In this document: in pieces, positions 1 to 64,000 of the stretch
Layout: each line of letters starts with the position of its first letter
Position numbering within the stretch: position 1 is the first letter of the stretch
IMG/VR virus record: IMGVR_UViG_3300035156_000206
Span: 62,001-126,000 of that record
DNA: 64,000 nt
Reading direction: 5' to 3' (one strand)
Position numbers and translations under genes: made by a program
The notes under the pieces: generated by a model
Databases searched by the model: none
The model's input: the letters and a program-made list of their open reading frames with translations, nothing else
Told to the model about the DNA's origin: nothing

Positions 1-186
1 TGGAACCTACCGTCGTGGAAGGCAGCAATGAACTTCCATGCTGATTACGTGAACAAACACAACATCGGCATTGTAAAGATTCACAACCGTGTGGTTGTGA
101 CTGAGATGAGCAAGAACGCAAACAGGCCTACACGCAGACAACGCATCAACCTGGCACTTGCTCGTACGAAATACCCTTTGCGATAG
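1..186 (+). CDS. 3' end of hypothetical protein, truncated by window edge
   Basis: Open frame from base 1 to TAG at 184-186 (..WKAAMNFHADYVNKHNIG..KYPLR), same strand as the next gene. Confidence 0.6.
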   Translation, partial: WNLPSWKAAMNFHADYVNKHNIGIVKIHNRVVVTEMSKNANRPTRRQRINLALARTKYPLR

Positions 187-224
187 ACGCACTGGGCCTA
201 CCAATTTGTTAAAGGAGTTTTAAC

Positions 225-1862
225 ATGAACACCATCGAAACCAAAATGAACACCATTGCAGCATCAGTCCGTCACGGATTTGAATCCATTCAAGACCAAA
301 TCCAATCACTGCGCGGTGCATTGACAAGCGACTACAACGTTGCTCTTGATACCGATAGCTACAAACCATCGCACTTCCTGCAGTACCCGCCTAACACGGA
401 ATACGTGTTCTCGTACGTCGAAGCTCGTGGATCGAGCGACAAGCCGTCGTCGAAGATCATGAAGTCCTTGGAAAACTACCTAACGCCAGAGATGCTGAAG
501 CTGTTCAAGGCAGAGAATACCACTCAGCCATTCAACTTCACACTGATGTTCGGTCTCCAGTACATCAACAAAATGTACCTGAGCAAGCGCGTCACCAAAG
601 AAATGGTCGATTACGCTGCCAAGGAATGGAAAGCTCACGGCGAGCCATTCAACTACGACGGTTGGATGTACATTGTCAATGAGCTGGAAGGCAAGTTGCC
701 AGTTCGCATTCGTGCAGCCAAAGAGGGAGCCATCATCCCTCTCAAGAACGCGCTGATCACAGTTGAGAACACCGATCCCAAATGCTTCTGGCTGACTTCG
801 TACATTGAGCCAGCAATCCTCCGCGTATGGTATGGCATCACTGTTGGTACACTCAGTTGGACCATCAAGCAGATCATTGCTGCATACCTGCGCAAGAGCT
901 CAGATACCATGGATGGCCTGCTATTCAAGCTGCACGACTTCGGCTCACGTGGCGTCAGCTCGTACGAAAGTGCGGGCATTGGTGGTGCTGCTCACTTGGT
1001 CAACTTCATGGGCAGTGACACAATGCGTGCCATCCAGGTGCTGAAAGAGATCTACAATGTGGGCGAGGATGAAATGCCTGCATACTCGATCCCAGCTGGT
1101 GAACACAGTTCGTTCACTTCATGGCGCAAGGAATTCGAGAAAGAAGCTTACCGCAACATGATCGTCCAGTTTGGTAAGCCAGGCGCCTTGTTTGCTGCAG
1201 TGTCTGACTCGTACGACATCTTCAATGCAGTCGACAATATCTGGGGCAAAGAGCTGAAAGACGAACTGATTGCATCCGGTGCCACCGCAGTCATTCGCCC
1301 TGACAGTGGCGAACCAAAGGACATCGTCCTCAAAGTTGTGCAACTGCTGGACAAGAACTTCGGTTCGACCATCAACAGCAAGGGATACAAAGTGTTGCAC
1401 CCTTCAGTGCGTGTCATCCAAGGGGATGGCATTAACCTGGATAGCGTTAGCGAAATCTACGACACGCTGCTGGCTGCTGGCTATAGTGCAGACAACGTCG
1501 CCCTGGGAATGGGTGGTGGACTGCTGCAAATGGTCAATCGTGACACATTGCAGTTCGCAATGAAGTGCTCGGCTGCAAAGGTTGCTGGCGAATGGGTTGA
1601 CGTATACAAAGACCCAATCACCGACAGTGGCAAGCGCAGCAAGCGTGGCCGTGTTGGTCTGTTCCAGAACACGGTAACCAGCGAATATGCCACCATTCGC
1701 CTGGATGAAGTCACAGAGCTGAATGGAGAATTCGAGCACAAGGGCGAGATCTACATCGATGCGATGGACACCGTATTTGAGAATGGTGAAGTGCTTGTCG
1801 ATGAAAAGCTGGATGTCATCCGGGCACGATCGAACGATCACTACTTTATCGTCAGCCGTTAA
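225..1862 (+). CDS. nadV: Nicotinamide phosphoribosyltransferase (NAMPT)
   Basis: DTDSYKPSH, HDFGSRG, SIPAGEHS, VSDSYD, IRPDSG, VIQGDG, GMGGGLLQ..RDT motifs; SD AAGGAG. Confidence 0.95.
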   Translation: MNTIETKMNTIAASVRHGFESIQDQIQSLRGALTSDYNVALDTDSYKPSHFLQYPPNTEYVFSYVEARGSSDKPSSKIMKSLENYLTPEMLKLFKAENTTQPFNFTLMFGLQYINKMYLSKRVTKEMVDYAAKEWKAHGEPFNYDGWMYIVNELEGKLPVRIRAAKEGAIIPLKNALITVENTDPKCFWLTSYIEPAILRVWYGITVGTLSWTIKQIIAAYLRKSSDTMDGLLFKLHDFGSRGVSSYESAGIGGAAHLVNFMGSDTMRAIQVLKEIYNVGEDEMPAYSIPAGEHSSFTSWRKEFEKEAYRNMIVQFGKPGALFAAVSDSYDIFNAVDNIWGKELKDELIASGATAVIRPDSGEPKDIVLKVVQLLDKNFGSTINSKGYKVLHPSVRVIQGDGINLDSVSEIYDTLLAAGYSADNVALGMGGGLLQMVNRDTLQFAMKCSAAKVAGEWVDVYKDPITDSGKRSKRGRVGLFQNTVTSEYATIRLDEVTELNGEFEHKGEIYIDAMDTVFENGEVLVDEKLDVIRARSNDHYFIVSR

Positions 1863-1867
1863 GAACC

Positions 1868-1893
1868 AGAGAGCCCGCAAGGGCTCTCTTTTT
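1868..1893 (+). terminator. Rho-independent terminator
   Basis: AGAGAGCCC-GCAA-GGGCTCTCT followed by T tract. Confidence 0.9.
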
Positions 1894-1906
1894 ATCTGGA
1901 GCTCCC

Positions 1907-2059
1907 ATGCTATCCTTTCTTGGTAATATTGCTGGACTGTTGTGTTTGATGATTTTTATGTTTACAATCTTTCCTGCGATCACTATATTACAGATGACAT
2001 ACGTTTTCCTGTTCTATGCATGGGAAGAGATCGAATACTACTGGCGCAAGTACACCTAA
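1907..2059 (+). CDS. Small membrane protein, 50 aa (not in ORF track)
   Basis: Manual translation MLSFLGNIAGLLCLMIFMFTIFPAITILQMTYVFLFYAWEEIEYYWRKYT; fills the gap; hydrophobic. Confidence 0.55.
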   Translation: MLSFLGNIAGLLCLMIFMFTIFPAITILQMTYVFLFYAWEEIEYYWRKYT

Positions 2060-2075
2060 CTAACTGGACACAAAA

Positions 2076-2543
2076 ATGAAGCCTTTTAAAATCTCCGAGA
2101 CCTCCTGGCACTACCGACTCACCCTGCAATTCTACAGGGACACTAACCGATGCTACGACTTCTGCTCATACGCGCGGCGGGTGTTCTGGTCTATCCTGAT
2201 CGCCACCGTATTCCTAGTCATTGGGTTGTACCTGTTGTTCTGCCCACTTGACCTCGGTTACTTCATCTACCTCCAAATTACCGAAGGCGGGTACAAACCA
2301 GGTGGGCCAGCATTGATTGCAATGGTCGTGCTTATTTTAGGTACGATCATATTCACTTTTAATTACCTGTACGATCGGCACAGGATCTGGAAGAATGACA
2401 GGGCTAACAAGAAGTACGCGCAGGCAATGAAAGCACGAGGTGAGCATGTAGTGCCTGTACCAAAAGAGCCAGGCTTCTTGTCTACATGGTACAGCACATA
2501 TCGTGGCAAGTTCTGCATGAACATCGAATACACATCGGAGTAA
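2076..2543 (+). CDS. Hypothetical membrane protein, two TM helices
   Basis: Two hydrophobic segments; operon context. Confidence 0.7.
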   Translation: MKPFKISETSWHYRLTLQFYRDTNRCYDFCSYARRVFWSILIATVFLVIGLYLLFCPLDLGYFIYLQITEGGYKPGGPALIAMVVLILGTIIFTFNYLYDRHRIWKNDRANKKYAQAMKARGEHVVPVPKEPGFLSTWYSTYRGKFCMNIEYTSE

Positions 2544-2547
2544 CACC

Positions 2548-3381
2548 ATGATCAAATCTTTTTACATCGTCAGGAAACTGAACGGTCCTTCCTCAGATGC
2601 TGTTGAATCGGTAGTCTCGGACATTGAGCGGTTCGCCGATAAGCATGACATCGACTTGGCAGATGACCTTTTGGATTGCACCGAGGATACGCTATTCATT
2701 GCAATCGGTGGCGACGGCACTGTCATCCACGCTGCTAAGCTGGCTTTGGATCACTCTGCCTCGGTGCTCGGGTTCAATCTGGGCAAGGTTGGCTTCTTGG
2801 CCGACTTTGAGACCAAGAACGTAGCTGCCACACTGCATGCTGCGTACGAAGGGCTGTTAGCCGAAGACGAACGCACTGTAATTGAGATCAAGGCGGGAGA
2901 GTTTTCATATCTCGCCCTCAATGACTTTGTGCTGTCTGCCAAGTTTTCAGACACCACACTGTCATATGACCTGTTTGTTGATCAGCACTTTGCTGGATCA
3001 CACACCGCAAATGGCGTGATCGTGTCCACTCCCACCGGTTCAACTGCATATGCTTTGTCAGTTGGTGGCTCGATCATCATGCCTACAGGCGCGGACGTAC
3101 TTCAAGTTGTGCCAATTGCAGCACAAACGTTGACATCCCGGCCACTGATCGTGCCAGCTGAACCCGGTGTATCGATCAAATTCCCGTACAGTTCCAACCG
3201 GCCAGTTACACTTCGAGCAGATGGCCAACAAGTTCGAGAGTATGGTGCCGATGGTAGTTGTGATCAGACGTACTATGATACCATTACCATTTCTCCATTG
3301 TTCAAGAAGGTCAAGCTGCTGCATCACGACAACTGGAACCACTTCGATGTGCTGAACAAAAAGCTCAACTGGAACAAGTGA
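2548..3381 (+). CDS. nadK: NAD kinase
   Basis: GGDGT, NLGKVGFL, LND, GVIVSTPTGSTAYALSVGG and ADG motifs. Confidence 0.95.
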   Translation: MIKSFYIVRKLNGPSSDAVESVVSDIERFADKHDIDLADDLLDCTEDTLFIAIGGDGTVIHAAKLALDHSASVLGFNLGKVGFLADFETKNVAATLHAAYEGLLAEDERTVIEIKAGEFSYLALNDFVLSAKFSDTTLSYDLFVDQHFAGSHTANGVIVSTPTGSTAYALSVGGSIIMPTGADVLQVVPIAAQTLTSRPLIVPAEPGVSIKFPYSSNRPVTLRADGQQVREYGADGSCDQTYYDTITISPLFKKVKLLHHDNWNHFDVLNKKLNWNK

Positions 3382-4352
3382 TGGATATCATTGATGAACG
3401 CATCTCCTCCCTGATCAACCTGAGCCGAGAGTTTCAGCTTGAGTTGACACAAAGTATTACTGAGCACGGTGATCGGGAACGGTTAGCACGTGCACAGAGA
3501 GCAACCACGATTGGAGTGGAGATAGAAGTGCGGTTTAGTTCGTACTTCCCTGGCTTGTTCAAGCAGTTCGGGTTGGACGAACATTCGTATGAGTCGTTAT
3601 CGGCATACGACAAGTCCAGGCTAACACTCCTCACAAATGAAGCAGAACAGCCACTGCAGAAGAACCTCAAGCGGACCGTTCTTTGTGGTGTACCTAAAGG
3701 GAAGGACCGTTACTGGGAATTTGCCAATCGTCCCACATACCATCCGTACACCTTATCAGAAGAGGTGTTTCTGCTGAAGCGTGCTAATCTGATACCGTAC
3801 AATCAAAAGCACTCGCTCCATATCACCGTGGGTGGACTTCCATTTGGCACGGATGCAGGGATCCTCCTAATGATATTGGAAATGCTTGGATACACGTCTA
3901 AAGAGCGTTTGTTGAGTGGCATCAATCCGGATAAAGCTATCAGTTGGGGACGGAAGGGTCGAGGCGGGATGCGTAGGCGTACCACTGACTTGGAATTTGG
4001 GTACACGGAAGCGGTGGAGCTACGGACTTTAGAGATGCCTAAGGACCATGCTCGGTTTGAAGAATTGTTGTACATCACCTGGTTCCTGGCTGAAACGATT
4101 CGTAGGCCTGATCTTCGTGACTCGTGGCGCGCGGTAAGAAGGGTGGCAGTAGAGCTGGCGGACGCTTACAACATTGATGCCTCATGTAATTGGGGTCCCG
4201 GCTTTGAAAATGTTGACAAATGGACTAAACTAGCAGATAGTATCACCTCTATGGATAATACCCCATTGTGGCGAGTGGTCAAAGAAGTGATCAACTACCA
4301 GGATAAACTTTCATCCAAAAACTACTACCTGCGAGACTCAATCTCCTGGTAG
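3378..4352 (+). CDS. Putative amidoligase / COOH-NH2 ligase fold protein
   Basis: TIGVEIE, WEF, HSLHIT and VELRT motifs resemble the glutamine synthetase-like amidoligase superfamily; start overlaps nadK stop. Confidence 0.5.
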   Translation: MMDIIDERISSLINLSREFQLELTQSITEHGDRERLARAQRATTIGVEIEVRFSSYFPGLFKQFGLDEHSYESLSAYDKSRLTLLTNEAEQPLQKNLKRTVLCGVPKGKDRYWEFANRPTYHPYTLSEEVFLLKRANLIPYNQKHSLHITVGGLPFGTDAGILLMILEMLGYTSKERLLSGINPDKAISWGRKGRGGMRRRTTDLEFGYTEAVELRTLEMPKDHARFEELLYITWFLAETIRRPDLRDSWRAVRRVAVELADAYNIDASCNWGPGFENVDKWTKLADSITSMDNTPLWRVVKEVINYQDKLSSKNYYLRDSISW

Positions 4353-4383
4353 TTTCAAATACACATATTCATAAGGATATACT

Positions 4384-5103
4384 ATGTCATTCAAAGATAA
4401 ACTCGCACAAGCAGCAACCCTCGCTGAGGGCCTACTCGATAGCGTCAAAAAGGCTTTCCCAGAAGCCGCGGCTGAAGTAGCCGAAAACACCACTGGCCTG
4501 CTGGAAGAAATGAAGACCGAACTGACGGAAGTGGTTCAAGTCACAAAAGAGCGTGCCGACTTCATTCTCGAATCGGTACAGAAGGCTTGGCCTTTCCCAA
4601 CCAGCACGGGCCGCCAGTTCGGGGAAGATATGACCGAGCCAGAAGCACCAGTTGCTGCTGCAGCCAAGGCACCACTCGATCACTTCCAGCTGTTCCGCCA
4701 CGTACGCGATGGTTCAGTCGTTGAAGGTCGTGGCATCACATCGCCACATGGTGGCCTGTCGTTCTACATCGACGTGAAACACAAGCCAGAGCCTGTGATC
4801 GAGTTCGCCACGTGCGTACAAGGTCTGGATCGCAACTTCCAGTACCGACTGGGCCGCAACGTATCACGAGGTCGCTTTGTTGCTGGCCAAACGATCACAG
4901 CAAAGTACGACCCGAATCTGTCACTGCTGTCGAACATCCAAGCTGCACTGGATGATGTATCGGCTCGTGCCACTACTGATCTGGGCTTCCGCAAGGCAAT
5001 GCTGGAACTCAAAGTCGATCCCGTCATGGTGCAGACTGCAAGCAATATGCTGCGCGTGTTTATGGAGTCGCTGCCACGTGAATACCCAGGCGATCCAAAG
5101 TAA
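4384..5103 (+). CDS. Hypothetical protein
   Basis: 239 aa ORF, SD AAGGA, phage-like codon usage. Confidence 0.8.
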   Translation: MSFKDKLAQAATLAEGLLDSVKKAFPEAAAEVAENTTGLLEEMKTELTEVVQVTKERADFILESVQKAWPFPTSTGRQFGEDMTEPEAPVAAAAKAPLDHFQLFRHVRDGSVVEGRGITSPHGGLSFYIDVKHKPEPVIEFATCVQGLDRNFQYRLGRNVSRGRFVAGQTITAKYDPNLSLLSNIQAALDDVSARATTDLGFRKAMLELKVDPVMVQTASNMLRVFMESLPREYPGDPK

Positions 5104-5285
5104 TGTTTGATCCTGACAAGCTGCATTTGCTGACTGACGATATGTTGGAAGATATTGGGTTGTGTTTGCGCGACGCAATGTCTAACTACCACGGCAGTCT
5201 CGATACTCCCGACTATGCGGTCCGGGTCGCAAAGCTGGTATGCAAATTGCCACAAGGAAAGAAGGATGACCTACTGGACAGCTGA
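5103..5285 (+). CDS. Hypothetical protein
   Basis: TAATG overlap with upstream gene. Confidence 0.6.
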   Translation: MFDPDKLHLLTDDMLEDIGLCLRDAMSNYHGSLDTPDYAVRVAKLVCKLPQGKKDDLLDS

Positions 5286-5409
5286 GCAGATTGAGGATTT
5301 TCGCAAATGGCACGAGAATCGTCTGAAGGAGTTGCGCTATCCTGAAGAGATTGAGCGCAAGTTGCGAAACGATCGGGAGAAGTGGTTCCCCAGAACGTCA
5401 AGGAACTAA
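5266..5409 (+). CDS. Small hypothetical protein
   Basis: MTYWTAEQIEDFRKWH..; restarted at internal ATG with upstream AAGGA. Confidence 0.55.
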   Translation: MTYWTAEQIEDFRKWHENRLKELRYPEEIERKLRNDREKWFPRTSRN

Positions 5410-5421
5410 ACAATTTAACTG

Positions 5422-5463
5422 TTGCACCTAAACGTGGATCAATGTGATAATTGATCCACGTTT
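5422..5463 (+). promoter_or_regulatory. Sigma70-type promoter inside a 14-bp inverted repeat
   Basis: TTGCAC 5422-27, GATAAT 5446-51; arms 5430-43 and 5450-63 are perfect complements, followed by T-rich tract. Confidence 0.7.
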
Positions 5464-5469
5464 TCTTTT

Positions 5470-5874
5470 ATGGAGCACAGATTGGATAGTAACACAAAAA
5501 TAATCGCTACGGCCGACGAGGTCAACCAAAATGGTCGAAGGTACCTCCACTCAACTCTCGTTGAGATAGTGAACAGCCATGGCATGCGGGAAGTAATGGG
5601 AATGATTGACTCAGGAGGCACATCCCCATCATTCTCCGTTGACATCTCTCGTGTTTCTCACATTGTAAATAACCTTCGGATGGAAGGCAACCATCTCGTT
5701 GGTGACGTGAAGGTAATTCGTTCACCAGCTGGCGACATGCTCAACTCCCTGATGACAGCAAACGTCGATGTGCAATACACTCTATCAGGGTGTGGCAACG
5801 TCGAGATGATTGATGGCATCCGAACCATCACCAATTACCAACTTCGCAGTATTGATGTATCACCACTCAAATAG
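5470..5874 (+). CDS. T4 gp21-like prohead protease paralogue lacking catalytic His and Ser
   Basis: A..VNQNGRRY, SRVSH, GDVKVIRSPAG, IDV match the gp21/U9 pattern; GELxH becomes GMIDS, SSRG becomes TLSG. Confidence 0.7.
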   Translation: MEHRLDSNTKIIATADEVNQNGRRYLHSTLVEIVNSHGMREVMGMIDSGGTSPSFSVDISRVSHIVNNLRMEGNHLVGDVKVIRSPAGDMLNSLMTANVDVQYTLSGCGNVEMIDGIRTITNYQLRSIDVSPLK

Positions 5875-5881
5875 GAACTAA

Positions 5882-6106
5882 ATGGATAACCAACACCAAA
5901 AAATCAAGGGATACCGTGAACTCTCACAGGTAGAAATCGACGCTATGAACATCATCAAGGAACATGGCGTCAAGCTGGGCGTACTAATTGACAACCTCGA
6001 GATGATTGAGGGAATCGATAAGCGCTGGCTGGCCATGGCAAAGAGTGACCTGCAAAAAGGCATCATGTTTGCTGTTCGCTCTGTTGCCCAACCAACTACA
6101 TTCTAA
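5882..6106 (+). CDS. acb2: Anti-CBASS cyclic-oligonucleotide sponge Acb2
   Basis: MDNQHQKIKGYRELSQVEIDAMN..RWLAMAKSDLQKGIMFAVRSVAQPTTF closely follows the Acb2/Vs.4 pattern. Confidence 0.92.
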   Translation: MDNQHQKIKGYRELSQVEIDAMNIIKEHGVKLGVLIDNLEMIEGIDKRWLAMAKSDLQKGIMFAVRSVAQPTTF

Positions 6107-6361
6107 ATGAAGGACCCCATGCAACTCAATCACATTTGGGGATCCACGGATGGGTTAGTTCGCTACGATGAGTCAGCGGGTGCTGGCCAGAAGTATGTAC
6201 AGATTACTGAAATTGTAGTACCTACTGAATACGACAAGCAGCAGTTGCTTCTTGCATTCCGGTACATCCATGATCTCAAAGAAGCTGACAGTGACTTGAT
6301 GGCAGTGAATACGATCATGCATCTGTATACCTGTCCTGATATGATCAAGGTGGCTGGATAA
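6107..6361 (+). CDS. Hypothetical protein
   Basis: Abuts the acb2 stop; operon-coupled. Confidence 0.7.
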   Translation: MKDPMQLNHIWGSTDGLVRYDESAGAGQKYVQITEIVVPTEYDKQQLLLAFRYIHDLKEADSDLMAVNTIMHLYTCPDMIKVAG

Positions 6362-6585
6362 TGCCATTCATCCCATTTGTAGATGCCAAAGCAAAACCAC
6401 ACGAGCTCAGAGTAGCGGCTGAGCATGTGGAGACGGCGAAAATGGTCATGAAGAATCAGCTGTTAGAGATTCTTCTTGACTACCTATTGGGGAAACCCAA
6501 CAACGAACAGACAGCATATGAAGCTGACCAGATCACCATGCAGTATTGGAAAGACCTGGTAACAAGAGGAGGTATCGAATGGTAG
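6361..6585 (+). CDS. Hypothetical protein
   Basis: TAATG overlap. Confidence 0.7.
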   Translation: MPFIPFVDAKAKPHELRVAAEHVETAKMVMKNQLLEILLDYLLGKPNNEQTAYEADQITMQYWKDLVTRGGIEW

Positions 6586-6842
6586 TACTAAAAAAGATCG
6601 AGATTCGTCAGGTATTCAACCCTGACAATGGCGACGATGAAGGGTTTGGTGGCGATTACATCAAAGTGCAAGTGTTGATCGATCACGTGGTAGTTCAGAC
6701 GTATGGGGACTATTACCATGACAAGGGTGATTCCAAGGCCGAAGCATTTGTTCATGGTTATATTTACGCAATTCTGGGTTCAGATGACCGGACGAAATAC
6801 ACTGTTGAACGCACTTACGGATTAGATCGAACTGGGACCTAA
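6579..6842 (+). CDS. Hypothetical protein
   Basis: Start reassigned to ATG 6579 after GGAGG. Confidence 0.7.
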   Translation: MVVLKKIEIRQVFNPDNGDDEGFGGDYIKVQVLIDHVVVQTYGDYYHDKGDSKAEAFVHGYIYAILGSDDRTKYTVERTYGLDRTGT

Positions 6843-6849
6843 AAAGTTG

Positions 6850-6907
6850 TTGACGTACAACTGAAACAACAGGATGATATGCTCTGTTACTAACACGGAG
6901 CATATCA
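6850..6907 (+). promoter_or_regulatory. Sigma70-type promoter with RBS-covering hairpin
   Basis: TTGACG-17-GATGAT; arms TGATATGCTCTGT (6875-87) and ACGGAGCATATCA (6895-6907) cover the GGAG SD. Confidence 0.65.
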
Positions 6908-6910
6908 ACC

Positions 6911-8137
6911 ATGAACGAGCGTCAAATCCAACTGTTTTCACACTTAAAGAACCTCGTCGCAACGACTGAAGTGTTCCTTACAAAAATCCACCAACTCGAT
7001 GACTGTTTCTTCCAGGTATTTGACTACCGCCTGGCTCGATACTCTGACTTCCTGCTGCCTGATGCGCGGGAAGCACGTGGTATCATGTTCGAAGTTGACC
7101 GTGATGGTATGCCTCTGCGGTTGGCTTGCTGGATGCCTTCCAAGTTCTTCAACCTGAACGAAAATCCAATGACGATGGACCTCGACCTGTCTGATGCTAA
7201 CATCAGCGGTGTGATGGAGAAGCTTGATGGTTCAATCATCTCGACGATGATGCACAAAGGCAAGATGATCCTGAAGTCGAAGACCTCCCTGAGCTCAGAG
7301 CACGTCGCAGTGGCACAAGCATACCTCGAAAAGAACTCGTACTTCCGTGAGATCCTAGAATACCCAACAAAGAACGGCTATTCAGTTCACATGGAGCTGA
7401 CAAGTCCCGACCTGCGCATCGTGCTGGGCTACCCAGAAGTAAAGCTGACCATACTGTCGATGCGTCGTCTGTCCGATGGTGCAATGGTGAATCGTCATAA
7501 CTTCTACGATCACTTCCCATGTGATTACCGTGATGGCTTCCAACTTGATCAATGGGTCAAAGATATGGACCCAATTCAGTTTGCTGGTAAGGGCATCCCA
7601 TTTGATAACCAAGTGACTTTGTTCAAGCTGCGAGGCGTCGATCACAATGATACCATGTACGTATCGAAGTTCATTGATGCCATCAAAGCAATGGTAGGCG
7701 TGGAGGGCTACATTGTCCGATTGGTTAATGGTGAACACATCAAGATCAAGTGCGATTGGTACTGTGCATTGCATCACACCAAGGACTCAATCTCTGCACC
7801 CCGCCGTTTGTTTGAATGCATTCTGAATGGTGCTGCTGATGACCTGAAGGCTATGTTTGCAGTTGATCCAATTACGTGTGCACGCATCGTGGAAATGGAA
7901 GACAAGGTTGTTGCAAAATATAACTCGCTTGTCAACAAAGTTGAAACGTTCTACGATAGCAATCGCTCGCTCGATCGTAAGTCATACGCGATTGCAGCTA
8001 CCGCAGAAAAAGAAGACAACCTGATGGGCTTGAAAATGGCTTTGTATTTGGGCAAGACCAACGACTACAAAGAGTTCTTCTTGAAGCACCCAGAGATGTT
8101 TGGCATCAATGCAAAGGATGAAGGTTTCCCAGAATGA
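6911..8137 (+). CDS. rnlA: T4 Rnl1-type RNA ligase
   Basis: KFFNLNE, EKLDGS adenylation motif, EGYIV, KIKCDWY..LH. Confidence 0.92.
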   Translation: MNERQIQLFSHLKNLVATTEVFLTKIHQLDDCFFQVFDYRLARYSDFLLPDAREARGIMFEVDRDGMPLRLACWMPSKFFNLNENPMTMDLDLSDANISGVMEKLDGSIISTMMHKGKMILKSKTSLSSEHVAVAQAYLEKNSYFREILEYPTKNGYSVHMELTSPDLRIVLGYPEVKLTILSMRRLSDGAMVNRHNFYDHFPCDYRDGFQLDQWVKDMDPIQFAGKGIPFDNQVTLFKLRGVDHNDTMYVSKFIDAIKAMVGVEGYIVRLVNGEHIKIKCDWYCALHHTKDSISAPRRLFECILNGAADDLKAMFAVDPITCARIVEMEDKVVAKYNSLVNKVETFYDSNRSLDRKSYAIAATAEKEDNLMGLKMALYLGKTNDYKEFFLKHPEMFGINAKDEGFPE

Positions 8138-8334
8138 AAATCCTGTTCCAAGGAAAGATACCTGCAGAGCGCGAATACGTTTGCACCTGCAGTACTTGCA
8201 GCACCAAGTTTGAGTTCCAACAAAAAGAAGGAACCTACATCTCAGACCAACGAGATGGGGACTCAATATCAATCGCTTGCCCAACATGCAAAAAGACATG
8301 CTGGGTAAGTGCAAGCATGTACAAGAGGAATTAA
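8134..8334 (+). CDS. Zn-ribbon protein
   Basis: CSTC..CPTC. Confidence 0.75.
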   Translation: MKILFQGKIPAEREYVCTCSTCSTKFEFQQKEGTYISDQRDGDSISIACPTCKKTCWVSASMYKRN

Positions 8335-8711
8335 TGCTACCAAGTGAACTCCTGATTGCGGCGAAAGCCGTGATCACTTCTCCAGAATGCTGGACAACAG
8401 ATACATTTGCGCGTAATGCACAAGGAATGCCAGTATCTCCTTGGGCACCAACAGCCACATGTTGGTGCTCAGTTGGGGCAATGCAGAAAGTAGGATACAA
8501 GCCAATGGAAGATGGCGCCCCCAACCCTGGGCTACTGTATGGGGATGATGAAGGTGATACGGAACTGATTCAGAGTACCGCTATTCACTTTTTGTTCCAT
8601 GCCTTTGGCCCGGACGGAATTGGTACAAATAACGACCGATTGTCACATTCAGGAGTAATGGCTGTCTGGGACAAAGCTATCGAAGCAGCGAAACGAAAGG
8701 AAGTGGAATGA
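8334..8711 (+). CDS. Hypothetical protein, paralogue 1 of tandem triplet
   Basis: L..AKA.I..P..W....AR...G......A.CWC..GA....ND...H..V...WDKAIE; start at TAATG overlap. Confidence 0.8.
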   Translation: MLPSELLIAAKAVITSPECWTTDTFARNAQGMPVSPWAPTATCWCSVGAMQKVGYKPMEDGAPNPGLLYGDDEGDTELIQSTAIHFLFHAFGPDGIGTNNDRLSHSGVMAVWDKAIEAAKRKEVE

Positions 8712-9058
8712 CCACACCACTTGACCTACTAGTAGAAGCTCGTGCCTTAATTGCTGAGCGTAAGAACTGGATTTCTGGTGCATACGCTCAGAACGAGCAT
8801 GGCCGTGAAGTGAACCCTCGCAGTGAGCAGGCTTGCAAGTTCTGCTCATTGGGTGCAATCCAGCGAGCCTATGCAAATCGCAACATTGTTGACCCGTCAG
8901 TTGGGCTCTTTGTTGACTACGAAGCGCGTCACGCATTGGAGAAGGTTGTGGGATCCATCGCCTTGTTCAATGACAAGCATGGTCACCCTCAAGTGTTGGC
9001 TGCTTGGGACAAAGCAATTGAATCACTACGATTGGAACAAAATGCAAACGACAGCTGA
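8708..9058 (+). CDS. Hypothetical protein, paralogue 2 of tandem triplet
   Basis: Same motif: W..GAYA..E.G...A.KFC.LGA..FND..GH..VLAAWDKAIE. Confidence 0.8.
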   Translation: MTTPLDLLVEARALIAERKNWISGAYAQNEHGREVNPRSEQACKFCSLGAIQRAYANRNIVDPSVGLFVDYEARHALEKVVGSIALFNDKHGHPQVLAAWDKAIESLRLEQNANDS

Positions 9059-9428
9059 TCTGTTAAGGGCCGCTAAGGCAGAGATCGCAGATGAGACCAA
9101 GTGGACCCAATATACATTGGCTCGTGATTCCAATGGGAACGCACTCGAGATAGCTTGTGACCCAGGAGCCGTGTGTTTTTGCACTTTTGGGGCCATTATG
9201 AAGGTGTCTGGTTACAACGTAGAGCAGGCATATTGGAACCATTCGATACCAGCTTTGGACGAAACGAAGCGTCTGCACATGCTTGTGCAAGCGGTAGAGA
9301 ACCTGCGCGAGTACGCGAAGAAGGAAATGATTGGCGACACCAACGATTCATCTACCCATCCTCAAGTGATGGAATGGTTCGACAAAGCAATTGAACGTGC
9401 AGTACAACGGGAGGCAGAATATGGTTGA
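9042..9428 (+). CDS. Hypothetical protein, paralogue 3 of tandem triplet
   Basis: Same motif: W...LARD..G...A.CFC.FGA..TND..TH..V..WFDKAIE; start reassigned to 9042. Confidence 0.8.
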   Translation: MQTTADLLRAAKAEIADETKWTQYTLARDSNGNALEIACDPGAVCFCTFGAIMKVSGYNVEQAYWNHSIPALDETKRLHMLVQAVENLREYAKKEMIGDTNDSSTHPQVMEWFDKAIERAVQREAEYG

Positions 9429-9747
9429 GTTATCACAGGTCAAGTTCGTCAAGGTGTATGCTGCCCATGGCGATGGTGGTGAACGTGCGCAAGGGCCAAT
9501 TATTGGGTACTTCTCAAGTGCATTCAAGGCATCAAACTACGCACGCAATGCTGGCTTCTATGGCAGTGATGGAGGTACTAGCATTGTGCCAGCAGTGAAC
9601 ATCGATGGCAAGATTTACGTCCTATCACAAGAAGGTGCAATTGACTTAGATGGTGAGCAGGTACAACGCGACGCCAATCTCCGTGCTCAAACCATTGCAT
9701 CGCTCTCAGTTGAGCAGTTGCGCGTTCTTGGGTTGCTACAGCCATGA
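9421..9747 (+). CDS. Hypothetical protein
   Basis: Start after GGAGG at 9421. Confidence 0.7.
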   Translation: MVELSQVKFVKVYAAHGDGGERAQGPIIGYFSSAFKASNYARNAGFYGSDGGTSIVPAVNIDGKIYVLSQEGAIDLDGEQVQRDANLRAQTIASLSVEQLRVLGLLQP

Positions 9748-9950
9748 GCATATTCGAAGTTGCAATCATTTTGTTCATCCTGTGTATCCTTGCCTGTGTT
9801 GGTGTATCAGGGTACCACGAAGTTACCACCCCTCAGCCACCACTGGTGTACGAATGCTACAAGGGATTGACGTACGAAGTCAAACCAAATGGTGTCCGTC
9901 AAATCATCTACGCTGACCGTCGTAGCACTTTTATAACTTGCAAAGGATAA
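9744..9950 (+). CDS. Small bitopic membrane protein with Cys pair
   Basis: N-terminal TM then C.KG..Y...P.G....C. Confidence 0.7.
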   Translation: MSIFEVAIILFILCILACVGVSGYHEVTTPQPPLVYECYKGLTYEVKPNGVRQIIYADRRSTFITCKG

Positions 9951-9953
9951 TAT

Positions 9954-10145
9954 ATGGATAAGTTTATTTACGCAGTGATCGCAGGGCTGATCACATTGAT
10001 GTTTGTTGGGGCATACCTTCAGCATGAAGAAAACAAAGGATCGGTTATGGTTTGCCATAAAGGGTTCCAGTACCTGCAAAACCCAGATGGTGCATTACAT
10101 CTACAGACGGATGAAAATGGCAACAAGGAACGTTGCACTGAGTAG
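9954..10145 (+). CDS. Small bitopic membrane protein with Cys pair, paralogue of 9744-9950
   Basis: TM then CHKGFQY..NPDG..C. Confidence 0.7.
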   Translation: MDKFIYAVIAGLITLMFVGAYLQHEENKGSVMVCHKGFQYLQNPDGALHLQTDENGNKERCTE

Positions 10146-10151
10146 TAACCG

Positions 10152-10197
10152 TTGACTTCAGTTGAATATTATGTTAAGGTGAACATAATATTCAACT
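10152..10197 (+). promoter_or_regulatory. Sigma70-type promoter inside a 16-bp perfect inverted repeat
   Basis: TTGACT-17-TAAGGT; AGTTGAATATTATGTT (10160-75) / AACATAATATTCAACT (10182-97). Confidence 0.7.
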
Positions 10198-10209
10198 ACA
10201 AGGGTAATC

Positions 10210-11346
10210 ATGTCAATGCATCAAGGCTACGTGTGGGATCTCGAAGTACCGCGCCGGATCGGCGATGCCAAGGTGTACATTGTTGGTGGATGGGTCCGAG
10301 ACAAGTTCATGGGTTGTCCATCACAGGACAAGGACTTCCTGGTCGTGGGTGGCACTCATGAACTGATGATCGAGCATGGTTACAAGCAAGTTGGTTTGGA
10401 CTTTCCTGTATACTTGCATCCAGAATCCGGTGATGAGTACGCACTCGCTCGCACTGAACGCAAGACTGGGCCCGGTTACGGTGGCTTCAGTACTGACAGC
10501 TCCCCTACTATTACAGTAGAAGAAGATCTGATGCGCCGTGACTTGACGATCAATGCGATGGCATTGGACCTCGAGACGGGTGAACTTATCGATCCGTGTG
10601 GTGGCCGCCACGACATGAACCGGACGTTCTTGCGCCACACAAGTGATGCATTCATGGAAGATCCAGTTCGCATCCTCCGTACGGCACGATTCGCTGCCCG
10701 CTACAACTTCAACGTTCACAAAACAACTAACGACTTCATGCGTGGCATGGTACTTGCGGGTGCCATGAACGAATTGGAGCCACATCGCGTATGGGCGGAA
10801 ATGTCACGCGGCCTGATGGAACGCAACCCACGCCAACTGTTTCAAGTCCTCGATGACTGTGAAGCACTGCGGGCAATGGAGCATCCGTGGGTTGGTGGCG
10901 TATACGCATCTGGCATCTGGATGACTGGTTACCCACTCAGCCCTCTTACCCTCCCTCAACGGTTCGCATTGATCTCCGAGCACTTCAGCCCAGAAGACTT
11001 GAAGAAGGCCCGTATTCCTACAGATTGCGCGCGGTTGAGTACAATCCTGCACGAATGGAAACACAGCGTTCCATTATATGATCAGGCAACTTCAGACACC
11101 AAGTTGAGGATGTTGGCCGGAGTAGGAGCAATTGGCAAAGATCGTGCCACTGATTTGTTCCCAAGATTCATCAGCACATTCTTGGCATGGGGTGATACAC
11201 GGTTTGATCAATTTCGTATTCCACAGATTGATCGCATGCAAACCCATGCCAATCACATTAACCTCCTTGTGCCACCAGCAGATCTCCCAGTTAAGCGGAT
11301 CCCTGAGTGGATGCTCACATCAAAGCGGGAGATTGTTCGTGGATGA
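10210..11346 (+). CDS. cca: tRNA nucleotidyltransferase (CCA-adding enzyme), no HD domain
   Basis: VGGWVRD, DKDF, DLMRRDLTINAMA, EDPVRILRTARFAAR. Confidence 0.93.
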   Translation: MSMHQGYVWDLEVPRRIGDAKVYIVGGWVRDKFMGCPSQDKDFLVVGGTHELMIEHGYKQVGLDFPVYLHPESGDEYALARTERKTGPGYGGFSTDSSPTITVEEDLMRRDLTINAMALDLETGELIDPCGGRHDMNRTFLRHTSDAFMEDPVRILRTARFAARYNFNVHKTTNDFMRGMVLAGAMNELEPHRVWAEMSRGLMERNPRQLFQVLDDCEALRAMEHPWVGGVYASGIWMTGYPLSPLTLPQRFALISEHFSPEDLKKARIPTDCARLSTILHEWKHSVPLYDQATSDTKLRMLAGVGAIGKDRATDLFPRFISTFLAWGDTRFDQFRIPQIDRMQTHANHINLLVPPADLPVKRIPEWMLTSKREIVRG

Positions 11347-11728
11347 TCCATTTGTCATTTACAAAGAGTGGCCGATTGATACAATCAAGGATGCTCTGGA
11401 AGACTTCAAGCGCCAGATGTACAGTGGTGCTACATCCTCCGAGCTCCGCGCAGGCATGCAGTGCTTTGACTTCCTGACTCGGCGCACAGATTTGCCAAGG
11501 CTGGTAATGATCATGATCGGTGCTGCAATGGATGAAGCCGAGATGCGGATCACGGTGATGGATGAAGTCGATTCCATGGCAATTGACCAGGAAGAAGCAC
11601 GGCAAGCACTCATCATGAGCATCAAGATAATGGACATGACGATGAAGCGCGTGATGGATCATGCCCGCAATATGTCTGAGGAGAACCTCAGAGCAGCCGT
11701 AAAACGCAGGGCAGAATTCTATGGATGA
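11339..11728 (+). CDS. Hypothetical protein, paralogue A
   Basis: Likely GTG start at 11339; DDP..YK.WP..T...A..DFKRQMY..A...ELRAG..CFDF.T.R.DLP shared with next gene. Confidence 0.75.
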   Translation: MDDPFVIYKEWPIDTIKDALEDFKRQMYSGATSSELRAGMQCFDFLTRRTDLPRLVMIMIGAAMDEAEMRITVMDEVDSMAIDQEEARQALIMSIKIMDMTMKRVMDHARNMSEENLRAAVKRRAEFYG

Positions 11729-12134
11729 CAATCCTCTCCAGGTATACAAGGCTTGGCCAGAATCGACTGTGCGGGAGGCGTTTGATGAATTCAAACGCCA
11801 GATGTACGACGATGCTGGTCAGGAAGAGTTGAGAGCAGGTATTATGTGCTTCGACTTCATTACCAAGCGCAGTGACCTTCCCGAGCAGTTAATCGAGTCG
11901 ATCGAATACAGCATGATGGAAGCCCGGTGGCGCATTTCATTGCTGGACGATTACGATGCCGATCAACGGCAGAAGGTATCGACGGAGGAAACAATTGACC
12001 GTGCCATTGAGGTCATGGCCCACATGAAAAGGAGCATACAAGGTTTACGCACTGTGATCACTATGCATGCTCCAGACGACCCATTGGGATATATCCGCAG
12101 AATGAACCGTGAACGCCAAAATAAAGCCTCCTAG
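11721..12134 (+). CDS. Hypothetical protein, paralogue B
   Basis: Strong N-terminal similarity to 11339-11728. Confidence 0.8.
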   Translation: MDDNPLQVYKAWPESTVREAFDEFKRQMYDDAGQEELRAGIMCFDFITKRSDLPEQLIESIEYSMMEARWRISLLDDYDADQRQKVSTEETIDRAIEVMAHMKRSIQGLRTVITMHAPDDPLGYIRRMNRERQNKAS

Positions 12135-12150
12135 TGAGGCTTTTCTTTTT
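12123..12150 (+). terminator. Rho-independent terminator
   Basis: AAAGCCTC-CTAGT-GAGGCTTT plus T tract. Confidence 0.85.
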
Positions 12151-12169
12151 CTACTTGTTGAAATAATTG

Positions 12170-12197
12170 TTGACTTCATGGGAAAAAGCCGTATAAT
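12170..12197 (+). promoter_or_regulatory. Sigma70-type early promoter
   Basis: TTGACT-16-TATAAT. Confidence 0.8.
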
Positions 12198-12228
12198 GAT
12201 CTTATTGATTAAATATTGAACGGATTTA

Positions 12229-12864
12229 ATGATGGAGTTAGCGTTAACACCTGCTCAGTTGCATGCCAAGCACAAGAATACGCTGTACTGGCAGCTTCAT
12301 GGACTCAAAATGTACCGAGCTCTGGATGCGTTCCACTTTGTTGAAACTCGGATGGCTGGTTCATTCCGAAAAGACGGTGTTACTCCATCGTTCTTCCACC
12401 AGGTAAGCCAGTGCTTACGGGCGTTTACTCTCCGCAAGGTAATCGACTTCGAAGGTCTGATCTGCACCATTTTGCTGCACGATGACCTGGAAGACTACGA
12501 TACTGACTTCGACTGGTTCAAAATGAAATTTGGCCAGGACATCTACGACTCGGTGTGGCCGATGTCAAAAACGTACATGGGATTCGTAAAAGATCCACAG
12601 CAAGTGTTCTGGGAGATTGGCAACAACCATAATTCCTCACTTGCTAAGATGTTGGACCGGGCTGACAACTTCTCCACCATGAATGGTGTATTCAGCCCGG
12701 CCAAGCAAGTCGAGTACATTGACGAAGGCGTACATCTGTTCTTGCCGATGTCGAAACGTGCTCGAAAGAAGTTCCCGCAGCAAATCTACGCGCATATTGG
12801 CGTGGAAGGGTTTTTGAAGTCGCAGATCCAACTGCTTAAAATAATCAACAATATTACCAACTGA
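12229..12864 (+). CDS. HD-domain hydrolase, RelA/SpoT hydrolase-like
   Basis: RKDG.TP..FH, ILLHDDLED, KMLDRADN pattern. Confidence 0.8.
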   Translation: MMELALTPAQLHAKHKNTLYWQLHGLKMYRALDAFHFVETRMAGSFRKDGVTPSFFHQVSQCLRAFTLRKVIDFEGLICTILLHDDLEDYDTDFDWFKMKFGQDIYDSVWPMSKTYMGFVKDPQQVFWEIGNNHNSSLAKMLDRADNFSTMNGVFSPAKQVEYIDEGVHLFLPMSKRARKKFPQQIYAHIGVEGFLKSQIQLLKIINNITN

Positions 12865-12875
12865 AGGAAAGCGCC

Positions 12876-13205
12876 ATGACTACCAATTCCGTATCCAACA
12901 TCGCCCGCGGTTCCAATGTACCTGTGCTGAAGCAGTCACCAGCGCCAGTCAAATTCGATCCGGACAACAAGGCTCACCGGATGGCTTTCGCCAAATTCCT
13001 GGCAACTGGCAAATGGGAACAAGGCGCTCTCCGCTTCGAGACCGAATGGCCGCACACCAGCGCCATCACCACGATCCACACCAGCCTGGTCAAATGGGCT
13101 CTCCGCAAAGAGACCTCGAAGATTGAAGGCGAAAAGGCTGTTGCGACGATGAAGATCGTGCCAAAGACGATGGTTAAGCAGGCACAGCCAGAAATGGTCA
13201 ACTAA
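12876..13205 (+). CDS. Hypothetical protein
   Basis: SD AAGGA; strong C-ending codon bias. Confidence 0.8.
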   Translation: MTTNSVSNIARGSNVPVLKQSPAPVKFDPDNKAHRMAFAKFLATGKWEQGALRFETEWPHTSAITTIHTSLVKWALRKETSKIEGEKAVATMKIVPKTMVKQAQPEMVN

Positions 13206-13207
13206 CC

Positions 13208-13450
13208 ATGAAGGTCACCAAAACAGTGGCCCATGAGCTGACACCGGAGGAGATTGAGTCCATCCTGTGCCAGCACCTGAAGCTTGACCCAAAAGAAATC
13301 ACCTTCAAATATGTGCTGCATGACGTCAGTGACAATGATTCTCGGTTTCCACAAATGGAAGTGAAGCATTTGACGATGACCCACACATTTGTGCGAGAAG
13401 TACCTGATGGAACTTCAATGGCGCGCATCATCGCCAAATTTGGCGAATAG
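13208..13450 (+). CDS. Hypothetical protein
   Basis: Operon context. Confidence 0.7.
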   Translation: MKVTKTVAHELTPEEIESILCQHLKLDPKEITFKYVLHDVSDNDSRFPQMEVKHLTMTHTFVREVPDGTSMARIIAKFGE

Positions 13451-13458
13451 GGCATACC

Positions 13459-13728
13459 ATGCTGATGTCAGTTGCAGAGATACAAGTAGCATCTGAGCCT
13501 TACAATGAGTGCATCGACAGCACTCAAGGTGAGCGACATGACCTCGCCATGGGTACTACTCGGGAAGAACATTTTGGTTGGTTCTGTCAAGAGTGCTACC
13601 GACGGTACCATACGGACAACGACATTATGGTTCAGTACCAAGGCAGTAACACCTTTGTGTGTTGGGACCAGAATGGTAACATCCACGCCATTCTCGATTT
13701 TGATGCATTTGTAGCAAATTTTGGATAA
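13459..13728 (+). CDS. Hypothetical protein
   Basis: Operon context; C..S and CQEC. Confidence 0.65.
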   Translation: MLMSVAEIQVASEPYNECIDSTQGERHDLAMGTTREEHFGWFCQECYRRYHTDNDIMVQYQGSNTFVCWDQNGNIHAILDFDAFVANFG

Positions 13729-13740
13729 CAGGAGCAGTAA

Positions 13741-14469
13741 GTGATTCGTTTGTTAGCACTCCCCTTGGCAGTCGCGTTGGTTGCCCCAGCTCAGGCACAG
13801 TCTTTTGACAAGTGCAAGAAGTTCTTCATCAATGGCTATGTGACGGATTTCGTCAAGCCTCCTCATGGTCAGCTCAAAGACCTGTGCTTCGATTCATTCG
13901 CAGTACTCTATTCAGGCCAAACCAAGACAGCAGTGTTCGTTGTTGAGCGCCTCAACAAGGCTCAACTCGAAGACGCTTCGGACGAAGAGCGATCCAACAA
14001 GTTCTATGAAGAAGCCCGTTTGCCATCTGCATACCGGGCTACCCTTGCTGACTACAAGGGACAAGCTGGCGAACAGATGTACGACCGTGGCCACATGGCT
14101 CCAGCGGGCGATATGCCGAATGTGCAATCCATGGCTCAGAGCTTTTCCTTGGCCAACATGGTGCCACAAGCGTCGAAAAACAATCGTGGCCCATGGCGCA
14201 GCCGTGTCGAAATGGCAACGCGCAAGTATGTGATGCGCGCCAAAGGTGATGTGATCGTCTTCACTGGTCCTGTATTCGAAACGGTACAGACTCTTGGTCC
14301 AAACAAAGTGTGGATCCCAACGCACCTGTTCAAACTGGTGTATGATGTTGAAACAGGACGCTCGTGGGCACATTGGATTGAAAATACCAACGCCGCAAAG
14401 GCTGGTCCTCCAATTACTCACGAGGAACTGATGAAACGTACAGGCATTCGGTTCATTCCACAAGAATAA
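13741..14469 (+). CDS. Secreted DNA/RNA non-specific endonuclease (NucA/EndoG family)
   Basis: Signal peptide MIRLLALPLAVALVAPAQA; DRGHMAP active site; SFSLANMVPQ..NNRG.W. Confidence 0.92.
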   Translation: MIRLLALPLAVALVAPAQAQSFDKCKKFFINGYVTDFVKPPHGQLKDLCFDSFAVLYSGQTKTAVFVVERLNKAQLEDASDEERSNKFYEEARLPSAYRATLADYKGQAGEQMYDRGHMAPAGDMPNVQSMAQSFSLANMVPQASKNNRGPWRSRVEMATRKYVMRAKGDVIVFTGPVFETVQTLGPNKVWIPTHLFKLVYDVETGRSWAHWIENTNAAKAGPPITHEELMKRTGIRFIPQE

Positions 14470-14473
14470 CTCG

Positions 14474-14501
14474 TTGACTTCTTTGTGCAAAGCAGTATAA
14501 T
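14474..14501 (+). promoter_or_regulatory. Sigma70-type early promoter
   Basis: TTGACT-16-TATAAT. Confidence 0.8.
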
Positions 14502-14549
14502 CTTTACATGCCGCACGACGGCAAAATCCTTTACAACAGAAAGAACACA

Positions 14550-15245
14550 ATGAATTCATTCAAGACCAAGAATACAGTACTGTTCGCCGCCGTGCTGGCA
14601 GCGATGGTTTCAGGCTGTAGCGATCCGAAGCCGCCAGTCCAACCGATGCAACCGCAAGTTGCCATGGTACAGCAGTGCGGCCAGAATACCCAGACCGGCC
14701 AAACGGAATGCATCATGGTTCCAGCTCAAGGGCAATATCAGCAAGGCCAGTACCCGCAACAAGCACAACAAAACAACGGCATGGGTGTTGGTACCGTACT
14801 CGGTGCAGCAGCTCTCGGTGGCGCGGCGGGTTACTACGCTGGCAAGAACAGCGGCCAATCGCAACCACAATATCAACAGCCGAATGGTATCAATTCGCCA
14901 TCGACTGGCTTGCGTTACCGCAGCGACCAACAAACGCGTAGCAACTTCGTTCCAGGTCCTGGTCCAATTGGCACCCAATATCGTCAGGTTGGTCAGCCAG
15001 CAGTTCCAGTAGCGCCGGCATTCAAGCCACAAGCTGCCGCAGTGCAAGGTACCGTGAAGCCGATGTCGATTCCACCTTCCGCAGCGCGCCCAACGTTTGC
15101 GCAACCGGCGGCCGTTCGTCCAGCCTTCACTTCGGCGCCTGCTCGCACGTCGTCGTTCTCGGCTCCACCGGCCCGTTCGACTTTCACCCCAACGCGTTCA
15201 GCTCCGCGCTCGACGTTCTCGTCATCTTCCGCACGTAAGCGTTAA
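14550..15245 (+). CDS. Lipoprotein with Gln/Pro-rich and Ser/Arg-rich low-complexity regions
   Basis: Lipobox VSGC after hydrophobic segment; glycine-zipper-like GVGTVLGAAALGGAAGY. Confidence 0.8.
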   Translation: MNSFKTKNTVLFAAVLAAMVSGCSDPKPPVQPMQPQVAMVQQCGQNTQTGQTECIMVPAQGQYQQGQYPQQAQQNNGMGVGTVLGAAALGGAAGYYAGKNSGQSQPQYQQPNGINSPSTGLRYRSDQQTRSNFVPGPGPIGTQYRQVGQPAVPVAPAFKPQAAAVQGTVKPMSIPPSAARPTFAQPAAVRPAFTSAPARTSSFSAPPARSTFTPTRSAPRSTFSSSSARKR

Positions 15246-15248
15246 GCC

Positions 15249-15890
15249 ATGAGCAAAGCATGCCACATTTGCGGACACGCCGAAGGTCAACTTGGCAGTG
15301 TGTTCTGTTCGTCTGGCATGCATTTGCCAGCCCAATCTGCCTACCCTGGTATGATCATCGTGCCTGAAGTAAAGCCAGCATTGAAGCGCGCCAAACGGCG
15401 GTCTGACTTGTGCGATGCCGACTACGCCATCTTCTTTGACATTGATGGCTGCTTCCATCCCCAAGGCGCCCCAAAATGGGCTCGTGATGGTGACCTGTTG
15501 CCAACAAGTGACCCACTCTTCATCTGGGCAGAGGCATTCGAGGAGATCATCAAGCCGTACCACAACGTTCCGTTGATCTGTCACAGCATGTGGCGGATGA
15601 TCACAACGCAGGGTGTCCTGTATCGTGCATTACCACCTGTGATGCAGTCCCGTTATTTGGATTGCACCAGCGGCAATGATCGTTACGGCTCGATCCAAAG
15701 CTTTGCCGAGGCGTTCGGGTTCAAGAAGTACATCATCATTGACGACGATGCAAGCGAGTTCCCAAAGAAGCTGGACAACTTCGTTGAATGCAATTCCCAC
15801 ACAGGGATGTCCTGTTCGACGGCACAAGCATCGCTTCGCCACAAACTGCTCACTCTGTTCGGCCCGCCCCCGCCGCCAGAAGAGGACTAA
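15249..15890 (+). CDS. HAD-superfamily phosphatase (RNA-repair HAD-like) with N-terminal Zn finger
   Basis: FFDIDGCFH, HS.WR, YIIIDDD; N-terminal CHICGH..C...H. Confidence 0.75.
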   Translation: MSKACHICGHAEGQLGSVFCSSGMHLPAQSAYPGMIIVPEVKPALKRAKRRSDLCDADYAIFFDIDGCFHPQGAPKWARDGDLLPTSDPLFIWAEAFEEIIKPYHNVPLICHSMWRMITTQGVLYRALPPVMQSRYLDCTSGNDRYGSIQSFAEAFGFKKYIIIDDDASEFPKKLDNFVECNSHTGMSCSTAQASLRHKLLTLFGPPPPPEED

Positions 15891-15903
15891 ATAGTCCACA
15901 ATT

Positions 15904-15990
15904 GCGACTTGTCCCGGTACCAGCCTTCTAAGCTGATGACGTTAAATAACTGGAAGGAGTCCAGAGGTTCAATTCCTCCAGGTCGCACCA
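15904..15990 (+). tRNA. Atypical D-armless tRNA-Arg(UCU)-like RNA
   Basis: Acceptor GCGACTT/AGGTCGC, discriminator A plus encoded CCA; anticodon arm CAGC-CTTCTAA-GCTG; T arm GAGG-TTCAATT-CCTC; only 10 nt where the D arm should be; 27-nt variable region. Confidence 0.75.
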
Positions 15991-16015
15991 CTCATTTCTC
16001 AAATCGGATATCTAA

Positions 16016-16468
16016 ATGCGCCTGTATTGCTTCTCCCTAACTCAACTCAAACAACTGCACCAAGGTGTGCAGAACACACACTCATCTGTCGAGCTGTTCG
16101 TCAAGTACACAAACCGTGAACAGCCGCAGCAAATGTATGACATGTTATACGACTGGGCCGTTAACCACAAAACCGCAATCTTCCTAGATGGTGGCTTTGC
16201 TTTCAATCTGGTTAACCTGCGCGATGCATTAGCGGACAGCCCATATCCATGGGCTCCGTTCCATGAAGACGAAGCGACGCTGTATGGCATCATGACGTCC
16301 ATCAGCATCGTCTTGCCAGAACGGATCTACAAAGCTGCTGAATTCGTTCGGGGCGGTGGAACACTGATGTTATCTACATCAGGGAAGGTATTCTTCGACG
16401 GTAGTGTTCTGACGCAATGGGACATCAAGTTCATCGAACTGCTGAACACATTCCGCATGGCCGTGTAA
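16016..16468 (+). CDS. Possible PTH2-fold protein
   Basis: QGVQNTH, W...HKT.I.L.GG, F.ED..L....T..SIVLP resemble the peptidyl-tRNA hydrolase 2 layout. Confidence 0.45.
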   Translation: MRLYCFSLTQLKQLHQGVQNTHSSVELFVKYTNREQPQQMYDMLYDWAVNHKTAIFLDGGFAFNLVNLRDALADSPYPWAPFHEDEATLYGIMTSISIVLPERIYKAAEFVRGGGTLMLSTSGKVFFDGSVLTQWDIKFIELLNTFRMAV

Positions 16469-16971
16469 TGTCTATTCGCTATGTTGCAGGGATAGGTGCA
16501 CGTGATGCACCTTTTCCCATATTGCAGAAGATGATTCGTATTGGCACAGAACTGGCTAATGATGGATGGCATTTGCGATCGGGTGGAGCCAAAGGTGCTG
16601 ATAGTGCTTTTGAGAAGGGTTGGACGCTTTCCAATTTCCCCAACAACAAGCAGATCTTTCTTCCCTGGAAAGGGTATAACGGCAATTCTAGTGCATTGAT
16701 ATACGCACCTCAGTCCGCTTATGATCTGATTGACAGCATGTGGGATGATGTTAAAGATCGTCCATCTGATACACGCGATTACTTCGCCCGCAACTGCCAA
16801 CAAATTCTTGGTCCCAATTTGGATGAGCCTTCTGATCTCGTGATCTGTTGGACCAAAGGTGGGAAAGTAGTTCGTGGTACTGGCAGGGCAATGCAAGTGG
16901 CCATGAAGTACGACATTCCCATTGTCAACCTGGCTGTAGAAGACTTCAATCCTACATTGTTCGGCTTCTAA
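16468..16971 (+). CDS. SLOG/DprA-like nucleotide-binding protein
   Basis: AGIGAR, LRSGGAKGAD.AFE.G, IFLPW, ARNCQQILG, ICWT..G...GT..A. Confidence 0.8.
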   Translation: MSIRYVAGIGARDAPFPILQKMIRIGTELANDGWHLRSGGAKGADSAFEKGWTLSNFPNNKQIFLPWKGYNGNSSALIYAPQSAYDLIDSMWDDVKDRPSDTRDYFARNCQQILGPNLDEPSDLVICWTKGGKVVRGTGRAMQVAMKYDIPIVNLAVEDFNPTLFGF

Positions 16972-17042
16972 AAAATTGTTGCTGTTCTGTTTGTGTTCCT
17001 GTACGATGTGTTCTTGTTCGAAACACACCAACAGGAATACAA

Positions 17043-17606
17043 ATGGATTTCAATAAAGACTACCTCCCACAAGCCCTCCGCACCGAAAGCGTTATCGCAC
17101 CAATCACATTCAACAAGAATGTTCTCGACGGTGTTGTTGACCTTGCCATCAACGTTGGCAACCTCGCTGACCTAATCAAAAAGAATGTGGCCTATGGCAA
17201 ACCAATCCCACAAGATGTATGGGATAGTGCTCTGGCTGACATCGTCCACATGGCGACAGTTGTTACTCGCTTCGATCACACCGAGGCAACTCCAGCTTCC
17301 CCACTCAATACCCGTATCTTCCACGGCATCTTTGGTATCTTCACAGAAGCAACCGAACTGATGGAAGCATTCCAGGCAGCATCAATTGGTGGCGAAGAAC
17401 TCGACTTTGTGAACATTCAAGAAGAGATTGGCGACATCTCGTGGTACGAAGCGATTCTGCTCGATGAGATGAAAGCCAGCTTCAATGACATCAATCAGCG
17501 TGTGCTCAACAAGCTGAAGGCTCGCTACCCAGACAAGTTCTCTTCGGAGAATGCGATCACACGTGATCTCGTCACGGAACGTGCAATCCTGGAAGGCAAG
17601 GCATAA
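17043..17606 (+). CDS. MazG-like NTP pyrophosphohydrolase
   Basis: TEATEL, EEIGDISWY, N..KL.ARYP..F. Confidence 0.85.
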   Translation: MDFNKDYLPQALRTESVIAPITFNKNVLDGVVDLAINVGNLADLIKKNVAYGKPIPQDVWDSALADIVHMATVVTRFDHTEATPASPLNTRIFHGIFGIFTEATELMEAFQAASIGGEELDFVNIQEEIGDISWYEAILLDEMKASFNDINQRVLNKLKARYPDKFSSENAITRDLVTERAILEGKA

Positions 17607-17944
17607 TGAGCGAATACACACCTGATTCCTGGGTAGTAGTAAAGCTGGCCGAGTCAGATGCACAAGACCCAGTGTATAAGGTGTTGGCTGGGTGGAGTGG
17701 CAGTTATCTGTATGGCGATAGCTGGAAACTGAACTCTGGTATCACGAAGATCGAGCGGGATGGACCCATATTCCGATTTCATGGTACCTCAGGCAGTGTT
17801 TATGTATGCCATGAGCTTGCGTATGGTCTGTCAAGAATTACCAGTTCTATGATGGCTCAATTCAGGAGTATTGCAGATGAAACTCCAGGCACTATAGTCG
17901 AAATGCTAACGCCAGCGGATGCATTCTCTCTCACCATCAATTAA
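17606..17944 (+). CDS. Conserved phage hypothetical protein
   Basis: YTPD.WVVVK..YKVLAGW.G.YL.GDSWKLNSGI pattern. Confidence 0.8.
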   Translation: MSEYTPDSWVVVKLAESDAQDPVYKVLAGWSGSYLYGDSWKLNSGITKIERDGPIFRFHGTSGSVYVCHELAYGLSRITSSMMAQFRSIADETPGTIVEMLTPADAFSLTIN

Positions 17945-17974
17945 AAGAAAGGCCAGTTCGTCTGGCCTTTTCTT
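17944..17974 (+). terminator. Rho-independent terminator
   Basis: AAGAAAGGCCAG-TTCGT-CTGGCCTTTTCTT. Confidence 0.85.
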
Positions 17975-17978
17975 CGTC

Positions 17979-18001
17979 AGGCATAAATAGTCATTATGCC
18001 T
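17979..18001 (+). promoter_or_regulatory. T4-like late promoter within an inverted repeat
   Basis: ATAAATA 17983-89 inside AGGCATAA/TTATGCCT. Confidence 0.65.
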
Positions 18002-18022
18002 ACATATCAAGGAGCAATACAC

Positions 18023-18565
18023 ATGAAATTCGCACTTATCGAAAGCCTGGACACGATCCGTACAGAGACCGATCAAACAGCCCAGTACATTATGGAATCG
18101 GTGCTAACACACCCAGATCGCGACGTGATCATCGAGTCTGCAGACAGTGTGCTTGGTATTCTTGCTGCAAAGCTGAAAGCCGGGAAACCACTGCAACCAG
18201 CTGAAGTAGATGAATACGCCCAACTATACGCAAGTCTGTCGCTGCTGGCTCAGAACAGCGTTCGCCATGGCTACAACATTGACATCGCCACCCCAGAAGG
18301 TAAAGCCAAGTTCGGCCGCATCGTATCCAAGGTTGGTGAAGATCAGGCTGCTACCGAGAACCTGAAGAAGGTAGCCAACGTGAATGGCCAGTCGCACCTG
18401 AAGCAGATTCGTACTGACCTTGGCAACTTCCCAGCAATGGATCCAGCCAAGCAACAGATCTACATCAATTCCATCAACAAACTGCGTCTCAGCTACGAGC
18501 GCGTCAAGAACCAATTGAGCGCTGCAGTTGCTGCACCTGCTGCTCCGATGGGCGTTCCCGCTTAA
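18023..18565 (+). CDS. Late hypothetical protein, possible head-internal protein
   Basis: SD AAGGAG; N terminus rich in L/I-x-E sites. Confidence 0.75.
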   Translation: MKFALIESLDTIRTETDQTAQYIMESVLTHPDRDVIIESADSVLGILAAKLKAGKPLQPAEVDEYAQLYASLSLLAQNSVRHGYNIDIATPEGKAKFGRIVSKVGEDQAATENLKKVANVNGQSHLKQIRTDLGNFPAMDPAKQQIYINSINKLRLSYERVKNQLSAAVAAPAAPMGVPA

Positions 18566-18570
18566 ACTCG

Positions 18571-18624
18571 TTGACTTTTCATCTCACTTACAGTATAATG
18601 AATTATTGTCTACTGATAAGTGAG
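18571..18624 (+). promoter_or_regulatory. Sigma70-type promoter with RBS-covering hairpin
   Basis: TTGACT-17-TATAAT; CTCACTTACAGTA (18583-95) pairs with TACTG-A-TAAGTGAG (18611-24). Confidence 0.75.
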
Positions 18625-18631
18625 GTGTCCC

Positions 18632-18817
18632 ATGAGTACCGGTTTGAATAGGAATTCGGATGGCAGTGGCACTTCCGAATATGATACACAGTACGCCAAA
18701 GAGTTTCCTGATATTTACATATGCGATCGACCGCGAATCGTTCAGGAAGCCGTAACGTACATGTCAGATCAGCACATGGACAACGAATTTGCACTTATAA
18801 AAAAGCTCCTAAGTTAG
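18632..18817 (+). CDS. Small hypothetical protein
   Basis: Own promoter, SD GAGG, own terminator. Confidence 0.7.
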   Translation: MSTGLNRNSDGSGTSEYDTQYAKEFPDIYICDRPRIVQEAVTYMSDQHMDNEFALIKKLLS

Positions 18818-18828
18818 GAGCTTTTTTT
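18799..18828 (+). terminator. Rho-independent terminator
   Basis: AAAAAAGCTCCTAA-G-TTAGGAGCTTTTTT. Confidence 0.85.
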
Positions 18829-19011
18829 ATACCTACAACCCGTCCCAAAATAATCGTTGATTTTTCTATAATATTATAGTAAAGTTATTTTACTGCGGGC
18901 ACACGTCTCGCATTTTACAACTAGAACTTGGAGGTGACGCACTTGCCCAATATAATACGTCCCATGGTTAATTCTTGTACTGCATTTATTGTACTTTTTG
19001 AGGATTAGAAC

Positions 19012-20340
19012 ATGAAACATCGTATAGCTACAATAGCTGGGTTAATATCTGTTATATGGGGAGTTACAGGCTGCGGCGGTACTGCAGATGATCCCAACAC
19101 CAGCAAACTCGCGGCGGCTCCTGCTGCGCCCACAACCAAAACCCTGGGCACCGTCGTCCAGTCATCCGCAGCCATAGTTAAAGTGTGTGCCGGTCCCAAT
19201 TCGGCTCCAACTTGCAAATCTGGCCCCCTACCAAAGGCCGCCGGCAATGTTCGCAACATGGTCCGCGGCAACTTCGTTTCCCCAGTAACAGCAAGCGCCA
19301 GCTGGCTAGCACTTACTAAAACGCACGCGAGTATTTGCTATATGGGGACTCGCTCCACAACTGTGTCGTGTCTTCCCGTTAAAGCCAATGTTCCGAAGGA
19401 CGTCGACGTCAGCTTCATTGATGCCGGCAGCGGACGAAAGGCTTTGGTCTTTACTACTAAAGCCGGCGCCACTGCAACCAAAGCAGAAATACAGCGTTCC
19501 GTGAGAACGTTCGTGAATGCTTTGGAGCCAGTATCCAAGGCGGTACAGACGCACGCGAAGAAAACATACACGGCAAGGCTACATGCGCTTGGTGGTCATC
19601 CAAGTTACGTATCGCCAATGCTAATCGACGCCGGTGGCGGGTCTTGCAGCTACAGTGGTGATTGGGGATCCTGTGATGGGGGTGGCGGCGGCTACGACGG
19701 TGGTGGCAGCTGGGATACCTGGGACGCAAGTGCAGACCAGTGGGACTATGACACCACGTCATGGGAAACATCAGCCGCAGAATCGGCCGCTGATACGTGG
19801 GGATACCCAGGCAGCGATTGGGAACCAGCTGCTGAAGATCCCTACGCATCGGAATTTCCAGACTTCTCGTCGATCTGGGAGGAACCACCGGTGGTGGCTC
19901 CTGACATACCGCCATCACCTTCCCCATTTCCTGAAGGTGAAATATCGCAGGCAGGGTGGCCAGGGTGCACAGCAAGTGGACCAATAATCATTTGCACATC
20001 TCCACGCCCAGAACCCGTCCCTATTGACCCGTACGATATAGTACCGGTGCCACCACCAACACCGTGGTTCCCTGCTATCCCAACGTGGAGCCTGTGCTCG
20101 GCATTCGGGGTATTCTGCAGTGACAATGACCGAGGCGATGGCGCGGTTCACGGCGGCCGCACTGTGGAACAGCTGAAGCAAGCTTGCTGGGGCACATACG
20201 AGACGGAAGTCGATGTGTGCAATGCCAATGGTGCAATGGGCGACTGGCGGATGCAGCAGGCATGCTTGGACAAAGCATTTTCTCGCTATTCATCGTGCCT
20301 CAGGACTGCTGACAGCGCCGGCAGTGATAGCAATCGATAA
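19012..20340 (+). CDS. Cys-rich lipoprotein with acidic Trp/Gly-rich linker, probably host-derived
   Basis: Lipobox VTGC; about 12 Cys; W/D/G-rich and Pro-rich segments; codon usage differs from core genes. Confidence 0.75.
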   Translation: MKHRIATIAGLISVIWGVTGCGGTADDPNTSKLAAAPAAPTTKTLGTVVQSSAAIVKVCAGPNSAPTCKSGPLPKAAGNVRNMVRGNFVSPVTASASWLALTKTHASICYMGTRSTTVSCLPVKANVPKDVDVSFIDAGSGRKALVFTTKAGATATKAEIQRSVRTFVNALEPVSKAVQTHAKKTYTARLHALGGHPSYVSPMLIDAGGGSCSYSGDWGSCDGGGGGYDGGGSWDTWDASADQWDYDTTSWETSAAESAADTWGYPGSDWEPAAEDPYASEFPDFSSIWEEPPVVAPDIPPSPSPFPEGEISQAGWPGCTASGPIIICTSPRPEPVPIDPYDIVPVPPPTPWFPAIPTWSLCSAFGVFCSDNDRGDGAVHGGRTVEQLKQACWGTYETEVDVCNANGAMGDWRMQQACLDKAFSRYSSCLRTADSAGSDSNR

Positions 20341-20359
20341 GTAGTCGATTGCAATTTGG

Positions 20360-20390
20360 AAAGGGATTTAACGCGCGTTAAATCCCTTTT
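20360..20390. terminator. 30-bp perfect palindrome, probable terminator
   Basis: AAAGGGATTTAACGC|GCGTTAAATCCCTTT plus T. Confidence 0.75.
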
Positions 20391-20413
20391 ACTTTGGGTT
20401 TTAGGAGGATAAA

Positions 20414-20836
20414 ATGAAATTACCGTATGTGTGTATTAATGTGAATGCAAATGGCAACTTGAACTTTAGCCACTTTACAACTAACCCAGATGATCCTTTG
20501 GAAGTAGAGCACTCCTTAAGCGATCTCAATGGGCGTGGGTTCGAAGACACATCCCAGAGTATTGGCCGCACCGTGCTTGCATTAATGGGAAATTGGTTCC
20601 CCGATGTGATGCGGCAGTATCCTAGCTTGGCCGTCCCGTACGATGATCAGGACGACTTGAACCTTCTGCAAATGTTGATTAGCAGATCAGCCCGCGAACG
20701 AACCACAGTTCACTTCCCATCGATTGACACCATTGTGGCTCAAGTCGTGAAAGGCAATCCAAATGCAATAACGCACTCGGTCATCTCAACGTGGCCAGAT
20801 ATCCGAAAGAACATCGCGGAACGTGCACACATCTAG
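20414..20836 (+). CDS. Hypothetical protein
   Basis: SD AGGAGG; AT-richer codon usage. Confidence 0.8.
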   Translation: MKLPYVCINVNANGNLNFSHFTTNPDDPLEVEHSLSDLNGRGFEDTSQSIGRTVLALMGNWFPDVMRQYPSLAVPYDDQDDLNLLQMLISRSARERTTVHFPSIDTIVAQVVKGNPNAITHSVISTWPDIRKNIAERAHI

Positions 20837-20855
20837 TCTTCCGCAGCAACAATAT

Positions 20856-20878
20856 GAGCCTCTTCGGAGGCTCTTTTT
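20856..20878 (+). terminator. Rho-independent terminator
   Basis: GAGCCTC-TTCG-GAGGCTC-TTTTT. Confidence 0.9.
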
Positions 20879-20978
20879 GTACCTGGGCACCCCTGAAAAA
20901 TAAAGGTTGACTAGTCTGTTTCGCTCCTGTATAAATACCCCTGTTGTTGTTATTATTAAACACTTAGGAGTATTTAAT

Positions 20979-21746
20979 ATGAGTCGTAAAGCAGGGCGTA
21001 CCCGGGCAAAACCCACACGTGAAGTTGATGTCAGATTTGAACAGTTTGCAGCCGCTGCTGAAGGTCCGCAGCGTAAGAAAAAGTGGACAAAGCATGACGT
21101 AAAACCTATCCATCCCCTCACAGAAAACCAAAAAAGCATGTTTGTGCATTTCTATCAAGGCGACAATCTCGCTGCGATTGGATCAGCTGGCACAGGCAAG
21201 TCCTTCCTCAGTTGCTTCTTAGCAATCAGTGATGTAGTCGATCACACCAAAGACCAAAAGCAAGTTATCCTAGTTCGCTCGGCTGTTCAGTCGCGTGACG
21301 TTGGTTTCATGCCTGGTACTCTGGAAGAAAAGAACTCGTACTACGAAACGCCTTATCGGGACATCTTTGGTGAACTGTTTGGCCGTGCTTCGACGTACGA
21401 TGACATGAAAGAAGCTGGTATGATTCAATTCATGACCACCTCATTCATTCGTGGACTAACATGGGACGATTCGATCATTGTGATCGATGAAGCACAGAAT
21501 ATGACTTGGGAAGAGATCAACACGATCATGACTCGAGTTGGTAAGAATAGCCGCATTATCGTGTGCGGTGACGTCAAGCAAAACGACCTCATCAAAAAGA
21601 AGAGCGAAGTTAGTGGCATTACCAAGATGTTCGCTGTTCTAAAGCGTATGAACGACTTCTCCACAATCACCTTCACCCGCGACGACATCGTTCGTAGCGA
21701 ATTTGTCAAGCAATGGATCATTGCTACAGAATCGGTTGAAGATTAA
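20979..21746 (+). CDS. phoH: PhoH-family ATPase
   Basis: GSAGTGKS, LVRS.V, GFMPG, RGLTWD..IIVIDEAQN, R.G.NSR..CGD..Q.D; upstream TTGACT and TATAAATA. Confidence 0.93.
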   Translation: MSRKAGRTRAKPTREVDVRFEQFAAAAEGPQRKKKWTKHDVKPIHPLTENQKSMFVHFYQGDNLAAIGSAGTGKSFLSCFLAISDVVDHTKDQKQVILVRSAVQSRDVGFMPGTLEEKNSYYETPYRDIFGELFGRASTYDDMKEAGMIQFMTTSFIRGLTWDDSIIVIDEAQNMTWEEINTIMTRVGKNSRIIVCGDVKQNDLIKKKSEVSGITKMFAVLKRMNDFSTITFTRDDIVRSEFVKQWIIATESVED

Positions 21747-21816
21747 CATCTGCTACTCATAGCGGATGAAATACAAATGGCCCTCACGGGCCATGCAGAT
21801 AACAACAACACAACGT

Positions 21817-21846
21817 AAAAAAGGGCCTAAATGGCCCTTTTTTATT
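21817..21846. terminator. Bidirectional terminator
   Basis: AAAAAAGGGCC-TAAAT-GGCCCTTTTTT between convergent genes. Confidence 0.9.
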
Positions 21847-22144
21847 TTGCTTTGATAGTCTGTCTGATCTCTAGTGCTTGGCTACGAAGCTTCAAGTCTT
21901 GGATGTCCTTATTAATCCCATCCAAACTGCCTTGCACCTTCTCCATTTGTACTTTGTACTCGATGATCTTCTGTTCCTGAACCGAAAGTCTCATTGTGTA
22001 GAACGTCCACGATGACACGATTGTGATTAGCGCCGTAACGATGACCACCACGTCTTTGATCGTGATGCTTGTTGGCATGACCACTTGCAGACTAGGGCCT
22101 GGTGGTACTACCGGTAGTACTGGTGGTGGTGCGCGAGTTGCCAT
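21842..22144 (-). CDS. Membrane protein with TM plus coiled coil
   Basis: One TM and heptad tail; TATAAATA upstream on the minus strand near 22170. Confidence 0.7.
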   Translation of the reverse strand: MATRAPPPVLPVVPPGPSLQVVMPTSITIKDVVVIVTALITIVSSWTFYTMRLSVQEQKIIEYKVQMEKVQGSLDGINKDIQDLKLRSQALEIRQTIKAK

Positions 22145-22313
22145 AATAGTGTTCCTAACCGTTGTGATCGTATTTATAGGCCCTGACTGAATAACCAAAA
22201 ATTGTTCTGGTACACACGGCAAAAGTGCTCGTACAGTGGGAATCGTCCCAAAAGTATAGGTCTATTCCCATGTTCGACTAAATACTGGCAATACTTTTTG
22301 GGATGCATATATC

Positions 22314-22583
22314 ATGGCAGAAACAATTATCGCGTACAGCGGGCATATCCGCTACTGGACATACATTCTTGTGACGGTCTTCTTATTTGGCAGCTTGTTA
22401 GGTGCGGCAGGGGTGGTTAGGCTTAAAAACCTACCAGCTCTTACTTTGATCGATAGTTCTACCAAGGCTCAAATCAATACGGCGGTGAACGAAAATGGTA
22501 ACCGCTTGATGTTACTCGAACGCCGTGTGACTGATCTGGAAGACAAGAACAAGACACGTGCTAACCCGGCGAACATCAAATAA
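22314..22583 (+). CDS. Membrane protein with TM plus coiled coil
   Basis: One TM; TAAATA upstream at 22279-84. Confidence 0.7.
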   Translation: MAETIIAYSGHIRYWTYILVTVFLFGSLLGAAGVVRLKNLPALTLIDSSTKAQINTAVNENGNRLMLLERRVTDLEDKNKTRANPANIK

Positions 22584-22599
22584 TAGGGACATACTCATA

Positions 22600-22923
22600 A
22601 TGGAATATATTTTCAACTTACTCCCGGTCATTTACGTGTACTGGGCGGGGATCCTGGCAGTTTGGAGCCTCATTAACGGTGGGATGATGTTCAAGATCAT
22701 CGCCTCCGCTTGTATTCAATCATACACAAAACAGTCATACCTGATTCTTCTCATCACGGTACTGATTGGAGGTGGCCTTTTGGTTACGTCTGTGTTCATG
22801 ATACCTCAAGTAACAGTTCTCTTCATTGAGATTGCCTGTATGCTCGCTCTTTGGTATACAGTGTTCTTAATTACAGTAAGCCACCTCAACATCGTGGCAT
22901 ATTTGCACTTCCCCGTACGCTAA
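22600..22923 (+). CDS. Multi-pass membrane protein
   Basis: Three hydrophobic segments. Confidence 0.65.
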   Translation: MEYIFNLLPVIYVYWAGILAVWSLINGGMMFKIIASACIQSYTKQSYLILLITVLIGGGLLVTSVFMIPQVTVLFIEIACMLALWYTVFLITVSHLNIVAYLHFPVR

Positions 22924-23006
22924 AAAACCGTACAACTGAAGTTGCCTGTTCTCTTCTGAGACCGATTGGTGTATGATGTATCACCATCGTAACTTAGAAG
23001 AGAACC

Positions 23007-23234
23007 ATGTCTTACTCCCCAGCAGACTCCACCGAAAACAAGATTGACAAGTCGAAGACCTACGTCTTTGAAAATGTCGAAGTGCGCCTTACGGGCCGCA
23101 TCGCAAAGAAACCCTCCACTGTGAACAACAAGATCATACTGATCCAGTATGAGGTCACTCCTGCAGACGAAGAAGGCATCACTTGGAAGAAGTGGGCCAA
23201 AGAATCTGATCTGTTCACCATCTCCGAAGAATAA
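23007..23234 (+). CDS. Hypothetical protein
   Basis: VEVRLTGR.A.K motif; operon context. Confidence 0.75.
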   Translation: MSYSPADSTENKIDKSKTYVFENVEVRLTGRIAKKPSTVNNKIILIQYEVTPADEEGITWKKWAKESDLFTISEE

Positions 23235-23242
23235 GGACTCCC

Positions 23243-24280
23243 ATGTCAAATGTAATCAACTCGCACACGTTTCACGATTTCCAATACCTCGACCTACTGA
23301 GCGATGTGTACAACAATGGCCGCAAAAAAGAAGACCGTACAGGGACAGGCACCATCTCTGTCTTTGGACGTGAGATGCGGTTTGATATCCGCAATAACAT
23401 CATCCCTGTTCTCACTACCAAGAAGATGTACCTTCCAGCTCTCTTCCATGAGATCATCTGGTATCTGTCAGGCACAGGCAACATCAAGTACCTGCGCGAC
23501 AATGGCATCCGCATCTGGAATGAATGGGCTGACGAGAATGGCGATCTGGGTCCTGTATACGGATATCAATGGCGTAACTGGCCTGGACAGCTCAAAATGC
23601 AGCCAACCCATTCAACAACAGATCAATGGGAGACATTAACTTCTGCTGACCTGACTAGTGAATTTTCATTTCACGAAGGTTTCTTGAAGCAAGAAAGCAT
23701 CGACCAGATTGCGGAAGTGATCAAGACTCTCAAAACGAATCCTGATTCCCGTCGTATCATGGTGAATGCATGGAACGTTGGTGAGCTGGATGAAATGAAA
23801 CTGCCTCCATGCCACTTCACATTCCAGTTCTACACAGAAGAGATGACTCTCGATGAGCGCATCTGGTGGTGGTCACGTGAGAGTGGCCTCAATGGCAGCA
23901 GCGTTACTACCATAGGAACCCACGAAGGTCTGGATTTCTTGGCTGTTCCACGTCGTTATCTGAGCTGCAAGATCACCCAACGTTCTGCAGATATGTTCTT
24001 GGGTGTGCCATTCAACATCGCTCAGTACAGCATGCTGACAGCAATGATTGCACAAGTAACCGGTATGGCTGCACGTGAACTGATCTGGAGTGGTGGTGAT
24101 TGTCACATCTATCTGGACCACTTTGAACAAGTCAAAGAGCAATTGCGCCGTGCACCTGTGGCATCCCCAATTCTGGTACTGAATAAGACTGTTGACAATA
24201 TTGACAATTTCGTGTATAGTGATTTCAGCTTGAAGGATTATCGCTCACACGGAGCCATTGCAGCAAAAGTGGCCGTGTAA
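23243..24280 (+). CDS. thyA: Thymidylate synthase
   Basis: RTGTGT, LGPVYG.QWR, LPPCH, QRSADMFLGVPFN, GDCHIY; two insertions. Confidence 0.97.
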   Translation: MSNVINSHTFHDFQYLDLLSDVYNNGRKKEDRTGTGTISVFGREMRFDIRNNIIPVLTTKKMYLPALFHEIIWYLSGTGNIKYLRDNGIRIWNEWADENGDLGPVYGYQWRNWPGQLKMQPTHSTTDQWETLTSADLTSEFSFHEGFLKQESIDQIAEVIKTLKTNPDSRRIMVNAWNVGELDEMKLPPCHFTFQFYTEEMTLDERIWWWSRESGLNGSSVTTIGTHEGLDFLAVPRRYLSCKITQRSADMFLGVPFNIAQYSMLTAMIAQVTGMAARELIWSGGDCHIYLDHFEQVKEQLRRAPVASPILVLNKTVDNIDNFVYSDFSLKDYRSHGAIAAKVAV

Positions 24281-24654
24281 TGAATAGCCTAGGCTTTGTA
24301 TTCAGAGCCTTGGTTCGTGTATACATGGAGGACTGCTACAATCCTCCACGTCTCTGTCACGAATCATTGGTCGAAGAGATGATTACCAAGAGTTACGATT
24401 ACGACGGCAGTGAAGAACGAGAATTCATGCTGGAGGATATCGTGTGGCCGGGGGAAGGATATTTCTCTGTGTGGATCGTTGGTGACATTGTGTGGACCAC
24501 AGACTACTTTGGTGAGTGCGATATGGATATCGAGCCAGACATCTGCGAGATCACCCCTGCACATACAAGAGATATGGAAATCGTTACAGGGTATACTTGC
24601 TACGACAAACCACAACCAGACAATAAGATCGCTGGTATGTTCAAATTTACATAG
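24280..24654 (+). CDS. Acidic hypothetical protein
   Basis: TAATG overlap. Confidence 0.7.
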   Translation: MNSLGFVFRALVRVYMEDCYNPPRLCHESLVEEMITKSYDYDGSEEREFMLEDIVWPGEGYFSVWIVGDIVWTTDYFGECDMDIEPDICEITPAHTRDMEIVTGYTCYDKPQPDNKIAGMFKFT

Positions 24655-24663
24655 GAGACTATC

Positions 24664-25077
24664 ATGTCAGAAAATACCGCTCAACTGTCCTGCAATCAAG
24701 TACGGGAATTAATGATGGCTTGTTTGGTCAAAGACCCGGCGGTGGAATCATTTCCGATCACCGAAGGGCTCGTCCGCAAGTATATGTTCCATCCTGAACG
24801 GATCCAGGAACACAAGAAGGATATCTACAACCTTTTGATGGAACTGGATCCTACGTTCCGTAAAAGTGTTGGCGGTGGGTGGTCATTCCTGCAAATGCCT
24901 GCAAATAAGGATGGGGAGCAGTGGGGCGGACAGATTAACGCTGAAGAGTTGCTTGTCCTCGGCATTGCAGCTGGCCTGATGGAGTACGGGATGCCCCGCG
25001 AAATGTGGAACATTCTGCCAGGCGGTGTACCTTATGTAGTATTCAACGACGATGTTACCTTTAAGGAACCACAATGA
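24664..25077 (+). CDS. Conserved hypothetical protein
   Basis: FHPERI..GGGWSFL...G..W...E.L..LGIA. Confidence 0.8.
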   Translation: MSENTAQLSCNQVRELMMACLVKDPAVESFPITEGLVRKYMFHPERIQEHKKDIYNLLMELDPTFRKSVGGGWSFLQMPANKDGEQWGGQINAEELLVLGIAAGLMEYGMPREMWNILPGGVPYVVFNDDVTFKEPQ

Positions 25078-27080
25078 TTGATCGAGAAGTACAACAACTG
25101 ATTGCGGAACTGCAAGAACTGGATAAGTTAATTGGTTCGGCCGTTACCAGCGATGACTTGCCAGTTACGGCATTAGACACCATCATCAATGTTGCTAGAA
25201 TCGCAGATGATGCGTACGAGAACGGTGACGATCCGCTGTTCAGCGATGCATTGTATGATGCAATTCGCGCCCATGTGCGGGCGAACGCCACTCTTGCTGC
25301 TATTGAATACAGCGATACTGTGGGCAGTGACGTGCGCGGCGGTAAGATTGCACTGCCAAATGCTATGGGATCGCTCACCCAAGCATATGATCAAGGAGAT
25401 CTGGTGGCGTGGGCACAGAAGCATCGCTTGCCTCCAGAAACAGAACTGATCATTACCGAGAAGGAAGACGGCATGAGCTCGTCTGTCCACAACGGTAGTA
25501 CGGGTGAGTTCCGAATCGCCTACAGCCGTGGCAATGGCACGGAAGGTGCTGATATGTCCCGCCATATCAAGCATATTAAAAGCATGCCGAAGAAGGTTAC
25601 AGCAGGACTGGAAGTGCGGGCAGAGATCATCATCTCCAATCCCAACTTCGAAATTCTGAAGACCAAGATCTTCCGTAGCGACGGTTCGGTATACAAGAAC
25701 CCACGCAACATGATCTCGGGCCTGATGAACAAATCCGAAATTGACCCAATCGCATATCAATACATCGATGCGATCGTCTACCACGACTGGAACGAGACAG
25801 ACGAGTCCAAAGAAGAGCAACTGAAACGCTTTACCAAGCTTGGCTACCAGGTACCATACTGGGAAAAGATCACGGTTGCTGACCTGTCAGATAAGTTCCT
25901 GACCGAGCGCCTCAATCACATCCGCGACACATCGAAATACCTCGTCGACGGTATTGTGATCGAAGTCAACGATGCCAAGTTGCGTAACCGCATCAACCCA
26001 AGCAAAGCCACTCTGAATCCAGAGTACGCTCGCAAATACAAGGTTGCTGATGCGGCAAACAACGCGATTGCAACGGTGGATTATGTCGAGAATCGTGTTT
26101 CCAAACACGGTTACATCATTCCGCGCGTCCACTTCCATCCGATCCCTTTGGCAGGCGTTACTGTCACCCACGCGACGGCTCACAACTACGCGTACGTGAT
26201 TGAAAACGGTATCTCGCCCGGTGCCAAGGTTCGCATTACTCGCAGTGGCGATGTGATTCCTTATATCATTGACGTCGTCGAGAAGGGTCCATACACGGAC
26301 GAAGACTTCGACGAGCAGTTGCAAGATGTTGGTGAATACACCTGGACGGTGAATGCTAAAGGCCAGCGCGTACATGCTGTGTTGACTGGTGACCACAAGA
26401 ACATCGGCATCAAACAGGCAGCATCGTTCTTCGAAGCCATTGGCGTTGAAGGTCTGAAGCTGGGTAACGTCACACGCCTCTGTGAATGTGGGTTCGATAC
26501 CATCGAAAAGATCGTCAAGGCATCGGCCGATGAACTGGCTTTTGCTATCGGTTCACCTTCGGTCGCTGATGAGATCTTCACCAGCATCCACAAGCAACTG
26601 AAGCTGCAGACACTTCCGCAGTTCATGGGTGCTTCTGGCAAGTTCGGCCGTGGCATGGGCAAGCGCAAGATCCAGCAGGTATACGACGTGTTCGGCGATA
26701 GTCTGCTGGATGTCACGGTGGATCAGCTGCTGCCCGTCGACAAATTCAATGTCAAGACTGCAACCAAGTTCGTCAGCGGTCTCCCCGTCTATCTTGAATT
26801 CTATGAGTCCATTGCGGACTATGTGGAGTTCGTGGAAAAGAAGGTTGTCGAGGGCGGTGCACTGAATGGCCAAGTGTTTGTGTTCACAGGGTTCCGCAAT
26901 AAGGCACTCGAAGAACGCATCACTGCAGCAGGCGGCGAAGTTGCTGCCAGTTACTCCAAAAAGGTGACGACGTTGATTGCGGCTGACCCAGACGAGCGCA
27001 GTACAAAGCTGGATAAGGCACGAAAAGATCGCTGCAAAGTGATTGGCCTGGTAGATGTGGACTTGCTTTTCGAAGAGTAA
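25074..27080 (+). CDS. ligA: NAD-dependent DNA ligase, no Cys4 zinc finger, C-terminal BRCT
   Basis: SL, KEDG, SRGNG, EVRAE, RN..SG, DGIVI, A.KY, RSGDVIP, FVFTGFR. Confidence 0.93.
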   Translation: MIDREVQQLIAELQELDKLIGSAVTSDDLPVTALDTIINVARIADDAYENGDDPLFSDALYDAIRAHVRANATLAAIEYSDTVGSDVRGGKIALPNAMGSLTQAYDQGDLVAWAQKHRLPPETELIITEKEDGMSSSVHNGSTGEFRIAYSRGNGTEGADMSRHIKHIKSMPKKVTAGLEVRAEIIISNPNFEILKTKIFRSDGSVYKNPRNMISGLMNKSEIDPIAYQYIDAIVYHDWNETDESKEEQLKRFTKLGYQVPYWEKITVADLSDKFLTERLNHIRDTSKYLVDGIVIEVNDAKLRNRINPSKATLNPEYARKYKVADAANNAIATVDYVENRVSKHGYIIPRVHFHPIPLAGVTVTHATAHNYAYVIENGISPGAKVRITRSGDVIPYIIDVVEKGPYTDEDFDEQLQDVGEYTWTVNAKGQRVHAVLTGDHKNIGIKQAASFFEAIGVEGLKLGNVTRLCECGFDTIEKIVKASADELAFAIGSPSVADEIFTSIHKQLKLQTLPQFMGASGKFGRGMGKRKIQQVYDVFGDSLLDVTVDQLLPVDKFNVKTATKFVSGLPVYLEFYESIADYVEFVEKKVVEGGALNGQVFVFTGFRNKALEERITAAGGEVAASYSKKVTTLIAADPDERSTKLDKARKDRCKVIGLVDVDLLFEE

Positions 27081-27097
27081 GCAAATTGTACCTCACA

Positions 27098-27122
27098 GAG
27101 GGGGCTTCGGCTCCCTTTTTTG
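27098..27122 (+). terminator. Rho-independent terminator
   Basis: GGGGC-TTCG-GCTCC plus T tract. Confidence 0.85.
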
Positions 27123-27190
27123 TTGTCTGGTTGTTTACTTTTTTGAAATTTTGTGTATAATGATTATACAATCACTCGAAAGGATATAAC

Positions 27191-27628
27191 ATGGATAAGG
27201 TCATCCCCATTGCAGCAGTGAACAATTATCAGTGCCCAGGTTGTATTCATGGCCCAGATGCTGAAACGTGCCCCAAGTCTAATGTCACGAACCAAGGATG
27301 TACCAATCACTATCCAGGTACTATCATGTTGGGACGTGGAACAATTGCGCTTGGTCTCCCCGTTGGGTTCAATCGCTTTGGCCCTAATCCAACAGCTGCG
27401 GTTGAAGTGCACGCATCATATGATGAGATGTTGGAAATCCACCAAAACTTGAAATCGAAGTACAGTCTTCCTATCTGGAAGCACCTTGATGCCCAGGGCA
27501 ATACAATCACACGTTGGTTCAGCCCGCGGACAAACATGGGGTGGTCGAGTGTGATTCTGGGCAATTGCCTGGACCGTATGCCAACGGCTGTGGAGTTGTT
27601 CCAATCAGATATTGATGATATGGATTAA
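27191..27628 (+). CDS. Cys-containing hypothetical protein
   Basis: YQCPGC..G...C; upstream TTTACT..TATAAT promoter. Confidence 0.8.
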   Translation: MDKVIPIAAVNNYQCPGCIHGPDAETCPKSNVTNQGCTNHYPGTIMLGRGTIALGLPVGFNRFGPNPTAAVEVHASYDEMLEIHQNLKSKYSLPIWKHLDAQGNTITRWFSPRTNMGWSSVILGNCLDRMPTAVELFQSDIDDMD

Positions 27629-27635
27629 GCCTCCG

Positions 27636-27663
27636 TTGACTATTGTCAATTTTTCTGTATAAT
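27636..27663 (+). promoter_or_regulatory. Sigma70-type early promoter
   Basis: TTGACT-16-TATAAT; the -35 is itself in the palindrome TTGAC-TATT-GTCAA. Confidence 0.8.
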
Positions 27664-27717
27664 GGATCTTAATCGGTCAATTACAGTCGATTCCATAGAA
27701 ATTAACCAAGGATAATT

Positions 27718-29739
27718 ATGTCAGAGTTTGCTCCGTTTGCGGCGCTCATCAAGAATCAATTTGATGAGATGGCCAAGGGCGAGTTGTACATTGTTGGCAA
27801 CGACAACCAGTTTGTCTGGGACATGTACCTCGCTTCTTACCCAGAAGGGACTAACGAGATCTACCGCGTCCGTTCCGAAAATGACTGCGCCTGCTGCCGC
27901 AAGTTCGTAAAGAACGTGGGCAATGTGGTGTCAATTGGTACTGACGGCTCCGTTACTACCGTCTGGGACGTAGTTGGTGCCGAAGAGCCATACGCCACCG
28001 TCGCTGCCAACATGGCGGCCGTCATCCGAGAAATGAAAATCAGCTCGGTATATCGCATGTCCGAAAAGAAGTACGGCGAAGAAATCAACTACGAGCGTCT
28101 CAGTGACGGCACTACCCAATCGTGGAACCACTTCTACGCAGTGCTGCCACAAAAGTTCCTGGCTGAATCGATTGCTGCGGCCCGTGCCGAATTCAATGTT
28201 GGCGCAAGCATGCTGCGCGACGGTCTGAAGATCATGTCGATTGATGCCCTCGATACCGTGATTGATCTGATCCAAAGCGATGCTCTGTACCGCGGCGCCG
28301 AAAAGCTGCCAGTTGTTACTGCATTCGCTGCATTGTATCGCGCGCACGCAAAACTGAAGACCGACGCAGCGCGTAACCAATTTGTGTGGCTGAACGCTAC
28401 CGCCTTTGGTGCCAAGTTCAAGAACGACGTGGCCGGCACACTGGTTGAAGCGTTGTCCAGTGGTGAAGACCTGGAAGTGGCTGTCGCCAAGTTCGAGTCC
28501 AAAGTCGACGCGACCAATTACAAGCGCACAACTGCACTGATTACGCCAGGCATGGCAAAAGCCGCATACAAGACCATCCAAGAGCTGGGCCTGGAATCGG
28601 CATTGCATCGCCGGCACGCTAAGCTGTCCGATGTAAGCGTCAACAATGTGCTGTGGGTCGATAACACGGTACAGGGCAAGATGAAGGATGGCATCGAAGG
28701 CCTGTTGATGAGCGTGGCAACGGCACCGAAGGTAACCAATCCCGAAAAGGCCGAGACTATCTCGGTTGAAGACTTCCTGACGAATGTATTGCCACAAGCA
28801 AGCTCAATGGAAGTGCTGGTTACTGGTGGGATGCAAGGTAACATGATGAGTGTCACGGCACCCATCGATCCAACATCGGCGCCATTGTTTAAATGGGACA
28901 ACAACTTTGCCTGGTCGTATAACGGCAACGTAACTGACTCGATCAAAGAACGCGTCAAGAAGGCCGGCGGCAGCATCGTTGGCGATTTGTGCTGTCGTCT
29001 GGTGTGGGACTACACCGACGATCTGGACTTCCACATGACGGAACCAGGTGGCTACAAGATCTGGTTCCGTACCATTCGGCAAAAATCGCCAAGTGGCGGC
29101 ATGCTGGACATCGATGCCAACGGCATGGACGGCATGAAAGATCACCCAGCAGAGAACATTTTCTATGCTGACCGGAACAAAATGAAGGAAGGCACGTACC
29201 GCCTGGAAGTGAATAACTTCAACCGGCGCAGTGCAAATGGTGTTGGATTCGCCGTACAGGTGGAGTTCGACGGCAAGACGATCGACATGACGTACGACCG
29301 CGTTGTGCCGGGATCCACCACGATGCATGTGGCTGATATCACGTACTCGAAGAAGGCCGGCTTTGCCATCAGCCCAATGATTCCGTCGCGTGCGAGCAGT
29401 GTGGACAAGTGGGGCATCAAGACGGAAACCTTCGTCAAGGTGAACACGCTGATGAACAGCCCGAATCACTGGGATGGGAATGCTGTGGTGCAGAAGCATT
29501 GGTTCTTCATCCTGGACGGCTGCGTGAATGACGAGCCGACTCGTGGCATCTATAACGAGTTCCTGCGCCCCGAACTGGACAAGCATCGCAAGGCGTTCGA
29601 AATGCTGGGCAACGAAACCAAGTGTCAGCCTGCTGATGAACAGCTCAGTGGTGTTGGCTTCGCAAGTGCCAAGGGCGACAGCGTTTTGGTCAACGTTACT
29701 GGCACCAAGCTGCGCAAAACGTACAAGATCACGTTTTAA
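27718..29739 (+). CDS. Large conserved phage protein with C-terminal DLDFH (YfaP/DUF2135-like) domain
   Basis: DCACCRKF near the N terminus; DLDFH..P, LDIDAN, ENI, G.Y.L.VNNF. Confidence 0.7.
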   Translation: MSEFAPFAALIKNQFDEMAKGELYIVGNDNQFVWDMYLASYPEGTNEIYRVRSENDCACCRKFVKNVGNVVSIGTDGSVTTVWDVVGAEEPYATVAANMAAVIREMKISSVYRMSEKKYGEEINYERLSDGTTQSWNHFYAVLPQKFLAESIAAARAEFNVGASMLRDGLKIMSIDALDTVIDLIQSDALYRGAEKLPVVTAFAALYRAHAKLKTDAARNQFVWLNATAFGAKFKNDVAGTLVEALSSGEDLEVAVAKFESKVDATNYKRTTALITPGMAKAAYKTIQELGLESALHRRHAKLSDVSVNNVLWVDNTVQGKMKDGIEGLLMSVATAPKVTNPEKAETISVEDFLTNVLPQASSMEVLVTGGMQGNMMSVTAPIDPTSAPLFKWDNNFAWSYNGNVTDSIKERVKKAGGSIVGDLCCRLVWDYTDDLDFHMTEPGGYKIWFRTIRQKSPSGGMLDIDANGMDGMKDHPAENIFYADRNKMKEGTYRLEVNNFNRRSANGVGFAVQVEFDGKTIDMTYDRVVPGSTTMHVADITYSKKAGFAISPMIPSRASSVDKWGIKTETFVKVNTLMNSPNHWDGNAVVQKHWFFILDGCVNDEPTRGIYNEFLRPELDKHRKAFEMLGNETKCQPADEQLSGVGFASAKGDSVLVNVTGTKLRKTYKITF

Positions 29740-29742
29740 GTG

Positions 29743-29889
29743 ATGCACAGCAAGAGTCACATCCGTTTCATCCTCGGCTTCCCGTTTGGATTGGTTGCCG
29801 AGACCTTTGCACGTCTTGCCATTTGGATCAGTGGGAACCAGCTCGACGTGGATTTCAATTATTTAAGACCACCAACCAACAAGGAATAA
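29743..29889 (+). CDS. Small hypothetical protein, 48 aa (not in ORF track)
   Basis: Manual translation MHSKSHIRFILGFPFGLVAETFARLAIWISG..; fills the gap exactly. Confidence 0.5.
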   Translation: MHSKSHIRFILGFPFGLVAETFARLAIWISGNQLDVDFNYLRPPTNKE

Positions 29890-29891
29890 TC

Positions 29892-30299
29892 ATGGACATG
29901 AACATTTTCGAATTTGCTACCAAGAACAAACTGCGTTTCCCTTCAGCCAAGGGCGATCTGACCGTCGAGCAGCTGTGGGAACTGAAACTGCAATCTGCCG
30001 GCCGCGACGACCTGGACACCATCGCCAAGGGCATCAATGCACAGCTCAAGGCAACCGCCGAAGAAAGCTTCGTTACCACGACTCCGTCGAAGGCTAACGC
30101 CACACTGACGCTGAAGCTGGAAATCCTGAAGCACATCATCGCGGTCAAGAAACAAGAAGAAGCTGACAAGCTGAACAAGGCTGCCAAGGACGTGAAGCGC
30201 CGTACACTCACCGAACTGCTGGGCCGCAAGAACGCCGAGAAGGACGAGCAGATGACGCCAGAGCAAATCATGAAGGAACTGGAAAAGCTGGACGACTAA
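29892..30299 (+). CDS. Conserved helical phage protein
   Basis: NIFE.AT.NKLRFPS.KG.LTVEQLW.L; start reassigned. Confidence 0.8.
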   Translation: MDMNIFEFATKNKLRFPSAKGDLTVEQLWELKLQSAGRDDLDTIAKGINAQLKATAEESFVTTTPSKANATLTLKLEILKHIIAVKKQEEADKLNKAAKDVKRRTLTELLGRKNAEKDEQMTPEQIMKELEKLDD

Positions 30300-30368
30300 G
30301 CTTGCCAGGACCTGGAAGGGAGCCTACGGGCTCTTTTCCTTCTATCTAACAACCTAGTAGGAGATCCC

Positions 30369-30647
30369 ATGGATTTAGACGATGTTACAAATGACCCAAT
30401 GGTCGAAGAACAGAAGCGTAATGCCTCACAAGGTGCCTCAGACTATGTCGAAACTGCCATCGAGGCCGTTGGCGAAGTCATTGGCGTTGGCATCGACGCT
30501 GCTTGTGGCGCTGGGGGAGCAGTTGTTGAATTTGGTGGCGCTCTTATCGGTGGCCTTGCTGATGGTGCAGGGGCTGTACTGGGCGGTGTTGCTGACGCAG
30601 GCGGCGCTATCCTTGAAGGGATCGGATCGATCCTCGGTAACCTGTAA
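30369..30647 (+). CDS. Gly/Ala-rich hypothetical protein
   Basis: SD AGGAG; glycine-zipper-like tail. Confidence 0.65.
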   Translation: MDLDDVTNDPMVEEQKRNASQGASDYVETAIEAVGEVIGVGIDAACGAGGAVVEFGGALIGGLADGAGAVLGGVADAGGAILEGIGSILGNL

Positions 30648-31018
30648 TGTACAAGCAAGTGATCGTGCTGCGCAAAGATTTGAACATGCGCAAGGGCAAG
30701 ATGATAGCCCAGGGGGCCCACGCATCCCATATGGCACTGGGCTTCACCTTTCCGATTGGGTGGAAGCTTTTCAAAAACCTGCGTGTTAAGTTGCGTTGGC
30801 TACGGGACGGGCATAAAAAGATTGCTGTATCTTGCCGAGATAGTGTAGAATTACTAAATATCTACGAAGCTGCCGTAAAGGCGGGGCTTCCGGTATCCTT
30901 TGTTATTGACAATGGGCACACCGAATTCAAAGGTGTAAAGACCAGTACTTGTTTGTGTATTGGTCCTGCACTTTCAACCGAAATTGACAAAATCACGGAA
31001 GATCTGCCACTATTATGA
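30647..31018 (+). CDS. pth2: Peptidyl-tRNA hydrolase 2
   Basis: KQVIVLRKDLNMRKGKMIAQGAHAS, KKIAV, D.GHTE, T.LCIGP, IDKITEDLPLL. Confidence 0.93.
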   Translation: MYKQVIVLRKDLNMRKGKMIAQGAHASHMALGFTFPIGWKLFKNLRVKLRWLRDGHKKIAVSCRDSVELLNIYEAAVKAGLPVSFVIDNGHTEFKGVKTSTCLCIGPALSTEIDKITEDLPLL

Positions 31019-31947
31019 TCAAACGCTTCTTGGGATGCTTCGCCATCCTCGCTACTCTCGCTGCTCCTGCTTCTGCTGCTACTAACGTAGTGAATGGGTG
31101 CGGGTGGAACCATCCTGGAACGAATCCTTACAAGGGTGGTTCCATCAAGGCGTTGGATGACTACACGGACATCCCAGAGTACGCGATGATCAAGCTGAAG
31201 CAGCGCATCGCCAAGGAGCAGTACGACAAGATCGTGGACATCAAGCGCGACAGCATCTCGGGCGGCTTCTTGCCAGAAATCACGGACATGCACTTCGCGG
31301 CCAATACTGTATGCCGCTACGTCAATCGCACCGTGTGGAAGCCTGATCACGTAGAAACGGCCCAAGTATACTGCGAAGGTAAGTACTGCGTATTGATCCC
31401 AAAAGTGTGTGGCAATGTCAGTCGCGTTCGTCCGTTGCCAAAGGTTACTCCGGGAACACGTCCTCCCGTGCTGGTAGTGGTGCCTTTCATCCCGGTTCCT
31501 CCTGTTGATGGAATTGTTCCTCCAGGAAATGAAGTGCCTGTATCGAAGCGACCTGTACCAAATGTGCCGGTCCCACCTCCAACCGTCCCACCATTTCCAA
31601 TGTTTGGTGACCATCCGGTGTTTCCCAGGCCAACCCCAGTGATTCCTAGGCCCGTACCAACACCAACACCAACACCAACACCAACACCAACACCAACACC
31701 AACACCAACACCAACACCAACACCAGTTCCACCGCCGCCTTATGTGCCGCCTCCGCCGCCTTATGTGCCGCCTCCACCGCCTTATGTGCCGCCTCCACCG
31801 CCTTATGTGCCGCCTCCACCGCCTTATGTGCCGCCACCACCGCCTTATGTGCCGCCACCGATACCTGACACACCAACGCCGATACCAGAACCTTCGACGA
31901 TGCTGTTGATGGGACTTGGGGTTGCTATCTTGCTGGCACGCAAATGA
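31015..31947 (+). CDS. PEP-CTERM surface protein, MHFG-like, with Pro-rich repeats
   Basis: Signal peptide; C.W..PG.NPY.G, DMHFA, PKVCGNVSR; C terminus IPEPSTMLLMGLGVAILLARK. Confidence 0.88.
   Translation: MIKRFLGCFAILATLAAPASAATNVVNGCGWNHPGTNPYKGGSIKALDDYTDIPEYAMIKLKQRIAKEQYDKIVDIKRDSISGGFLPEITDMHFAANTVCRYVNRTVWKPDHVETAQVYCEGKYCVLIPKVCGNVSRVRPLPKVTPGTRPPVLVVVPFIPVPPVDGIVPPGNEVPVSKRPVPNVPVPPPTVPPFPMFGDHPVFPRPTPVIPRPVPTPTPTPTPTPTPTPTPTPTPTPVPPPPYVPPPPPYVPPPPPYVPPPPPYVPPPPPYVPPPPPYVPPPIPDTPTPIPEPSTMLLMGLGVAILLARK
31657..31722 (+). repeat. (CCAACA)x11 coding microsatellite encoding (PT)11
   Basis: Eleven perfect hexamers. Confidence 0.95.
31729..31860 (+). repeat. 21-nt coding tandem repeat x6 encoding PPPPPYV
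   Basis: TATGTG recurs every 21 nt at 31741, 31762, 31783, 31804, 31825 and 31846. Confidence 0.95.
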
Positions 31948-32069
31948 GCCGGAACAAGCGAGAAGGCCGCTACTGCGGCTTCTACTCTGATGATGGACGG
32001 CACCATCGCACGGGTGGATGTGGTGTGTCATTAAAGGAATGGTCACGTATGTCTAAGTAACACTCGGCA

Positions 32070-32099
32070 CAAAGAGCTCACTTTGGTGGGCTCTTTTTT
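32070..32099 (+). terminator. Rho-independent terminator
   Basis: AAAGAGCTCAC..GTGGGCTCTTT plus T tract. Confidence 0.85.
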
Positions 32100-32110
32100 C
32101 GTCTGTAGTA

Positions 32111-32235
32111 GGTCCTGTTCTGCCCGGCCTGATGTTTGTTGTATGATCCTGATCTATAAGAGGATCTGTTCATTGTTCTGCTCACTAAATATGTGTTCGC
32201 AGAGAAGGAACATCCAATGAACACAGAACAGGACC
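32111..32235 (+). promoter_or_regulatory. Multi-helix leader with late promoter in its apical loop
   Basis: 12-bp (32111-22/32224-35) and 9-bp (32167-75/32215-23) perfect helices; TAAATA 32186-91 in the loop. Confidence 0.7.
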
Positions 32236-32239
32236 CGTC

Positions 32240-32755
32240 ATGACCTTACTTGAACTATCCCCTCCAGTTAATACCACAGGCACATATGCTGCCGTAACCT
32301 TCTCTCCAAAGACAATCGCTAAGCTTATACGCTTTTGCGAGGAAAACGGCGTAAAGAACGTTTTAAACGCTGACAAATTCCATACAACGCTAATTTACAG
32401 TCGTAAAGAAATGCCAGATTATAAAGCAGCTGGTGACCTAAAAACCAAACTAATCGGTGAGCCTGAAGAGCTGTTGATCTGGAAGACGCGAAGCGAAGAC
32501 AAAGATAAGAAGCCCTCCAACTGCTTGGTATTGAAGTACAAATGTCCGGCCCTGGTGGCACGTCACAATCAGCTGATGAAAGAACATGAAGGCACCTACG
32601 ACTTTGATGAGTTTACTCCACACATCACTCTGTCGTACAATATCGGTGATGATTCGATCGACCATCTCCAAGAGAAGCTGAAGGAGTTTGGGGAGATCGA
32701 GATTGACCACGAGTATACCGAGAAACTAGATCTAAACTGGGCAACGAAAAAATGA
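32240..32755 (+). CDS. acb1: Anti-CBASS nuclease Acb1 (T4 gp57B-like 2H phosphodiesterase)
   Basis: GTYAAV, FHTTLIYSR, LVL....L..RH..L...GTYDFDEFTPHITLSY: two HxT motifs. Confidence 0.9.
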   Translation: MTLLELSPPVNTTGTYAAVTFSPKTIAKLIRFCEENGVKNVLNADKFHTTLIYSRKEMPDYKAAGDLKTKLIGEPEELLIWKTRSEDKDKKPSNCLVLKYKCPALVARHNQLMKEHEGTYDFDEFTPHITLSYNIGDDSIDHLQEKLKEFGEIEIDHEYTEKLDLNWATKK

Positions 32756-33291
32756 TTAAACAACTGAAGGACGTCCACCTGCAAATGATTGTGGCGATGG
32801 ACGAAGGTGGTGGGATTGGTTATCAGGGGATGCTCCCTTGGCCAAAGAACACCAAGGACTTTAAATTTTTCCAGGAGAAAACAAAAGGCTCAATCGTAAT
32901 CATGGGCCGAAAGACATACGAAGAAATTGCACAAATTAATCAACAACGTGGCAAAAAGGACGGCCCACTTCTTCCCAATCGGGTGTCAATTGTCATCTCG
33001 AGTGAAGAAATTGTGAGCGCCTACGAAATTACTGTTGAAAAGTCTCTACTATCCGCTATACAATATCGTATAGAAGAAGATGATAAGCCGGTATTCATCA
33101 TAGGTGGCCTTCAGTTGTACACAGAAGCATTACCGTTTGTGAAGACGTTATATGTGACTGTGTTTAAGGGAACGTACCAATGTGATCGTTATCTTCCGAT
33201 TAAGTACCTTACACAGAACTTTGACATAGTAGAGGGTACGGATGAAAAAGACCTCTACTTCCTGAAACTGAACCGTGTAAAGAACTTGTAA
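32752..33291 (+). CDS. folA: Dihydrofolate reductase
   Basis: IVAMD..GGIG..G.LPW, D.K.F..KT, VIMGRKTYE, LPNR, FIIGG..LY. Confidence 0.95.
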   Translation: MIKQLKDVHLQMIVAMDEGGGIGYQGMLPWPKNTKDFKFFQEKTKGSIVIMGRKTYEEIAQINQQRGKKDGPLLPNRVSIVISSEEIVSAYEITVEKSLLSAIQYRIEEDDKPVFIIGGLQLYTEALPFVKTLYVTVFKGTYQCDRYLPIKYLTQNFDIVEGTDEKDLYFLKLNRVKNL

Positions 33292-33354
33292 TAGGAAGCT
33301 CCTGAAGAAACAAGTGGCGCTGCAACAAACCAAGAAACCTAGAGGAATACGCAA

Positions 33355-34158
33355 ATGAGCAACAGAAATGACATCCGCAGCAAGAACAACGACGATGACG
33401 ACGAAGAGGGTCCAGGCCAGAACCGAGTGCTTATGCAAGTTCAAGCCCCCTTCAAGACATACGAAGCCGTCCGTACCCAGCGTATTACCACGTTTTACCT
33501 GAGCAAGATCATCGGCGATCCTGATCAGTACACTGACATGATCCACAAGATTCGTGTTGCTGCCCCATCAGACATCGTATACATTCACCTGAACACTGGT
33601 GGTGGCCGTCTCGATACCGGCATTCAACTGATCAACGCAATGAAAGATAGTGCTGCTCGCATTATCGCAGTGCTTGATTCAAAGGCCTACTCCCTGGGCA
33701 CTCTCATCTTCCTGGCCGCGGACGAATTCATCGTTCACGACAACTGCATGTTCATGATCCACAACTACTCGTCCGTGACCGGCGGTAAAGGAAATGAGCA
33801 GAAGAGCGAGCTGCTGGCTACGGAAGCCTGGTTCAAAAAGCTCGCGAAGAAGTACTACTTCCCGTTCTTGTCGCACGACGAGATCGATAAGGTACTGAAC
33901 GGCCATGATATTTGGATGGACTCGGACGAAATCAAAAAGCGTCTGAAAAATATGGTCAAGCTGCAAGAAGAAGCAATGGCTGATGCTGATGCACCGAAAG
34001 TCCCACGTCGCCGTCGTGCTGACAAGACCCCTGCGGTGATTTCACTCGAAACCGGCGTGCTGCCAGAGCCAACTACAATTCAAACGACGGCTGGCATTGC
34101 CAGTCCTCCTGCAACACCTCCAACAGTCGTCGCCATTGTTCCTGCAAAGGCGAAGTAA
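33355..34158 (+). CDS. ClpP-like (S14) serine protease
   Basis: LNTGGG, AYSLG (Ser), FMIH (His), HDIW (Asp). Confidence 0.85.
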   Translation: MSNRNDIRSKNNDDDDEEGPGQNRVLMQVQAPFKTYEAVRTQRITTFYLSKIIGDPDQYTDMIHKIRVAAPSDIVYIHLNTGGGRLDTGIQLINAMKDSAARIIAVLDSKAYSLGTLIFLAADEFIVHDNCMFMIHNYSSVTGGKGNEQKSELLATEAWFKKLAKKYYFPFLSHDEIDKVLNGHDIWMDSDEIKKRLKNMVKLQEEAMADADAPKVPRRRRADKTPAVISLETGVLPEPTTIQTTAGIASPPATPPTVVAIVPAKAK

Positions 34159-34195
34159 CTCAACAAGTAGTATCCTCTAGGGTAAGTGGTCCGTT

Positions 34196-35218
34196 ATGTC
34201 AGATGATTTGCAGTTTATTGTTCGACAATACGTTCCACTCCCATCAAATCCATCCAGCAAGGGATGGTATCTCACCAAGTGCAGATTGTGCAACGACTAC
34301 AAAAAGCGAGCCGGGTTCAAGTTTGAGCCCGGTGCTGTCGTTTACAACTGCTTCAATTGTGCTTTCGGCGCAAAGTTTATCCCATCTGAACACAACTCCG
34401 TTCCTGACAAGATGCAGGCCGTATTTGATGCGTTTGCCATTCCAAAAGAAGAGTTTGCTGTACTCATCTTCAAAGGGTTTGTAAAGCGTACTGACGGCGC
34501 AAAGAAGGAAGATTCGGACGCTCCAGACGCAATCCCTCTCAAGTATAACAACCTAGTTCTTCCTGACTACATCCGTCCCTTGGTAACTGATGGTACTGGT
34601 GACGTATATGATGAACTAGCTTGTGCGTATTTGGAAACTGAACGTGAAATTGATCCCAAGTCCTACCCCTTCATGTTGGCCAACAAGGCTAAGGCTACTC
34701 CAAAAGAGTACGAGAAGTGGAAAGGCCGGTTGGTTATACCCTACTACCGCAACGGGAATCTGATCTTTTACCAAGGTCGTGACATCCTCAATTCAGACCG
34801 AGTTCGCTATACCGCACCACCAGATTCACGCGATACGGTACTGTTCGGATATGACGAGATATATTCCTACTCCGAAAAACCACTCTATATACAAGAAGGT
34901 TTCTTTGATGCTCACCTGTTGGGAGATAGTGTAGCCACTTTCACCAACAAGATGACTGAGCAACAAATTGAGATCCTCAACCGGTGTCGCAGGCCCAAGG
35001 TGGTAATACCTGACCGTAAAGGTAAGGGATACATCCTTGCATTGCAGGGCCTAGAAAACGGTTGGAGTGTCAGTATACCTGATGTGGGCGAGTCCTGCAA
35101 GGATATCAATGATGCGATCATTAAGTACGGACGCCTTTACGTTTTAAGGAGTTTGGTGGATAATACAGTTTCGGGTTTTGCTGCAGAGACCCTAATCAAG
35201 CTACAATGCAAGGACTAA
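34196..35218 (+). CDS. DNA primase, T4 gp61-like
   Basis: CRLC..CFNC Zn finger; RLVIPY, YQGR, EGFFDA TOPRIM, PD, KDINDA. Confidence 0.88.
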   Translation: MSDDLQFIVRQYVPLPSNPSSKGWYLTKCRLCNDYKKRAGFKFEPGAVVYNCFNCAFGAKFIPSEHNSVPDKMQAVFDAFAIPKEEFAVLIFKGFVKRTDGAKKEDSDAPDAIPLKYNNLVLPDYIRPLVTDGTGDVYDELACAYLETEREIDPKSYPFMLANKAKATPKEYEKWKGRLVIPYYRNGNLIFYQGRDILNSDRVRYTAPPDSRDTVLFGYDEIYSYSEKPLYIQEGFFDAHLLGDSVATFTNKMTEQQIEILNRCRRPKVVIPDRKGKGYILALQGLENGWSVSIPDVGESCKDINDAIIKYGRLYVLRSLVDNTVSGFAAETLIKLQCKD

Positions 35219-35219
35219 C

Positions 35220-35486
35220 ATGTCAGAATTTAATAAGGACGACCCACGTACTTGGGGGCCTGCCATATTTTTCAAAGCGGTTGAAGTTACCGGCCCGGTG
35301 ATATATTACAAGAACAAGCAATATATTGGATCAAGGCACGGCCAGATCTCAAAGATCACCTGCATCAAGGGTGGCAAGTCAACCAATACCCTAAACCCTC
35401 CAATCTTTTTCATCGCAGGTGCAACATTTGCATTCGAGGTCAAAGTATTCGATTGGATCATGGAGCCCCCACATGTTAACACCTGA
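35220..35486 (+). CDS. Hypothetical protein
   Basis: Operon context. Confidence 0.6.
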   Translation: MSEFNKDDPRTWGPAIFFKAVEVTGPVIYYKNKQYIGSRHGQISKITCIKGGKSTNTLNPPIFFIAGATFAFEVKVFDWIMEPPHVNT

Positions 35487-35874
35487 TGACTACCAAGAAG
35501 CAGTCGATATGCTCGCGCTTGAGTTTGGTTGGAAGCGAGCTCCTGGTGATACTCTTCTCTGGCTGGATGCAGATGAGGGCGTTATGGTGGCCAACTGGTT
35601 TTACGATGTGCCATCCCTTCATGCCTTGATGCTGCAACACACGTCAGGCTACTATGAGACTCGCCAAGGCTCCAGTGACCACTGCATCGTGATTGGCATC
35701 CAGGATCACAAGAAAATATGCTTTGAGCCCACCGTCGTTGTGTATCTTCGGGACCACGAAACAAAAGACAAAGCTTTTGCATACGCTATCATCGTGGCAG
35801 TACACCGTGGTTTGCGCAACATCAAGGCAGTAGATGCATTTTTAGAAAAAAGAGAGAAGCGGAATGGCAGCTAA
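35473..35874 (+). CDS. Hypothetical protein
   Basis: Start reassigned after GGAG. Confidence 0.65.
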   Translation: MLTPDDYQEAVDMLALEFGWKRAPGDTLLWLDADEGVMVANWFYDVPSLHALMLQHTSGYYETRQGSSDHCIVIGIQDHKKICFEPTVVVYLRDHETKDKAFAYAIIVAVHRGLRNIKAVDAFLEKREKRNGS

Positions 35875-37747
35875 AGAAAAAGAATACACAGGCGCGGATA
35901 TTCAGGTCCTAACCGATCGTGAGCACGTACGGTTACGGACCAATGTATATCTTGGGAACATGAACAAGGTTGCGTACCCGTATCCTAAGATTTCCCCTGG
36001 TAAGTTCAGCATCGAGAACTACGAGTTTGTCCCTTCGGTCTTTAAGGCCGTAGGTGAGATTTACGACAACTCGATCGACGAATTCACCAAGAATCGCGGA
36101 ACCAACAAAACGCTGACACTCATTGCTGATCCCGAAAAGGGCGAGCATACCATTGCAGATAATGGTCGTGGAATTCCTATCGACATGCACGCAACCGGTA
36201 AGTACACTCCCGAAGTGGCACTTGGGTCCCTACGCTCTGGCCGTAACTTCTCTGACGAGAAGGAAGCAGGCGTTATCGGCGCAAATGGTGTTGGTTCGGC
36301 TTGCACTAACTATTGCAGCGTCAAGTTCGAAGTTGTCATCCATCGCGACAACAAGAAATACGTGCAGACCTTCACGGATGGCGCTGCAACCGTTTCGGAA
36401 CCAAAGATCACACGTAAAGCTGGTGAGACCGGTACGTCTGTGTCATTTAAGCTCGATCCAGCCGTATTCAAGGATGTCTCCCTACCGTATGAGATGGTTC
36501 GAAGCCGTGCACAAGGCATCGCGTTCAACAACCCAGACATCACGGTTGACTTCAATGGCGAAGAGTTCCGATACAAGAAGGGCTTTGAAGAGCTGTTAAA
36601 GACCGTATCTGATTCGTATTTCAAGATACCGGGTGAACTGGGTGACTTCTATGTATGCTTCGACAAGTACCAGGGGCTTGACGAGCAAATGTTCACTTGG
36701 GTCAATAGCTCACTCCTGTTGGATGGTGGTATCTGCAACACACAGTTCATGAATGCTTTCTCCGCGAAGGTATGTGAACATTTGGCCTCCGCAGCCAAAA
36801 AACAGAAGTGCGAAGTCACGAAGAATGATGTAAAGAAGGATCTGCTGGTCTTTGGTATTCTCAAGGTATCCAATCCTGAGTACGATGCACAGTCGAAGAC
36901 GCGTCTGACTGGCCCGAATATGCGTAAGCCTATCGAACAAATGATTGATGCGGCATGGGCTGCATTCGCACGCAAGCACAAAGTGTGGCTGGAGTTGGTC
37001 CTGGCCAGCGCCGCAAAGCGCCACCATGGCAGTAAAGACAAAGACGCAGCTGATGCGCACATGAAGTCGCTCAAGAAGAAGGTCCCTGGCCTAATGGATG
37101 CAACTGGCAAGAACCGCTTGCGTTGCCAGCTCCTAATCTGTGAGGGATTATCTGCAGCAGCACAGATCTGTGAAGTTCGTAATCCGGAAACTACAGGATC
37201 CTTTCCGTTGACTGGTAAGATCAACAACGTGTACGGTTCTACTATCGCTCAGTTATTGAGCATGGGTAAGGTGACAGATCTGCTCGCGGCCATTGGGTTA
37301 GTTCCAGGCAAACGGGCATCACGTGTCGCTCTGAATTTTGCTCGAGTTGTCATCTCTACGGACGCAGACGTCGACGGTGGTAACATCTTTACCCAGCTCA
37401 TCAACATCTTCTACCAGTTCTGGCCTGAGATGTTCGATCCTGAGAATGAGGCAATTGTATATCGATTGCAGGCACCAAACGTTGTCGCATCAAAGGGCAA
37501 CAAGCGCATTCACTATGTGAACCGCGAAGAGTACGAAAAGAAGAAAGATACCCTGAAGGGTTACACTATCGAGTACATGAAAGGATTGGGTAGTATGTCG
37601 AAGGAAGACTGGGTAATGATCCTGGACAATCCCGAGAAGTACCAAACTCCTATCTTAGACGATGGCAGAATGAAAGAGACGTTGAAGCTGTTGTTTAGCC
37701 CAGACTCCGATGCACGAAAAGAATGGTTGAAAGCAGAGAATGACTAA
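35864..37747 (+). CDS. Type II topoisomerase ATPase/TOPRIM subunit (gp39+60 or GyrB-like)
   Basis: EHVRLR..VY, EIYDNSID, DNGRGIP, G.NGVGS, EGLSA, PLTGK, DADVDG, KGLGS. Confidence 0.93.
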   Translation: MAAKEKEYTGADIQVLTDREHVRLRTNVYLGNMNKVAYPYPKISPGKFSIENYEFVPSVFKAVGEIYDNSIDEFTKNRGTNKTLTLIADPEKGEHTIADNGRGIPIDMHATGKYTPEVALGSLRSGRNFSDEKEAGVIGANGVGSACTNYCSVKFEVVIHRDNKKYVQTFTDGAATVSEPKITRKAGETGTSVSFKLDPAVFKDVSLPYEMVRSRAQGIAFNNPDITVDFNGEEFRYKKGFEELLKTVSDSYFKIPGELGDFYVCFDKYQGLDEQMFTWVNSSLLLDGGICNTQFMNAFSAKVCEHLASAAKKQKCEVTKNDVKKDLLVFGILKVSNPEYDAQSKTRLTGPNMRKPIEQMIDAAWAAFARKHKVWLELVLASAAKRHHGSKDKDAADAHMKSLKKKVPGLMDATGKNRLRCQLLICEGLSAAAQICEVRNPETTGSFPLTGKINNVYGSTIAQLLSMGKVTDLLAAIGLVPGKRASRVALNFARVVISTDADVDGGNIFTQLINIFYQFWPEMFDPENEAIVYRLQAPNVVASKGNKRIHYVNREEYEKKKDTLKGYTIEYMKGLGSMSKEDWVMILDNPEKYQTPILDDGRMKETLKLLFSPDSDARKEWLKAEND

Positions 37748-38666
37748 TAAAAACAAACTGTACGCACTTCAGAAAGAGATGAAGGATTCCTTCACTCTTA
37801 TCAAGGAGAATGGGCCTGATATGGGCTTTGTGATGAATCATATCACTAAGATGTCTAAAGCCATCGACATGCTCATTACCGAAGCAGTAGGCCCGAACCA
37901 CATGTTCGATAACCACATGGAAATGTTGGGCACAGTCCCTGATGGGTATCCTCGTCAGCAAGTGTCAATCGTCCAACATTGGCGTGATCTTGGACGTACG
38001 ATCAAAGCTGGCAGTGAAGTAGACCTGTCGCAGATCGACCCAAAGGAGTTGATGTTCTGGAGCGACCAGCACTTTGGCCACAAGAAGATCATCGAATTCA
38101 GCAACCGTCCATTCGGTAATCTGGAACACATGCACATGGAAATGGCAAGACGGTACAAAGCACGTACCAAGCCTGGCCAAGTGGTGGTTTGGTGCGGCGA
38201 CGTATCGTTTGTTGGCTCTATTGAACTGCACGACATCATGAAGGATTATGCTCACACGTACAACGTACTTGTTGTTGGTAATCATGACATCGATCGTGAT
38301 GGCAAATTGCGCAGCAAGCTGACAGAACACTTCGATGAGATTCACACATCGTTGGTGTTTGGTGACTATGTGATTACTCACCACCCATGGGTCAACATGC
38401 TTCCACAGGGAATGGTCAACATCCATGGTCACTTGCACGATCGTCCATTTTCGATGGATCGTCACCTGTGCGCCTGTGTAGAGCTGACACAGTACGAGCC
38501 AGTGTCCTTGGCAGAGCTGATCACCAAAGGTGAACGGGACACGATCAAACGCAACGCACCAGTTGATGCACCGCCGCGCTTGCCAACAGATGACGAGAAA
38601 GAGCCTCCTATGAGCCTTGAGTACTACAAATCCTTGGCGGCACAATTCGTGGAACCTAAAAAATGA
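37740..38666 (+). CDS. Calcineurin-like metallophosphoesterase with N-terminal extension
   Basis: WSDQHFGH, CGD, GNHD, THHP, IHGHLH. Confidence 0.88.
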   Translation: MTNKNKLYALQKEMKDSFTLIKENGPDMGFVMNHITKMSKAIDMLITEAVGPNHMFDNHMEMLGTVPDGYPRQQVSIVQHWRDLGRTIKAGSEVDLSQIDPKELMFWSDQHFGHKKIIEFSNRPFGNLEHMHMEMARRYKARTKPGQVVVWCGDVSFVGSIELHDIMKDYAHTYNVLVVGNHDIDRDGKLRSKLTEHFDEIHTSLVFGDYVITHHPWVNMLPQGMVNIHGHLHDRPFSMDRHLCACVELTQYEPVSLAELITKGERDTIKRNAPVDAPPRLPTDDEKEPPMSLEYYKSLAAQFVEPKK

Positions 38667-39502
38667 GCGACAATTTCGAGAAGACTAAGGCCTGGGCAGT
38701 AGCTACACGCGATGACTTTGCCTTGCGTGCGGCCAAAGCTAGAGCCGGTATGGAAGGCAAAGAATGGCCTTCTGTCCTGGCCGGGAAGATCAGTGACAAA
38801 GATCTGATGTGGATCACCTACACCACGAGCCATTACCTGTATGAAAGTCCATGCTTTCTGCCATACATGATGATGCATTTGCCACGCGAACAACGTTGGG
38901 TTTATGTCAAGCGGTTTGAAGTTGCGCTGGCTACTCTTGTTTGCAGTGCAATTGGTGGCAAGATTCTCGCTGTCAGCGAAGGCAATGAGCCAGGGTACGA
39001 CCTGATCATCGAAACAGATGAGGGCGTGCAGAAGACAGAGATCAAGTCAACAGAGAAGCATGCCATCTTTATTGAAGGTGGGCGCTACGATATGTCCGCT
39101 TCGGGACTCAGCTTGACGGAGTCTGATATCTACCTGATCGTTTCTCGTGATCAACAAATGCATCCGGATGGAACATTCTCGTATGTAGGCAAGGTGCGAG
39201 CCGTATTTACATATCAGCTCGTCGAAGAGTACATGCGCATTGCTGGTCACAGCGAGCGAGTATTCTTGCCAGATGCAAATGGTCCAGGCAGTCGTGGTGT
39301 CAAGATGGACATGAAGAAGGAAGACATCCCTCATGTGTGGATTGGTGATATTGCATGCAAGGTTGATCAGTACGGAAATACGGTGTATGATACATCAGCA
39401 TTTGTTCGCCAGCCTGCAACTGAAAACCAGGCTCGTGCACAATTTAACAAAGGCGTCAGACTGATGGAGAAATTTGACTGCCGCCAAGAGGAGCTAGAAT
39501 GA
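38663..39502 (+). CDS. Putative PD-(D/E)xK nuclease
   Basis: GYDL...KTEIKS, FIE, SGLS.T.SD. Confidence 0.5.
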   Translation: MSDNFEKTKAWAVATRDDFALRAAKARAGMEGKEWPSVLAGKISDKDLMWITYTTSHYLYESPCFLPYMMMHLPREQRWVYVKRFEVALATLVCSAIGGKILAVSEGNEPGYDLIIETDEGVQKTEIKSTEKHAIFIEGGRYDMSASGLSLTESDIYLIVSRDQQMHPDGTFSYVGKVRAVFTYQLVEEYMRIAGHSERVFLPDANGPGSRGVKMDMKKEDIPHVWIGDIACKVDQYGNTVYDTSAFVRQPATENQARAQFNKGVRLMEKFDCRQEELE

Positions 39503-40854
39503 AAAAACCTTTTACATCGTCTGATTACCTACTACAGGAAGGAAGAAGTTATGCGCTCTACACGATCCAGTTCCGTGCTATTCCATATATCACCGATGGA
39601 GTTAAGCCAGGCATGCGCCGGGTACTCTGGTGCGCTCGAAATGGCGATAAGTATAAGTCAGCGACGCTCGCCGGCCTTGCCGTCCCGCTCCATCCCCATG
39701 CTCCTCCGGAAGATTCCATTGACACCATCACAGGTGGATATGTCAACAACATCCCACTGTTCGACGGGTACGGTGTCTTCGGAACACTCATCAACCCAAC
39801 CGCATTCGGTGCATCACGATACACATCAATCAAAGTAAGCTCATTTACCAAAGATGTTGTGTTCCGTGATATTGAGATCATTCCGATGGTCCCAAACTAC
39901 GATTCGACCGAAATGGAGCCAAAGCACTTCTTACCTTTGATCCCAGTTGCAATTCTGAATCCAACGTCAGGTATTGCAATGGGCTACGCAACAGACATCC
40001 TGCCGCGTACCCTAAAAGACATCGTTGAGTCACAGCTTGAGCACTTAGCAGGCAAGGAAGTCAAAGAGCGTGCACCACACTTCCAACCAACACACAATCC
40101 TGCGATCGCTCGATTGGTGGATAAAAAGGGTGTTGTGCGTTGGCACTTCCGTGGTGAGTACAAGACCATCAACACTACTGAGGTCCAGATCACCAAACTG
40201 CCTTACGGCGTTGGCCACCAAGAGTTCATTGACCATTTGCATGGCCTACTGGAAGCAGTGGACAAAGAAGGTAAGGATATCTCCATCCTAAACGACGTGA
40301 TTGATTCGTCCAAAGACGTCATCAACATCCTCGTGAAGTTCAAGCGCGGTGCACTAGCTGACATGTCCAAAGAGAAGCTTGACCTATTCTTGGGCATCGA
40401 TAAGGCGAAGACGGAGAACCTCACCCTTGTTGATTTTAGCGGTGATGCAGTTACACGGTTGGGTTACGTCGACATCATCAAGCAGTTCACTGATTGGCGT
40501 CTCCAATGGTACACTCCACGATATGAGCGTCTGCTAGCTATGATCGAGGTAGACATCAGGAAGTACGACGACATCATTCTGTCCATCAGAAAGAACGTTG
40601 CTGGTGCCAGTAAGAAGACTGCTGACCGTACCGAACTGAAAGAGTACATCGAGGCAATTGGTGTGTTCTACGTAGATTACATCGCTGATCTACCAATCTA
40701 CAAGTTTACGGAAGAGGAACTCCGCAAGGTTGAAGAGAAGCGTCTGGCTGCACTTGTTACAAAGCAAGAGTATCAAGACATCATCGGCAGCGATACAAAG
40801 CGTAAAAACATTTACATTTCCGAGCTGAAAGAAGTATTGAAGAAGTTTGGATAA
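39499..40854 (+). CDS. Type II topoisomerase cleavage subunit (gp52 or GyrA-like)
   Basis: RAIP..DG.KP..RR, HPH, ASRY catalytic Tyr, GI..GYAT.I.P, ITKLP. Confidence 0.93.
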   Translation: MKKPFTSSDYLLQEGRSYALYTIQFRAIPYITDGVKPGMRRVLWCARNGDKYKSATLAGLAVPLHPHAPPEDSIDTITGGYVNNIPLFDGYGVFGTLINPTAFGASRYTSIKVSSFTKDVVFRDIEIIPMVPNYDSTEMEPKHFLPLIPVAILNPTSGIAMGYATDILPRTLKDIVESQLEHLAGKEVKERAPHFQPTHNPAIARLVDKKGVVRWHFRGEYKTINTTEVQITKLPYGVGHQEFIDHLHGLLEAVDKEGKDISILNDVIDSSKDVINILVKFKRGALADMSKEKLDLFLGIDKAKTENLTLVDFSGDAVTRLGYVDIIKQFTDWRLQWYTPRYERLLAMIEVDIRKYDDIILSIRKNVAGASKKTADRTELKEYIEAIGVFYVDYIADLPIYKFTEEELRKVEEKRLAALVTKQEYQDIIGSDTKRKNIYISELKEVLKKFG

Positions 40855-40859
40855 CCCTG

Positions 40860-40887
40860 AATACACGCTAAATAATGCGTGTATTTT
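40860..40887 (+). promoter_or_regulatory. Hairpin with TAAATA in its loop (terminator and/or late promoter)
   Basis: AATACACGC-TAAATAAT-GCGTGTATT-TT. Confidence 0.65.
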
Positions 40888-40915
40888 CATTCTCACATCG
40901 TATTGAAAGACAATT

Positions 40916-41137
40916 ATGGAATCATTGAATCCTACCACTGCAACAACAGGTGTACCAGAAACATTTGAAATGAAGCTGAATATCACTGATGGTGCTGGTG
41001 TTGTTCACGAATTAGAGATCACTAAGGTTGAAGGTCAACAGCCTCTCATTCACATGTTTGGCAACAACATCAAGTTAGTCAGCCGTCTCCGCATGGCTCT
41101 GGACATCGTGGAGCGGGCCGAAGGCGCACTAATTTAA
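40916..41137 (+). CDS. Hypothetical protein
   Basis: ORF following late motif. Confidence 0.65.
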   Translation: MESLNPTTATTGVPETFEMKLNITDGAGVVHELEITKVEGQQPLIHMFGNNIKLVSRLRMALDIVERAEGALI

Positions 41138-41198
41138 CTGTTGATTTTGTCCAAGTGATGAATTACAATTGTCCAATAAACTTTTGATGAGAATTCAC

Positions 41199-41633
41199 AT
41201 GACCACATTATTACAAACATTGCAGGACGAACTGTTGGCTGCACGCAAGCTGCGCCTCGATGAAGTTCGAATCGAGCTTCTCAAGGTCGTCATCAATCGT
41301 GCAGAAGCTGAAGGCAAGAAGGAACTGCGTGCACCTACCGAAGCTGAAGTGTTGGACGCAATCAAGTACTACAGCAAGGGTGCCAAAGAGACAGTCGCAT
41401 TGATGGCTAAAGGCGGGATGCTTTCGGATCCACGCTTTGATGTAGCACGCCGCGAAGTCGACATCCTGGCAGCTTTCTTACCAACGCAAATTGGCGATCC
41501 CGAATTGCTGGCTAGTATCCGCGAAATCGGTCTGACCAACATTGGTCTGGTGATGAAGGGCTTGAAAGCCAAATACGGCGACAGCTTCGATGCAGCGCGC
41601 GCCAAGCAGTTGTTCACCAAAGAAACATCCTAA
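41199..41633 (+). CDS. GatB/YqeY domain protein
   Basis: A.K.....L.....AE.EGKK....EAEV...IK...K..KET..E..IL..FLP.Q..IG.VMK.LK.K.G..FD; promoter TTGATT-17-TACAAT. Confidence 0.85.
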   Translation: MTTLLQTLQDELLAARKLRLDEVRIELLKVVINRAEAEGKKELRAPTEAEVLDAIKYYSKGAKETVALMAKGGMLSDPRFDVARREVDILAAFLPTQIGDPELLASIREIGLTNIGLVMKGLKAKYGDSFDAARAKQLFTKETS

Positions 41634-41654
41634 ACAAGAGGTTTAAGTCTTAAA

Positions 41655-41891
41655 ATGAGTCGTCATAACGCATCAAAGTCGTATGAAATTCAATCCCTGG
41701 TAAAACAGGTGAACGAAGCAACGGAGCAAGAGCTGTACGATCTCCATGGTATTGAAGTGTCCGATGGTACTGTCTATGACATGTGCTACGATCAACACTT
41801 CGATTCTGTGGTAGAATGGGCAACCTTCAACATTGAACAAGAAGCGCTAGAGGACGACTCATCCTCAGCATATGGAGCACTCGATGATTAA
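41655..41891 (+). CDS. Acidic hypothetical protein
   Basis: SD GAGG. Confidence 0.7.
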   Translation: MSRHNASKSYEIQSLVKQVNEATEQELYDLHGIEVSDGTVYDMCYDQHFDSVVEWATFNIEQEALEDDSSSAYGALDD

Positions 41892-42138
41892 GCTGTTAAC
41901 AATTGTAGTTGCAGTATCCCTGCTCACGGGGTGTATTCGGCGTGAAGTCCCAGCCGTGGAGATGATTACCATGTTGTCTCCAGAGCAATTGTTTGCTCTG
42001 CAATCACGCTGCGAGGAGTTGGGGTTGATCTCCCGCGTGGTGACTGACAATCGCAACAGGCCGATAGTGGCCCAATGCCATGCCAAACGCACCCCAGTCA
42101 ACCAACCAGTTGTAGTCAAACCGGTACCTTTGTCATGA
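41884..42138 (+). CDS. Small lipoprotein
   Basis: Lipobox LTGC; two further Cys. Confidence 0.75.
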   Translation: MIKLLTIVVAVSLLTGCIRREVPAVEMITMLSPEQLFALQSRCEELGLISRVVTDNRNRPIVAQCHAKRTPVNQPVVVKPVPLS

Positions 42139-42341
42139 TCAAGAAGCTCCTTATCGTCGCAACATGCTTTGCATTGACTGCCTGTTACAACAGCGTAGGC
42201 ATGTCTATCGAAACTGCTGGCAAAGTGCAAACGGCTTGTGCCGAGCTCAAGTTGGTATCCACGGTGGAACGTGGCAATGGCAACACAATTCGAGCTGTCC
42301 GGTGTTCCACAGCTGATCAGGCCAGTAGCGTGTCGCAATAA
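42135..42341 (+). CDS. Small lipoprotein
   Basis: Lipobox LTAC; two further Cys; similar layout to the previous gene. Confidence 0.75.
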   Translation: MIKKLLIVATCFALTACYNSVGMSIETAGKVQTACAELKLVSTVERGNGNTIRAVRCSTADQASSVSQ

Positions 42342-42342
42342 A

Positions 42343-42368
42343 CAAAAGCCACCCTAGGGTGGCTTTTG
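42343..42368. terminator. Bidirectional terminator
   Basis: AAAAGCCACC-CTAG-GGTGGCTTTT at the strand switch. Confidence 0.9.
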
Positions 42369-43064
42369 TTATGGGAATGACGAAATGTACTTCTTACGTC
42401 TGATGAAAAACACATTTCGGACGTAACCTCGGTTGATTTCAAAGGCTGATTGTCCGTATCCATGCTGTTTGATACGTGTCTTGAAGCTGTACTTCTCTAC
42501 ATTGTCAAACCACTTATCTGGATCACATCCCGGCATGGCTGTACAAAGCGTGCGATCTTGGATAACACCACGCAATCCTCCGTTGTACCCGGACATCATA
42601 AACGCATAGTGCTCAATGTCAGTTGTTGGCCACTTTATGCTGTTGTATAGACCTTTGTCCATCAGCACAACGGTCTTCAACTGATACGAAGGATCATAGC
42701 GGTTTTCCCACTTCCAAGCGCGAAGTTCAGGGAACCTTGCCTTCATTTCTTCAAAGTTGTTGAACCGAACAGTACCATCCTTGCGGTAAGCAATAGTCAA
42801 CTGTCCTAGTCCAAAGCCATACTCCACAGGCGTCTTCAGTTCTGTGGTTGGATTCCAACATTTCTTGCTCTTCAGGGAAGCACAACTCTCCTGCTCGATC
42901 TGAGCAGCAATCAGTGACTGACTTTGCATAGATGGCCAAATATCAACCATCACACGCTTCAGATCAGGCAAATACTGTACCGCACGTTCAGGCAGAGTTT
43001 GCGGTACGGAGTTCGTGCAGAAACCTAAGGCTACAACAACTACGAGTGCCTTTAGGATGTTCAT
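42369..43064 (-). CDS. Lytic transglycosylase, probable signal-bearing endolysin
   Basis: QIEQES catalytic Glu, GLGQ, GYNGG, RGYV; hydrophobic N terminus. Confidence 0.85.
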   Translation of the reverse strand: MNILKALVVVVALGFCTNSVPQTLPERAVQYLPDLKRVMVDIWPSMQSQSLIAAQIEQESCASLKSKKCWNPTTELKTPVEYGFGLGQLTIAYRKDGTVRFNNFEEMKARFPELRAWKWENRYDPSYQLKTVVLMDKGLYNSIKWPTTDIEHYAFMMSGYNGGLRGVIQDRTLCTAMPGCDPDKWFDNVEKYSFKTRIKQHGYGQSAFEINRGYVRNVFFIRRKKYISSFP

Positions 43065-43066
43065 GG

Positions 43067-43369
43067 TTAGCTCAGTAGTACTACACCGGCAACAACGAAG
43101 ACCGATAGGATGATGCTGAAGCTGAGAAACACTACAGCGGCTGACATTGGTGTTTCCAAAGCACGTTCTGCATAGTGACGCAGATTAATGTAAGGAAACA
43201 TGATTTTACGCAGGATATGCGACGCGGCCGCGAGAGCGATTGTGATACCCAACGAGTAGATCACGACGAGGCTGCCATGGTCTGGAATGAGAATCATCCC
43301 AGCTATAAGCAACATTGGGATAATACGTTTGGATTCTTTTTTGAGGTAGTTAAAGATACTGTTGAGCAT
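43067..43369 (-). CDS. Putative holin
   Basis: 100 aa, three TM segments, directly upstream of endolysin; late promoter upstream. Confidence 0.6.
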   Translation of the reverse strand: MLNSIFNYLKKESKRIIPMLLIAGMILIPDHGSLVVIYSLGITIALAAASHILRKIMFPYINLRHYAERALETPMSAAVVFLSFSIILSVFVVAGVVLLS

Positions 43370-43438
43370 AAGGGTCCTTGCTAAGGTTGTGTGGCTATTT
43401 ATGACCCTTAGTTTGGACGAATACTATACCCTAATAAA

Positions 43439-43466
43439 GAAAAAGCCCAGATGGTCTGGGCTTTTG
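43439..43466 (-). terminator. Terminator
   Basis: AAAAGCCCAGA-TGG-TCTGGGCTTTT. Confidence 0.85.
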
Positions 43467-43468
43467 TA

Positions 43469-44065
43469 TTAGGTGGCAGCAAACATCGGTGGCCATCCTG
43501 ATGTAAAGTCCATCTTTGCAGGTGCCTTGGATTCAAGTAATGCCTCATGGTAACCTTCCGCTACCGCAAAAACTTGTGCTTGCAGCTGTTTGGCAGCAGC
43601 AACAATGTCATTACCCAATTGGATTGTCATAGGGACCATTGTGCCATCCATGGTCTTCCACAATACTGGATATCCTGCAACTGTAATAACGTCCGTCAGT
43701 GCACCACCAGCATCTAGCATATCGCGTCCACTATCTTTCAAGCTCAGGTACAATACCTTGCTGTCCAGGTCCGTATGGAACCAATGTTCACCTACCTGAA
43801 CGCCACCAGCATAGTGTGCGTCCCGAATCTGCTGAATACGACTCCAGATTGCATCTAAGTCCACAGGTGGTGCAGCACTTTTCCATTTACCTTTAACCAA
43901 TGATACAACCTGCAAGCGAGATGCTGCTTCACGCACAAATTCTTCATCGATCTTGCTGATTTCTACCAAGTCAGTTGGCCAAGTGCCTGCTCGTTCATAT
44001 AGGTCTCGGTGCTCATCCAGGTAAAAACCTCCCTTTGAGGGCGAGTAGTATTTTTTAGTGTTCAT
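43469..44065 (-). CDS. Tail fibre assembly protein (DUF4376-like C terminus)
   Basis: YYSPS..GFY..WP.DLVEI; RD....GGV.V...WFHTD..S; WKT.D. Confidence 0.8.
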   Translation of the reverse strand: MNTKKYYSPSKGGFYLDEHRDLYERAGTWPTDLVEISKIDEEFVREAASRLQVVSLVKGKWKSAAPPVDLDAIWSRIQQIRDAHYAGGVQVGEHWFHTDLDSKVLYLSLKDSGRDMLDAGGALTDVITVAGYPVLWKTMDGTMVPMTIQLGNDIVAAAKQLQAQVFAVAEGYHEALLESKAPAKMDFTSGWPPMFAAT

Positions 44066-44075
44066 GTAATGATCC

Positions 44076-45263
44076 TTAGTATCCAATTACGAGTACATGT
44101 GGGCGCGATTGCGAGTTGTATTGACCACTGTAACGCTGACGTTGTGTATATATGGACGATGTTGATGGGTACACCGTTTGGTACCACCAGTCACTCCAGT
44201 CCCCAGTTGATGAAACCTCCATCGACACGTACGCTGCAAGGAAGGCATTTGGGAACGTAATAGGGTAGGCAAGATATTGATATGGTTCATTGCCGTTAGC
44301 GGCTTCCCAATTTCCGCGAATCCATTGGACGATGAGACCACTTGGTAAACGTGTCCATCCTGATGTACCATATGAGCCTGTAAAGGCTGATTGGATGCTG
44401 GACGCAATATCAGAATCCATGACGATGTTACCCATGTCCGTATTGTCGACCGTGATCTTTGTTCTCGATCCTGACCATCCCATCTTTACTGTATTGGTGG
44501 ATTGACCAATTCCTGTACCTTGTTGTACTGGAGTAAAGCCGAATGATGCTGTATTGCCAGGAACGCCTTGTGGGCCCTGAGGACCTGGAACATTTGATGC
44601 TGGACCAGTTGCTCCGGTAATCCCTTGAGGTCCTTGCGGCCCTTGAGGACCCTGTGGCCCTGTTGCTCCTGTTCCACCAGTTGCGCCTTGTGGACCTTGT
44701 GGGCCCTGAGGACCTGGAACACTACTATTCAATCCAGCTGGGCCTTGAGGACCTGTTGGACCAGGAGTCATGGCCCTGTTGTCGACATATTGCTTCGTTG
44801 CCGCGTGCAGTGGGGATGTTGGATTGGCATTGAGTGTCAGGAAGCCAGTCATTGTGTCGCCTGACCGAGCAACTTTGGCTGCAATGGCTGCCGTAACAGC
44901 ACCACCAGTACCGTTGTCACCCACGAAGTTCCACGATCCTGTGGTACCATCATGTGAATACACTTTCAGTAGACGCACCGAATAGTCGAACCAAAGCTGG
45001 CCAACAGTTGGAGCTACGGGTGCAACACCAGCACTAGCAAAGTTCTCAAGGATGTGAACGATTGCTTCGCCGATGCGTTCACCATACTGGGTGATCCCCA
45101 TTCCTGGAATGGTAATAGACGTGTTATACGACGTTGCAGTTGAGTCAGGTGCAGCTGTGATTGGCGTTAGAGGGCCATTCGTTGTATTCGGGTCAATCGT
45201 AAAAGGCGCTTTGCCTGGGACCGATTCGTCCGTGAAATTGATGTTATATGGAATTCCGAGCAT
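44076..45263 (-). CDS. Tail fibre with collagen-like repeats
   Basis: ENFA...P..P..GQLWFD; GDTMTG.L; (GPQ)n; FTPVQQG; [12 protein letters not shown]. Confidence 0.85.
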
Positions 45264-45291
45264 GTTCTACCTCATTTTAGATATTGTGTAT

Positions 45292-45546
45292 TTATGGAGC
45301 GCAGTCCAATACCATTTCACCCTTGATGATTCTAAGGATTACTCGTGGGTCCACAACCTTGCAATGGGCTTGCACTTCTGCAATCCGTCGCTTGGGAATA
45401 TCGTAGTGAGGATATGAACTACCTCTATGGAACCAGCACCGATTGATATTTAGTTCAATTGCCATCCGGTGCAGATTCTCAATAGAATACGGCACACAAA
45501 CGAGGTGCCGCATTTCATCACAGTAGTACATTAGATCAGGACTCAT
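45292..45546 (-). CDS. DUF4031-like protein
   Basis: HL...LH..A..L...R.WF......HYD. Confidence 0.65.
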   Translation of the reverse strand: MSPDLMYYCDEMRHLVCVPYSIENLHRMAIELNINRCWFHRGSSYPHYDIPKRRIAEVQAHCKVVDPRVILRIIKGEMVLDCAP

Positions 45547-45995
45547 AGTCTACCTATGGTTAGGTGAAACCAACGCTTCGTAGTTGGATGACCATAAAAA
45601 CCACGAACACTAGTCAGATCATCACACAGTGCATTCAACCACCAATGGTTTCCATTGGTGTAGACATCATGTGTATATTGTACAAGTACTTCTTTCCCAT
45701 CATCATGCCCCCACTCCGGGCCATTGATGAGTGAGGGCTCACCACGGATGGCTGATACATGGGCACCCCATTGTGTTTTGTGTTGAAGTTTGATTCCAAA
45801 TCTGACGTATACCATTTGAGCATAGTACCGAGCGATCTCGTCGTCAACGCGGACTAATAACCAATCGTCGATGTACTGAAGAGTGCCAACTACACTATGA
45901 ATGTAGTTGTCACCCTCCCGGTCACGGTATGTGGTGTTGAGACGCCCAAAGGAACTGCCCAGTACATGGGTCCCTTGTGACGTATCGATATGCAT
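45543..45995 (-). CDS. 2H phosphoesterase-like protein
   Basis: AHVSAIRGE and FHLTIG: two Hx(S/T) motifs. Confidence 0.65.
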   Translation of the reverse strand: MHIDTSQGTHVLGSSFGRLNTTYRDREGDNYIHSVVGTLQYIDDWLLVRVDDEIARYYAQMVYVRFGIKLQHKTQWGAHVSAIRGEPSLINGPEWGHDDGKEVLVQYTHDVYTNGNHWWLNALCDDLTSVRGFYGHPTTKRWFHLTIGRL

Positions 45996-46996
45996 CAGAA
46001 GTCTTCATCAAACGAAACTGATCCAGCTGTGTCAACAGAATACTCTGTTACCTTACGCTCGAAGAAGTTCGTCAGTGGTTGCATACTTTGCAGGATCATG
46101 AAGTCGAATGGGTTGGCTACATTGTATTGTGCTTGGTAACCTAAACGGACAGCACGCTGGTCTGCACTGAATTTGAGGAAGTTTTCCATGTCGTTGATTG
46201 TGAAGCCAAGTACGCCCAAGCTAAGTGCATCCTTAGAGAACATCAACTCACAGCCAATTGCTTCAGCCATCATCGCGTGTACTTGAGCTTCCAAGTCAGC
46301 ATCAAACAGATCGGGCTCTTCACGACGAATCGTGTCAATGACCATGAATGCAAAGCGCATGTGGAATGATTCGTCACGGAACACCCAGTCAGTACCTTCA
46401 GCTAAGCCAGGCAGGAGGCCTTTGCTGCGGAGGTAGTAAACGTAGGCAAATGCACCCATGAAGAACAGACCTTCAATCGCACAAGCAAATGCAATGATAC
46501 CCATTAGGACGTCTTGCTTGTCCTTGCGCGTTACAATGCGGTCAATCGTCACGAGACGGTCAATCCATTTTTGTGCGAAGTCTGCCTTAGCTTTAATTGA
46601 TGGAATGTTGTCTACGGCCGCAAATGCTTCCGCTCGTTCTTTTTCGTCCGGGATGTACGATTCGAGCAACTGCAGATAGAAGTCGACGTGTACGGATTCT
46701 TCGAAAAGCTGACGCGAGTAGTACAGGCGTGCTTCTGGAGAATTGACGTGTTTGTACAGATTCAACACGAGGTTGTTCGATACGATGCTGTCGCCCGTAG
46801 CAAAGAAGGCTACCAGCCGTTTAATGAGGTGAGCTTGGCCTGGTGCGACCTTGTGGCGGAGATGCTCCAGATCTTGGGAGAAGTTGACTTCTTCCGGTGT
46901 CCAGCGGTTCTTGATGGCTTGTTTATAAGCCTCATAGAACTCTGGGTATTTCATTGGTCGTAATGTAAGATCAAATCCTGGATCTAGGAGTGACAT
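45995..46996 (-). CDS. nrdB: Ribonucleotide reductase class I beta subunit
   Basis: W.PEE, FFATGD, ESVH..FY, EGLFF, RDESFH, NFFE. Confidence 0.95.
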   Translation of the reverse strand: MSLLDPGFDLTLRPMKYPEFYEAYKQAIKNRWTPEEVNFSQDLEHLRHKVAPGQAHLIKRLVAFFATGDSIVSNNLVLNLYKHVNSPEARLYYSRQLFEESVHVDFYLQLLESYIPDEKERAEAFAAVDNIPSIKAKADFAQKWIDRLVTIDRIVTRKDKQDVLMGIIAFACAIEGLFFMGAFAYVYYLRSKGLLPGLAEGTDWVFRDESFHMRFAFMVIDTIRREEPDLFDADLEAQVHAMMAEAIGCELMFSKDALSLGVLGFTINDMENFLKFSADQRAVRLGYQAQYNVANPFDFMILQSMQPLTNFFERKVTEYSVDTAGSVSFDEDF

Positions 46997-47077
46997 GGGT
47001 TATCCTTGTTGATGCGTAATATAGTCCTGACAGTATACAGCAGTTCCTGTTCTAGTTGCAACCGCTTGCAGGATAAA

Positions 47078-47104
47078 AATAAGGGGCTCGTGAGCCCCTT
47101 ATTT
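47078..47104 (-). terminator. Hairpin or terminator between nrdA and nrdB
   Basis: AATAAGGGGCTC-GT-GAGCCCCTTATT. Confidence 0.75.
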
Positions 47105-47107
47105 ACC

Positions 47108-49504
47108 TTATTGACAAGACTCGCAAGACTCTGGGTTCTCCAGACTACATACGATGATCTCATCATCCGTGTACTCCTTTTTAGGAGTTGGAACAGCGTC
47201 AACTGCTCCGGAGACCAACTTCTCTACACGCGTTCCAGCACGGCTACGCAGGTAGTAAGTCGTCTTCAGGCCAAGCTTCCACGCCTTCATGTACATTGAC
47301 GATGCTTTGCCAATGGTGCAATTTTCCATGAACAGATTCAGGCTCTGTGATTGATCGATATAACGGCCACGAACAGCAGCGAGCGTCATGATCGGCATCA
47401 TCGAATATTCCCATACCGTACGGTGCTTACGCGCCAGACGATCAGGAATGCCACGGATGTTCTGTACTGATCCATCAGCAGCAATGATCTGTGCGCGTAC
47501 TTCTGCTGTCCACATGCCGATTGCTTTCAGGTCACGTACCAGTTCAGCACTCACCTGTGTGAATTCGCCTGACAATGTCTGACGAGAGAACAGATTCGAG
47601 ATGGTTGGTTCTGTGCATTCGCCCACACCAACGATCGAAGCAATCGTAGCTGTTGGAGCAATTGCGATACAGAGACTGTTGCGAGTACCGTGTGTACGGA
47701 TGTCTTCGCGCAGTTGTTCCCAATTCATGTCACCAATCACAGGCGGTGCAAACTCACCCTTGCCCAGCAGTTCGTCTTGCAGATCAAATTGCAGCTTACC
47801 TTCAGCCAGACGTGAGATCTTGAAGTTCGGGAACGGGCCAAACTCTTTTGCCATTTCAACCGATGCCTTCATTGCGTGGTAGTAGATGAAGCCGTGCACA
47901 TCGTTGACCAGCTGCAGAGTCTCAGGATCATCAAATACCAAATCCATCTTGTGCAACATCTCTTGGGTACCCATTACGCCGAGACCAACAGGACGCCACG
48001 CGTGGTTGGAGTTCTTTGCTTCGTGACGTGGGTAGAAGTTCTTGTCGATGACACGGTCTAGACCACGCATTGCTTGACGCACAACAACAGCCAAATCAGC
48101 CCAATTTACTGTACGGTCAGCATTGATGTAGGCACTCAGTACAATCGAGCCAAGGTTACATACTGCAATGTTGTCCTTGTCAGTAACTTCCAGGATCTCG
48201 GTGCACAGATTTGAGCTGTGTACGGTGTGACCATTGGTTTCTGTGACTTGATTGCAGAGAGCGTTGGAACGGTCTTTGAAGTTCATCCAACCATTGCCTG
48301 TCTCGCATAGAGTCTTCATCATGCGGAACCAAATAGTCTGCGCAGGAATACGCTTATACCATTTTGGCTTCTTCTCCATAGCTTCGTACTTCGCTTCCAG
48401 AGCCTCATATGCAACATCAAAGCGATCGCCCCATAAGTCGTTCAGAGCCATCACTTCTGGGTCAACGGTGGAGAACAATGACCAGTCACCTTTTGCTTCG
48501 ACGCGGCGCATGAACAGATCAGGTACCCAGTTAGCCAGATTCAGATCGTGAGCACGACGCTTTGGATCGCCAGTGTTGTCACGCAGTTCTAGGAATTGGA
48601 TCAAGTCGCCGTGCCAGGTTTCGAGGTATACAGCTGCGGCACCCTTACGTTTCCCGCCCTGATTTACAGCATTCACCAAAGCGTCTTGCGCATGGATGAA
48701 TGGAATAATTCCGTTGGATAAGCCGTTTGTGCCCTTGATCAGTGAGTCAGTCGAGCGTACGCGCGAGAATGGCAGACCGATACCACCAGCCCACTTTGAC
48801 AGCAAACCAACAGCTTTGTAGCCATCGTAGATTGCATCCAGATCATCATCTGGCGAAGGCAACAGATAGCAGGAGCTCATCTGTGTGTGCATCGTACCAG
48901 AGTTGAACAGTGTTGGCGTCGATGTGAAGTACTTGTGCTGTGCCAGGATGGTGTAGAATGCGATTGTTTCTTGCACATCACCTGTGTAGATGCCGGCTGC
49001 TACGCGCATCAGGAAGTACTGTGGCGATTCCAATACTTTGCGGGTCTCAGGATGCTTCAGCAAGTAACGATCGTACACCGTCTTGAGACCAAAATACTCA
49101 TACTTGTCATCCAGGGAAGAATCGATCGAAGCGTTCAGCTTACGAGCGTTCTTTTTGACAAATGCTGCAACTTCGGCACTGACTAGGTCAACACTGTGTG
49201 ATGCTGCGATACACTGGGAGAAAGATTGAATCTCTTGGTTTTGTACTTCTTTGTTGATGACATTCATCAAGATGCGTGCACAGAACTTGCTGTGATCAGG
49301 CTCTTCGTTTGTCAGCCACAGGGCTTTATCAATCGACAGTTCATCGATCTGTTGAGTTGTAGCACCATCATATAGCCCACCAATGACTTTAGTGGCGATG
49401 GTGAACGGATCAACGTTCAGGCCTACGGCAACCTTGGTCATCGACTTGACAATCTTGTTCAGATTGGCTTCTTCCTTGGTACCGTTTCTTTTTACTACAT
49501 GCAT
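47108..49504 (-). CDS. nrdA: Ribonucleotide reductase class I alpha subunit with ATP cone
   Basis: VVKRNG, TPTLFNSG, SSCY, SNLCTEI, CNLGS, APTAT, C-terminal CESCQ; no intein. Confidence 0.96.
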   Translation of the reverse strand: MHVVKRNGTKEEANLNKIVKSMTKVAVGLNVDPFTIATKVIGGLYDGATTQQIDELSIDKALWLTNEEPDHSKFCARILMNVINKEVQNQEIQSFSQCIAASHSVDLVSAEVAAFVKKNARKLNASIDSSLDDKYEYFGLKTVYDRYLLKHPETRKVLESPQYFLMRVAAGIYTGDVQETIAFYTILAQHKYFTSTPTLFNSGTMHTQMSSCYLLPSPDDDLDAIYDGYKAVGLLSKWAGGIGLPFSRVRSTDSLIKGTNGLSNGIIPFIHAQDALVNAVNQGGKRKGAAAVYLETWHGDLIQFLELRDNTGDPKRRAHDLNLANWVPDLFMRRVEAKGDWSLFSTVDPEVMALNDLWGDRFDVAYEALEAKYEAMEKKPKWYKRIPAQTIWFRMMKTLCETGNGWMNFKDRSNALCNQVTETNGHTVHSSNLCTEILEVTDKDNIAVCNLGSIVLSAYINADRTVNWADLAVVVRQAMRGLDRVIDKNFYPRHEAKNSNHAWRPVGLGVMGTQEMLHKMDLVFDDPETLQLVNDVHGFIYYHAMKASVEMAKEFGPFPNFKISRLAEGKLQFDLQDELLGKGEFAPPVIGDMNWEQLREDIRTHGTRNSLCIAIAPTATIASIVGVGECTEPTISNLFSRQTLSGEFTQVSAELVRDLKAIGMWTAEVRAQIIAADGSVQNIRGIPDRLARKHRTVWEYSMMPIMTLAAVRGRYIDQSQSLNLFMENCTIGKASSMYMKAWKLGLKTTYYLRSRAGTRVEKLVSGAVDAVPTPKKEYTDDEIIVCSLENPESCESCQ

Positions 49505-49519
49505 CTATTTCTCCTAATT

Positions 49520-49975
49520 TCAGCTGGGGGTGTCTAATTTCGTGACCGGAATGTAATGGCGATTGAGGTAATCAATGCCTTCAGGTGTACGGTCATATTC
49601 TCGTTTGTAAAACACACGTGCGATGCCAGCGGCTGCTATCAGCTTGGCGCAGTCGAGACACGGTGAGTATGATACATATAGGTCAGCACCTTCAACTGCG
49701 ATACCATGTCTGGCAGCGAACCCAATCGCATTTGCTTCACCGTGAAGTTCATTCTCGATGCTAAATTGGCGATGGGCCACATCCATAGTGGCTGAGTCGT
49801 AATCGGGGAAGTGCTCACAACAATGTTTGGCTCCTGCAAGTACACCATTCCATCCTGACACAATGCTTCGTCCGTTCTTGACGATGGTGCAGGCAACTTG
49901 GATACGTGCGCAGGTGGAGCGACGTTCATACACACTGAGGATATCTCGGTATGTGTCTTGGTCTTTTTGGCTCAT
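49520..49975 (-). CDS. dCMP deaminase
   Basis: S.C.R..V, GWNG, HGEANA, SPCLDC. Confidence 0.93.
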   Translation of the reverse strand: MSQKDQDTYRDILSVYERRSTCARIQVACTIVKNGRSIVSGWNGVLAGAKHCCEHFPDYDSATMDVAHRQFSIENELHGEANAIGFAARHGIAVEGADLYVSYSPCLDCAKLIAAAGIARVFYKREYDRTPEGIDYLNRHYIPVTKLDTPS

Positions 49976-50133
49976 TACAGGTCCGGGTTAGTTACAATCA
50001 CGTCCATTCTAACCGATGAAACATGTTCGAGTCAAGAAATTTGTTCAACTATTTATTCCGCTCTCAAGTGGCGCATAAATAACCTTGTAAGGAAACACAT
50101 CTTGCGCCTTTTCAACAACTTGGGAACCTATTT

Positions 50134-50367
50134 ATGGACAACTCAATCGATCAGTCGATCAAACAACTCTCCTCTGCATTCTACAAGGCCACTCGTGGGT
50201 CAGGTGAAAAAGCAGTCCGTGGCACCAACCTGTTTCGTCTGCAAAACGAATTCTCGTACCTGGTTGATGGTATCAAGCGTGGGCCAGCGTATATCGCCCC
50301 TAAGCTGATCTCAGCAGCCAACGAGTTCATCAATGTTGAAGTGCCACGTGTACTGTCAGCAAAGTAA
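50134..50367 (+). CDS. Hypothetical protein
   Basis: Follows ATAAATA near 50077; divergent from the minus block. Confidence 0.7.
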   Translation: MDNSIDQSIKQLSSAFYKATRGSGEKAVRGTNLFRLQNEFSYLVDGIKRGPAYIAPKLISAANEFINVEVPRVLSAK

Positions 50368-50370
50368 GAC

Positions 50371-50907
50371 ATGCATCTCTCTGAGATCTTGGATGTGCGG
50401 CGAAAGCCGCATTTGGAGCAGCTGTTCCTACTAAGGAATAGTTGTTCTGAATACTTGCATGAATCTAAGGGCTTGCCCATTTTCAAGCAAATCCCTGCGG
50501 GGATAACTGACTCGATCGCTAGAATCAAGGTGAGACACAAGTCGAACCCTATTAATAAGTACTTTGGTGAATCTGTTCTTCAATCCAGTAATGGTGGCAA
50601 AACAATCATCGAGTCAAGGTCATCCCCCTACCCCGCCGGTCAAAACTTTTGGATGTTTCCCATAAATGGATATAGGTACCTCTATAGCCCAGAAGTCCAA
50701 GATTACAGATCGAGCATCAAACATATATTAGAACAAACGTCTGATCAGGACATAATTCGTGAGATGGTGCAGGAGATGCACATCAGTACAAACCTGGTTG
50801 AAGGCATCGCATCTGCGACAGAAATTCTGTGGTATGGAATTTCGTCCTATTATGCGGTTGACTGTTCTAGTTTCATGGACTACAATGAGCTGTTGACACT
50901 ATTGTAG
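50371..50907 (+). CDS. Hypothetical protein
   Basis: N terminus MHLSEIL. Confidence 0.75.
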   Translation: MHLSEILDVRRKPHLEQLFLLRNSCSEYLHESKGLPIFKQIPAGITDSIARIKVRHKSNPINKYFGESVLQSSNGGKTIIESRSSPYPAGQNFWMFPINGYRYLYSPEVQDYRSSIKHILEQTSDQDIIREMVQEMHISTNLVEGIASATEILWYGISSYYAVDCSSFMDYNELLTLL

Positions 50908-50918
50908 CAGTCCAAGAC

Positions 50919-51155
50919 ATGAAAATTATGCAAGCCGTGAAATGGTTGGGAACAGCCATTATTGTTGTGGGTGCTGCCACTTTGGCAATTAGTCCAGAGT
51001 TCGCACACACATCAATTGTACCATTCCTGATGATGTTGATTGGTCAAACGATCTACATCTTCTGCTCCTTGCAGATCAGAGACTGGCCTACTATTGCGAT
51101 GAGTGTAGGGTTCATGTGTATCGACCTATATGGTGTTTTTGTTCGACTAACTTAA
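50919..51155 (+). CDS. Small multi-TM protein
   Basis: Three hydrophobic segments. Confidence 0.7.
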   Translation: MKIMQAVKWLGTAIIVVGAATLAISPEFAHTSIVPFLMMLIGQTIYIFCSLQIRDWPTIAMSVGFMCIDLYGVFVRLT

Positions 51156-51171
51156 ATAATGGAGTAACACA

Positions 51172-51456
51172 ATGAATGTAGTAGCATATCGTATGGTAAA
51201 CGGCGACGAGATCCTTGGTCGCGAAGAAGGCCAGGACACTAACCGGGGTACTGTTACCCTGACCAAGGTTCGCCATCTGATCGTACAGCGTACGCAAGAA
51301 GGCCTTGGTGTGACGTTGATGCCTTGGGTATTCAGCGACATTGACACTGCCGTGACGGTATACACCGCCCACATTATGGCCACATTTGAGCCATCTGCAG
51401 AGACGCTCGCGTCATATCTGCAACAAACTACCGGAATCGCTCTCGCCAGCGCATAA
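51172..51456 (+). CDS. Sm-like fold conserved phage protein
   Basis: RMVNGDEILG..L.PW; SD GGAG. Confidence 0.6.
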   Translation: MNVVAYRMVNGDEILGREEGQDTNRGTVTLTKVRHLIVQRTQEGLGVTLMPWVFSDIDTAVTVYTAHIMATFEPSAETLASYLQQTTGIALASA

Positions 51457-51462
51457 GAACCA

Positions 51463-52401
51463 ATGAAGAATGATACTTTCACCTGCGATACATGTAAAAA
51501 GGCTATTGACCTAATCAACAAGCCTTCGGGAATCACTGCGTACCCACGTTGTGTGATTACCAAGAATTGCCGAGGCCTAATGAGCCAAGTCAATAAGCTG
51601 TTTGTATCCGATGAACAGTATCACAATTCCGGAACCTCATCGGCTGCTTGGTCAAAGCGGCCTTTGATCTACGATCACAAGCAGCTTGCTGCGCGTAAAG
51701 TGTGGAACTTCGATCACAATCTTGGCACCCAGCCAATTTTGAATGTGTATGCCGAAGATCTGGAAGGAAACCTCCAGCAACTCGACAGCAGTCAATACAC
51801 AGTGACGTTGCTGTCAGACTCAAAGGCTATCATTGCCTTTGGGACTGCACTAACTGGTACTGTACAGTGTCTCGTACGTCAGTCAGCCAACAAGGTTGTC
51901 TACTCGACAACTGAAGCTACTGCCGCACCTGTAAAGACACGTCTTCTGTACAACCAAACAATTGTGCTAGCTTCTAAAGTAGCAAACATCTCGACCCTCA
52001 CCCTCGTTGTAAACTCATCCCCTCAAAAGGTGGTGACATTGAGTACTGATCCCTCAGCCTTGGCCAAAACACCATGGGTCGACATCCAGTATGTTACAAT
52101 CAATAATGAGCGGTACAAGCTATTCAGCATTGATGCTTCTAGCCTGTCCGCCGGCGAATCAACAACCGCGTCCTTCTGGTTTTCCCTTGTTTCAGGAGCT
52201 GTTCCTGTACGTGGTGAGACGTATGTGCTGCTCGCAAAAGAGCCATATGCGCACAGTGTGGATAAGTTATTATCAAGCGTGGTCGATATTTCGGTGGTTA
52301 ATCCCACATTCCAGAGCTTCACATCTTTGGTCGCCAATACCCTGTATTGTGATCCAAAGTTGGTAGCTTCCGTCTATCCTCCTATGGAACTATCTGAATG
52401 A
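51463..52401 (+). CDS. Putative virion structural protein
   Basis: W...HNLG..P...V motif; N-terminal CxxC. Confidence 0.55.
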   Translation: MKNDTFTCDTCKKAIDLINKPSGITAYPRCVITKNCRGLMSQVNKLFVSDEQYHNSGTSSAAWSKRPLIYDHKQLAARKVWNFDHNLGTQPILNVYAEDLEGNLQQLDSSQYTVTLLSDSKAIIAFGTALTGTVQCLVRQSANKVVYSTTEATAAPVKTRLLYNQTIVLASKVANISTLTLVVNSSPQKVVTLSTDPSALAKTPWVDIQYVTINNERYKLFSIDASSLSAGESTTASFWFSLVSGAVPVRGETYVLLAKEPYAHSVDKLLSSVVDISVVNPTFQSFTSLVANTLYCDPKLVASVYPPMELSE

Positions 52402-53705
52402 ATAACAAGAAGCAAAAACTGTTATTAGAATACCTCGCATCATCCCCAGACCTATTCGCACTTTGCTCTGGGATCGTTAAACCAAAGTACTTCGATCCAG
52501 AATATCGCTCTGCGATGACCTTCATCCAGAAGTATTATCTAGAACACAACGCCATCCCAGACACAGATCAAATCGAAGCTGAGACTGACGTTGTGATCAC
52601 CACGAAGCCAATTACCAAAGACCAATTCAAGTACTGTTCGAAAGAGATCGAAGCATTCTGCAAGCAGAGTGCTATGATCGAGGCTGTACGCTCGGCTCCA
52701 GCATTGATTGACACCGAAGACTACGGTGCTTTGGAAACAAACATCAAGAACGCAGTGACCGTGTCTCTGAATAAGAACATGGGTGTCGACTTCTTTGCAG
52801 AAGCACGTGCAACACTGGAACGCTTGCTGTCATCAGGGCAAACAATCAGTACTGGTTGGGCTGACGTTGATGAAGTGCTGTTTGGTGGCCTACAACGTAA
52901 GCAACTGATTCTCTTCTCGGCTGGTTCGGGTGGTGGTAAATCAATCACCATGCAAAACTTAGGGCTAAACCTAGTTGCACAAGGGCTAAACGTCCTGTAT
53001 TTCAGTCTTGAGCTGTCAGAGGAACTACTGTCAGAACGTATGGCATATCTGCTGTCTGGTGTTGGTAAGCTGCAGATGCGTGAGAAGTTTGAAGACATGA
53101 TGTATGGCATTAGCCAGTTTGCAGCAGCTCAGACCACCGGTAAGATGATGTTCAAGCAGATGCCAGCCGGTATCAATGCAAATGACATGAAGGCCTACTT
53201 GAAAGAGTACGAGCTGATGTATGGTCACGTACCAGACGCAATCATTTGCGATTACCTGGATCTGATGTCTCCTTGCGACAAAGTATCAGCGGACAATGTG
53301 TTTGAAAAAGACAAACGTGTAGCAGAAGAACTGCGTAATATTGGTATTGAATACAACCTGATGATGATCACAGCATCCCAGCTGAATCGTTCGTCTGTTG
53401 GTGCCGATGTGATTAACCACAGCATGATTGCAGGTGGTATCTCCAAGATTAACACAGCTGACGTGTACATCACAATTATCCTGAGCGAAGCACTGAAAGC
53501 TGCTGGCGAGATTGCATTCAACTACCAGAAGACTCGTAACAGTGATGGTGTGGGTAAGACAACCTATCTTGGGTGGGGTAAGTCAAACCTACGAATATCC
53601 AACAAGGACAAGAACGAATCAAGCATCCTCAAGCCTGTAATTGCAGCGGTTGATAAGCGGGGCAAGAGTCGTCTGGTTGGTATGTTTGATGATATGGATG
53701 ACTGA
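52398..53705 (+). CDS. Replicative DnaB/gp41-like helicase
   Basis: AGSGGGKS Walker A, FSLELSE, DYLDL, TASQLNR, KTR. Confidence 0.93.
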   Translation: MNNKKQKLLLEYLASSPDLFALCSGIVKPKYFDPEYRSAMTFIQKYYLEHNAIPDTDQIEAETDVVITTKPITKDQFKYCSKEIEAFCKQSAMIEAVRSAPALIDTEDYGALETNIKNAVTVSLNKNMGVDFFAEARATLERLLSSGQTISTGWADVDEVLFGGLQRKQLILFSAGSGGGKSITMQNLGLNLVAQGLNVLYFSLELSEELLSERMAYLLSGVGKLQMREKFEDMMYGISQFAAAQTTGKMMFKQMPAGINANDMKAYLKEYELMYGHVPDAIICDYLDLMSPCDKVSADNVFEKDKRVAEELRNIGIEYNLMMITASQLNRSSVGADVINHSMIAGGISKINTADVYITIILSEALKAAGEIAFNYQKTRNSDGVGKTTYLGWGKSNLRISNKDKNESSILKPVIAAVDKRGKSRLVGMFDDMDD

Positions 53706-53782
53706 TCTTAGGCATAAATACATCTTAAATGGCACTTCTCGAAGCGCCTTCAATAAATAAGCCATACATTAAGAGGACGATT

Positions 53783-54985
53783 ATGACCCATCAACACAAA
53801 AGTAACACTTGCCCTGGATGCAAAGCAGTCGAAAATTACCGCTGCATGTCCAAGGACAAAGTAATGACCACTGAAACTTGCATCAAGTGCAAGGCCAAGG
53901 CTATCACCGAAGAAGCAGCAGCTGGCTCGTCAAGTGCTACTGCTGTTGCTGGCTTTCAAGGACGCATGTTCATGGGTGCAAAGAAGCTAGCCCGCCGTAA
54001 GGTGCCAGGCGAAGCTGCTCCAATCCCTATCATCCAATACTCAAACAAGAAGCTGTCTGAAGCAACTCGTCATTCGTTTAGCGCGTTCCTCGGTGAAGGC
54101 GATGACAACTTTGACTCGGTGGATGTGATCTCAAAACTGTCACAGAACTCCAAAGTTGCTGATGAGCTAGATGGTGATGAATTGGCAGTATTTGGTATGG
54201 AAGCAGATGACGGATCGATTACCAAGGTATACATCCCACACGAGCAAGCCAAAGAATTCGAGCGTGCTCTGGGCGATCGTCTGAAGGATACCAAAGATGC
54301 AACTGGCGAGGAAGAGATCGCAGGCATTCTATTTGACCTCAAGGATCGCTTCAAGATTGTTGACGTTAAGTGGCCAACAGTGCAAGAAGATGAAGAACAA
54401 GCTCCTGCTGCTGGTGCCGCTCCTGGCGCTGACCCAATGGCTCCTGGTGCACCTGGTGCTGATCCGATGGCTGCTCCTGGCACAGATCCAATGGCTGCTC
54501 CTGGTGCTGTAGGCCCTGATGGTGCTCCTGTTGACCCAATGGCAGATCCAAATGCTGACCCAATGGCTCCTGGTGCCGCTGCTCCTGCAGACACTGGCGA
54601 CATGATTACCCAGATCTTGGATATGTTGCGTCAAGATGCTGAAGCTCGCAAGGCTGATGCCGAAGCCAAGACTGCTGATGCAAAAGCCCGTGAAGCCGAT
54701 GCTGCTGCTCGTACCGCTGCTACCAAACTGCAAGGTGAGGAAGAAGTGATGGATGCAGAAGCCCACTTCAAGGAGAAGAAGGAAGAAAAGAAAGAGGGCG
54801 AACGTCTCAAGATGATCGCACGCTTCCGTCAAGAGACCAAGATGGATCAGGACTCACGTGCACCAATGCCAGCTCCTAAAGAGCAGGAACAAGGGCCAAA
54901 TGACGAAGAACCTAAGGCTGAGGAAGAAGAGTCTGTAACCATGACCCGTCAGACCCTCCTGAATATTTTACGTGGGGGTCGCTAA
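53783..54985 (+). CDS. Acidic late protein with GADPMA repeats
   Basis: Two ATAAATA motifs upstream; SD AGAGGA; about seven DPM(A) units; charged coiled-coil tail. Confidence 0.75.
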   Translation: MTHQHKSNTCPGCKAVENYRCMSKDKVMTTETCIKCKAKAITEEAAAGSSSATAVAGFQGRMFMGAKKLARRKVPGEAAPIPIIQYSNKKLSEATRHSFSAFLGEGDDNFDSVDVISKLSQNSKVADELDGDELAVFGMEADDGSITKVYIPHEQAKEFERALGDRLKDTKDATGEEEIAGILFDLKDRFKIVDVKWPTVQEDEEQAPAAGAAPGADPMAPGAPGADPMAAPGTDPMAAPGAVGPDGAPVDPMADPNADPMAPGAAAPADTGDMITQILDMLRQDAEARKADAEAKTADAKAREADAAARTAATKLQGEEEVMDAEAHFKEKKEEKKEGERLKMIARFRQETKMDQDSRAPMPAPKEQEQGPNDEEPKAEEEESVTMTRQTLLNILRGGR

Positions 54986-54986
54986 T

Positions 54987-55274
54987 ATGTTGCTTAACGA
55001 ACTCACAGATATGCAGGTAGCTGGTGCATTTATCGACAAGGACATGACACAACGTCGTGTTGACAATGCTAAGACGCCTCAGCAGTTGGCCAAAGAACGC
55101 GGTGCTCAAATCACCGCCGATAAGGTCAGCAAGGACCCTCTGAAGATTCGGATTGCCCAGTTGCGTCAGCAACTGGCAGCTCTGATGATTCAAGACCAGA
55201 AGAAAACACAGGATGCGGCAAAACTTGGTGGAGCTCAATTGGGAGCTGCGCCTGGTGGTGTAGCACAACCGTAA
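54987..55274 (+). CDS. Hypothetical late protein
   Basis: N terminus MLLNEL. Confidence 0.7.
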   Translation: MLLNELTDMQVAGAFIDKDMTQRRVDNAKTPQQLAKERGAQITADKVSKDPLKIRIAQLRQQLAALMIQDQKKTQDAAKLGGAQLGAAPGGVAQP

Positions 55275-55951
55275 TGAAGAAGCGGTTCAACCATACCCCG
55301 ATCACAGATACCGATCTCGATGCTTACATGAAGCATGGACTTCGGTTCTATGTGACACCCGAAGGCGATTATCCGTCCATTACAACCATCTTAGGCGGAA
55401 CAGCTGACAAGGGATGGTTGGATAGCTGGAGAACGTCACTTGGTGCATCAAAGGCTGATGCTGAGACACAACGCTGTGCTGATCGTGGCACAGCGGTCCA
55501 CCTATTGGCCGAAAAGTATCTCCAGAACGACGAGAACTATGACGCTAAGCAGCGGTACGAGAACGTCAAGCTGTTCAACCAGATCAAGATTCACGTCAAC
55601 AAGATCAACAACATTCTGGGCCAAGAGATTGCTTTGTATAGCACTCTACTAAGGCTTGCTGGGCGTTGCGATGTGATTGCTGAATACGATGGAGTGCTGT
55701 CGATCATCGACTTCAAGACATCGAATGGCAACAAAGACACGCACATGATCGAAGACTACTTCCTGCAATGTACGGCATATTCGCTGATGTTCGAAGAGAT
55801 GTTTGGTATTACGATTGACCAGATTGTGGTCATCATCTCTGTCGAAAAAGGACTCAGTGGTCAGGTTTTCAAACGTGACCGTGCTCCTTACATCACACCA
55901 CTAATTAAAAGGGCTAAGAAATTCCATGAATCAAGAAAAACCAAAGGCTGA
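55274..55951 (+). CDS. PD-(D/E)xK exonuclease (Cas4/lambda-exo-like)
   Basis: YPSITT.L, RGT.VH, AGRCD, IIDFKTS, Q.TAY. Confidence 0.9.
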   Translation: MKKRFNHTPITDTDLDAYMKHGLRFYVTPEGDYPSITTILGGTADKGWLDSWRTSLGASKADAETQRCADRGTAVHLLAEKYLQNDENYDAKQRYENVKLFNQIKIHVNKINNILGQEIALYSTLLRLAGRCDVIAEYDGVLSIIDFKTSNGNKDTHMIEDYFLQCTAYSLMFEEMFGITIDQIVVIISVEKGLSGQVFKRDRAPYITPLIKRAKKFHESRKTKG

Positions 55952-56654
55952 GCGTTACTACCCAGCAGAAGAAGCAGAGAAGGAAGACCCAAAGGATAGC
56001 CATGTTGGTGTTAATCTAGACATCACTCTGACTGGCTTCAATGGTGACCAACCGATCCGTGCAAAGATTGACACTGGTGCTCAGGCATCCAGTCTCCACG
56101 GAGAGAACATCAAAGTGGTATCAAGCGATGTAGAAGGATCCAGCTACGTATCGTTCTCGTACGGCGAGTTCCAGTACAAGATGCGCGTGGATAGCTTCCA
56201 AGCGATCACCAGTGCTGATGGCGGAACCGTCAACCGGCCTGTTGTGTGTATTTCAGCACGCATCCACGGTAAGTACATCGAAGGTGCTAGATTCAACCTG
56301 AACGATCGTGGAAACATGGACTACCCCGTTCTGATCGGTCTAGACTTGATTAAGACGGCTGGACTGACTATCGATCCAAGTATGTCAGAGATGGAAGTAT
56401 CCTTTGGGCCAAACGGCTTTGAAAAGGTAGAAGGATCTGATGAATCTGACGCCGTCCCAGATGCTGGGAGTGATTCCGTTGACATTTCATCTGATGTAAA
56501 GGATAATGATGTTTACAGTGATATTTCGCTCGCAAAGATCATGACTGAATGGTTGGCGGCAAATAAACACAAGACAGTGCAAGAAGTGTTTGCACATTTG
56601 TTTTTAATCGACGGCCCTAAACCAGCCACAGACTTTAATGACCCAACAAAGTAA
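55926..56654 (+). CDS. Retropepsin-like protease (RimK-associated putative protease family)
   Basis: AKIDTGA..SSLH, RP.V, L.DR..M.YPVLIG. Confidence 0.85.
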   Translation: MNQEKPKAERYYPAEEAEKEDPKDSHVGVNLDITLTGFNGDQPIRAKIDTGAQASSLHGENIKVVSSDVEGSSYVSFSYGEFQYKMRVDSFQAITSADGGTVNRPVVCISARIHGKYIEGARFNLNDRGNMDYPVLIGLDLIKTAGLTIDPSMSEMEVSFGPNGFEKVEGSDESDAVPDAGSDSVDISSDVKDNDVYSDISLAKIMTEWLAANKHKTVQEVFAHLFLIDGPKPATDFNDPTK

Positions 56655-57264
56655 ATCGCCCTTCTATGTGATCCCCGAATTCATTTCGCCCTTGATGTGC
56701 GAAGAAATTGTGGATCAGCTAGATTTCATTGTGCCAGACGTTAGCCCGTCTGGCGCACTTTTGCCGTCTGTCAAGACAGAGGCTGATTATGAAGCTTACC
56801 TGTTTGGTCAGTTTCTGAAGTATAAGGATTCGATTGCTGCCTACTTCGACAGCGATCACAGAGCAACATCAGAATTCACCTTCACGTGGTACCCAACTGG
56901 TGCCCATGAGCCAATGCACGCCGAAAACAGCATCTACCAAAATGGAAAATGGTTTCGTGTGAAAGATCGTGACCTCACGTGTGTATTGTTCCTCTCGGAC
57001 TACCAGGACAAACCACCATTTGATGATGAGTACGAGGTCTATGGTGGGAAGCTTGAATTCCCACAGCATGGCTTCGGTTTCAATCCACAGCGGGGTACTC
57101 TCGTTGTGTTTCCAAGCGTCCCACAGTTTGTCAATGGGATCGCACCCATCTTAGCAGGTAGCTTATATCTGGCTAAGTTTCACTTCGCTACAAAGACTCC
57201 GCTCATGTACGATCCTCGGAAGTTTCCTGGAAACTACACGACTTGGCTGAGAGAATTCGAGTAG
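56638..57264 (+). CDS. 2OG-Fe(II) oxygenase
   Basis: HAEN, RDLT..LFL.D, GG.L.F, G.LV.FPS; distal His apparently absent (FVNG). Confidence 0.75.
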   Translation: MTQQSKSPFYVIPEFISPLMCEEIVDQLDFIVPDVSPSGALLPSVKTEADYEAYLFGQFLKYKDSIAAYFDSDHRATSEFTFTWYPTGAHEPMHAENSIYQNGKWFRVKDRDLTCVLFLSDYQDKPPFDDEYEVYGGKLEFPQHGFGFNPQRGTLVVFPSVPQFVNGIAPILAGSLYLAKFHFATKTPLMYDPRKFPGNYTTWLREFE

Positions 57265-57284
57265 CATAACAATTAGGAGGTAGT

Positions 57285-57959
57285 ATGTCAACTCTTATTA
57301 CTAAGAGGTCGCAATTCCTTTGCGCCAAATTTTTGATAGGTGTTACGTTAGTTACATCATTAACCACATTTCCAGGTATGGTCCACTCGGAAACAACCCA
57401 AATTAACGACCTGTTTGAAACATTCGTAGCAAAGTTCCGGCTTACGAATGTGCAAGTGACCAATCTCAAGTTGGTTAAGGAACGAGCCAAAAACCCAGAG
57501 GCGCTTCAAGGTATCATGTTGCAGGAGAGCGGTGCTGGACTCAACACTCGATCGTCTGGTGGTTGTCACGGACCATTCCAGATCAAGACGAGTACCGCGG
57601 TGGGTTTCCTGAAAGGGAACGACGAAGTACGCACTTTGTACTTTGGGAATAGTAATCCTACGCCTAAGCTAGTTGCATCGAAACTGAAAAATGATGTACT
57701 ATTCAGTATCGACGTTGCTGACGGGTTATACGCAGGATCACTAGAAAGAAGCAAGGACCATAATCGTGCACTCATGGCTTACAACCAAGGAGAACGCAGA
57801 ATGATGATCGAGCGGAATCCTACAAGATTCAAGTATGTACGCGAAGTATCAGCGAAGATTCAGAACATTATTAAGCCTTTCAATGCTGCACTGGCTCAAC
57901 CTGCTCCTCCCGCTGATATGGTGACAACCTTAGAAACCATCAAGGAGGTGCTCTTCTAA
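57285..57959 (+). CDS. SLT-family lytic transglycosylase with N-terminal TM or signal
   Basis: QES, GPFQI, AYNQG. Confidence 0.8.
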   Translation: MSTLITKRSQFLCAKFLIGVTLVTSLTTFPGMVHSETTQINDLFETFVAKFRLTNVQVTNLKLVKERAKNPEALQGIMLQESGAGLNTRSSGGCHGPFQIKTSTAVGFLKGNDEVRTLYFGNSNPTPKLVASKLKNDVLFSIDVADGLYAGSLERSKDHNRALMAYNQGERRMMIERNPTRFKYVREVSAKIQNIIKPFNAALAQPAPPADMVTTLETIKEVLF

Positions 57960-57967
57960 GGAACAGT

Positions 57968-59155
57968 ATGTCACGTCTCACCCAAGTCAAACATGGCTTA
58001 AAGCAAATCTCCCAAGGCACCCAGCGTGTCTTGGGTCTCACGAAGATCATGTCTCTTCTGAGCCCTTATTTCAAATCCCTATCGAAAAATACCTCTGTTG
58101 GTTACGCCCAGATTGCTGAAGGCGTCAAGCACATCTTTGGTCAAACTAAGGACCAGCTCCGTGACAAGTGGCTCCACCGTCTGATGGTCGACATGGATGA
58201 AAAGAAGCGTAAAGATTGGTTCTCCGTCTATCAAAACTGGTATCGTTATTACCACGATGAAGCAGCCGGTCGTCTCCTCCATGAGCGATCCAGTCGTTGT
58301 CCGTTTACAGCCAAAGAGTTTGTTGCTTTGGCGCATGGCATCATGCAAGGTCTTGGCACCTCCAAGCTAATTGGAGTACAACCTTTCATTGCATCCCATG
58401 GGCTTGTGTATCGGATGGGATTTGTTATGCCTGAGGTGGAACCGGTTGAACAGGTAGAAAATCCATCAGCTCTTGATCATGTTCCAGCGAATCCTCATTC
58501 ATTTGAGTTCCAGGGCAGGTTCGAAATCACCTCCAATACAATCGAGACTCGCTATAGGAAACTGGCGGCCCGGGTACACTACGATGCTTCACAAGTAACA
58601 GAATCAGATCAGAAGCAGTTGATCCTAGCATTTTTGGCATCGGACATCGCTATGGATATCGATCAAGAACACCTGTCCAACATCGAAGATTTGGCTATTC
58701 CAACCGAAGATTTGCCAGACCACTACCTAGCAGTAGGCATTTGCAAGGCTTCTAACCAAATCGCACAACGTGCCCGTCGTGGTGCTGGCAACTGGGCGAT
58801 CGTTAGTGCTAAAGCAAAAGCCGTGTTGCAGGAAAGCCGAGCAGTAAAATGGTTTGATCAGCCTACCGAAAGTGGCATTTTGACTCACATTGGTACTCTC
58901 AATGATACTATTGCCTTGTACGAGCGTAATGATCTGAACCCTGGCGAGCCGTATGGCAGTGATGTGTTGGTTGGGTACAAAGGATCGTCTGATGTCGATG
59001 CTGGTTACATATTTGCTCCACAGATTCCCGCTGCGATGTCTGGGGTGCTGATTGACCCCAACACATTCCAGCCAGTGTGGTCAATGATGACACGCTATGG
59101 TACCTACAAGTCTAAAGATGCCGAGAACTACTTCACAAAGTTCAATCTGATCTAA
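57968..59155 (+). CDS. Truncated T4 gp23-like capsid protein paralogue with novel N terminus
   Basis: IGVQP..G.V..M, RKL.A, I..DIDQE, N.IAQ..RRGAGNW..VS, VGYKG...DAG...P..P, DP.TFQP...TRYG. Confidence 0.8.
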   Translation: MSRLTQVKHGLKQISQGTQRVLGLTKIMSLLSPYFKSLSKNTSVGYAQIAEGVKHIFGQTKDQLRDKWLHRLMVDMDEKKRKDWFSVYQNWYRYYHDEAAGRLLHERSSRCPFTAKEFVALAHGIMQGLGTSKLIGVQPFIASHGLVYRMGFVMPEVEPVEQVENPSALDHVPANPHSFEFQGRFEITSNTIETRYRKLAARVHYDASQVTESDQKQLILAFLASDIAMDIDQEHLSNIEDLAIPTEDLPDHYLAVGICKASNQIAQRARRGAGNWAIVSAKAKAVLQESRAVKWFDQPTESGILTHIGTLNDTIALYERNDLNPGEPYGSDVLVGYKGSSDVDAGYIFAPQIPAAMSGVLIDPNTFQPVWSMMTRYGTYKSKDAENYFTKFNLI

Positions 59156-59158
59156 TTG

Positions 59159-59221
59159 TTGCATTTGTTCGTGTTCTGTTCTATACTGTGTGTTCTCAAT
59201 AAACAACACCTGTATAGGACA
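59159..59221 (+). promoter_or_regulatory. Sigma70-type promoter with RBS-covering hairpin
   Basis: TTGCAT-17-TATACT; 59177-86 pairs with 59212-21, which contains AGGA. Confidence 0.75.
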
Positions 59222-59224
59222 AAC

Positions 59225-59578
59225 ATGAGCATCGAAGAAAACCCAGCAATCACCAGTATCTCCAACCCAGCGGATCGTAAGAAACTCCGCGGTATGCTGG
59301 AAGAGATCATCGTCGTGTTCTACCGCCAAGAGGCAGACAAGACTGCCATCAAGGTAATCAAGGATGAAATCAAGAAGCAGTTCAACCTCTCCCCTAAGCA
59401 TGCCGGCGCCCTAGCCCGTACCATGTACAAGGACAACTTCGAAGAAGTTCAAGCGTCACAGAGCGACTTCGAAACACTGTACGAGAACATCGTTCGTGGT
59501 TTCACCCCAGCGAAAGCTGAATTTAAGAGCACCGATCAAGCAGACGATTCGGACGACGGCGACGATTCTGACGAATAA
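59225..59578 (+). CDS. T4 DsbA-like dsDNA-binding protein
   Basis: IK.IK..IK..F.LSPK....LAR..YK.NF.E pattern. Confidence 0.7.
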   Translation: MSIEENPAITSISNPADRKKLRGMLEEIIVVFYRQEADKTAIKVIKDEIKKQFNLSPKHAGALARTMYKDNFEEVQASQSDFETLYENIVRGFTPAKAEFKSTDQADDSDDGDDSDE

Positions 59579-59622
59579 ATACAAGAGGACGCTCCGGCGT
59601 CCTTTTTAACTGAGATAACCAA

Positions 59623-59838
59623 ATGTTTACACCAAGATTCGATGAAAAAGCATTTTTAGAAAACTTGCTGCTAGATGAAAGCCGTGATGCATATCAAAGC
59701 ATGAGTCCCGCTCAGCGAGCTGTCGTCCATAAGGCTTATCTGTGTGGTCACGCTAAGTGTCTCCACTTTGTGAAGACGCAAAGTGGTGGCAAGATAGGTA
59801 GTATGACCTGGGTTGAAGCAGCACCCAAACCTGTTTAA
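59623..59838 (+). CDS. Hypothetical protein
   Basis: SD GAG; between terminator and polymerase. Confidence 0.6.
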   Translation: MFTPRFDEKAFLENLLLDESRDAYQSMSPAQRAVVHKAYLCGHAKCLHFVKTQSGGKIGSMTWVEAAPKPV

Positions 59839-59859
59839 CTGCAACACAAAGGCTAATTG

Positions 59860-62553
59860 ATGAGTTATATTTCCACATGGCGCAATCGGGATACGATTGT
59901 CGTTTGGGAACGTACCGAAGAAGGCCGCATCACAAAGAACTACCCTTCCCCGTACTACTTCTACATTGAGAACCCTGACGGCAAGTTTAAGTCGATCTTC
60001 GGCAAGAACCTTAGCCGCCTAAAGTTCAAGACGCAGGATGAATTCAAGGAAGCTGTTCAAGAATGCTTGGATGATGACATCCCTGTATACGAGTCTGACA
60101 TTGGTCCAGACTTGAAAGTGCTTGCGACGCACTACTTCGAAGTTGAGCCACCGAAGCTGAATACCACACTGTTAGACATTGAGGTCGATTACGACCCATT
60201 GATTGGTTTCAGCTCGATCACCAACCCTTACGCTCCTATCAACGCGATTGCGTTACACCACTACTGGTCTAAAGAATCAGTCGTGTATGCTGTACCCCCA
60301 CCACACTGGGATCCAAGTACCTTCGATGAGTCGCTGCGACTCCTGTCGAAGATCGTTATATGCAAGAACGAACGTGAGCTGTTGCAGCACATGCTGCGTG
60401 AATTCAAAGACTCTGACTGCCTATCTGGCTGGAACAGCGACTTCTTTGACTTGCCGTACATTTGTAAGCGCATTGAGCTCGTGCTCGGTAAGACAGAGCT
60501 TGACAAGATGTCCTTTCCAAACTGTGGCAAGAACACAGTTCGTTGGCGCGAAGTTGAGAAGTTTGGTAAGATCTCACACACGGTAGAACTGCGTGGCCGG
60601 ATCAAGCTCGACTATATGGAACTGTTCAAGAAGTACGAGATGGACAAGCGAGCCAATTACAAGTTGGAAACCATTGCTGAAGAGATCTTACCAGAGCTGA
60701 AGAAGCTGACGTACGATGGATCACTGGCTCAACTGTACCGCAACGACTTCAACCATTTCATTCGATACAACATTCGAGATACGGAGATTCTGAAGGGCTT
60801 TGAAGACAAGCTCGGTTACATCGACTTGGCTAACGTAATGTATCACTCCGCATGTGGTCAAGCCTCACAAGTGTTCGGTACTGTGCGTCTAGCTGACTTA
60901 TCGATTATCAACTACTGTCACAACACCATGAACGTAAAAGTTCCTGACTGGGTGGCAAAGGAAGACGGTTCAATTGAAGGAGCTATTGTGCTGTTGCCTC
61001 AAGTAGGCATGCACGATTGGACGGGATCTGTCGACATTGGATCCCTGTATCCATCAGCTATCCGAAGCATTAACATCTCACCTGAGACATTGGTCGCACA
61101 GTTTTCTGCTAAGGCAGATGCGTGGTTAGCCATTGCCAAAGGTCTGGATACTGAACTTCTGTTGGAGTACAATGATGGTAGCACTGAGCTGCACACTGCA
61201 GATGAATGGCGCACAATCATTCATGATAACAAGTGGGCTGTGTCAGGGTACGGAACGATCTTTAGGCAGGACAAACAAGGCGTAGTTCCAGCACTGCTAA
61301 CCGATTGGTTCTCAACTCGTAAGAAGTACCAGAAGTTGAAAGTCGAATGGGGCGACAAATATCGTGAGTTGGAGAAGCTGGGCTTGAAGGATACGCCCGA
61401 GTACGAAGAGGCTAAGATGAAGACAGCCTACTTCGATCGCTTGCAGTATGTCTACAAGATCAAACTGAACTCGACTTATGGTGCGTTGACCAACTATCGA
61501 TTCCGGTTCTTTGACCTGCGTACGGGTGAATCAACGACTGCAACTGGTCGACAGATTCTGTTCCACCAGGTCCGCAAGATTGCTGAGACATTGGATGGTA
61601 ATTATGATGTGGATTTCCCACAGTACAATACTACCAAAGACTGCGACGAGAAAGGCATGCCACACCACTTAGCTCTTCACGGTCCTAAGTTCAATGGCGA
61701 GTTCCAAACAGAATCAGTCATCTATGGCGACACTGACTCTTGTTACTTCCTTACACACGCGGATAACGAGGCAGATGCGATTAAAATGGCGGACTACGTT
61801 GCAGATGTTGTCAACAAGTCTTTCCAGGAATTCATGCAGAGGTCGTTCTTGTGTCACCCAGGCTTTGATAACCTGATTAAGGCAGGCCGTGAAGTGGTGT
61901 CTGATCGTGGGATCTTTGTCGATAAGAAGCGGTATGTACTTCACCTAGTGAACCTGGACGGCAAGCCTGTTGATAAACTGAAGGTGATGGGTCTTGAAAT
62001 GCGTAAGACCACTACTCCAAAGGTCATCCAGAACTTCTTGAAAGAGATCGTATCACGCATCCTTCGCGGCGAAGACTGGGACGAAATCAATGATCAGATC
62101 ATTGAATATCGTGACCATGTTGTCACCAAGATGGATTTGCTGGATATTGGACTTCCTAAGGGTTGCAACAAGATGGAGGAGTATGCTCTCAAGAAGGCAG
62201 CTGGCAGGGACTCAACAGGGAAGAAGTACACTATTCCTGGACACGTTGCTGCTGCACTGCACTACAACGAGGCGCTGAAGATATATGGCGACTTGGAGAG
62301 CCCAGAGATTGTTTCAGAGATGAAGGTGAAGGTGTTCTACTTGGACAAGCCCGTAAATGGTTTCAAGAGCATTGCACTGCCAACAGATCTGGATCGAGCT
62401 CCTGATTGGTTTACAGAGAACTTCAATATCAACCGTGGCGATCACGCACAACGATTGATTGACAATAATCTAGGCCACATCTTTAAAGCGATCGGCAAAG
62501 AAGTACCAACAAGACAAACACTGCTGTTTAACAGCCTCTACAGCTTCGAATAG
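59860..62553 (+). CDS. Family B DNA polymerase (gp43-like)
   Basis: LDIEV exo I, GWNS..FD exo II, YNIRD exo III, DIGSLYPS, KIKLNS.YG, YGDTDS, KKRY. Confidence 0.97.
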   Translation: MSYISTWRNRDTIVVWERTEEGRITKNYPSPYYFYIENPDGKFKSIFGKNLSRLKFKTQDEFKEAVQECLDDDIPVYESDIGPDLKVLATHYFEVEPPKLNTTLLDIEVDYDPLIGFSSITNPYAPINAIALHHYWSKESVVYAVPPPHWDPSTFDESLRLLSKIVICKNERELLQHMLREFKDSDCLSGWNSDFFDLPYICKRIELVLGKTELDKMSFPNCGKNTVRWREVEKFGKISHTVELRGRIKLDYMELFKKYEMDKRANYKLETIAEEILPELKKLTYDGSLAQLYRNDFNHFIRYNIRDTEILKGFEDKLGYIDLANVMYHSACGQASQVFGTVRLADLSIINYCHNTMNVKVPDWVAKEDGSIEGAIVLLPQVGMHDWTGSVDIGSLYPSAIRSINISPETLVAQFSAKADAWLAIAKGLDTELLLEYNDGSTELHTADEWRTIIHDNKWAVSGYGTIFRQDKQGVVPALLTDWFSTRKKYQKLKVEWGDKYRELEKLGLKDTPEYEEAKMKTAYFDRLQYVYKIKLNSTYGALTNYRFRFFDLRTGESTTATGRQILFHQVRKIAETLDGNYDVDFPQYNTTKDCDEKGMPHHLALHGPKFNGEFQTESVIYGDTDSCYFLTHADNEADAIKMADYVADVVNKSFQEFMQRSFLCHPGFDNLIKAGREVVSDRGIFVDKKRYVLHLVNLDGKPVDKLKVMGLEMRKTTTPKVIQNFLKEIVSRILRGEDWDEINDQIIEYRDHVVTKMDLLDIGLPKGCNKMEEYALKKAAGRDSTGKKYTIPGHVAAALHYNEALKIYGDLESPEIVSEMKVKVFYLDKPVNGFKSIALPTDLDRAPDWFTENFNINRGDHAQRLIDNNLGHIFKAIGKEVPTRQTLLFNSLYSFE

Positions 62554-62560
62554 GCAACAA

Positions 62561-63298
62561 ATGAAACAAACAATTAAACTAAGCCCTGACCTGGTTGCAT
62601 ATATCAAGAAGGTCCTAAAGACCGCACAAGTCCTAAAGTTTGAGGATATTGTGATTGGTCGTGATATGGTACGTGGGTGCAATCCGGTTCGTACTGCTGT
62701 GATTGTCGATCTGGATGTTCCAGAGCTGCCATTCGAAGGCATTGGCATTGGTGGTGTAGGACGACTGTTGACCCGTATGGGTCTGATGGAGAACTACACT
62801 GCCGAAGTCGAGCTGGTGAACAACTTCGTGATGAATTTGGAACTGAAGGTCAAGGGAATGTCAGTGAAATATCGCTGTGCGAACCCGAATGCAATCAAGT
62901 CTCCAAAGTCTCTCAAGGACGTTGATGGTTGGACAATGGAGCTCAGTCCAGAAGTGATTGCTCAGCTCACCAAGGGCGCGGCTGCAATGGGTTGTGAGAT
63001 CATCACATTCAAAGTGGTCGAAGATGAGTGCTCACTGACTATGGTCGACTCAAACCGCGACTCATACACCCAGGAATTTCAGGGATATATAGAATCACTG
63101 TTCGGTCACGAAGACACTAGTTCGTTCACGTTCCATTATGACTTGCCTACGCTGCTGAACGTGCTGAAGTTCTGTGACAAGCCAAAGAAGGTTGAGGGAC
63201 CAGAAGGCTCCCTCAAAGTAGTAATCGGTCAAGGTGGATCAATGGTTTGCACCTTGAATTCAATCAAAGTCAGTGTCGCTCCGAGGTCAGTATTATGA
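62561..63298 (+). CDS. Sliding clamp, gp45-like
   Basis: 245 aa, adjacent to polymerase; FEGIGI..V.RLL, Y.CA.P..I. Confidence 0.65.
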   Translation: MKQTIKLSPDLVAYIKKVLKTAQVLKFEDIVIGRDMVRGCNPVRTAVIVDLDVPELPFEGIGIGGVGRLLTRMGLMENYTAEVELVNNFVMNLELKVKGMSVKYRCANPNAIKSPKSLKDVDGWTMELSPEVIAQLTKGAAAMGCEIITFKVVEDECSLTMVDSNRDSYTQEFQGYIESLFGHEDTSSFTFHYDLPTLLNVLKFCDKPKKVEGPEGSLKVVIGQGGSMVCTLNSIKVSVAPRSVL

Positions 63299-63492
63299 AC
63301 ATCGCAATGGTATTTCTGGTTTTCTGGGTCAATGGTGCAACTATGCCTACGGCCAAATTCATTCGCAGCTTTCCTGATATGGACTCCTGCACTAAAGCAA
63401 AAGAGATTGGGAAGCGAGACCCTGACCTCAAAGATGGCTTAGCTTGCATACAAATCCTGGGTACCTTGCCTGATGCTGGCGAACCATTCTAA
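63295..63492 (+). CDS. Small hypothetical protein
   Basis: Hydrophobic N terminus; Cys pair. Confidence 0.55.
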   Translation: MNIAMVFLVFWVNGATMPTAKFIRSFPDMDSCTKAKEIGKRDPDLKDGLACIQILGTLPDAGEPF

Positions 63493-63512
63493 TTACACAG
63501 TAAGGACATACA

Positions 63513-63776
63513 ATGTTTAAATATATGAAATCCATCCCTGAGCGCTTCGTCCGTTGGTTCGAGCGCCGCAAATACAAACACTCAAGCGAGCCTTGGATCT
63601 CGATCATTGGCGACGTTGAAGATGCCAAGAAAGGCCTAAAGCTGGATATGGATTGGAATGATGCGTTCATCCAATACCTACGCCAGAATGGCATCATCGG
63701 CATCTCTGATGAAGAAGTGGTAGCTCGTTGGATCACCACCCTCCACTCACAACTGTTAGATGAGAGTGATGAATAA
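63513..63776 (+). CDS. Conserved phage hypothetical protein
   Basis: LDMDWND.FI..L..NG..G..DEEVV.RW. Confidence 0.75.
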   Translation: MFKYMKSIPERFVRWFERRKYKHSSEPWISIIGDVEDAKKGLKLDMDWNDAFIQYLRQNGIIGISDEEVVARWITTLHSQLLDESDE

Positions 63777-64000
63777 TGGCCAAGAGAGAACATCACTTAG
63801 TTCTTGATGCGTCACACTTGCTGTACCGTGCGTACTACGCCAACCCAAATGAACAGTCTGAAATCATTATGGGTCTGGCGATGCACTCAGCATTTCTGGT
63901 AATGAACAAGTACTACAAGAAGTTCAAGCCGGATCGCATTGTCATGTGCTTCGACCGTAACAACTGGCGCAAGGACTACACCTTGTCAGATGAGTGCTAC
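63776..64000 (+). CDS. T4 RNase H-like 5'-3' exonuclease, truncated by window edge
   Basis: LVLDASHLLYR.YY..FD.NNWRKD. Confidence 0.8.
   Translation, partial: MAKREHHLVLDASHLLYRAYYANPNEQSEIIMGLAMHSAFLVMNKYYKKFKPDRIVMCFDRNNWRKDYTLSDECY

What the first reader, a model, noticed from the sequence alone, without database searches (positions are those of the whole stretch)
225..3381. Phage NAD salvage extended to NADP: NAMPT plus NAD kinase
Seen: a full NAMPT and, 700 bp downstream, a full NAD kinase with all core motifs. Established: phage NAMPT with an NMNAT rebuilds NAD after depletion by defences such as Thoeris, DSR and TIR-CBASS (NARP2). Inference: NAD kinase is not part of described NAD-reconstitution pathways and could restore NADP(H) for the phage DHFR and RNR reduction chain, or move NAD into a pool that NADases spare. 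No NMNAT is visible in this window.
Basis: partly seen in the sequence, partly recalled or inferred. Interest (0 to 1): 0.6.

Follow-up and report, generated by a model that had tools for sequence, protein, structure and literature searches.

The report
Phage NAD salvage module with NAD kinase
A soil-crust jumbo phage carries, next to its known two-enzyme NAD-rebuilding pathway, a phage-specific NAD kinase; this three-gene arrangement is conserved across many uncultured giant phages and would extend cofactor rebuilding from NAD to NADP, which has not been described or tested.

Summary
Window 225-1862 encodes a full NAMPT and 2548-3381 a 277-aa NAD kinase with an intact GGDG, NE/D and TPTGSTAY core and a confident NADK fold.

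A NadM-Nudix gene ends about 840 bp upstream of NAMPT, so the phage has a complete NARP2 plus NADK.

The NADK belongs to a deep, well-supported phage-type clade of 63 sequences. Many sit on 75-360 kb contigs.
- In 13 of 16 distinct contexts NAMPT lies upstream on the same strand within 10 kb, and in 10 of them within 2.4 kb.
- Two more contexts have NAMPT further off on the contig.
- In the nearest relative NAMPT has been swapped for a 34%-identical version, while NadM and NADK stayed about 70% identical.
- The reverse does not hold: none of the 80 closest NAMPT loci has a NADK.

The phage also encodes DHFR, ThyA, class I RNR and thioredoxin.

Best reading: an active NAD(H) kinase that extends NARP2 to NADP(H). 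The enzyme's activity and any benefit to the phage are untested. It is a new variant of a known kind.

The parts
225..1862 (+). NAMPT (nicotinamide phosphoribosyltransferase, NadV), 545 aa; the first about 35 residues are an N-terminal extension or an over-called start
   Evidence: Pfam NAMPT_N + NAPRTase; NCBIfam PRK09198 602 bits > 405. 45-51% identical to jumbo-phage NAMPTs of Ralstonia, Xanthomonas and Stenotrophomonas phages.
1868..1889 (+). Terminator-like hairpin (9-bp stem, 6 GC pairs, GCAA loop, T-run) directly after the NAMPT stop; suggests nadK is in a separate downstream transcription unit
   Evidence: scan; sequence read. Promoter-like sites downstream (window 1961-1989 and 2065-2092) are not above chance.
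1907..2059 (+). Small hydrophobic ORF (50 aa); no family match; may or may not be a gene
2076..2543 (+). ORF155, predicted membrane protein; its stop lies 4 nt before the nadK ATG
   Evidence: phrog_944 'membrane protein', 72 bits; 34% ortholog in L004 at the same position
2548..3381 (+). Phage-type NAD kinase (277 aa), GGAG Shine-Dalgarno 8 nt upstream; clade signature GxHxANG (Asn155 where cellular NADKs have Asp); Thr153 at the acceptor-specificity position
3381..4352 (+). ORF324 (323 aa from the ATG), start overlaps the nadK stop (TGATG); glutamine-synthetase / carboxylate-amine-ligase-like fold, function unknown; recurs near NADK in three other lineages
5882..6106 (+). Acb2/Tad1 hairpin-domain protein (74 aa), candidate cyclic-nucleotide sponge (anti-CBASS/anti-Thoeris type); context, not part of the enzyme module
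   Evidence: Pfam PF24729 62.9 bits > 27; 72% ortholog in L004
23243..24280 (+). Thymidylate synthase ThyA (context: makes dihydrofolate for the NADPH-dependent DHFR)
   Evidence: PF00303 361 bits
25074..27080 (+). NAD-dependent DNA ligase (context: phage NAD+ consumer)
   Evidence: PF01653 103 bits in this frame
32752..33291 (+). Dihydrofolate reductase (context: direct NADPH consumer)
   Evidence: PF00186 102 bits; ORF limits; generic DHFR, far below all resistance-type cut-offs
47108..49504 (-). Ribonucleotide reductase large subunit (context: reduced through thioredoxin and, ultimately, NADPH)
   Evidence: PF02867 581 bits; phage thioredoxin at genome 254022-254291

Best explanation
The locus is a three-enzyme NAD(P) reconstitution module. 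NadM-Nudix (just upstream of the window) and NAMPT form a complete NARP2: nicotinamide + PRPP gives NMN, and NMN + ATP gives NAD+. The Nudix half probably recycles ADP-ribose. The downstream 277-aa protein is an active member of a phage-specific NAD kinase clade that phosphorylates the 2'-OH of NAD+. Because it has Thr where enterobacterial NAD+-only enzymes have Arg-175, it probably also accepts NADH and is less subject to NAD(P)H feedback. The result is that nicotinamide released when NAD+ and NADP+ are destroyed, or simply the excess NAD+ that NARP2 makes, is carried through to NADP(H). This sustains the phage's NADPH-dependent dNTP synthesis (DHFR/ThyA, RNR/thioredoxin) without depending on the host's tightly regulated NADK. 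Shown: gene identities, intact catalytic motifs, fold, conserved synteny, the clade structure, and the presence of the consumers. Inferred: catalytic activity, NADH acceptance, loss of feedback control, and the benefit during NADase-based defence.
For: (1) Identity and integrity of NADK.
(2) Complete NARP2 next to it. No Prs/Adps-like gene was found.
(3) Conserved order NadM-Nudix > NAMPT > NADK on phage-size contigs, with NADK identity down to 36-41%. In 13 of 16 distinct phage-type NADK contexts NAMPT is upstream on the same strand within 10 kb. Two more (L013, L021) have it elsewhere on the contig.
(4) In the nearest relative (L004) NAMPT is only 34% identical while NadM is 72% and NADK 70%. 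The function was kept at this position while the gene was exchanged.
(5) Dependence is asymmetric: 0 of the 80 nearest NAMPT loci have NADK, and 69 of 80 have NadM.
(6) Other lineages show the same pairing. Phage Phosso has NADK about 5 kb from PnuC + NMNAT. All three L041-L044-group jumbo contigs searched (L041, L042, L044) carry both NADK and NAMPT.
(7) One lineage has a thioredoxin gene between NAMPT and NADK. This genome has DHFR, ThyA, RNR and Trx.
(8) Defence NADases also cleave NADP+, so rebuilding NAD+ alone leaves NADP+ to the host kinase.
(9) Thr153 aligns with EcoNADK Arg-175. R175T/G/Q/H mutants gain NADH kinase activity, and Gram-negative NADKs are inhibited by NADH/NADPH (PMC8553519).
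(10) An Acb2/Tad1-type domain protein lies 2.5 kb downstream, placing the module in a counter-defence neighbourhood.
Against: There are no biochemical or expression data: only one DNA run holds the sequence and none holds RNA. The NADK scores below every NCBIfam NADK equivalog cut-off (best 164.6 against 316). It replaces the conserved Asp (Ppnk Asp-189) that contacts the nicotinamide amide with Asn, although 80 of 80 cellular genes fetched with the same Asn are NADK homologs, including those of minimal endosymbionts. A terminator-like hairpin separates NAMPT from the nadK unit, so the two are probably not one operon. Co-occurrence is partly confounded by shared ancestry and by large genome size, since jumbo phages often carry NAMPT. 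The phage also encodes CoaD/CoaE, which fits general cofactor provisioning as well as it fits counter-defence. Most NARP2 phages manage without NADK.
Confidence: 0.55

Rival explanations
1. Defence-independent cofactor provisioning. The phage infects slow-growing or dormant soil-crust hosts and boosts late steps of several adenine-containing cofactors (NAD, NADP, CoA) to support a large replication programme. NADK is an ordinary auxiliary metabolic gene, and its linkage to NAMPT reflects pathway order only.
For: CoaD and CoaE both pass their equivalog cut-offs elsewhere in the genome. The source is a biocrust metagenome. NARP2 is reported to overproduce NAD+ constitutively even without NADase (PMC13728456). 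The phage has NAD+ and NADPH consumers of its own.
Against: The neighbourhood carries an Acb2/Tad1-type domain here and Acb1 in L011. NARP2 itself has a demonstrated counter-defence role. The two readings are not exclusive and share the same enzymology.
Confidence: 0.3
2. Altered-substrate or signal-interference enzyme. The clade-wide Asp-to-Asn change at the nicotinamide-contacting residue marks a kinase that acts on something other than NAD(H), such as NaAD or an ADPR-derived immune signal. Alternatively, it shifts NAD+ to NADP+ so that TIR sensors cannot make cADPR-isomer signals.
For: N155 is present in 58 of 63 phage-clade members, against Asp in 71 of 71 cellular and 4 of 4 second-lineage viral NADKs. 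All NCBIfam equivalog scores are below cut-off. TIR cleavage of NADP+ gives only nicotinamide + ADPPR and no cyclic signal.
Against: The same Asn occurs in cellular NADKs of 118 species genomes, including Riesia, Dasytiphilus and Ruthia, whose small genomes should hold a single essential NADK. All other catalytic and NAD-binding motifs are intact. The tight coupling to NAD+-producing enzymes fits NAD(H) as the substrate.
Confidence: 0.07
3. Sequestration. NADK hides NAD+ as NADP+, a pool that defence NADases do not touch.
For: None from tools; conceptually possible for a strictly NAD+-specific effector.
Against: SeThsA efficiently cleaves NADP+, and the AbTir/AaTir TIR domains use NADP+ as a substrate. 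No NADP phosphatase was identified next to nadK to return NADP+ to NAD+.
Confidence: 0.03
4. No functional link. NADK is a passenger gene that stays near NAMPT only through shared ancestry of one phage lineage.
For: A terminator-like hairpin lies between the genes. Most contexts come from one, albeit deep, clade.
Against: Order and strand are kept while NADK diverges to about 35% identity, intervening genes turn over and NAMPT itself is replaced. Phosso shows the same pairing with another type of salvage module.
Confidence: 0.05

Closest known systems
NARP2 (phage Nampt + Nmnat NAD+ reconstitution pathway; Osterman et al. 2024; KVP40 NadV/NatV)
   Same: NAMPT plus a bifunctional NadM-type NMNAT/Nudix encoded side by side in a large phage; no Adps/Prs-like gene.
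   Different: A third enzyme, NAD kinase, is conserved downstream. The preprint describing NARP2 contains neither 'kinase' nor 'NADP', and none of the 80 nearest NAMPT loci has NADK.
Bacterial ATP-NAD kinases (NadK/PpnK; P. aeruginosa 7MH7/7QVS, Salmonella 2AN1, M. tuberculosis Ppnk 1U0T)
   Same: Same two-domain fold (TM 0.80-0.85), with GGDG, NE/D and TPTGSTAY motifs.
   Different: 28-35% identity. The N-terminal domain is shorter (a median of 56 residues before GGDG, against 67). Asn replaces the conserved Asp (Ppnk Asp-189), and Thr replaces EcoNADK Arg-175. It forms a separate clade (SH-aLRT 99) and scores below all NCBIfam equivalog cut-offs.
NARP1 with an added phosphatase gene (three-gene extension countering aRES; summarised in PMC13728456)
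   Same: A precedent for a NAD-reconstitution pathway gaining a third, accessory enzyme gene.
   Different: Different pathway (Adps + Namat), different added activity (ADPR-1P phosphatase), and it acts upstream of NAD+, not downstream.
NARP3 (PnuC + NadR; PMC13464706) and Sinorhizobium phage Phosso
   Same: Phosso, a cultured 469-kb phage, has an annotated NAD kinase about 5 kb from a PnuC-type transporter and an NMN adenylyltransferase. This is another NADK-plus-salvage pairing.
   Different: A different salvage type. Phosso's NADK matches only residues 44-231 at 30% identity; it was not placed in the tree, so its clade is not established.
Cyanophage redirection of host metabolism towards NADPH for dNTP synthesis (pentose-phosphate genes, CP12; recalled from my own knowledge, not checked here)
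   Same: The same proposed end: more NADPH for phage nucleotide synthesis.
   Different: Those genes change the reduction state of an existing NADP pool. NADK would change the size of the pool.

Membership tests
NAD kinase (Pfam PF01513 + PF20143; EC 2.7.1.23) | Both Pfam domains above gathering score | tested here: met
   45.6 bits against 25.5 and 76.6 against 23.7
NAD kinase (Pfam PF01513 + PF20143; EC 2.7.1.23) | GGDG motif with the catalytic Asp | tested here: met
   G54-G55-D56-G57, invariant in all 138 aligned sequences
NAD kinase (Pfam PF01513 + PF20143; EC 2.7.1.23) | NE/D short motif and the Thr/Tyr of conserved region II (Ppnk Asn-159, Glu-160, Thr-200, Tyr-202; PMC8553519) | tested here: met
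   N125-D126 and T161-P-T-G-S-T-A-Y168 are present
NAD kinase (Pfam PF01513 + PF20143; EC 2.7.1.23) | Asp at the start of conserved region II (Ppnk Asp-189 / LmNADK1 Asp-150), which contacts the nicotinamide amide from the adjacent subunit | tested here: not met
   Asn155 here and in 58 of 63 clade members. The same Asn is found in NADKs of 118 cellular species genomes, and 80 of 80 fetched are NADK homologs, so it is an allowed variant.
NAD kinase (Pfam PF01513 + PF20143; EC 2.7.1.23) | NADK two-domain fold | tested here: met
   AF2 pLDDT 90.9; Foldseek TM 0.80-0.85, E about 1e-25, to 7QVS, 2AN1 and 4HAO
NAD kinase (Pfam PF01513 + PF20143; EC 2.7.1.23) | NCBIfam equivalog score cut-off | tested here: not met
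   Best model PRK01231 scores 164.6 bits against a cut-off of 316; all 18 models are below cut-off
NAD kinase (Pfam PF01513 + PF20143; EC 2.7.1.23) | Phosphorylates NAD+ (or NADH) to NADP(H) | not testable with these tools
   Needs an enzyme assay
NARP2 (Nampt + Nmnat, Osterman et al. 2024) | Nampt-clade phosphoribosyltransferase | tested here: met
   NAMPT_N domain plus the PRK09198 equivalog at 602 bits > 405
NARP2 (Nampt + Nmnat, Osterman et al. 2024) | Nmnat encoded in the same phage genome | tested here: met
   NadM-type CTP_transf_like + NUDIX frame at genome 60035-61387. Best bifunctional NMNAT/Nudix model scores 366 bits, just under its cut-off of 397; both Pfam domains are above cut-off
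NARP2 (Nampt + Nmnat, Osterman et al. 2024) | No Adps (Prs-like) partner, which would indicate NARP1 | tested here: met
   No Pribosyltran_N match in the 292-kb record, which is estimated 84% complete
NARP2 (Nampt + Nmnat, Osterman et al. 2024) | Restores NAD+ and rescues the phage from NADase defence | not testable with these tools
   Needs infection assays and metabolomics
Acb2/Tad1 sponge family | Acb2/Tad1 hairpin domain | tested here: met
   PF24729 62.9 bits > 27 for window 5882-6106. Ligand binding was not tested.

The most novel reading that the evidence does not exclude
The phage-type NADK is a dedicated counter-defence enzyme. It turns NARP2 into an 'NADP reconstitution pathway', rebuilding the NADP+ that SIR2/TIR effectors also destroy. 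By being feedback-insensitive and accepting NADH, it may also make NADPH directly. In the boldest version it also starves TIR sensors of the only substrate (NAD+) from which they can make cADPR-isomer alarm signals. This would show that NADP(H) depletion, not only NAD+ depletion, is a working part of abortive-infection immunity.
Probability: 0.3. Interest if true: 0.8.

Novelty: new variant of a known kind. Interest (0 to 1): 0.62.

Why it matters
NAD+-depleting defences are carried by about 7% of bacteria, and about 5% of phages carry NAD+ reconstitution pathways. All three described pathways (NARP1-3) stop at NAD+. A conserved, phage-specific NAD kinase sitting directly after NARP2 suggests that for some phages the limiting cofactor is NADP(H). 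This raises a directly testable question: do SIR2/TIR effectors stop phages partly by destroying NADP+? The locus also provides a compact candidate enzyme, possibly free of NAD(P)H feedback control, and a sequence signature (GxHxANG) for finding the module in viromes.

Tried and rejected
(1) Megablast of the first 8.2 kb of the window against 50,697 phage records gave no match, so no close cultured relative is available.

(2) A single-protein pattern scan of IMG/VR with the NADK found nothing. An alignment-based scan was needed.

(3) The second cytidylyltransferase-like frame (genome 44348-44752) was considered as a second NMNAT. I rejected this: it is CoaD (TIGR01510, 131 bits > 103) and sits next to a CoaE-domain protein.

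(4) The conserved upstream AAA_28 protein was considered as a NadR-type riboside kinase. Only a generic P-loop signal was found, so this is inconclusive.

(5) I first listed H193, P175 and R270 as phage-specific losses. Thermotoga NADK also has Gln at the 193 position, so I kept only D155N as notable. It was then shown to occur in cellular NADKs too.

(6) ORF324 gave no Pfam, PHROG, NCBIfam or PDB sequence match. Its fold match to glutamine synthetases is weak (TM about 0.3), so I assign no function.

(7) Sigma-70-like promoter sites are not above chance (9 found, 8.3 expected), so I make no promoter claim.

(8) No RNA run holds the locus, so expression could not be examined.

(9) No glutaredoxin, thioredoxin reductase, Tpt1 or Prs gene was found in the record.

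(10) Of the 30 NADK matches in the phage database, all but Phosso lie in unannotated fragments, bacterial-looking contigs or short prophage-size records. I judged these from the listing alone and did not count them as phage genes.

(11) Complex prediction and the large representative search were not used, because no binding claim or absence-of-relatives claim rests on them.
Full report
**Where the window lies.** The window is bases 62001-126000 of a 291,967-bp viral record, estimated 84% complete. Its only public holder run is a biocrust metagenome. No close relative exists among 50,697 deposited phage genomes.

**Observation.**
- Window 225-1862 (+) encodes a 545-aa NAMPT. It has Pfam NAMPT_N and NAPRTase, and the NCBIfam equivalog scores 602 bits against a cut-off of 405.
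- Window 2548-3381 (+) encodes a 277-aa protein with both NAD-kinase Pfam domains above threshold. Its best solved relative is P. aeruginosa NADK at E 3.5e-31.
- An AlphaFold model built on 35 homologs has pLDDT 90.9. It superposes on solved NADKs at TM 0.80-0.85.
- GGDG (54-57), NLGKVGFL, N125-D126 and TPTGSTAYALSVGG are all present.

**The missing NMNAT.** A search of the whole record for the cytidylyltransferase fold found a 450-aa frame at genome 60035-61387, with a probable ATG at 60176.
- It carries CTP_transf_like and NUDIX domains. It scores 366 bits on the bifunctional NMN adenylyltransferase/Nudix model, just under the cut-off of 397.
- It ends about 840 bp upstream of NAMPT on the same strand, with three small ORFs in between.
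- No Prs/Adps-like gene is present.
- The phage therefore has a complete NARP2 as defined by Osterman et al., that is Nampt + Nmnat, found in about 1.1% of phages.

**Local anatomy.**
- A strong terminator-like hairpin (window 1868-1889) follows the NAMPT stop.
- The next unit is a 50-aa hydrophobic ORF, then ORF155 (PHROG 'membrane protein'), then nadK, preceded by GGAG 8 nt upstream.
- ORF324 follows, and its ATG overlaps the nadK stop as TGATG.
- ORF324 has only ten homologs, all on phage-like contigs. Its confident model (pLDDT 86.7) resembles glutamine-synthetase-type carboxylate-amine ligases, but only weakly. Its role is unknown.
- An Acb2/Tad1 hairpin-domain protein lies at 5882-6106.

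**How unusual is a phage NADK?**
- NAMPT matches 2,015 of 50,697 phage records. NADK matches 30.
- Apart from Sinorhizobium phage Phosso (469 kb), those 30 are unannotated fragments, bacterial-looking contigs or short prophage-size records; I judged this from the listing and did not inspect them individually.
- In Phosso the NADK lies about 5 kb from a PnuC-type transporter and an NMN adenylyltransferase.
- In the searchable literature, no paper combines NAD kinase with Thoeris. The paper describing NARP2 contains neither 'kinase' nor 'NADP', and none of the phage NARP papers retrieved contains the term 'NAD kinase'.
- Viral ppnK appears only as passing mentions (one or two occurrences) in two virome papers, which I did not read.

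**A phage-type clade.**
- The word-index protein search returned about 50 proteins matching the query over its full length at 35-72% identity. Many sit on contigs of 75-315 kb. Cellular NADKs align only from about residue 45, at 33-38%.
- In a maximum-likelihood tree of 138 sequences, a 63-member clade holding all of these plus ten IMG/VR viral NADKs separates from the cellular sequences with SH-aLRT 99.
- Four other viral NADKs (L041-L044, contigs of 135-389 kb) form a separate group on the cellular side.

**Synteny.**
- Gene neighbourhoods from JGI, ENA, Logan, NCBI and IMG/VR show the order NadM-Nudix > NAMPT > NADK on one strand.
- tblastn over all fetched loci found NAMPT upstream within 10 kb in 13 of 16 distinct phage-type contexts. 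In 10 of these it is within 2.4 kb.
- L021 and L013 have NAMPT about 10 kb and 58 kb away. L011 and L024 could not be checked.
- NADK identity among these contexts falls to 34-41%, and the small genes between them turn over.
- In the nearest relative (L004) NadM is 72% identical and NADK 70%, but NAMPT only 34%. NAMPT was exchanged in place while the function was kept.
- In one lineage a thioredoxin gene sits between NAMPT and NADK.
- The dependence is one-way. Among the 80 viral loci with the most similar NAMPT, 69 have NadM nearby and none has NADK.

**Residues.**
- The clade keeps every catalytic motif but has the signature GxHxANG.
- Asn155 replaces an Asp that is invariant in the 71 cellular sequences sampled. 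By gap-free alignment to Salmonella NadK, N155 equals Asp-177 and T153 equals Arg-175.
- According to PMC8553519, the equivalent Ppnk Asp-189 reaches in from the neighbouring subunit. There it orients Tyr-202 and binds the nicotinamide amide.
- The same review names Arg-175 as the determinant of NAD+-only specificity. R175T/G/Q/H mutants gain NADH kinase activity, yeast NADH kinase Pos5p has Thr, and Gram-negative NADKs are inhibited by NADH/NADPH.
- To test whether Asn implies a different substrate, I scanned 185,579 species genomes for the Asn version of the motif. There were 118 matches, and all 80 fetched are NADK homologs without NAMPT nearby. They include Riesia, Dasytiphilus and Ruthia endosymbionts.
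- Asn is therefore rare but compatible with ordinary, essential NADK function.

**Consumers and context in this genome.**
- DHFR is at window 32752-33291 and ThyA at 23243-24280.
- The class I RNR large subunit is at 47108-49504, on the minus strand.
- Thioredoxin is at genome 254022-254291 and the NAD-dependent DNA ligase at window 25074-27080.
- No thioredoxin reductase or glutaredoxin was found.
- The phage also encodes CoaD and a CoaE-domain protein, so it invests in cofactor supply more broadly.

**Interpretation.**
- The simplest reading is an active NAD(H) kinase working downstream of NARP2 to keep up the NADP(H) pool.
- Two literature points sharpen this. SeThsA efficiently cleaves NADP+. 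TIR domains also cleave it, giving only nicotinamide and 2'-phospho-ADPR.
- NADase defences should therefore drain NADP+ as well. NARP2 alone would leave its resynthesis to the host kinase.
- A defence-independent provisioning role fits the CoA genes and the reported constitutive NAD+ overproduction by NARP2. It remains a serious rival and shares the same enzymology.

**Limits.**
- There are no activity or expression data.
- Co-occurrence counts are not corrected for shared ancestry or genome size.
- The record is incomplete, and the literature library excludes most subscription journals.

**Verdict.** This is a new variant of a known kind, NARP2 with a conserved phage-type NAD kinase.

Noticed in passing
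G000:C1:44225-46056 (- strand; outside the window, L001:1378-3209): Adjacent CoaD (pantetheine-phosphate adenylyltransferase, 131 bits > 103) and a 430-aa protein with a dephospho-CoA kinase domain (69.7 bits > 65.6): the last two steps of CoA synthesis, encoded by a phage.
   Followed up: partly
window 5882-6106 (+): A 74-aa Acb2/Tad1 hairpin-domain protein (Pfam 62.9 bits), a candidate cyclic-nucleotide sponge against CBASS/Thoeris. It lies 2.5 kb downstream of nadK and is conserved in relative L004.
   Followed up: partly
window 3381-4352 (+): ORF324 is translationally coupled to nadK (TGATG overlap). It has a confident model with a weak glutamine-synthetase/amidoligase-like fold and only ten homologs, all on phage-size contigs. 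It recurs near NADK in L004, L010 and L014. Function unknown.
   Followed up: partly
L004:7873-9390 versus window 225-1862: In the closest relative the NAMPT at the same position is only 34% identical, while the flanking NadM (72%) and NADK (70%) are orthologous. This is an in-place exchange of NAMPT.
   Followed up: yes
window 6911-8137 and 10210-11346 (+); L007:11374-11958; L006:18364-19368: An RNA-repair set lies downstream of the NAD module: T4-type RNA ligase 1 and a CCA-adding/poly(A)-polymerase-family enzyme. Relatives add the NAD+-dependent RNA 2'-phosphotransferase Tpt1 or an ADP-ribosylglycohydrolase.
   Followed up: no
L010:9674-9997 and L010:859-1620: In one phage lineage a thioredoxin gene sits between NAMPT and NADK, and a SIR2-domain gene lies about 8 kb upstream.
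   Followed up: no
L041-L044 (IMG/VR contigs of 135-389 kb) and L053 (Sinorhizobium phage Phosso, PV764938): There are other viral NADKs outside the window's immediate lineage: L041-L044 form a separate group on the cellular side of the tree, and Phosso's NADK was not placed in the tree. Each of the three L041-L044-group contigs searched (L041, L042, L044) also encodes an NAMPT-family gene, 76 kb or more from NADK. Phosso has NADK about 5 kb from PnuC + NMNAT.
   Followed up: partly
L134-L213 (genome contigs): Cellular NAD kinases with Asn in place of the conserved Asp (Ppnk Asp-189 position) exist in scattered lineages, including Treponema, Alistipes, Micrarchaeota and the endosymbionts Riesia, Dasytiphilus and Ruthia.
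   Followed up: partly
G000:C1:52435-53133 (+; L003:4435-5133): An AAA_28 P-loop protein is conserved upstream of the NAD module in relatives L006 and L007; in L007 it sits next to a histidine phosphatase. It could be a nucleoside/riboside kinase, but only a generic signal was found.
   Followed up: partly
window 5470-5874 (+): A 134-aa ORF resembles part of a T4-type prohead/head-maturation protease (PHROG 207, 45 bits; Pfam S77 below cut-off). It sits far from any structural gene block, so it may be a fragment or a repurposed domain.
   Followed up: no
window 13741-14469 (+): A DNA/RNA non-specific endonuclease (Endonuclease_NS, 143 bits).
   Followed up: no

What the first reader, a model, noticed from the sequence alone, without database searches (positions are those of the whole stretch)
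5422..59221. Window-wide design: promoters embedded in inverted repeats that often cover the downstream RBS
Seen at sigma70-type promoters: 5430-63 (14 bp, -10 in loop), 6875-6907 (13 bp, covers GGAG), 10160-97 (16 bp perfect, -10 in loop), 18583-624 (covers GAG), 59177-221 (covers AGGA), and GGTTAG/CTAACC upstream of dCMP deaminase on the minus strand. Seen at late ATAAATA motifs: 15885-98, 17979-18001, 22244-305, 32111-235, 40860-85, 43369-410, 53723-74. Established: T4 silences genes e, soc and 49 on read-through transcripts with such hairpins. Inference: here the logic extends to early promoters too, so read-through mRNA is translationally muted and only the cognate promoter gives an open RBS. 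Alternatively the repeats are operators or cruciforms.
Basis: partly seen in the sequence, partly recalled or inferred. Interest (0 to 1): 0.62.

Follow-up and report, generated by a model that had tools for sequence, protein, structure and literature searches.

The report
Promoters nested in RBS-masking hairpins
In this uncultivated T4-like jumbo phage, about one promoter in five, early-type as well as late-type, sits inside an RNA hairpin predicted to hide the next gene's ribosome binding site on transcripts arriving from upstream; T4 is known to do this at late genes, and here (and in T4 itself by the same test) it also appears at early promoters.

Summary
The window is part of a 292-kb phage contig from a biocrust metagenome, distantly T4-like, with a gp55-like late sigma factor. 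Most of the listed inverted repeats are real. Five of six early-type sites and about three of seven late-type sites are more than chance. Two (5430-63, 40860-85) look like terminators, and the dCMP-deaminase repeat and 15885-98 are trivial.

Genome-wide, sequence upstream of the predicted transcription start pairs with the Shine-Dalgarno/start region at 21 of 116 promoters beyond every shuffle. The same test gives 0 of 75 at operon-internal starts, 1 of 38 in promoter-less gaps and 0 of 24 in divergent gaps. Stem mismatches are G:T 15 versus A:C 1, so the helices act as sense-strand RNA, not as operators or cruciforms. Arm sequences are unique to each site.

The best reading is T4 e/soc/49-type masking of the RBS on read-through RNA, with the nested promoter giving an open RBS. 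"Window-wide design" overstates it, because only about a quarter of promoters show it. It is also not special to this phage. The same pipeline gives the same frequency in T4, including the early promoters of regB, modB, alc and alt.-3. Early promoters containing stem-loops are already published as PeSLs. No transcription starts or translation data exist for this phage.

The parts
5422..5463 (+). Sigma70-type promoter (-35 TTGCAC 5422-27, -10 GATAAT 5446-51) inside a perfect 14-bp hairpin (5430-43 / 5450-63) followed by TCTTTT. This is a composite terminator-promoter of PeSL type. It masks the start only if ATG 5470 is the real start.
   Evidence: (top terminator-like hit). dG_open 2.8 short vs 12.9 long, 0/60 shuffles for ATG 5470; 27/60 for TTG 5482.
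6850..6913 (+). Promoter (-35 TTGACG 6850-55, -10 GATGAT 6873-78). The 5' arm (6875-87) overlaps the -10. The 3' arm (6895-6907) holds GGAG 6897-6900. ATG 6911 starts RNA ligase 1.
   Evidence: dG_open 3.5 short, 11.6 long, 5.3 with shuffled upstream, 1/60. Pfam RNA_lig_T4_1.
10152..10212 (+). Promoter (-35 TTGACT, -10 TAAGGT 10175-80) with the -10 in the loop of a perfect 16-bp hairpin (10160-75 / 10182-97). The stem ends 4 nt before AAGGG. ATG 10210 starts a PolyA_pol-head nucleotidyltransferase.
   Evidence: dG_open 6.2 / 10.1 / 6.6, 4/60, borderline. Pfam.
16979..17047 (+). Promoter (-35 TTGCTG, -10 TACGAT 17002-07). A 17-bp stem (16986-17002 / 17031-17047) covers AGGA and the ATG (17043) of a MazG-domain protein.
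   Evidence: dG_open 3.2 / 21.9 / 9.0, 0/60. Pfam MazG.
18571..18634 (+). Strong promoter (TTGACT-17-TATAAT). The 5' arm (18583-95) overlaps the -10 and the 3' arm (18611-24) overlaps GAGG. ATG 18632. The upstream gene (18023-18565) has a late-type promoter.
   Evidence: dG_open 4.4 / 19.3 / 9.0, 0/60.
20907..20981 (+). TTGACT-N17-TATAAATA, a sigma70-type -10 overlapping a late motif. The promoter region pairs with AGGAG..ATG of PhoH. Borderline.
   Evidence: dG_open 4.2 / 10.8 / 7.4, 3/60. Pfam PhoH.
22244..22316 (+). Long-range repeat with late motif ACTAAATA in the loop, upstream of ATG 22314. Marginal.
   Evidence: 6/300. dG_open 3.5 / 11.2 / 7.8, 8/60.
22948..23009 (+). A 13-bp stem (22948-60 / 22993-23005) abuts ATG 23007, with a -10-like TATGAT in the loop. 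No clear -35.
   Evidence: dG_open 3.1 / 13.7 / 5.7, 1/60.
32111..32242 (+). A 125-nt structure closed by GGTCCTGTTCTG / CAGAACAGGACC. Late motif ACTAAATA (32184-91) lies inside, and the 3' arm covers the AGGA of Acb1 (ATG 32240).
   Evidence: dG_open 3.4 short, 16.0 long, 8.6 shuffled, 0/60 with 100 nt of upstream sequence. Pfam Acb1.
40860..40885 (+). A 9-10 bp hairpin with CTAAATA in the loop, directly after the topoisomerase gene and followed by TT-rich sequence. Terminator-like, and it does not mask the RBS.
   Evidence: dG_open 4.9 / 4.2, 54/60.
43367..43410 (-). Late motif CATAAATA between arms TAAGGGTC / GACCCTTA. The 3' arm covers AAGGA and the A of the ATG of a 100-aa gene that precedes the endolysin gene. 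Its position is analogous to T4 gene e.
   Evidence: dG_open 3.6 / 12.4 / 8.1, 2/60. Endolysin PHROG.
59159..59227 (+). Promoter (-35 TTGCAT, -10 TATACT 59182-87). The 5' arm (59177-86) overlaps the -10 and the 3' arm (59212-21) holds AGGA. ATG 59225. The upstream operon starts at late motifs (53715/53754) and ends with a major-head-like gene.
   Evidence: dG_open 2.3 / 20.4 / 8.8, 0/60. Head-like PHROG. Syntenic hairpins in XacN1 and RAS14.
17979..18001 (+). An 8-bp hairpin around late motif CATAAATA, after a terminator. It does not reach the RBS.
   Evidence: dG_open 2.4 / 1.9, 59/60.
53715..53785 (+). Two late motifs and a weak interrupted repeat (53723-74). No RBS masking beyond chance.
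   Evidence: 12/300. 24/60 and 22/60.
49983..50016 (-). GGTTAG / CTAACC at the dCMP deaminase promoter. This is a chance-level 6-bp repeat and not part of the feature.
   Evidence: z -0.2. 36/60. dCMP deaminase PHROG.

Best explanation
About a fifth to a quarter of the phage's promoters lie inside an RNA helix. This holds for sigma70-type early promoters and for gp55-type late promoters ([A/C]TAAATA). The 5' arm of the helix is the promoter spacer or -10 region, and the 3' arm is the Shine-Dalgarno/start region of the gene 20-30 nt downstream.

Transcripts arriving from the co-directional upstream gene contain both arms, so the helix forms and the RBS is occluded. Transcripts that start at the nested promoter lack the 5' arm and have an open RBS. 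Translation of that gene is thereby tied to its own promoter.

Shown here: the helices, their enrichment, their RNA-type pairing, and their restriction to promoters with upstream co-directional genes.
Inferred: the TSS positions, the existence of read-through, and the effect on translation.

A minority of sites (5430-63, 40860-85) instead look like terminators that overlap a promoter.
For: 1. For each gene, the cognate upstream segment is the best pairing partner of its leader among 83 promoters in 9 cases, where 1 is expected.
2. The energy needed to open the RBS is 4.2 kcal on the short RNA, 8.5 on the long RNA and 6.4 with shuffled upstream sequence (early, n=70). 14 early and 7 of 46 late promoters exceed all 30 shuffles.
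3. Controls give 0/75 at operon-internal starts (Fisher p 1.8e-5), 1/38 in promoter-less gaps against 21/87 in promoter-bearing gaps, and 0/24 in divergent gaps against 21/92 in tandem gaps (p 0.006).
4. A repeat search blind to mismatch type finds interior mismatches G:T 15 vs A:C 1. Shuffles give 170 vs 188. The sense strand is more structured than the antisense strand (p 0.003).
5. 12 of 13 significant early repeats straddle the predicted TSS and 11 of 13 cover positions -16..+3.
6. 24 of 26 lack a T-run.
7. The same pipeline recovers T4 gene e as a positive control and gives similar numbers in T4, with 0/59 at T4 operon-internal starts.
8. The mechanism is experimentally established for T4 e, soc, 49 and I-TevI (PMC3014915 section 29; PMC2988022 section 12).
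9. The syntenic gene upstream of the DNA polymerase gene in XacN1 and RAS14 has the same layout with different arm sequences.
10. The T4 regB hairpin keeps pairing in Mosigvirus through 3 changes on both sides.
11. A gp55 homologue is present in the genome.
Against: - No TSS, RNA or translation data exist for this phage. The only run holding it is DNA.
- Promoters and starts come from my own consensus scans and gene caller.
- Leaders are so short (median 24-26 nt) that any helix straddling the TSS nearly has to touch the RBS. Coverage of the RBS therefore does not by itself separate masking from attenuation.
- Only a minority of promoters show it.
- There is no significant anticorrelation with upstream terminators.
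- No close relatives were found, so there is no orthologous covariation for the window's own sites.
- Several listed late sites do not mask the RBS.
Confidence: 0.6

Rival explanations
1. PeSL-type attenuation. The stem-loops stop or attenuate transcription coming from upstream, so that each promoter drives an insulated unit. Covering the RBS is a side effect of the very short leaders.
For: RB49/phi1 PeSL stem-loops sit between the -35 and -10 or over the -10, and one of them reduced downstream lacZ like a strong terminator (PMC2839356). 5430-63 is the top terminator-like hit, and 40860-85 has a T-rich tail. Restriction to tandem gaps fits this model equally well. The genome's left end carries a repeated PeSL-like cassette.
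Against: 24 of 26 significant repeats have no T-run after the 3' arm. In most of them the 3' arm lies downstream of the TSS and on the SD/ATG, not inside the promoter. Arms in the window are unique, not a conserved cassette. There is no significant relation to the presence of ordinary terminators.
Confidence: 0.2
2. RNA processing or stability signals. The hairpins are RNase III-type cleavage sites or 3'-end protectors for the upstream message.
For: They are sense-strand RNA helices of 10-19 bp at gene boundaries in tandem gene arrays. T7-like phages use such sites (own knowledge).
Against: This model gives no reason for the strict association with promoters (21/87 vs 1/38 gaps), nor for the TSS falling between the arms. 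Most stems are shorter than typical RNase III substrates (own knowledge). Not tested directly.
Confidence: 0.08
3. DNA-level elements: operators for a dimeric regulator, or cruciforms that modulate promoter opening.
For: Two sites (5430-63, 10160-97) are perfect palindromes centred on the -10.
Against: Interior mismatches are G:T 15 vs A:C 1, which only helps one RNA (or single) strand. Every arm sequence is unique in the genome, so there is no shared operator. Hairpins are absent from promoters in divergent gaps. Loops reach 40-100 nt.
Confidence: 0.04
4. Chance or composition artefact of AT-rich intergenic DNA and conserved promoter hexamers.
For: Some listed sites are at chance level: the dCMP deaminase repeat, 15885-98 and 53723-74.
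Against: Dinucleotide shuffles, non-cognate promoter swaps, operon-internal starts, promoter-less gaps and divergent gaps all fail to reproduce the signal.
Confidence: 0.03

Closest known systems
T4 RBS-sequestering hairpins with a nested late promoter (genes e, soc, 49, I-TevI/II/III, segB; Aeh1 mobE)
   Same: The helix hides the SD and/or AUG on transcripts from upstream. The promoter lies in or just after the 5' arm, so its own transcript cannot form the helix. Leaders are short. The dG_open values match: T4 e is 4.1 short and 16.6 long, and the window's top sites are 2-4 short and 19-22 long. The site at 43367-43410 even precedes the lysis genes.
   Different: The reviews read here describe the known cases as all late genes (PMC2988022 section 12). 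Here the clearest cases are sigma70-type early promoters (6850, 16979, 18571, 59159), and about a fifth of all promoters are involved. The organism is an uncultivated 292-kb phage whose DNA polymerase is about 43% identical to XacN1-group jumbo phages.
PeSLs (promoter-early stem-loops) of RB49/phi1, PST/T4 and nt-1/KVP40
   Same: [quoted passage not shown] The stem is often between the -35 and -10 or over the -10. G-T pairs were noted. The proposed role is to handle transcription from upstream (PMC2839356, PMC4122927). The repeated cassette at the left genome end and 5430-63 fit this description.
   Different: PeSL stems are compact, conserved in sequence (G-run/C-run), interpreted as terminators and proposed as recombination substrates. 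The window's stems are unique sequences, mostly lack T-runs, and place their 3' arm on the RBS.
Rho-independent terminators overlapping the next promoter
   Same: 5430-5463 and 40860-40885 have a stable stem, a T-rich tail, and a position directly after a stop codon.
   Different: The promoter's -10 or late motif lies in the loop. Most other sites have no T-run.

Membership tests
T4-type RBS-sequestering hairpin with nested promoter | A helix includes the Shine-Dalgarno sequence and/or start codon | tested here: met
   11/13 significant early and 5/13 late repeats overlap -16..+3. In the window this holds at 6850, 16979, 18571, 22948, 32111, 43401 and 59159.
T4-type RBS-sequestering hairpin with nested promoter | The promoter is placed so that its transcript starts inside the structure and lacks the 5' arm | tested here: inconclusive
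   The predicted TSS (7 nt after the -10, or 6 nt after TAAATA) falls between the arms in 12/13 early and 9/13 late cases. No TSS has been mapped, and no RNA run exists.
T4-type RBS-sequestering hairpin with nested promoter | Longer transcripts from upstream promoters run through the site | tested here: inconclusive
   Indirect only. All 21 significant cases have a co-directional upstream gene (21/92 vs 0/24 divergent). At 6850, 10152, 16979, 18571 and 59159 the stop codon is 4-8 nt from the -35 with no terminator between. The genome-wide relation to terminators is not significant.
T4-type RBS-sequestering hairpin with nested promoter | Translation is low from long transcripts and high from promoter-proximal transcripts | not testable with these tools
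   Only computed opening energies are available.
T4-type RBS-sequestering hairpin with nested promoter | The nested promoter is a gp55-type late promoter (all published cases) | tested here: not met
   The best cases carry TTGAC-N17-TAnnnT promoters. Late-motif cases also exist (32111, 43401). A gp55 homologue is present.
PeSL (promoter-early stem-loop cassette) | A sigma70-like promoter plus a stem-loop within one intergenic cassette ending in SD and ATG | tested here: met
PeSL (promoter-early stem-loop cassette) | The stem-loop works as a transcription terminator or attenuator | tested here: inconclusive
   Terminator-like anatomy is seen only at 5430-63 and 40860-85. 24/26 significant repeats lack a T-run. 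Function was not assayed.
PeSL (promoter-early stem-loop cassette) | A repeated, sequence-conserved cassette that can recombine | tested here: not met
   The window's arms occur once each. The feature is met only outside the window, by at least 13 cassette copies at genome positions 1.3-17.7 kb.
Operator palindromes of a phage repressor | The same half-site sequence recurs at several promoters | tested here: not met
   The arms are all different and unique. The G:T over A:C bias argues for RNA.

The most novel reading that the evidence does not exclude
Promoter-nested RBS masking may be a general, two-way timing device of T4-like phages and not a special trick for a few late genes. Early (sigma70-type) promoters are nested in the same way, so that early proteins stop being made once their own promoter is shut off, even though middle or late read-through RNA still covers the gene. 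Candidate cases are regB, modB, alc and alt.-3 in T4, and RNA ligase 1, MazG and the gene upstream of the DNA polymerase gene here. This would add an unrecognised layer to early shut-off, and it could be tested directly in T4.
Probability: 0.35. Interest if true: 0.6.

Novelty: new variant of a known kind. Interest (0 to 1): 0.45.

Why it matters
- If the reading is right, translation in these phages depends on which promoter made the RNA, for early genes as well as late ones. That helps explain how densely packed, co-directional gene arrays with interleaved early and late promoters keep their timing.
- It gives a sequence-only way to place promoters and likely transcription starts in uncultivated phage genomes.
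- It points to a concrete, cheap experiment in T4. Mutating the promoter spacer arm of regB, modB or alc would test whether early shut-off has a translational component built into the promoters.
- It offers compact promoter-coupled insulators for synthetic operons.
- The mechanism itself is not new.

Tried and rejected
- Close relatives for orthologous covariation. RNA ligase was searched in viral contigs and DNA polymerase in metagenome contigs.
- RNA evidence. The only run holding the sequence is the DNA metagenome.
- Anti-SD 4-mers in promoter spacers are not enriched over dinucleotide shuffles (25 vs 25.9 and 27 vs 27.9). This test was uninformative.
- Anticorrelation between occluding hairpins and upstream terminators. 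The trend is as expected for early promoters (3/20 vs 16/50) but not significant (p 0.23), and there is none for late promoters.
- A T-run after the 3' arm against RBS coverage shows no relation, because almost none have T-runs.
- Rfam and ARAGORN on the window found no known RNA family at gathering score, so the hairpins are not known structured RNAs.
- tblastn of T4 MotA, AsiA, RegA, RegB, Alc, gp33 and gp45 against the genome found only gp55 and gp44. This is a weak method and not evidence of absence.
- My first gene caller truncated several starts. Tests were therefore built on promoter-anchored start finding, and the first run of the reverse test timed out.
- The large protein searches, structure tools and alternative genetic codes were not needed and not used.

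Full report
**What the sequence is.** The window is bases 62,001-126,000 of a single 291,967-bp contig. The only public run that holds it is a biocrust metagenome DNA run, and no RNA run exists. Its DNA polymerase is about 43% identical to those of the jumbo phages XacN1, Xoo-sp13, RsoM2USA and CM1/RAS14, and about 30% identical to T4-group polymerases. The window carries nucleotide-metabolism and replication genes:
- NAMPT, RNA ligase 1, a PolyA_pol-head nucleotidyltransferase, MazG, PhoH and thymidylate synthase
- NAD-dependent DNA ligase, Acb1, primase, topoisomerase II, helicase, RNR, dCMP deaminase and DNA polymerase

It also holds small late islands with tail fibre, endolysin and a head-like protein. 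A gp55-like late sigma gene lies elsewhere on the contig.

**Promoters.** Sigma70-type matches are concentrated in non-coding DNA. At my score of 15 or more, 103 of 128 lie in the 14% of the genome that is non-coding, and the tool's own scan finds the same top sites. TAAATA is also concentrated there (80 of 119), usually as [A/C]TAAATA. Both classes sit very close to the next start codon. The median predicted leader is 26 nt for early promoters and 24 nt for late ones.

**Checking the listed repeats.** All of them exist at the stated coordinates.
- The early-type sites 5430-63, 6875-6907, 10160-97, 18583-624 and 59177-221 are strong stems.
- The GGTTAG/CTAACC pair at dCMP deaminase is at chance level (z -0.2).
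- 15885-98 is a 4-5 bp stem.
- Among late-type sites, 32111-235 and 40860-85 are strong, 17979-18001 and 22244-305 moderate, and 43369-410 and 53723-74 weak.
- Two strong sites had been missed: 16986-17047 (17 bp over the AGGA and ATG of MazG) and 22948-23005.

**Is it more than chance?** I ran four tests on all promoters of the contig.
- Swap test. The 45 nt upstream of a predicted TSS pair best with their own leader, out of 83 possible partners, in 9 cases where 1 is expected. This control keeps the promoter hexamers intact.
- Folding test. Promoter-to-start segments fold better than dinucleotide shuffles (mean z -1.69, with 21% below -3). Coding controls give -0.13 and 1% (p 1.5e-7).
- Blind repeat search. 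A gapless search that ignores mismatch type beats all 40 shuffles at 11/70 early and 8/46 late promoters, where 1.7 and 1.1 are expected.
- RBS opening energy. The computed cost of opening positions -16..+3 is 4.2 kcal on RNA starting at the predicted TSS, 8.5 kcal on RNA extended 50 nt upstream, and 6.4 kcal when that upstream part is shuffled (early promoters). For late promoters the values are 3.7, 7.6 and 5.9. Altogether 21 of 116 promoters exceed every one of 30 shuffles.

**Controls that localise the effect.**
- Operon-internal starts with a good SD give 0/75, and there the natural upstream sequence is less occluding than shuffles (Fisher p 1.8e-5).
- Among genes with a gap of at least 45 nt upstream, occlusion occurs in 21/87 gaps with a predicted promoter and 1/38 without (p 0.004).
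- All 21 significant cases have a co-directional upstream gene (21/92). None of the 24 promoters in divergent gaps shows it (p 0.006). This is what a device acting on read-through RNA predicts, and not what a promoter-intrinsic DNA feature predicts.

**RNA or DNA?** In the blind repeats, interior mismatches are G:T 15 against A:C 1. Over all best repeats the counts are 30 against 8, and shuffled sequences give 170 against 188. The sense strand folds better than the antisense strand (p 0.003). Every arm in the window is unique in the genome. Operators and cruciforms are therefore unlikely. A single-stranded sense DNA hairpin cannot be formally excluded.

**Anatomy.** Of the 13 significant early repeats, 12 straddle the predicted TSS and 11 cover the RBS window. 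For late repeats the figures are 9 and 5 of 13. The 5' arm usually lies in the spacer and -10 region, and the 3' arm on the SD and start codon. Only 2 of 26 are followed by a T-run.

Per-site results in the window:
- Masking is supported at 6850, 16979, 18571, 59159, 22948 and 32111, and at 5422 if ATG 5470 is the start.
- It is borderline at 10152, 20907, 43401 and 22279.
- It is absent at 17984, 15890, 40870, 53715/53754 and dCMP deaminase.
- 5430-63 is the top terminator-like hit of the scan, and 40860-85 has a T-rich tail. These two are better described as terminators overlapping a promoter.
- At 18571 and 59159 the upstream genes follow late motifs. At 59159 the upstream operon ends in a head-like gene. 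So the masked gene is an early-type unit lying downstream of late transcription.

**Comparison with T4 by the same pipeline.** T4 (AF158101) gives 4/17 early and 6/23 late promoters beyond all shuffles, and 0/59 at operon-internal starts.
- Gene e, the textbook case, is recovered (4.1 short, 16.6 long), as is I-TevII.
- The early cases are regB, modB, alt.-3 and alc.
- The regB helix persists in Mosigvirus phages with different arm sequences, with 3 pairs changed on both sides.
- The frequency in the window's phage is therefore about the same as in T4.

**Distant relatives.** The gene upstream of the DNA polymerase gene in XacN1 (31% identical to the gene at 59225) and the syntenic gene in RAS14 have a -10-like hexamer in or next to a 5' arm, and an SD-covering 3' arm. 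Their arm sequences are unrelated to each other. Opening energies are 2.0/10.2/5.8 and 0.8/9.0/5.3, with 5 and 6 of 100 shuffles reaching the observed value. Each result is modest on its own, but together they are consistent with conservation of the layout.

**What is known.**
- T4 reviews document RBS sequestration with a nested late promoter for e, soc, 49, I-TevI/II/III, segB and Aeh1 mobE. They state that the genes so regulated are all late genes (PMC3014915 section 29; PMC2988022 section 12).
- The regB section of the review mentions an early promoter and self-cleavage in the SD, but no helix.
- Stem-loops within early promoters of T4-like phages are published as PeSLs. Their stems most often lie between the -35 and -10 or over the -10, G-T pairs were noted, and they are interpreted as terminators and recombination cassettes (PMC2839356, PMC4122927).
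- The contig's left end has at least 13 copies of such a conserved cassette.

**Verdict.** The mechanism is the known T4 one. The extension to sigma70-type promoters is a variant that the literature read here does not describe as RBS masking. It is shared with T4 and is not a peculiarity of this phage. The attenuator (PeSL) reading remains a live rival, because short leaders force any TSS-straddling helix onto the RBS. Everything concerning TSSs, read-through and translation is inferred.

Noticed in passing
window 15903-15987 (+): A tRNA-like element with a 7-bp acceptor stem, a T-arm GGTTCAATTCC and an end ..GCACCA, but no D-arm. It gives a sub-threshold Rfam tRNA-Sec match (31.8 bits, gathering score 47, E 6e-5), and ARAGORN reports nothing. 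The listed 'late motif' 15885-98 lies 5 nt upstream of it, and TTAAATAA at 15943 lies inside its variable arm.
   Followed up: partly
G000:C1 1,300-17,800 (minus strand), outside the window: At least 13 copies of a 50-70 nt early-promoter cassette (TTGACA-tttttccaaaaGTCAG-TATAAT-gattacaTCAACTGACGAA..GGAG..ATG). It has a small inverted repeat between the -35 and -10, placed in front of small ORFs. This is PeSL-like.
   Followed up: partly
window 20907-20937: TTGACT-N17-TATAAATA upstream of PhoH. A sigma70-type promoter whose -10 overlaps a full T4-type late motif, suggesting one site is used both early and late.
   Followed up: no
window 16979-17007, 59159-59187; genome 217646, 217970, 244314, 257680: A subset of weaker promoters shares a TTGC(A/T)T or TTGATC -35 and (T)GTTC repeats in the spacer. 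This may be a separate (middle?) promoter class. No MotA or AsiA was found by tblastn.
   Followed up: no
T4 AF158101: starts 62740 (regB), 13130 (modB), 123032 (alt.-3), about 136275 (alc); loci L005, L011-L015: T4 early promoters are nested in RBS-occluding helices by the same test. alt.-3 and alc share a near-identical cassette. The regB helix is kept in Mosigvirus with 3 changes on both sides. The T4 reviews read here do not mention these helices.
   Followed up: partly
window 43067-43369 and 42369-43064 (-): A 100-aa gene followed by an endolysin gene, behind a late motif whose flanks pair with the RBS. This is the same arrangement as T4 lysozyme gene e. Whether the small gene is a holin was not examined.
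   Followed up: no
window 5470-5874 (+): The start is ambiguous. ATG 5470 has no SD and lies 6 nt after the hairpin, while in-frame TTG 5482 has GGAG at the right distance. There is a weak sub-threshold Pfam hit to the prohead core protease family (23 bits, cut-off 27).
   Followed up: no

What the first reader, a model, noticed from the sequence alone, without database searches (positions are those of the whole stretch)
5470..6106. Catalytically dead prohead-protease paralogue directly upstream of acb2: candidate decoy anti-CBASS cassette
Seen: the 134 aa ORF follows the T4 gp21 pattern (A..VN.N.R.Y, RVSH, G...I.SP.G, ..D V), but the catalytic His (GELxH becomes GMIDS) and Ser (SSRG becomes TLSG) are replaced and it ends before the PS loop. 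It is first in an operon behind a sigma70 promoter, far from any head genes, and 7 bp upstream of a clear Acb2. Established: prohead proteases have been reported as triggers of type I CBASS, and Acb2 sequesters CBASS second messengers. Inference: an early, inactive protease mimic could occupy the CD-NTase or sensor before the true late protease appears, giving a two-layer block (sensing plus signalling).
Basis: partly seen in the sequence, partly recalled or inferred. Interest (0 to 1): 0.82.

Follow-up and report, generated by a model that had tools for sequence, protein, structure and literature searches.

The report
Dead prohead-protease paralogue beside Acb2
A jumbo phage encodes a small copy of its head-maturation protease that has lost its catalytic residues, just upstream of a known anti-CBASS sponge gene; it belongs to a large unnamed phage family of such dead proteases, and whether it blocks bacterial immunity is a plausible, untested idea.

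Summary
ORF 5470-5874 (134 aa) has the T4 gp21 prohead-protease fold (AF2 pLDDT 94; Foldseek 5JBL E 2e-7, TM 0.75-0.78; hhalign 97%). Thr51 and Thr104 replace catalytic His85 and Ser140, and the N- and C-terminal parts of real proteases are missing. Seven bases downstream lies a clear 74-aa Acb2.

It is not a recent private paralogue. An exhaustive search gave 613 relatives. The best are mostly 120-150-aa proteins forming one clade in which Ser is usually Arg and His usually Met. The family is unnamed and was not found in bacterial genomes. A similar diverged protease paralogue was noted in phiKZ-like phages in 2017, function unknown.

The "cassette" reading is only weakly supported. Pairing with Acb2 occurs in one phage lineage (window, L001, L002), where the whole block is syntenic. 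It is absent from about ten other family loci and from four other Acb2 contexts. Other members sit among replication, RNA-repair and NAD genes, and some carry Tat-like or capsid-targeting-like N-termini.

A 2026 preprint shows that gp21 activity switches CBASS on by cleaving CD-NTase loops, so a non-cleaving shield is mechanistically sensible and testable. Function remains inferred.

The parts
5422..5451 (+). sigma-70-like promoter candidate: TTGCAC, 18-nt spacer, TGtGATAAT (extended -10)
   Evidence: Read from the sequence. The -35 matches only 3 of 6, so the consensus scan did not list it, and the pattern is not enriched in the window. The relative L001 has, at the same place, a terminator hairpin, then TTGTCG-17-TATGAT, then GAGGAG and the ATG.
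5430..5469 (+). perfect 14-bp stem, 6-nt loop hairpin followed by TTTTCTTTT: terminator-like, ending one base before the ATG and overlapping the -10
   Evidence: Similar hairpins abut the start codons of Rnl1 (6872-6910) and of the CCA-adding enzyme (10160-10197).
5470..5874 (+). 134-aa catalytically dead, truncated gp21-fold protein (pseudoprotease); Thr51, Thr104 and Asp129 at the His/Ser/Asp columns
5882..6106 (+). Acb2 (74-aa form), cyclic-oligonucleotide sponge family; Tyr11 and Lys26 kept
6107..6361 (+). 84-aa ORF, same operon, start abuts the Acb2 stop; no family match; absent from L001
6361..6585 (+). 74-aa ORF, same operon; orthologue in L001 (51% identity); only a weak cREC_REC hint (E 0.056)
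6546..6842 (+). 98-aa ORF (true start uncertain), last gene before the next promoter-like site; weak orthologue in L001
6850..6910 (+). next promoter-like site (TTGACG-17-GATGAT) and a 16-nt hairpin ending at the Rnl1 ATG: likely end of the transcription unit
6911..8137 (+). T4 Rnl1-type RNA ligase (context: RNA repair)

Best explanation
Shown. The ORF encodes a compact, well-folded, non-catalytic derivative of the T4-type (S77) prohead protease. It is a divergent member of a large, single-origin, phage-restricted family of 120-150-aa 'pseudoproteases'. These keep the protease core and its conserved motifs but have replaced the catalytic triad. They lack the N-terminal propeptide region and the C-terminal region that real proteases carry.

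Inferred. In this phage lineage the gene heads a short operon behind a host-type promoter, together with Acb2 (and, in relatives, a small-alarmone-hydrolase-like HD protein). The operon sits inside a block of counter-defence-type functions: NAD salvage, RNA ligase and tRNA repair. The most likely role is a non-cleaving binder on the protease-substrate axis that lowers protease-triggered immune sensing. It could occupy the L/I-x-E 'tripwire' activation loops of CD-NTases, or capture stray active protease outside proheads. Less CBASS signal would then be made, and Acb2 would mop up what is made. This reading is only slightly ahead of the head-assembly rival.
For: Fold and dead site.

Family:
- 613 relatives at E<=1e-3; the top 150 are mostly 120-150 aa.
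- 145 of 146 full-length dead members form one clade, and a 133-member core has support 0.945.
- The catalytic columns carry new conserved residues: Ser to Arg in 108 of 156, His to Met in 57 of 156. That argues for a retained, re-purposed groove rather than decay.

Operon and context:
- 7-nt and 0-nt gaps between genes, with a terminator-like hairpin upstream.
- L001 shows terminator, promoter, SD, then dead protease, HD_4, Acb2, PTPS with 9-16-nt gaps. L002 shows dead protease, HD-like gene, Acb2.
- The HD protein resembles (p)ppApp and small alarmone hydrolases.
- Counter-defence-like surroundings: NAMPT, NAD kinase, Rnl1 and CCA enzyme in the window; NMNAT-Nudix as well in L001.
- Acb2 does sit next to other anti-defence genes elsewhere, for example Sequestin-Acb2 in L135.
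- The gene evolves faster than its syntenic neighbours: 43% identity against 62-73%.

Other support:
- This phage has a Gp23-type capsid gene, so an S77-type protease is expected.
- Mechanistic premise: gp21 activity cleaves CD-NTase loops at L-x-E-like sites and switches CBASS on (PMC12991175).
Against: - Linkage to Acb2 is confined to one lineage in which the whole block is syntenic, so it is a single evolutionary observation.
- About ten other family loci lack Acb2 within the DNA held.
- Four other Acb2 contexts lack the family. In fHe-Yen9-04 the two genes are 248 kb apart.
- The window protein lacks the family's own hallmark Arg and Met (it has Thr/Thr), so it may not share the family's binding mode.
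- About 11 members carry Tat-like or capsid-targeting-like N-termini, which does not fit a cytoplasmic decoy.
- One member lies close to portal and baseplate genes, another near a Gp23-like gene.
- Late in infection, abundant capsid and scaffold substrates would compete for any substrate groove (inference).
- There is no Shine-Dalgarno sequence, the -35 is weak, and one gene caller called only residues 71-134 (P0001).
- No binding, expression or CBASS data exist.
Confidence: 0.3

Rival explanations
1. Head-assembly accessory. The dead protease is a prohead-core or scaffold-associated protein, or a regulator of the true protease. It might cap cleavage sites or form mixed oligomers until the shell is complete. 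It would have nothing to do with immunity, and its place beside Acb2 would be an accident of synteny.
For: - It derives from a prohead core component.
- gp21 is pentameric and must be held inactive until assembly is complete (PMC9958956).
- T4 already encodes a non-homologous gp21 inhibitor, Inh.
- Some family members lie near portal and baseplate genes (L121) or near a Gp23-like gene (L115).
- Some carry an N-terminus resembling the T4 capsid-targeting sequence MKTYQEFIAE.
- Ali et al. 2017 discussed the phiKZ-type paralogue in the context of head evolution.
Against: - It lacks the C-terminal region inferred to target proteases into proheads.
- Most loci lie among replication, RNA-repair, NAD or small early-type genes, not in head modules.
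- A host-type promoter precedes the gene here and in L001.
- There is no similarity to the T4 core protein gp68.
Confidence: 0.25
2. A counter-defence or host-takeover protein with a target other than CBASS sensing. Candidates include another protease-sensing or capsid-sensing system, a competitor phage's or satellite's protease, or a periplasmic target for the members with Tat-like signals. The groove or surface would be re-purposed for a new ligand.
For: - New conserved residues (Arg, Met, Asn) sit at the old catalytic positions.
- The family's neighbourhoods are varied accessory regions: ADP-ribosylglycohydrolase, PTH2, TROVE, RNA ligases, Sir2, Nudix, PhoH.
- Up to two copies occur per genome.
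- Some members have Tat-like N-termini.
- Family-wide linkage to Acb2 is lacking.
Against: - No specific alternative target is indicated by any result.
- No informative domain fusions were found.
- In the one lineage at issue, the neighbours are nucleotide-signal antagonists.
Confidence: 0.25
3. It is still an enzyme that uses a different nucleophile/base pair, for example Thr104 or Ser106 with His64 or His75, plus Asp129.
For: - Asp129 is retained, Thr sits at the Ser140 column, and Ser106 lies two residues on.
- Ser63-His64 is nearly invariant in the family.
- The fHe-Yen9-04 g109 and SPN3US gp117 paralogues keep Ser and Asp.
Against: - No His at or near the H85 column is conserved in the family.
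- The Ser column is Arg in most members.
- Ser63-His64 are also conserved in active proteases but absent in T4 gp21, so they are structural. As adjacent residues on one strand they cannot form a dyad.
- Thr104 and Ser106 are not conserved in relatives.
Confidence: 0.05
4. It is a decaying remnant of a duplicated protease gene with no function.
For: - The window protein has lost even the family's own hallmark residues.
- It is the most diverged gene of the syntenic block apart from NAMPT.
- There is no Shine-Dalgarno sequence.
Against: - The ORF is intact and the same length as hundreds of relatives.
- The fold is predicted with very high confidence.
- Motifs are conserved along the whole length, including the N-terminal half.
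- The gene is retained in relatives that differ by 27-66% in neighbouring proteins.
Confidence: 0.05

Closest known systems
T4 gp21 prohead protease (MEROPS/Pfam Peptidase_S77, formerly U9; PDB 5JBL)
   Same: Same fold (TMq 0.75-0.78) and shared motifs (N-x-N-G-R-x-Y; G at the His loop; T-P-x-G; G-x-G after the Ser column; D in S-I-D-V).
   Different: No catalytic His or Ser. About 40 N-terminal and about 45 C-terminal residues are missing. It falls below the Pfam gathering score. It is not in a head module and sits behind a host-type promoter.
Diverged prohead-protease paralogues of phiKZ-like giant phages (SPN3US gp117, 201phi2-1 gp206 145 aa, PhiPA3 gp143 136 aa; Ali et al. 2017, PMC5694885)
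   Same: A short second copy of the prohead protease in a giant phage that lacks the protease's C-terminal part and the catalytic His. Function unknown.
   Different: Those are related to the S80 (phiKZ gp175) proteases and keep Ser and Asp. The present family is S77-like and usually has Arg at the Ser column. Direct homology between the two sets was not tested here. BFVD lists a 124-aa Phabio protein among structural matches.
Acb2 (PaMx33 p26, T4 Vs.4) cyclic-oligonucleotide sponge
   Same: The downstream gene is a clear member. The proposed two-layer logic would put the dead protease upstream of Acb2 in the same pathway.
   Different: There is no sequence or fold relation between the dead protease and Acb2. 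The Acb2 here is the 74-aa form with a roughly 19-residue internal deletion relative to PaMx33, a form shared by more than 800 homologues.
T4 Inh (minor head protein, inhibitor of gp21)
   Same: A phage-encoded non-catalytic protein that restrains the prohead protease, so it is a functional precedent for the 'restrain the protease' variants (annotation seen).
   Different: Inh was not compared with the ORF here, and no similarity is claimed. It is packaged in the head and sits near head genes in T4.
Viral FLIPs and other pseudoproteases (dead caspase-like or rhomboid-like proteins); from general knowledge, not tested here
   Same: Catalytically dead protease homologues that act as competitive binders to block protease-dependent signalling.
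   Different: Eukaryotic and eukaryote-virus systems with unrelated folds. The analogy is mechanistic only.

Membership tests
Peptidase S77 (T4 gp21-type prohead protease) | gp21/herpesvirus-protease-like fold | tested here: met
   AF2 pLDDT 94.3; Foldseek 5jbl_A E 1.8e-7, TMq 0.75-0.78.
Peptidase S77 (T4 gp21-type prohead protease) | Score above the Pfam PF03420 gathering threshold | tested here: not met
   23 bits against a cut-off of 27. PHROG 207 gives E 1.3e-11.
Peptidase S77 (T4 gp21-type prohead protease) | Catalytic His (T4 H85) and Ser (T4 S140) | tested here: not met
   Thr51 and Thr104 occupy these columns. All 106 active homologues sampled have H/S/D. The 5JBL chain carries Ala at both positions, as expected for an inactivated mutant.
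Peptidase S77 (T4 gp21-type prohead protease) | Third triad residue (Asp) | tested here: met
   Asp129 aligns with the invariant Asp column. The triad assignment follows PMC5694885.
Peptidase S77 (T4 gp21-type prohead protease) | N-terminal propeptide region and C-terminal (prohead-targeting) region; gene in the head module | tested here: not met
   The match covers profile positions 49-165 of 198. Median length is 132 aa for dead members against 223 aa for active proteases. Neighbours are NAD, RNA-repair and Acb2 genes.
Short dead gp21-like family (unnamed; defined here) | 120-150 aa, core only, groups with the dead clade | tested here: met
   Best hits are 125-135-aa proteins at 32-43% identity. 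The window protein falls inside the 145-member dead clade.
Short dead gp21-like family (unnamed; defined here) | Hallmark substitutions: Arg at the Ser column (F-R-x-x-G-x-G), Met at the His column (G-x-x-G-M-P) | tested here: not met
   The window has Y-T-L-S-G-C-G and G-M-I-D-S-G-G-T-S-P, which makes it a divergent member.
Acb2 sponge (downstream gene) | Acb2/Tad1 hairpin domain above threshold; ligand-contact Tyr11 and Lys26 | tested here: met
   PF24729 62.9 bits against a cut-off of 27; 8H2J E 1.6e-16; both residues are present in the alignment. The role of these residues is recalled from the Acb2 structural literature.
Acb2 sponge (downstream gene) | Binds cyclic di- or trinucleotides | not testable with these tools
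   Needs a binding assay.
Conserved 'dead protease + Acb2' anti-CBASS cassette | The pairing recurs in independent genomic backgrounds | tested here: not met
   It occurs only in the window, L001 and L002, one syntenic lineage. It is absent from the other family loci and from other Acb2 loci.
Anti-CBASS protein acting at the sensing step | Blocks CD-NTase activation by a prohead protease | not testable with these tools
   No multimer prediction or assay is available. The premise comes from PMC12991175.
phiKZ-type diverged protease paralogues (SPN3US gp117 group) | Sequence relationship to gp117, gp206 or gp143 | not tested
   Those sequences were not fetched. The only evidence is a structural match to a 124-aa Phabio protein in BFVD.

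The most novel reading that the evidence does not exclude
The short dead gp21-like proteins are a new class of phage counter-defence 'pseudoproteases' that act at the sensing step. By binding L/I-x-E tripwire loops of CD-NTases (or the free protease) without cleaving, they stop protease-triggered CBASS from firing. In this jumbo-phage lineage that first layer is co-transcribed with a second layer, the Acb2 sponge, and in relatives with an alarmone-hydrolase-like enzyme.
Probability: 0.17. Interest if true: 0.85.

Novelty: new variant of a known kind. Interest (0 to 1): 0.55.

Why it matters
Known anti-CBASS proteins such as Acb1, Acb2 and Acb4 act on the nucleotide signal. I know of none that blocks the sensing step (general knowledge), and the paper searches run here found none. 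A March 2026 preprint shows that many CD-NTases are tripwires cut by prohead proteases. A natural, catalytically dead copy of that protease, expressed apart from the head genes and next to Acb2, is therefore the obvious candidate for a sensing-step antagonist.

The experiment is simple: CBASS operon plus protease, with and without this protein. Independently of that idea, the survey shows a large, single-origin, unnamed family of truncated dead prohead proteases, in which the catalytic Ser is usually replaced by Arg, spread through large uncultured phages. That is a clean target for structural and functional work. A cultured handle also exists: the Yersinia phage fHe-Yen9-04 g109 relative.

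Tried and rejected
- Word-indexed protein search with the 134-aa ORF found nothing. Only the exhaustive HMMER search did.
- Megablast of the region against cultured phages gave no match. tblastn with the ORF and with P0005 hit only true proteases in cultured phages, apart from one 595-kb uncultured phage.
- T4 gp68 as a possible known dead relative was rejected: hhalign probability 0.15%.
- The Lap adhesin hit in PDB (E 0.0025) is a repeat-region coincidence with no fold support.
The smaller A5 found no member in 185,579 species genomes, using a single pattern, so this is a weak negative.
- N-terminally extended or fused members (P0009, P0016, P0053, L112) gave no extra Pfam domain.
- The small downstream ORFs gave no family hits.
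- A promoter-pattern search showed no enrichment.
- I could not locate this phage's true prohead protease. Only 64 kb of the 292-kb contig is held, and walking the contig was too costly.
- I could not measure residue distances in the model because coordinates are not exposed, and no multimer prediction was available.
- The tree placed the window protein with other motif-poor members rather than with its best pairwise hits P0002 and P0004. Deep nodes are weakly supported (0.03-0.84), so sub-family placement is unsettled.
Full report
**What is there.** ORF 5470..5874 (+, 134 aa) is intact. It is followed after 7 bases by a 74-aa ORF at 5882..6106. The downstream ORF is a clear Acb2:
- Pfam Acb2_Tad1_hairpin, 62.9 bits against a cut-off of 27.
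- PaMx33 p26 (PDB 8H2J), E 1.6e-16, and T4 Vs.4 (7UQ2).
- Tyr11 and Lys26 are kept.

It is the 74-aa form, with an internal deletion of about 19 residues. More than 800 homologues share this form, including those of Rak2-like jumbo phages. The window comes from IMG/VR contig UViG_3300035156_000206, 291,967 bp; window position 1 is contig position 62,001. The contig is an uncultured jumbo phage with no near DNA match among cultured phages.

**The 134-aa protein is a gp21-fold protein without the catalytic pair.**
- Sequence evidence: PHROG 207 'head maturation protease', E 1.3e-11. Pfam Peptidase_S77, 23 bits, just under the gathering score. tblastn to the prohead proteases of XacN1 and PA5oct, 30% identity over 120 residues, E 6e-7.
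- Profile evidence: a profile of the family matches T4 gp21 at hhalign probability 97%, E 6.7e-11, and PDB 5JBL at E 1.1e-10.
- Structure: with a 90-sequence alignment AlphaFold2 gives pLDDT 94.3 and pTM 0.86. Foldseek returns the three 5JBL chains listed as its only hits at E<=0.001 (E 1.8e-7 to 7e-7, TM 0.75-0.78, rmsd 2.5), with herpesvirus proteases far behind.
- Catalytic columns: T4 His85 aligns with Thr51, Ser140 with Thr104, and the Asp of 'VDAV' with Asp129. All 106 full-length active homologues I sampled have His/Ser/Asp at these three columns.
- Truncation: the ORF covers only profile positions 49-165 of 198. It lacks the N-terminal segment and everything from the 'PS' segment onward.

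**It is not a private paralogue but a member of a large, old family.** The exhaustive search of 1.84 billion representatives gave 613 relatives at E<=1e-3. The best 150 are dominated by proteins of 120-150 aa that match end to end at 28-43% identity.
- In these proteins, G-E-L-[DN]-H-P of the proteases is replaced by G-x-x-G-M-P, and S-S-R-G-x-G by F-R-x-x-G-x-G.
- Over 156 dead sequences, the Ser column is Arg in 108, the His column is Met in 57, and the Asp column is Asn in 56 and Asp in 53.
- A maximum-likelihood tree of 229 non-redundant sequences puts 145 dead members in one pure clade, and a 133-member core has support 0.945. The three outliers are two truncated active proteases and one odd sequence.
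- Median length is 132 aa for dead members against 223 aa for active proteases.
- The family has no Pfam, NCBIfam or PHROG identity of its own. ESM-Atlas look-alikes are viral 'hypothetical proteins'. A pattern scan of 185,579 species genomes found none (weak negative).
- Cultured phages almost never have a close member. The exception I found is Yersinia phage fHe-Yen9-04 g109 (144 aa), which lacks the His but keeps S-S-R-G and the Asp.
- The window protein is a divergent member. It has lost the family's own Arg and Met and groups with other motif-poor sequences.

**Literature.**
- Ali et al. 2017 (PMC5694885) reported what they called an unprecedented diverged paralogue of the prohead protease in phiKZ-like giant phages: SPN3US gp117, 201phi2-1 gp206 (145 aa) and PhiPA3 gp143 (136 aa). 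It lacks the C-terminal part and the aligned His, and its function is unknown.
- Hobbs & Kranzusch 2026 (PMC12991175, preprint) show that T4 gp21 is sufficient to activate CBASS and that its active site is required. CD-NTases carry a disordered activation loop that is cleaved, with an LPE motif for gp21. About 24% of CBASS operons have such loops.
- An earlier screen linked prohead protease mutations to escape from type I CBASS (10.1101/2023.05.21.541620).
- I found no paper proposing or testing a dead protease as an antagonist.

**Transcription unit.**
- A perfect 14-bp hairpin with a 6-nt loop and a T-run lies at 5430-5469, directly before the ATG, and scores as terminator-like.
- Overlapping it is TTGCAC, an 18-nt spacer, and TGtGATAAT. 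The -35 is weak (3 of 6) and the -10 is extended. The consensus scan did not list this site, and the pattern is not enriched in the window.
- There is no Shine-Dalgarno sequence. One gene caller called only residues 71-134 (P0001). Family-wide conservation of the N-terminal half (D16, N19, N21, R23, Y25) nonetheless argues that the full ORF is translated.
- The relative L001 has a cleaner layout at the same place: terminator hairpin, TTGTCG-17-TATGAT, GAGGAG, ATG.
- Downstream genes are tightly packed: Acb2, then ORFs of 84, 74 and 98 aa. The next promoter-like site and hairpin lie in front of Rnl1.
- 'First gene of a host-promoter operon with Acb2' is therefore reasonable, but it rests on weak signals in the window itself.

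**Does the pairing with Acb2 recur?** Only within one lineage.
- L001 (a 74.7-kb contig) carries, in order: NMNAT-Nudix, NAMPT, NAD kinase, two unknown genes, dead protease, an HD_4 protein, Acb2, PTPS, small ORFs, Rnl1, DUF6197 and a CCA-adding enzyme. This is the same order as the window.
- Orthologue identities between the window and L001 are 70% (NAD kinase), 73% (Rnl1), 73% (Acb2), 62% (CCA enzyme) and 43% (dead protease).
- L002 (1.3 kb) shows dead protease, an HD-like gene and Acb2.
- The HD protein resembles (p)ppApp hydrolase and small alarmone hydrolases (7SMG, E 1e-10).
- Because the whole block is syntenic, these three loci count as one evolutionary observation.
- Elsewhere the family sits next to many different genes:
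  - UvsW-like helicase and ribonucleotide reductase (L005).
  - UvsW-like helicase and DUF4326 (L051).
  - PolA (L070).
  - DNA polymerase III alpha (L079).
  - A Zeta/AAA kinase (L113).
  - ADP-ribosylglycohydrolase, PTH2, TROVE, RNA ligase and a Gp23-like gene, with two family copies (L115).
  - Runs of small ORFs in a 257-kb phage (L122/L123).
  - A Rad50-like gene, a baseplate gene and the portal (L121).
  - PhoH, Nudix, Sir2 and RNA ligase (fHe-Yen9-04).
  No Acb2 lies in the DNA held for any of these loci.
- From the Acb2 side, fHe-Yen9-04 and three other backgrounds carrying 68-70%-identical Acb2 have no family member nearby. One of them has Sequestin immediately upstream of Acb2, which shows that Acb2 does cluster with other anti-defence genes.

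The 'cassette' is therefore not a conserved module.

**Observations that cut across the decoy idea.** About 11 of the sampled dead members carry an N-terminal extension of the form M-D-R-R-x-F-L-x-E-[TS] followed by 15-20 hydrophobic residues. They are 160-180 aa long, except the 297-aa ORF of the 595-kb uncultured phage LR756511.
- This reads as a twin-arginine export signal.
- It also resembles the T4 capsid-targeting sequence MKTYQEFIAE of IPII and IPIII, which I verified from the T4 genome. It contains the L/I-x-E protease motif as well.
- Either reading places those members outside the cytoplasm or inside capsids.
- The window protein has no such extension.

**What it most likely does.**
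- Shown: a stable, non-catalytic protease-core protein, conserved as a family. New conserved residues at the old active site imply a retained but re-purposed groove.
- Inferred: in this lineage it has been placed in an operon of nucleotide-signal antagonists. That operon lies inside a region rich in counter-defence-type functions (NAD salvage, RNA ligase, tRNA repair).
- The phage has a Gp23-type capsid gene, so an S77-type protease, the kind shown to trip CBASS, is expected.
- The best reading is a non-cleaving binder that shields CD-NTase tripwire loops or restrains stray protease, with Acb2 as the second layer. I give this about 0.3.
- A head-assembly or protease-regulation role (0.25) and a different counter-defence target (0.25) are close rivals. 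Residual enzyme activity and a decaying remnant are unlikely (0.05 each).
CBASS senses cleavage, so the protein would act as a shield or inhibitor, not as a mimic that 'occupies the sensor' in place of a ligand.

**Verdict.** The gene is a new (S77-type, Ser-to-Arg) variant of a phenomenon noted once before in giant phages. Its anti-CBASS role is a good, cheap-to-test hypothesis, but present support is one lineage's synteny plus a recent mechanistic premise.

Noticed in passing
window 57968-59155 (+): A 395-aa ORF of the Gp23 major-capsid family (Pfam PF07068, E 4e-33, C-terminal part only; phrog_138). It sits between SLT-like, Zn-protease-like and 2OG-oxygenase-like ORFs and the DNA polymerase, not in a head module. 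L115 likewise has a 440-aa Gp23-family gene 3 kb from a dead protease. These may be orphan capsid-protein paralogues in jumbo phages.
   Followed up: partly
family members P0006, P0035, P0067, P0083, P0084, P0127, P0148; L070 3377-3910; L112 7872-8765: An N-terminal M-D-R-R-x-F-L-x-E-[TS] motif plus a hydrophobic stretch on about 11 dead-protease family members. It looks like a Tat signal, or like a T4-type capsid-targeting sequence (compare T4 IPII/IPIII MKTYQEFIAE). Unexplained.
   Followed up: partly
L001 6407-6898; L002 482-982: In relatives, a gene of about 165 aa lies between the dead protease and Acb2. It is an HD_4 protein most similar to (p)ppApp and small alarmone hydrolases (7SMG, E 1e-10). 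It is absent from the window.
   Followed up: partly
window 225-1862, 2548-3381 (and L001 1-4144): An NAD block: NAMPT and an NAD kinase in the window. The relative L001 also has NMNAT-Nudix upstream, resembling phage NAD-reconstitution pathways that counter NAD-depleting defences. NAMPT is only 34% identical between the two phages, although its neighbours are 53-73% identical.
   Followed up: no
window 6872-6910 and 10160-10197: Strong hairpins (16 nt at 88% complementarity, and 16 nt perfect) end at or just before the start codons of Rnl1 and the CCA-adding enzyme, each just after a TTGAC-type -35. The same arrangement occurs at 5430-5463. This may be a recurrent promoter/stem-loop regulatory element.
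   Followed up: partly
window 8277-9428: Two tandem DUF6197 ORFs (8277-8711 and 8708-9058), followed by an overlapping 201-aa ORF (8823-9428) that was not checked, lie downstream of Rnl1. L001 has one DUF6197 gene at the same place.
   Followed up: no
L115 3302-3730 and 6001-6405 (350-kb contig rootL2_10001819): Two dead gp21-like genes lie 2.3 kb apart in one jumbo phage, near ADP-ribosylglycohydrolase, PTH2, a TROVE/Ro-like protein and an RNA ligase.
   Followed up: partly
L135 4557-5225: A Sequestin (PF21825) gene lies immediately upstream of a 74-aa Acb2 in an unrelated phage contig, an example of two sponge genes side by side.
   Followed up: no
L130 4965-5399 (Yersinia phage fHe-Yen9-04 g109): A cultured-phage relative (144 aa) of the family lacks the catalytic His but keeps S-S-R-G and the Asp, as described for SPN3US gp117. 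It sits next to PhoH, Nudix, Sir2 and an RNA-ligase fragment, 248 kb from that phage's Acb2 (g448).
   Followed up: partly
window 33355-34158 and 55926-56654: A ClpP/SDH-type serine protease-like ORF (phrog_1827) and a putative ATP-dependent Zn-protease-like ORF (PF05618) lie in the replication region. Their roles are unknown.
   Followed up: no
window 5680-5874 (P0001): The public protein collection holds a 64-aa product identical to residues 71-134, while the ESM Atlas holds the full 134 aa. Gene callers disagree on the start, probably because no Shine-Dalgarno sequence precedes 5470.
   Followed up: partly
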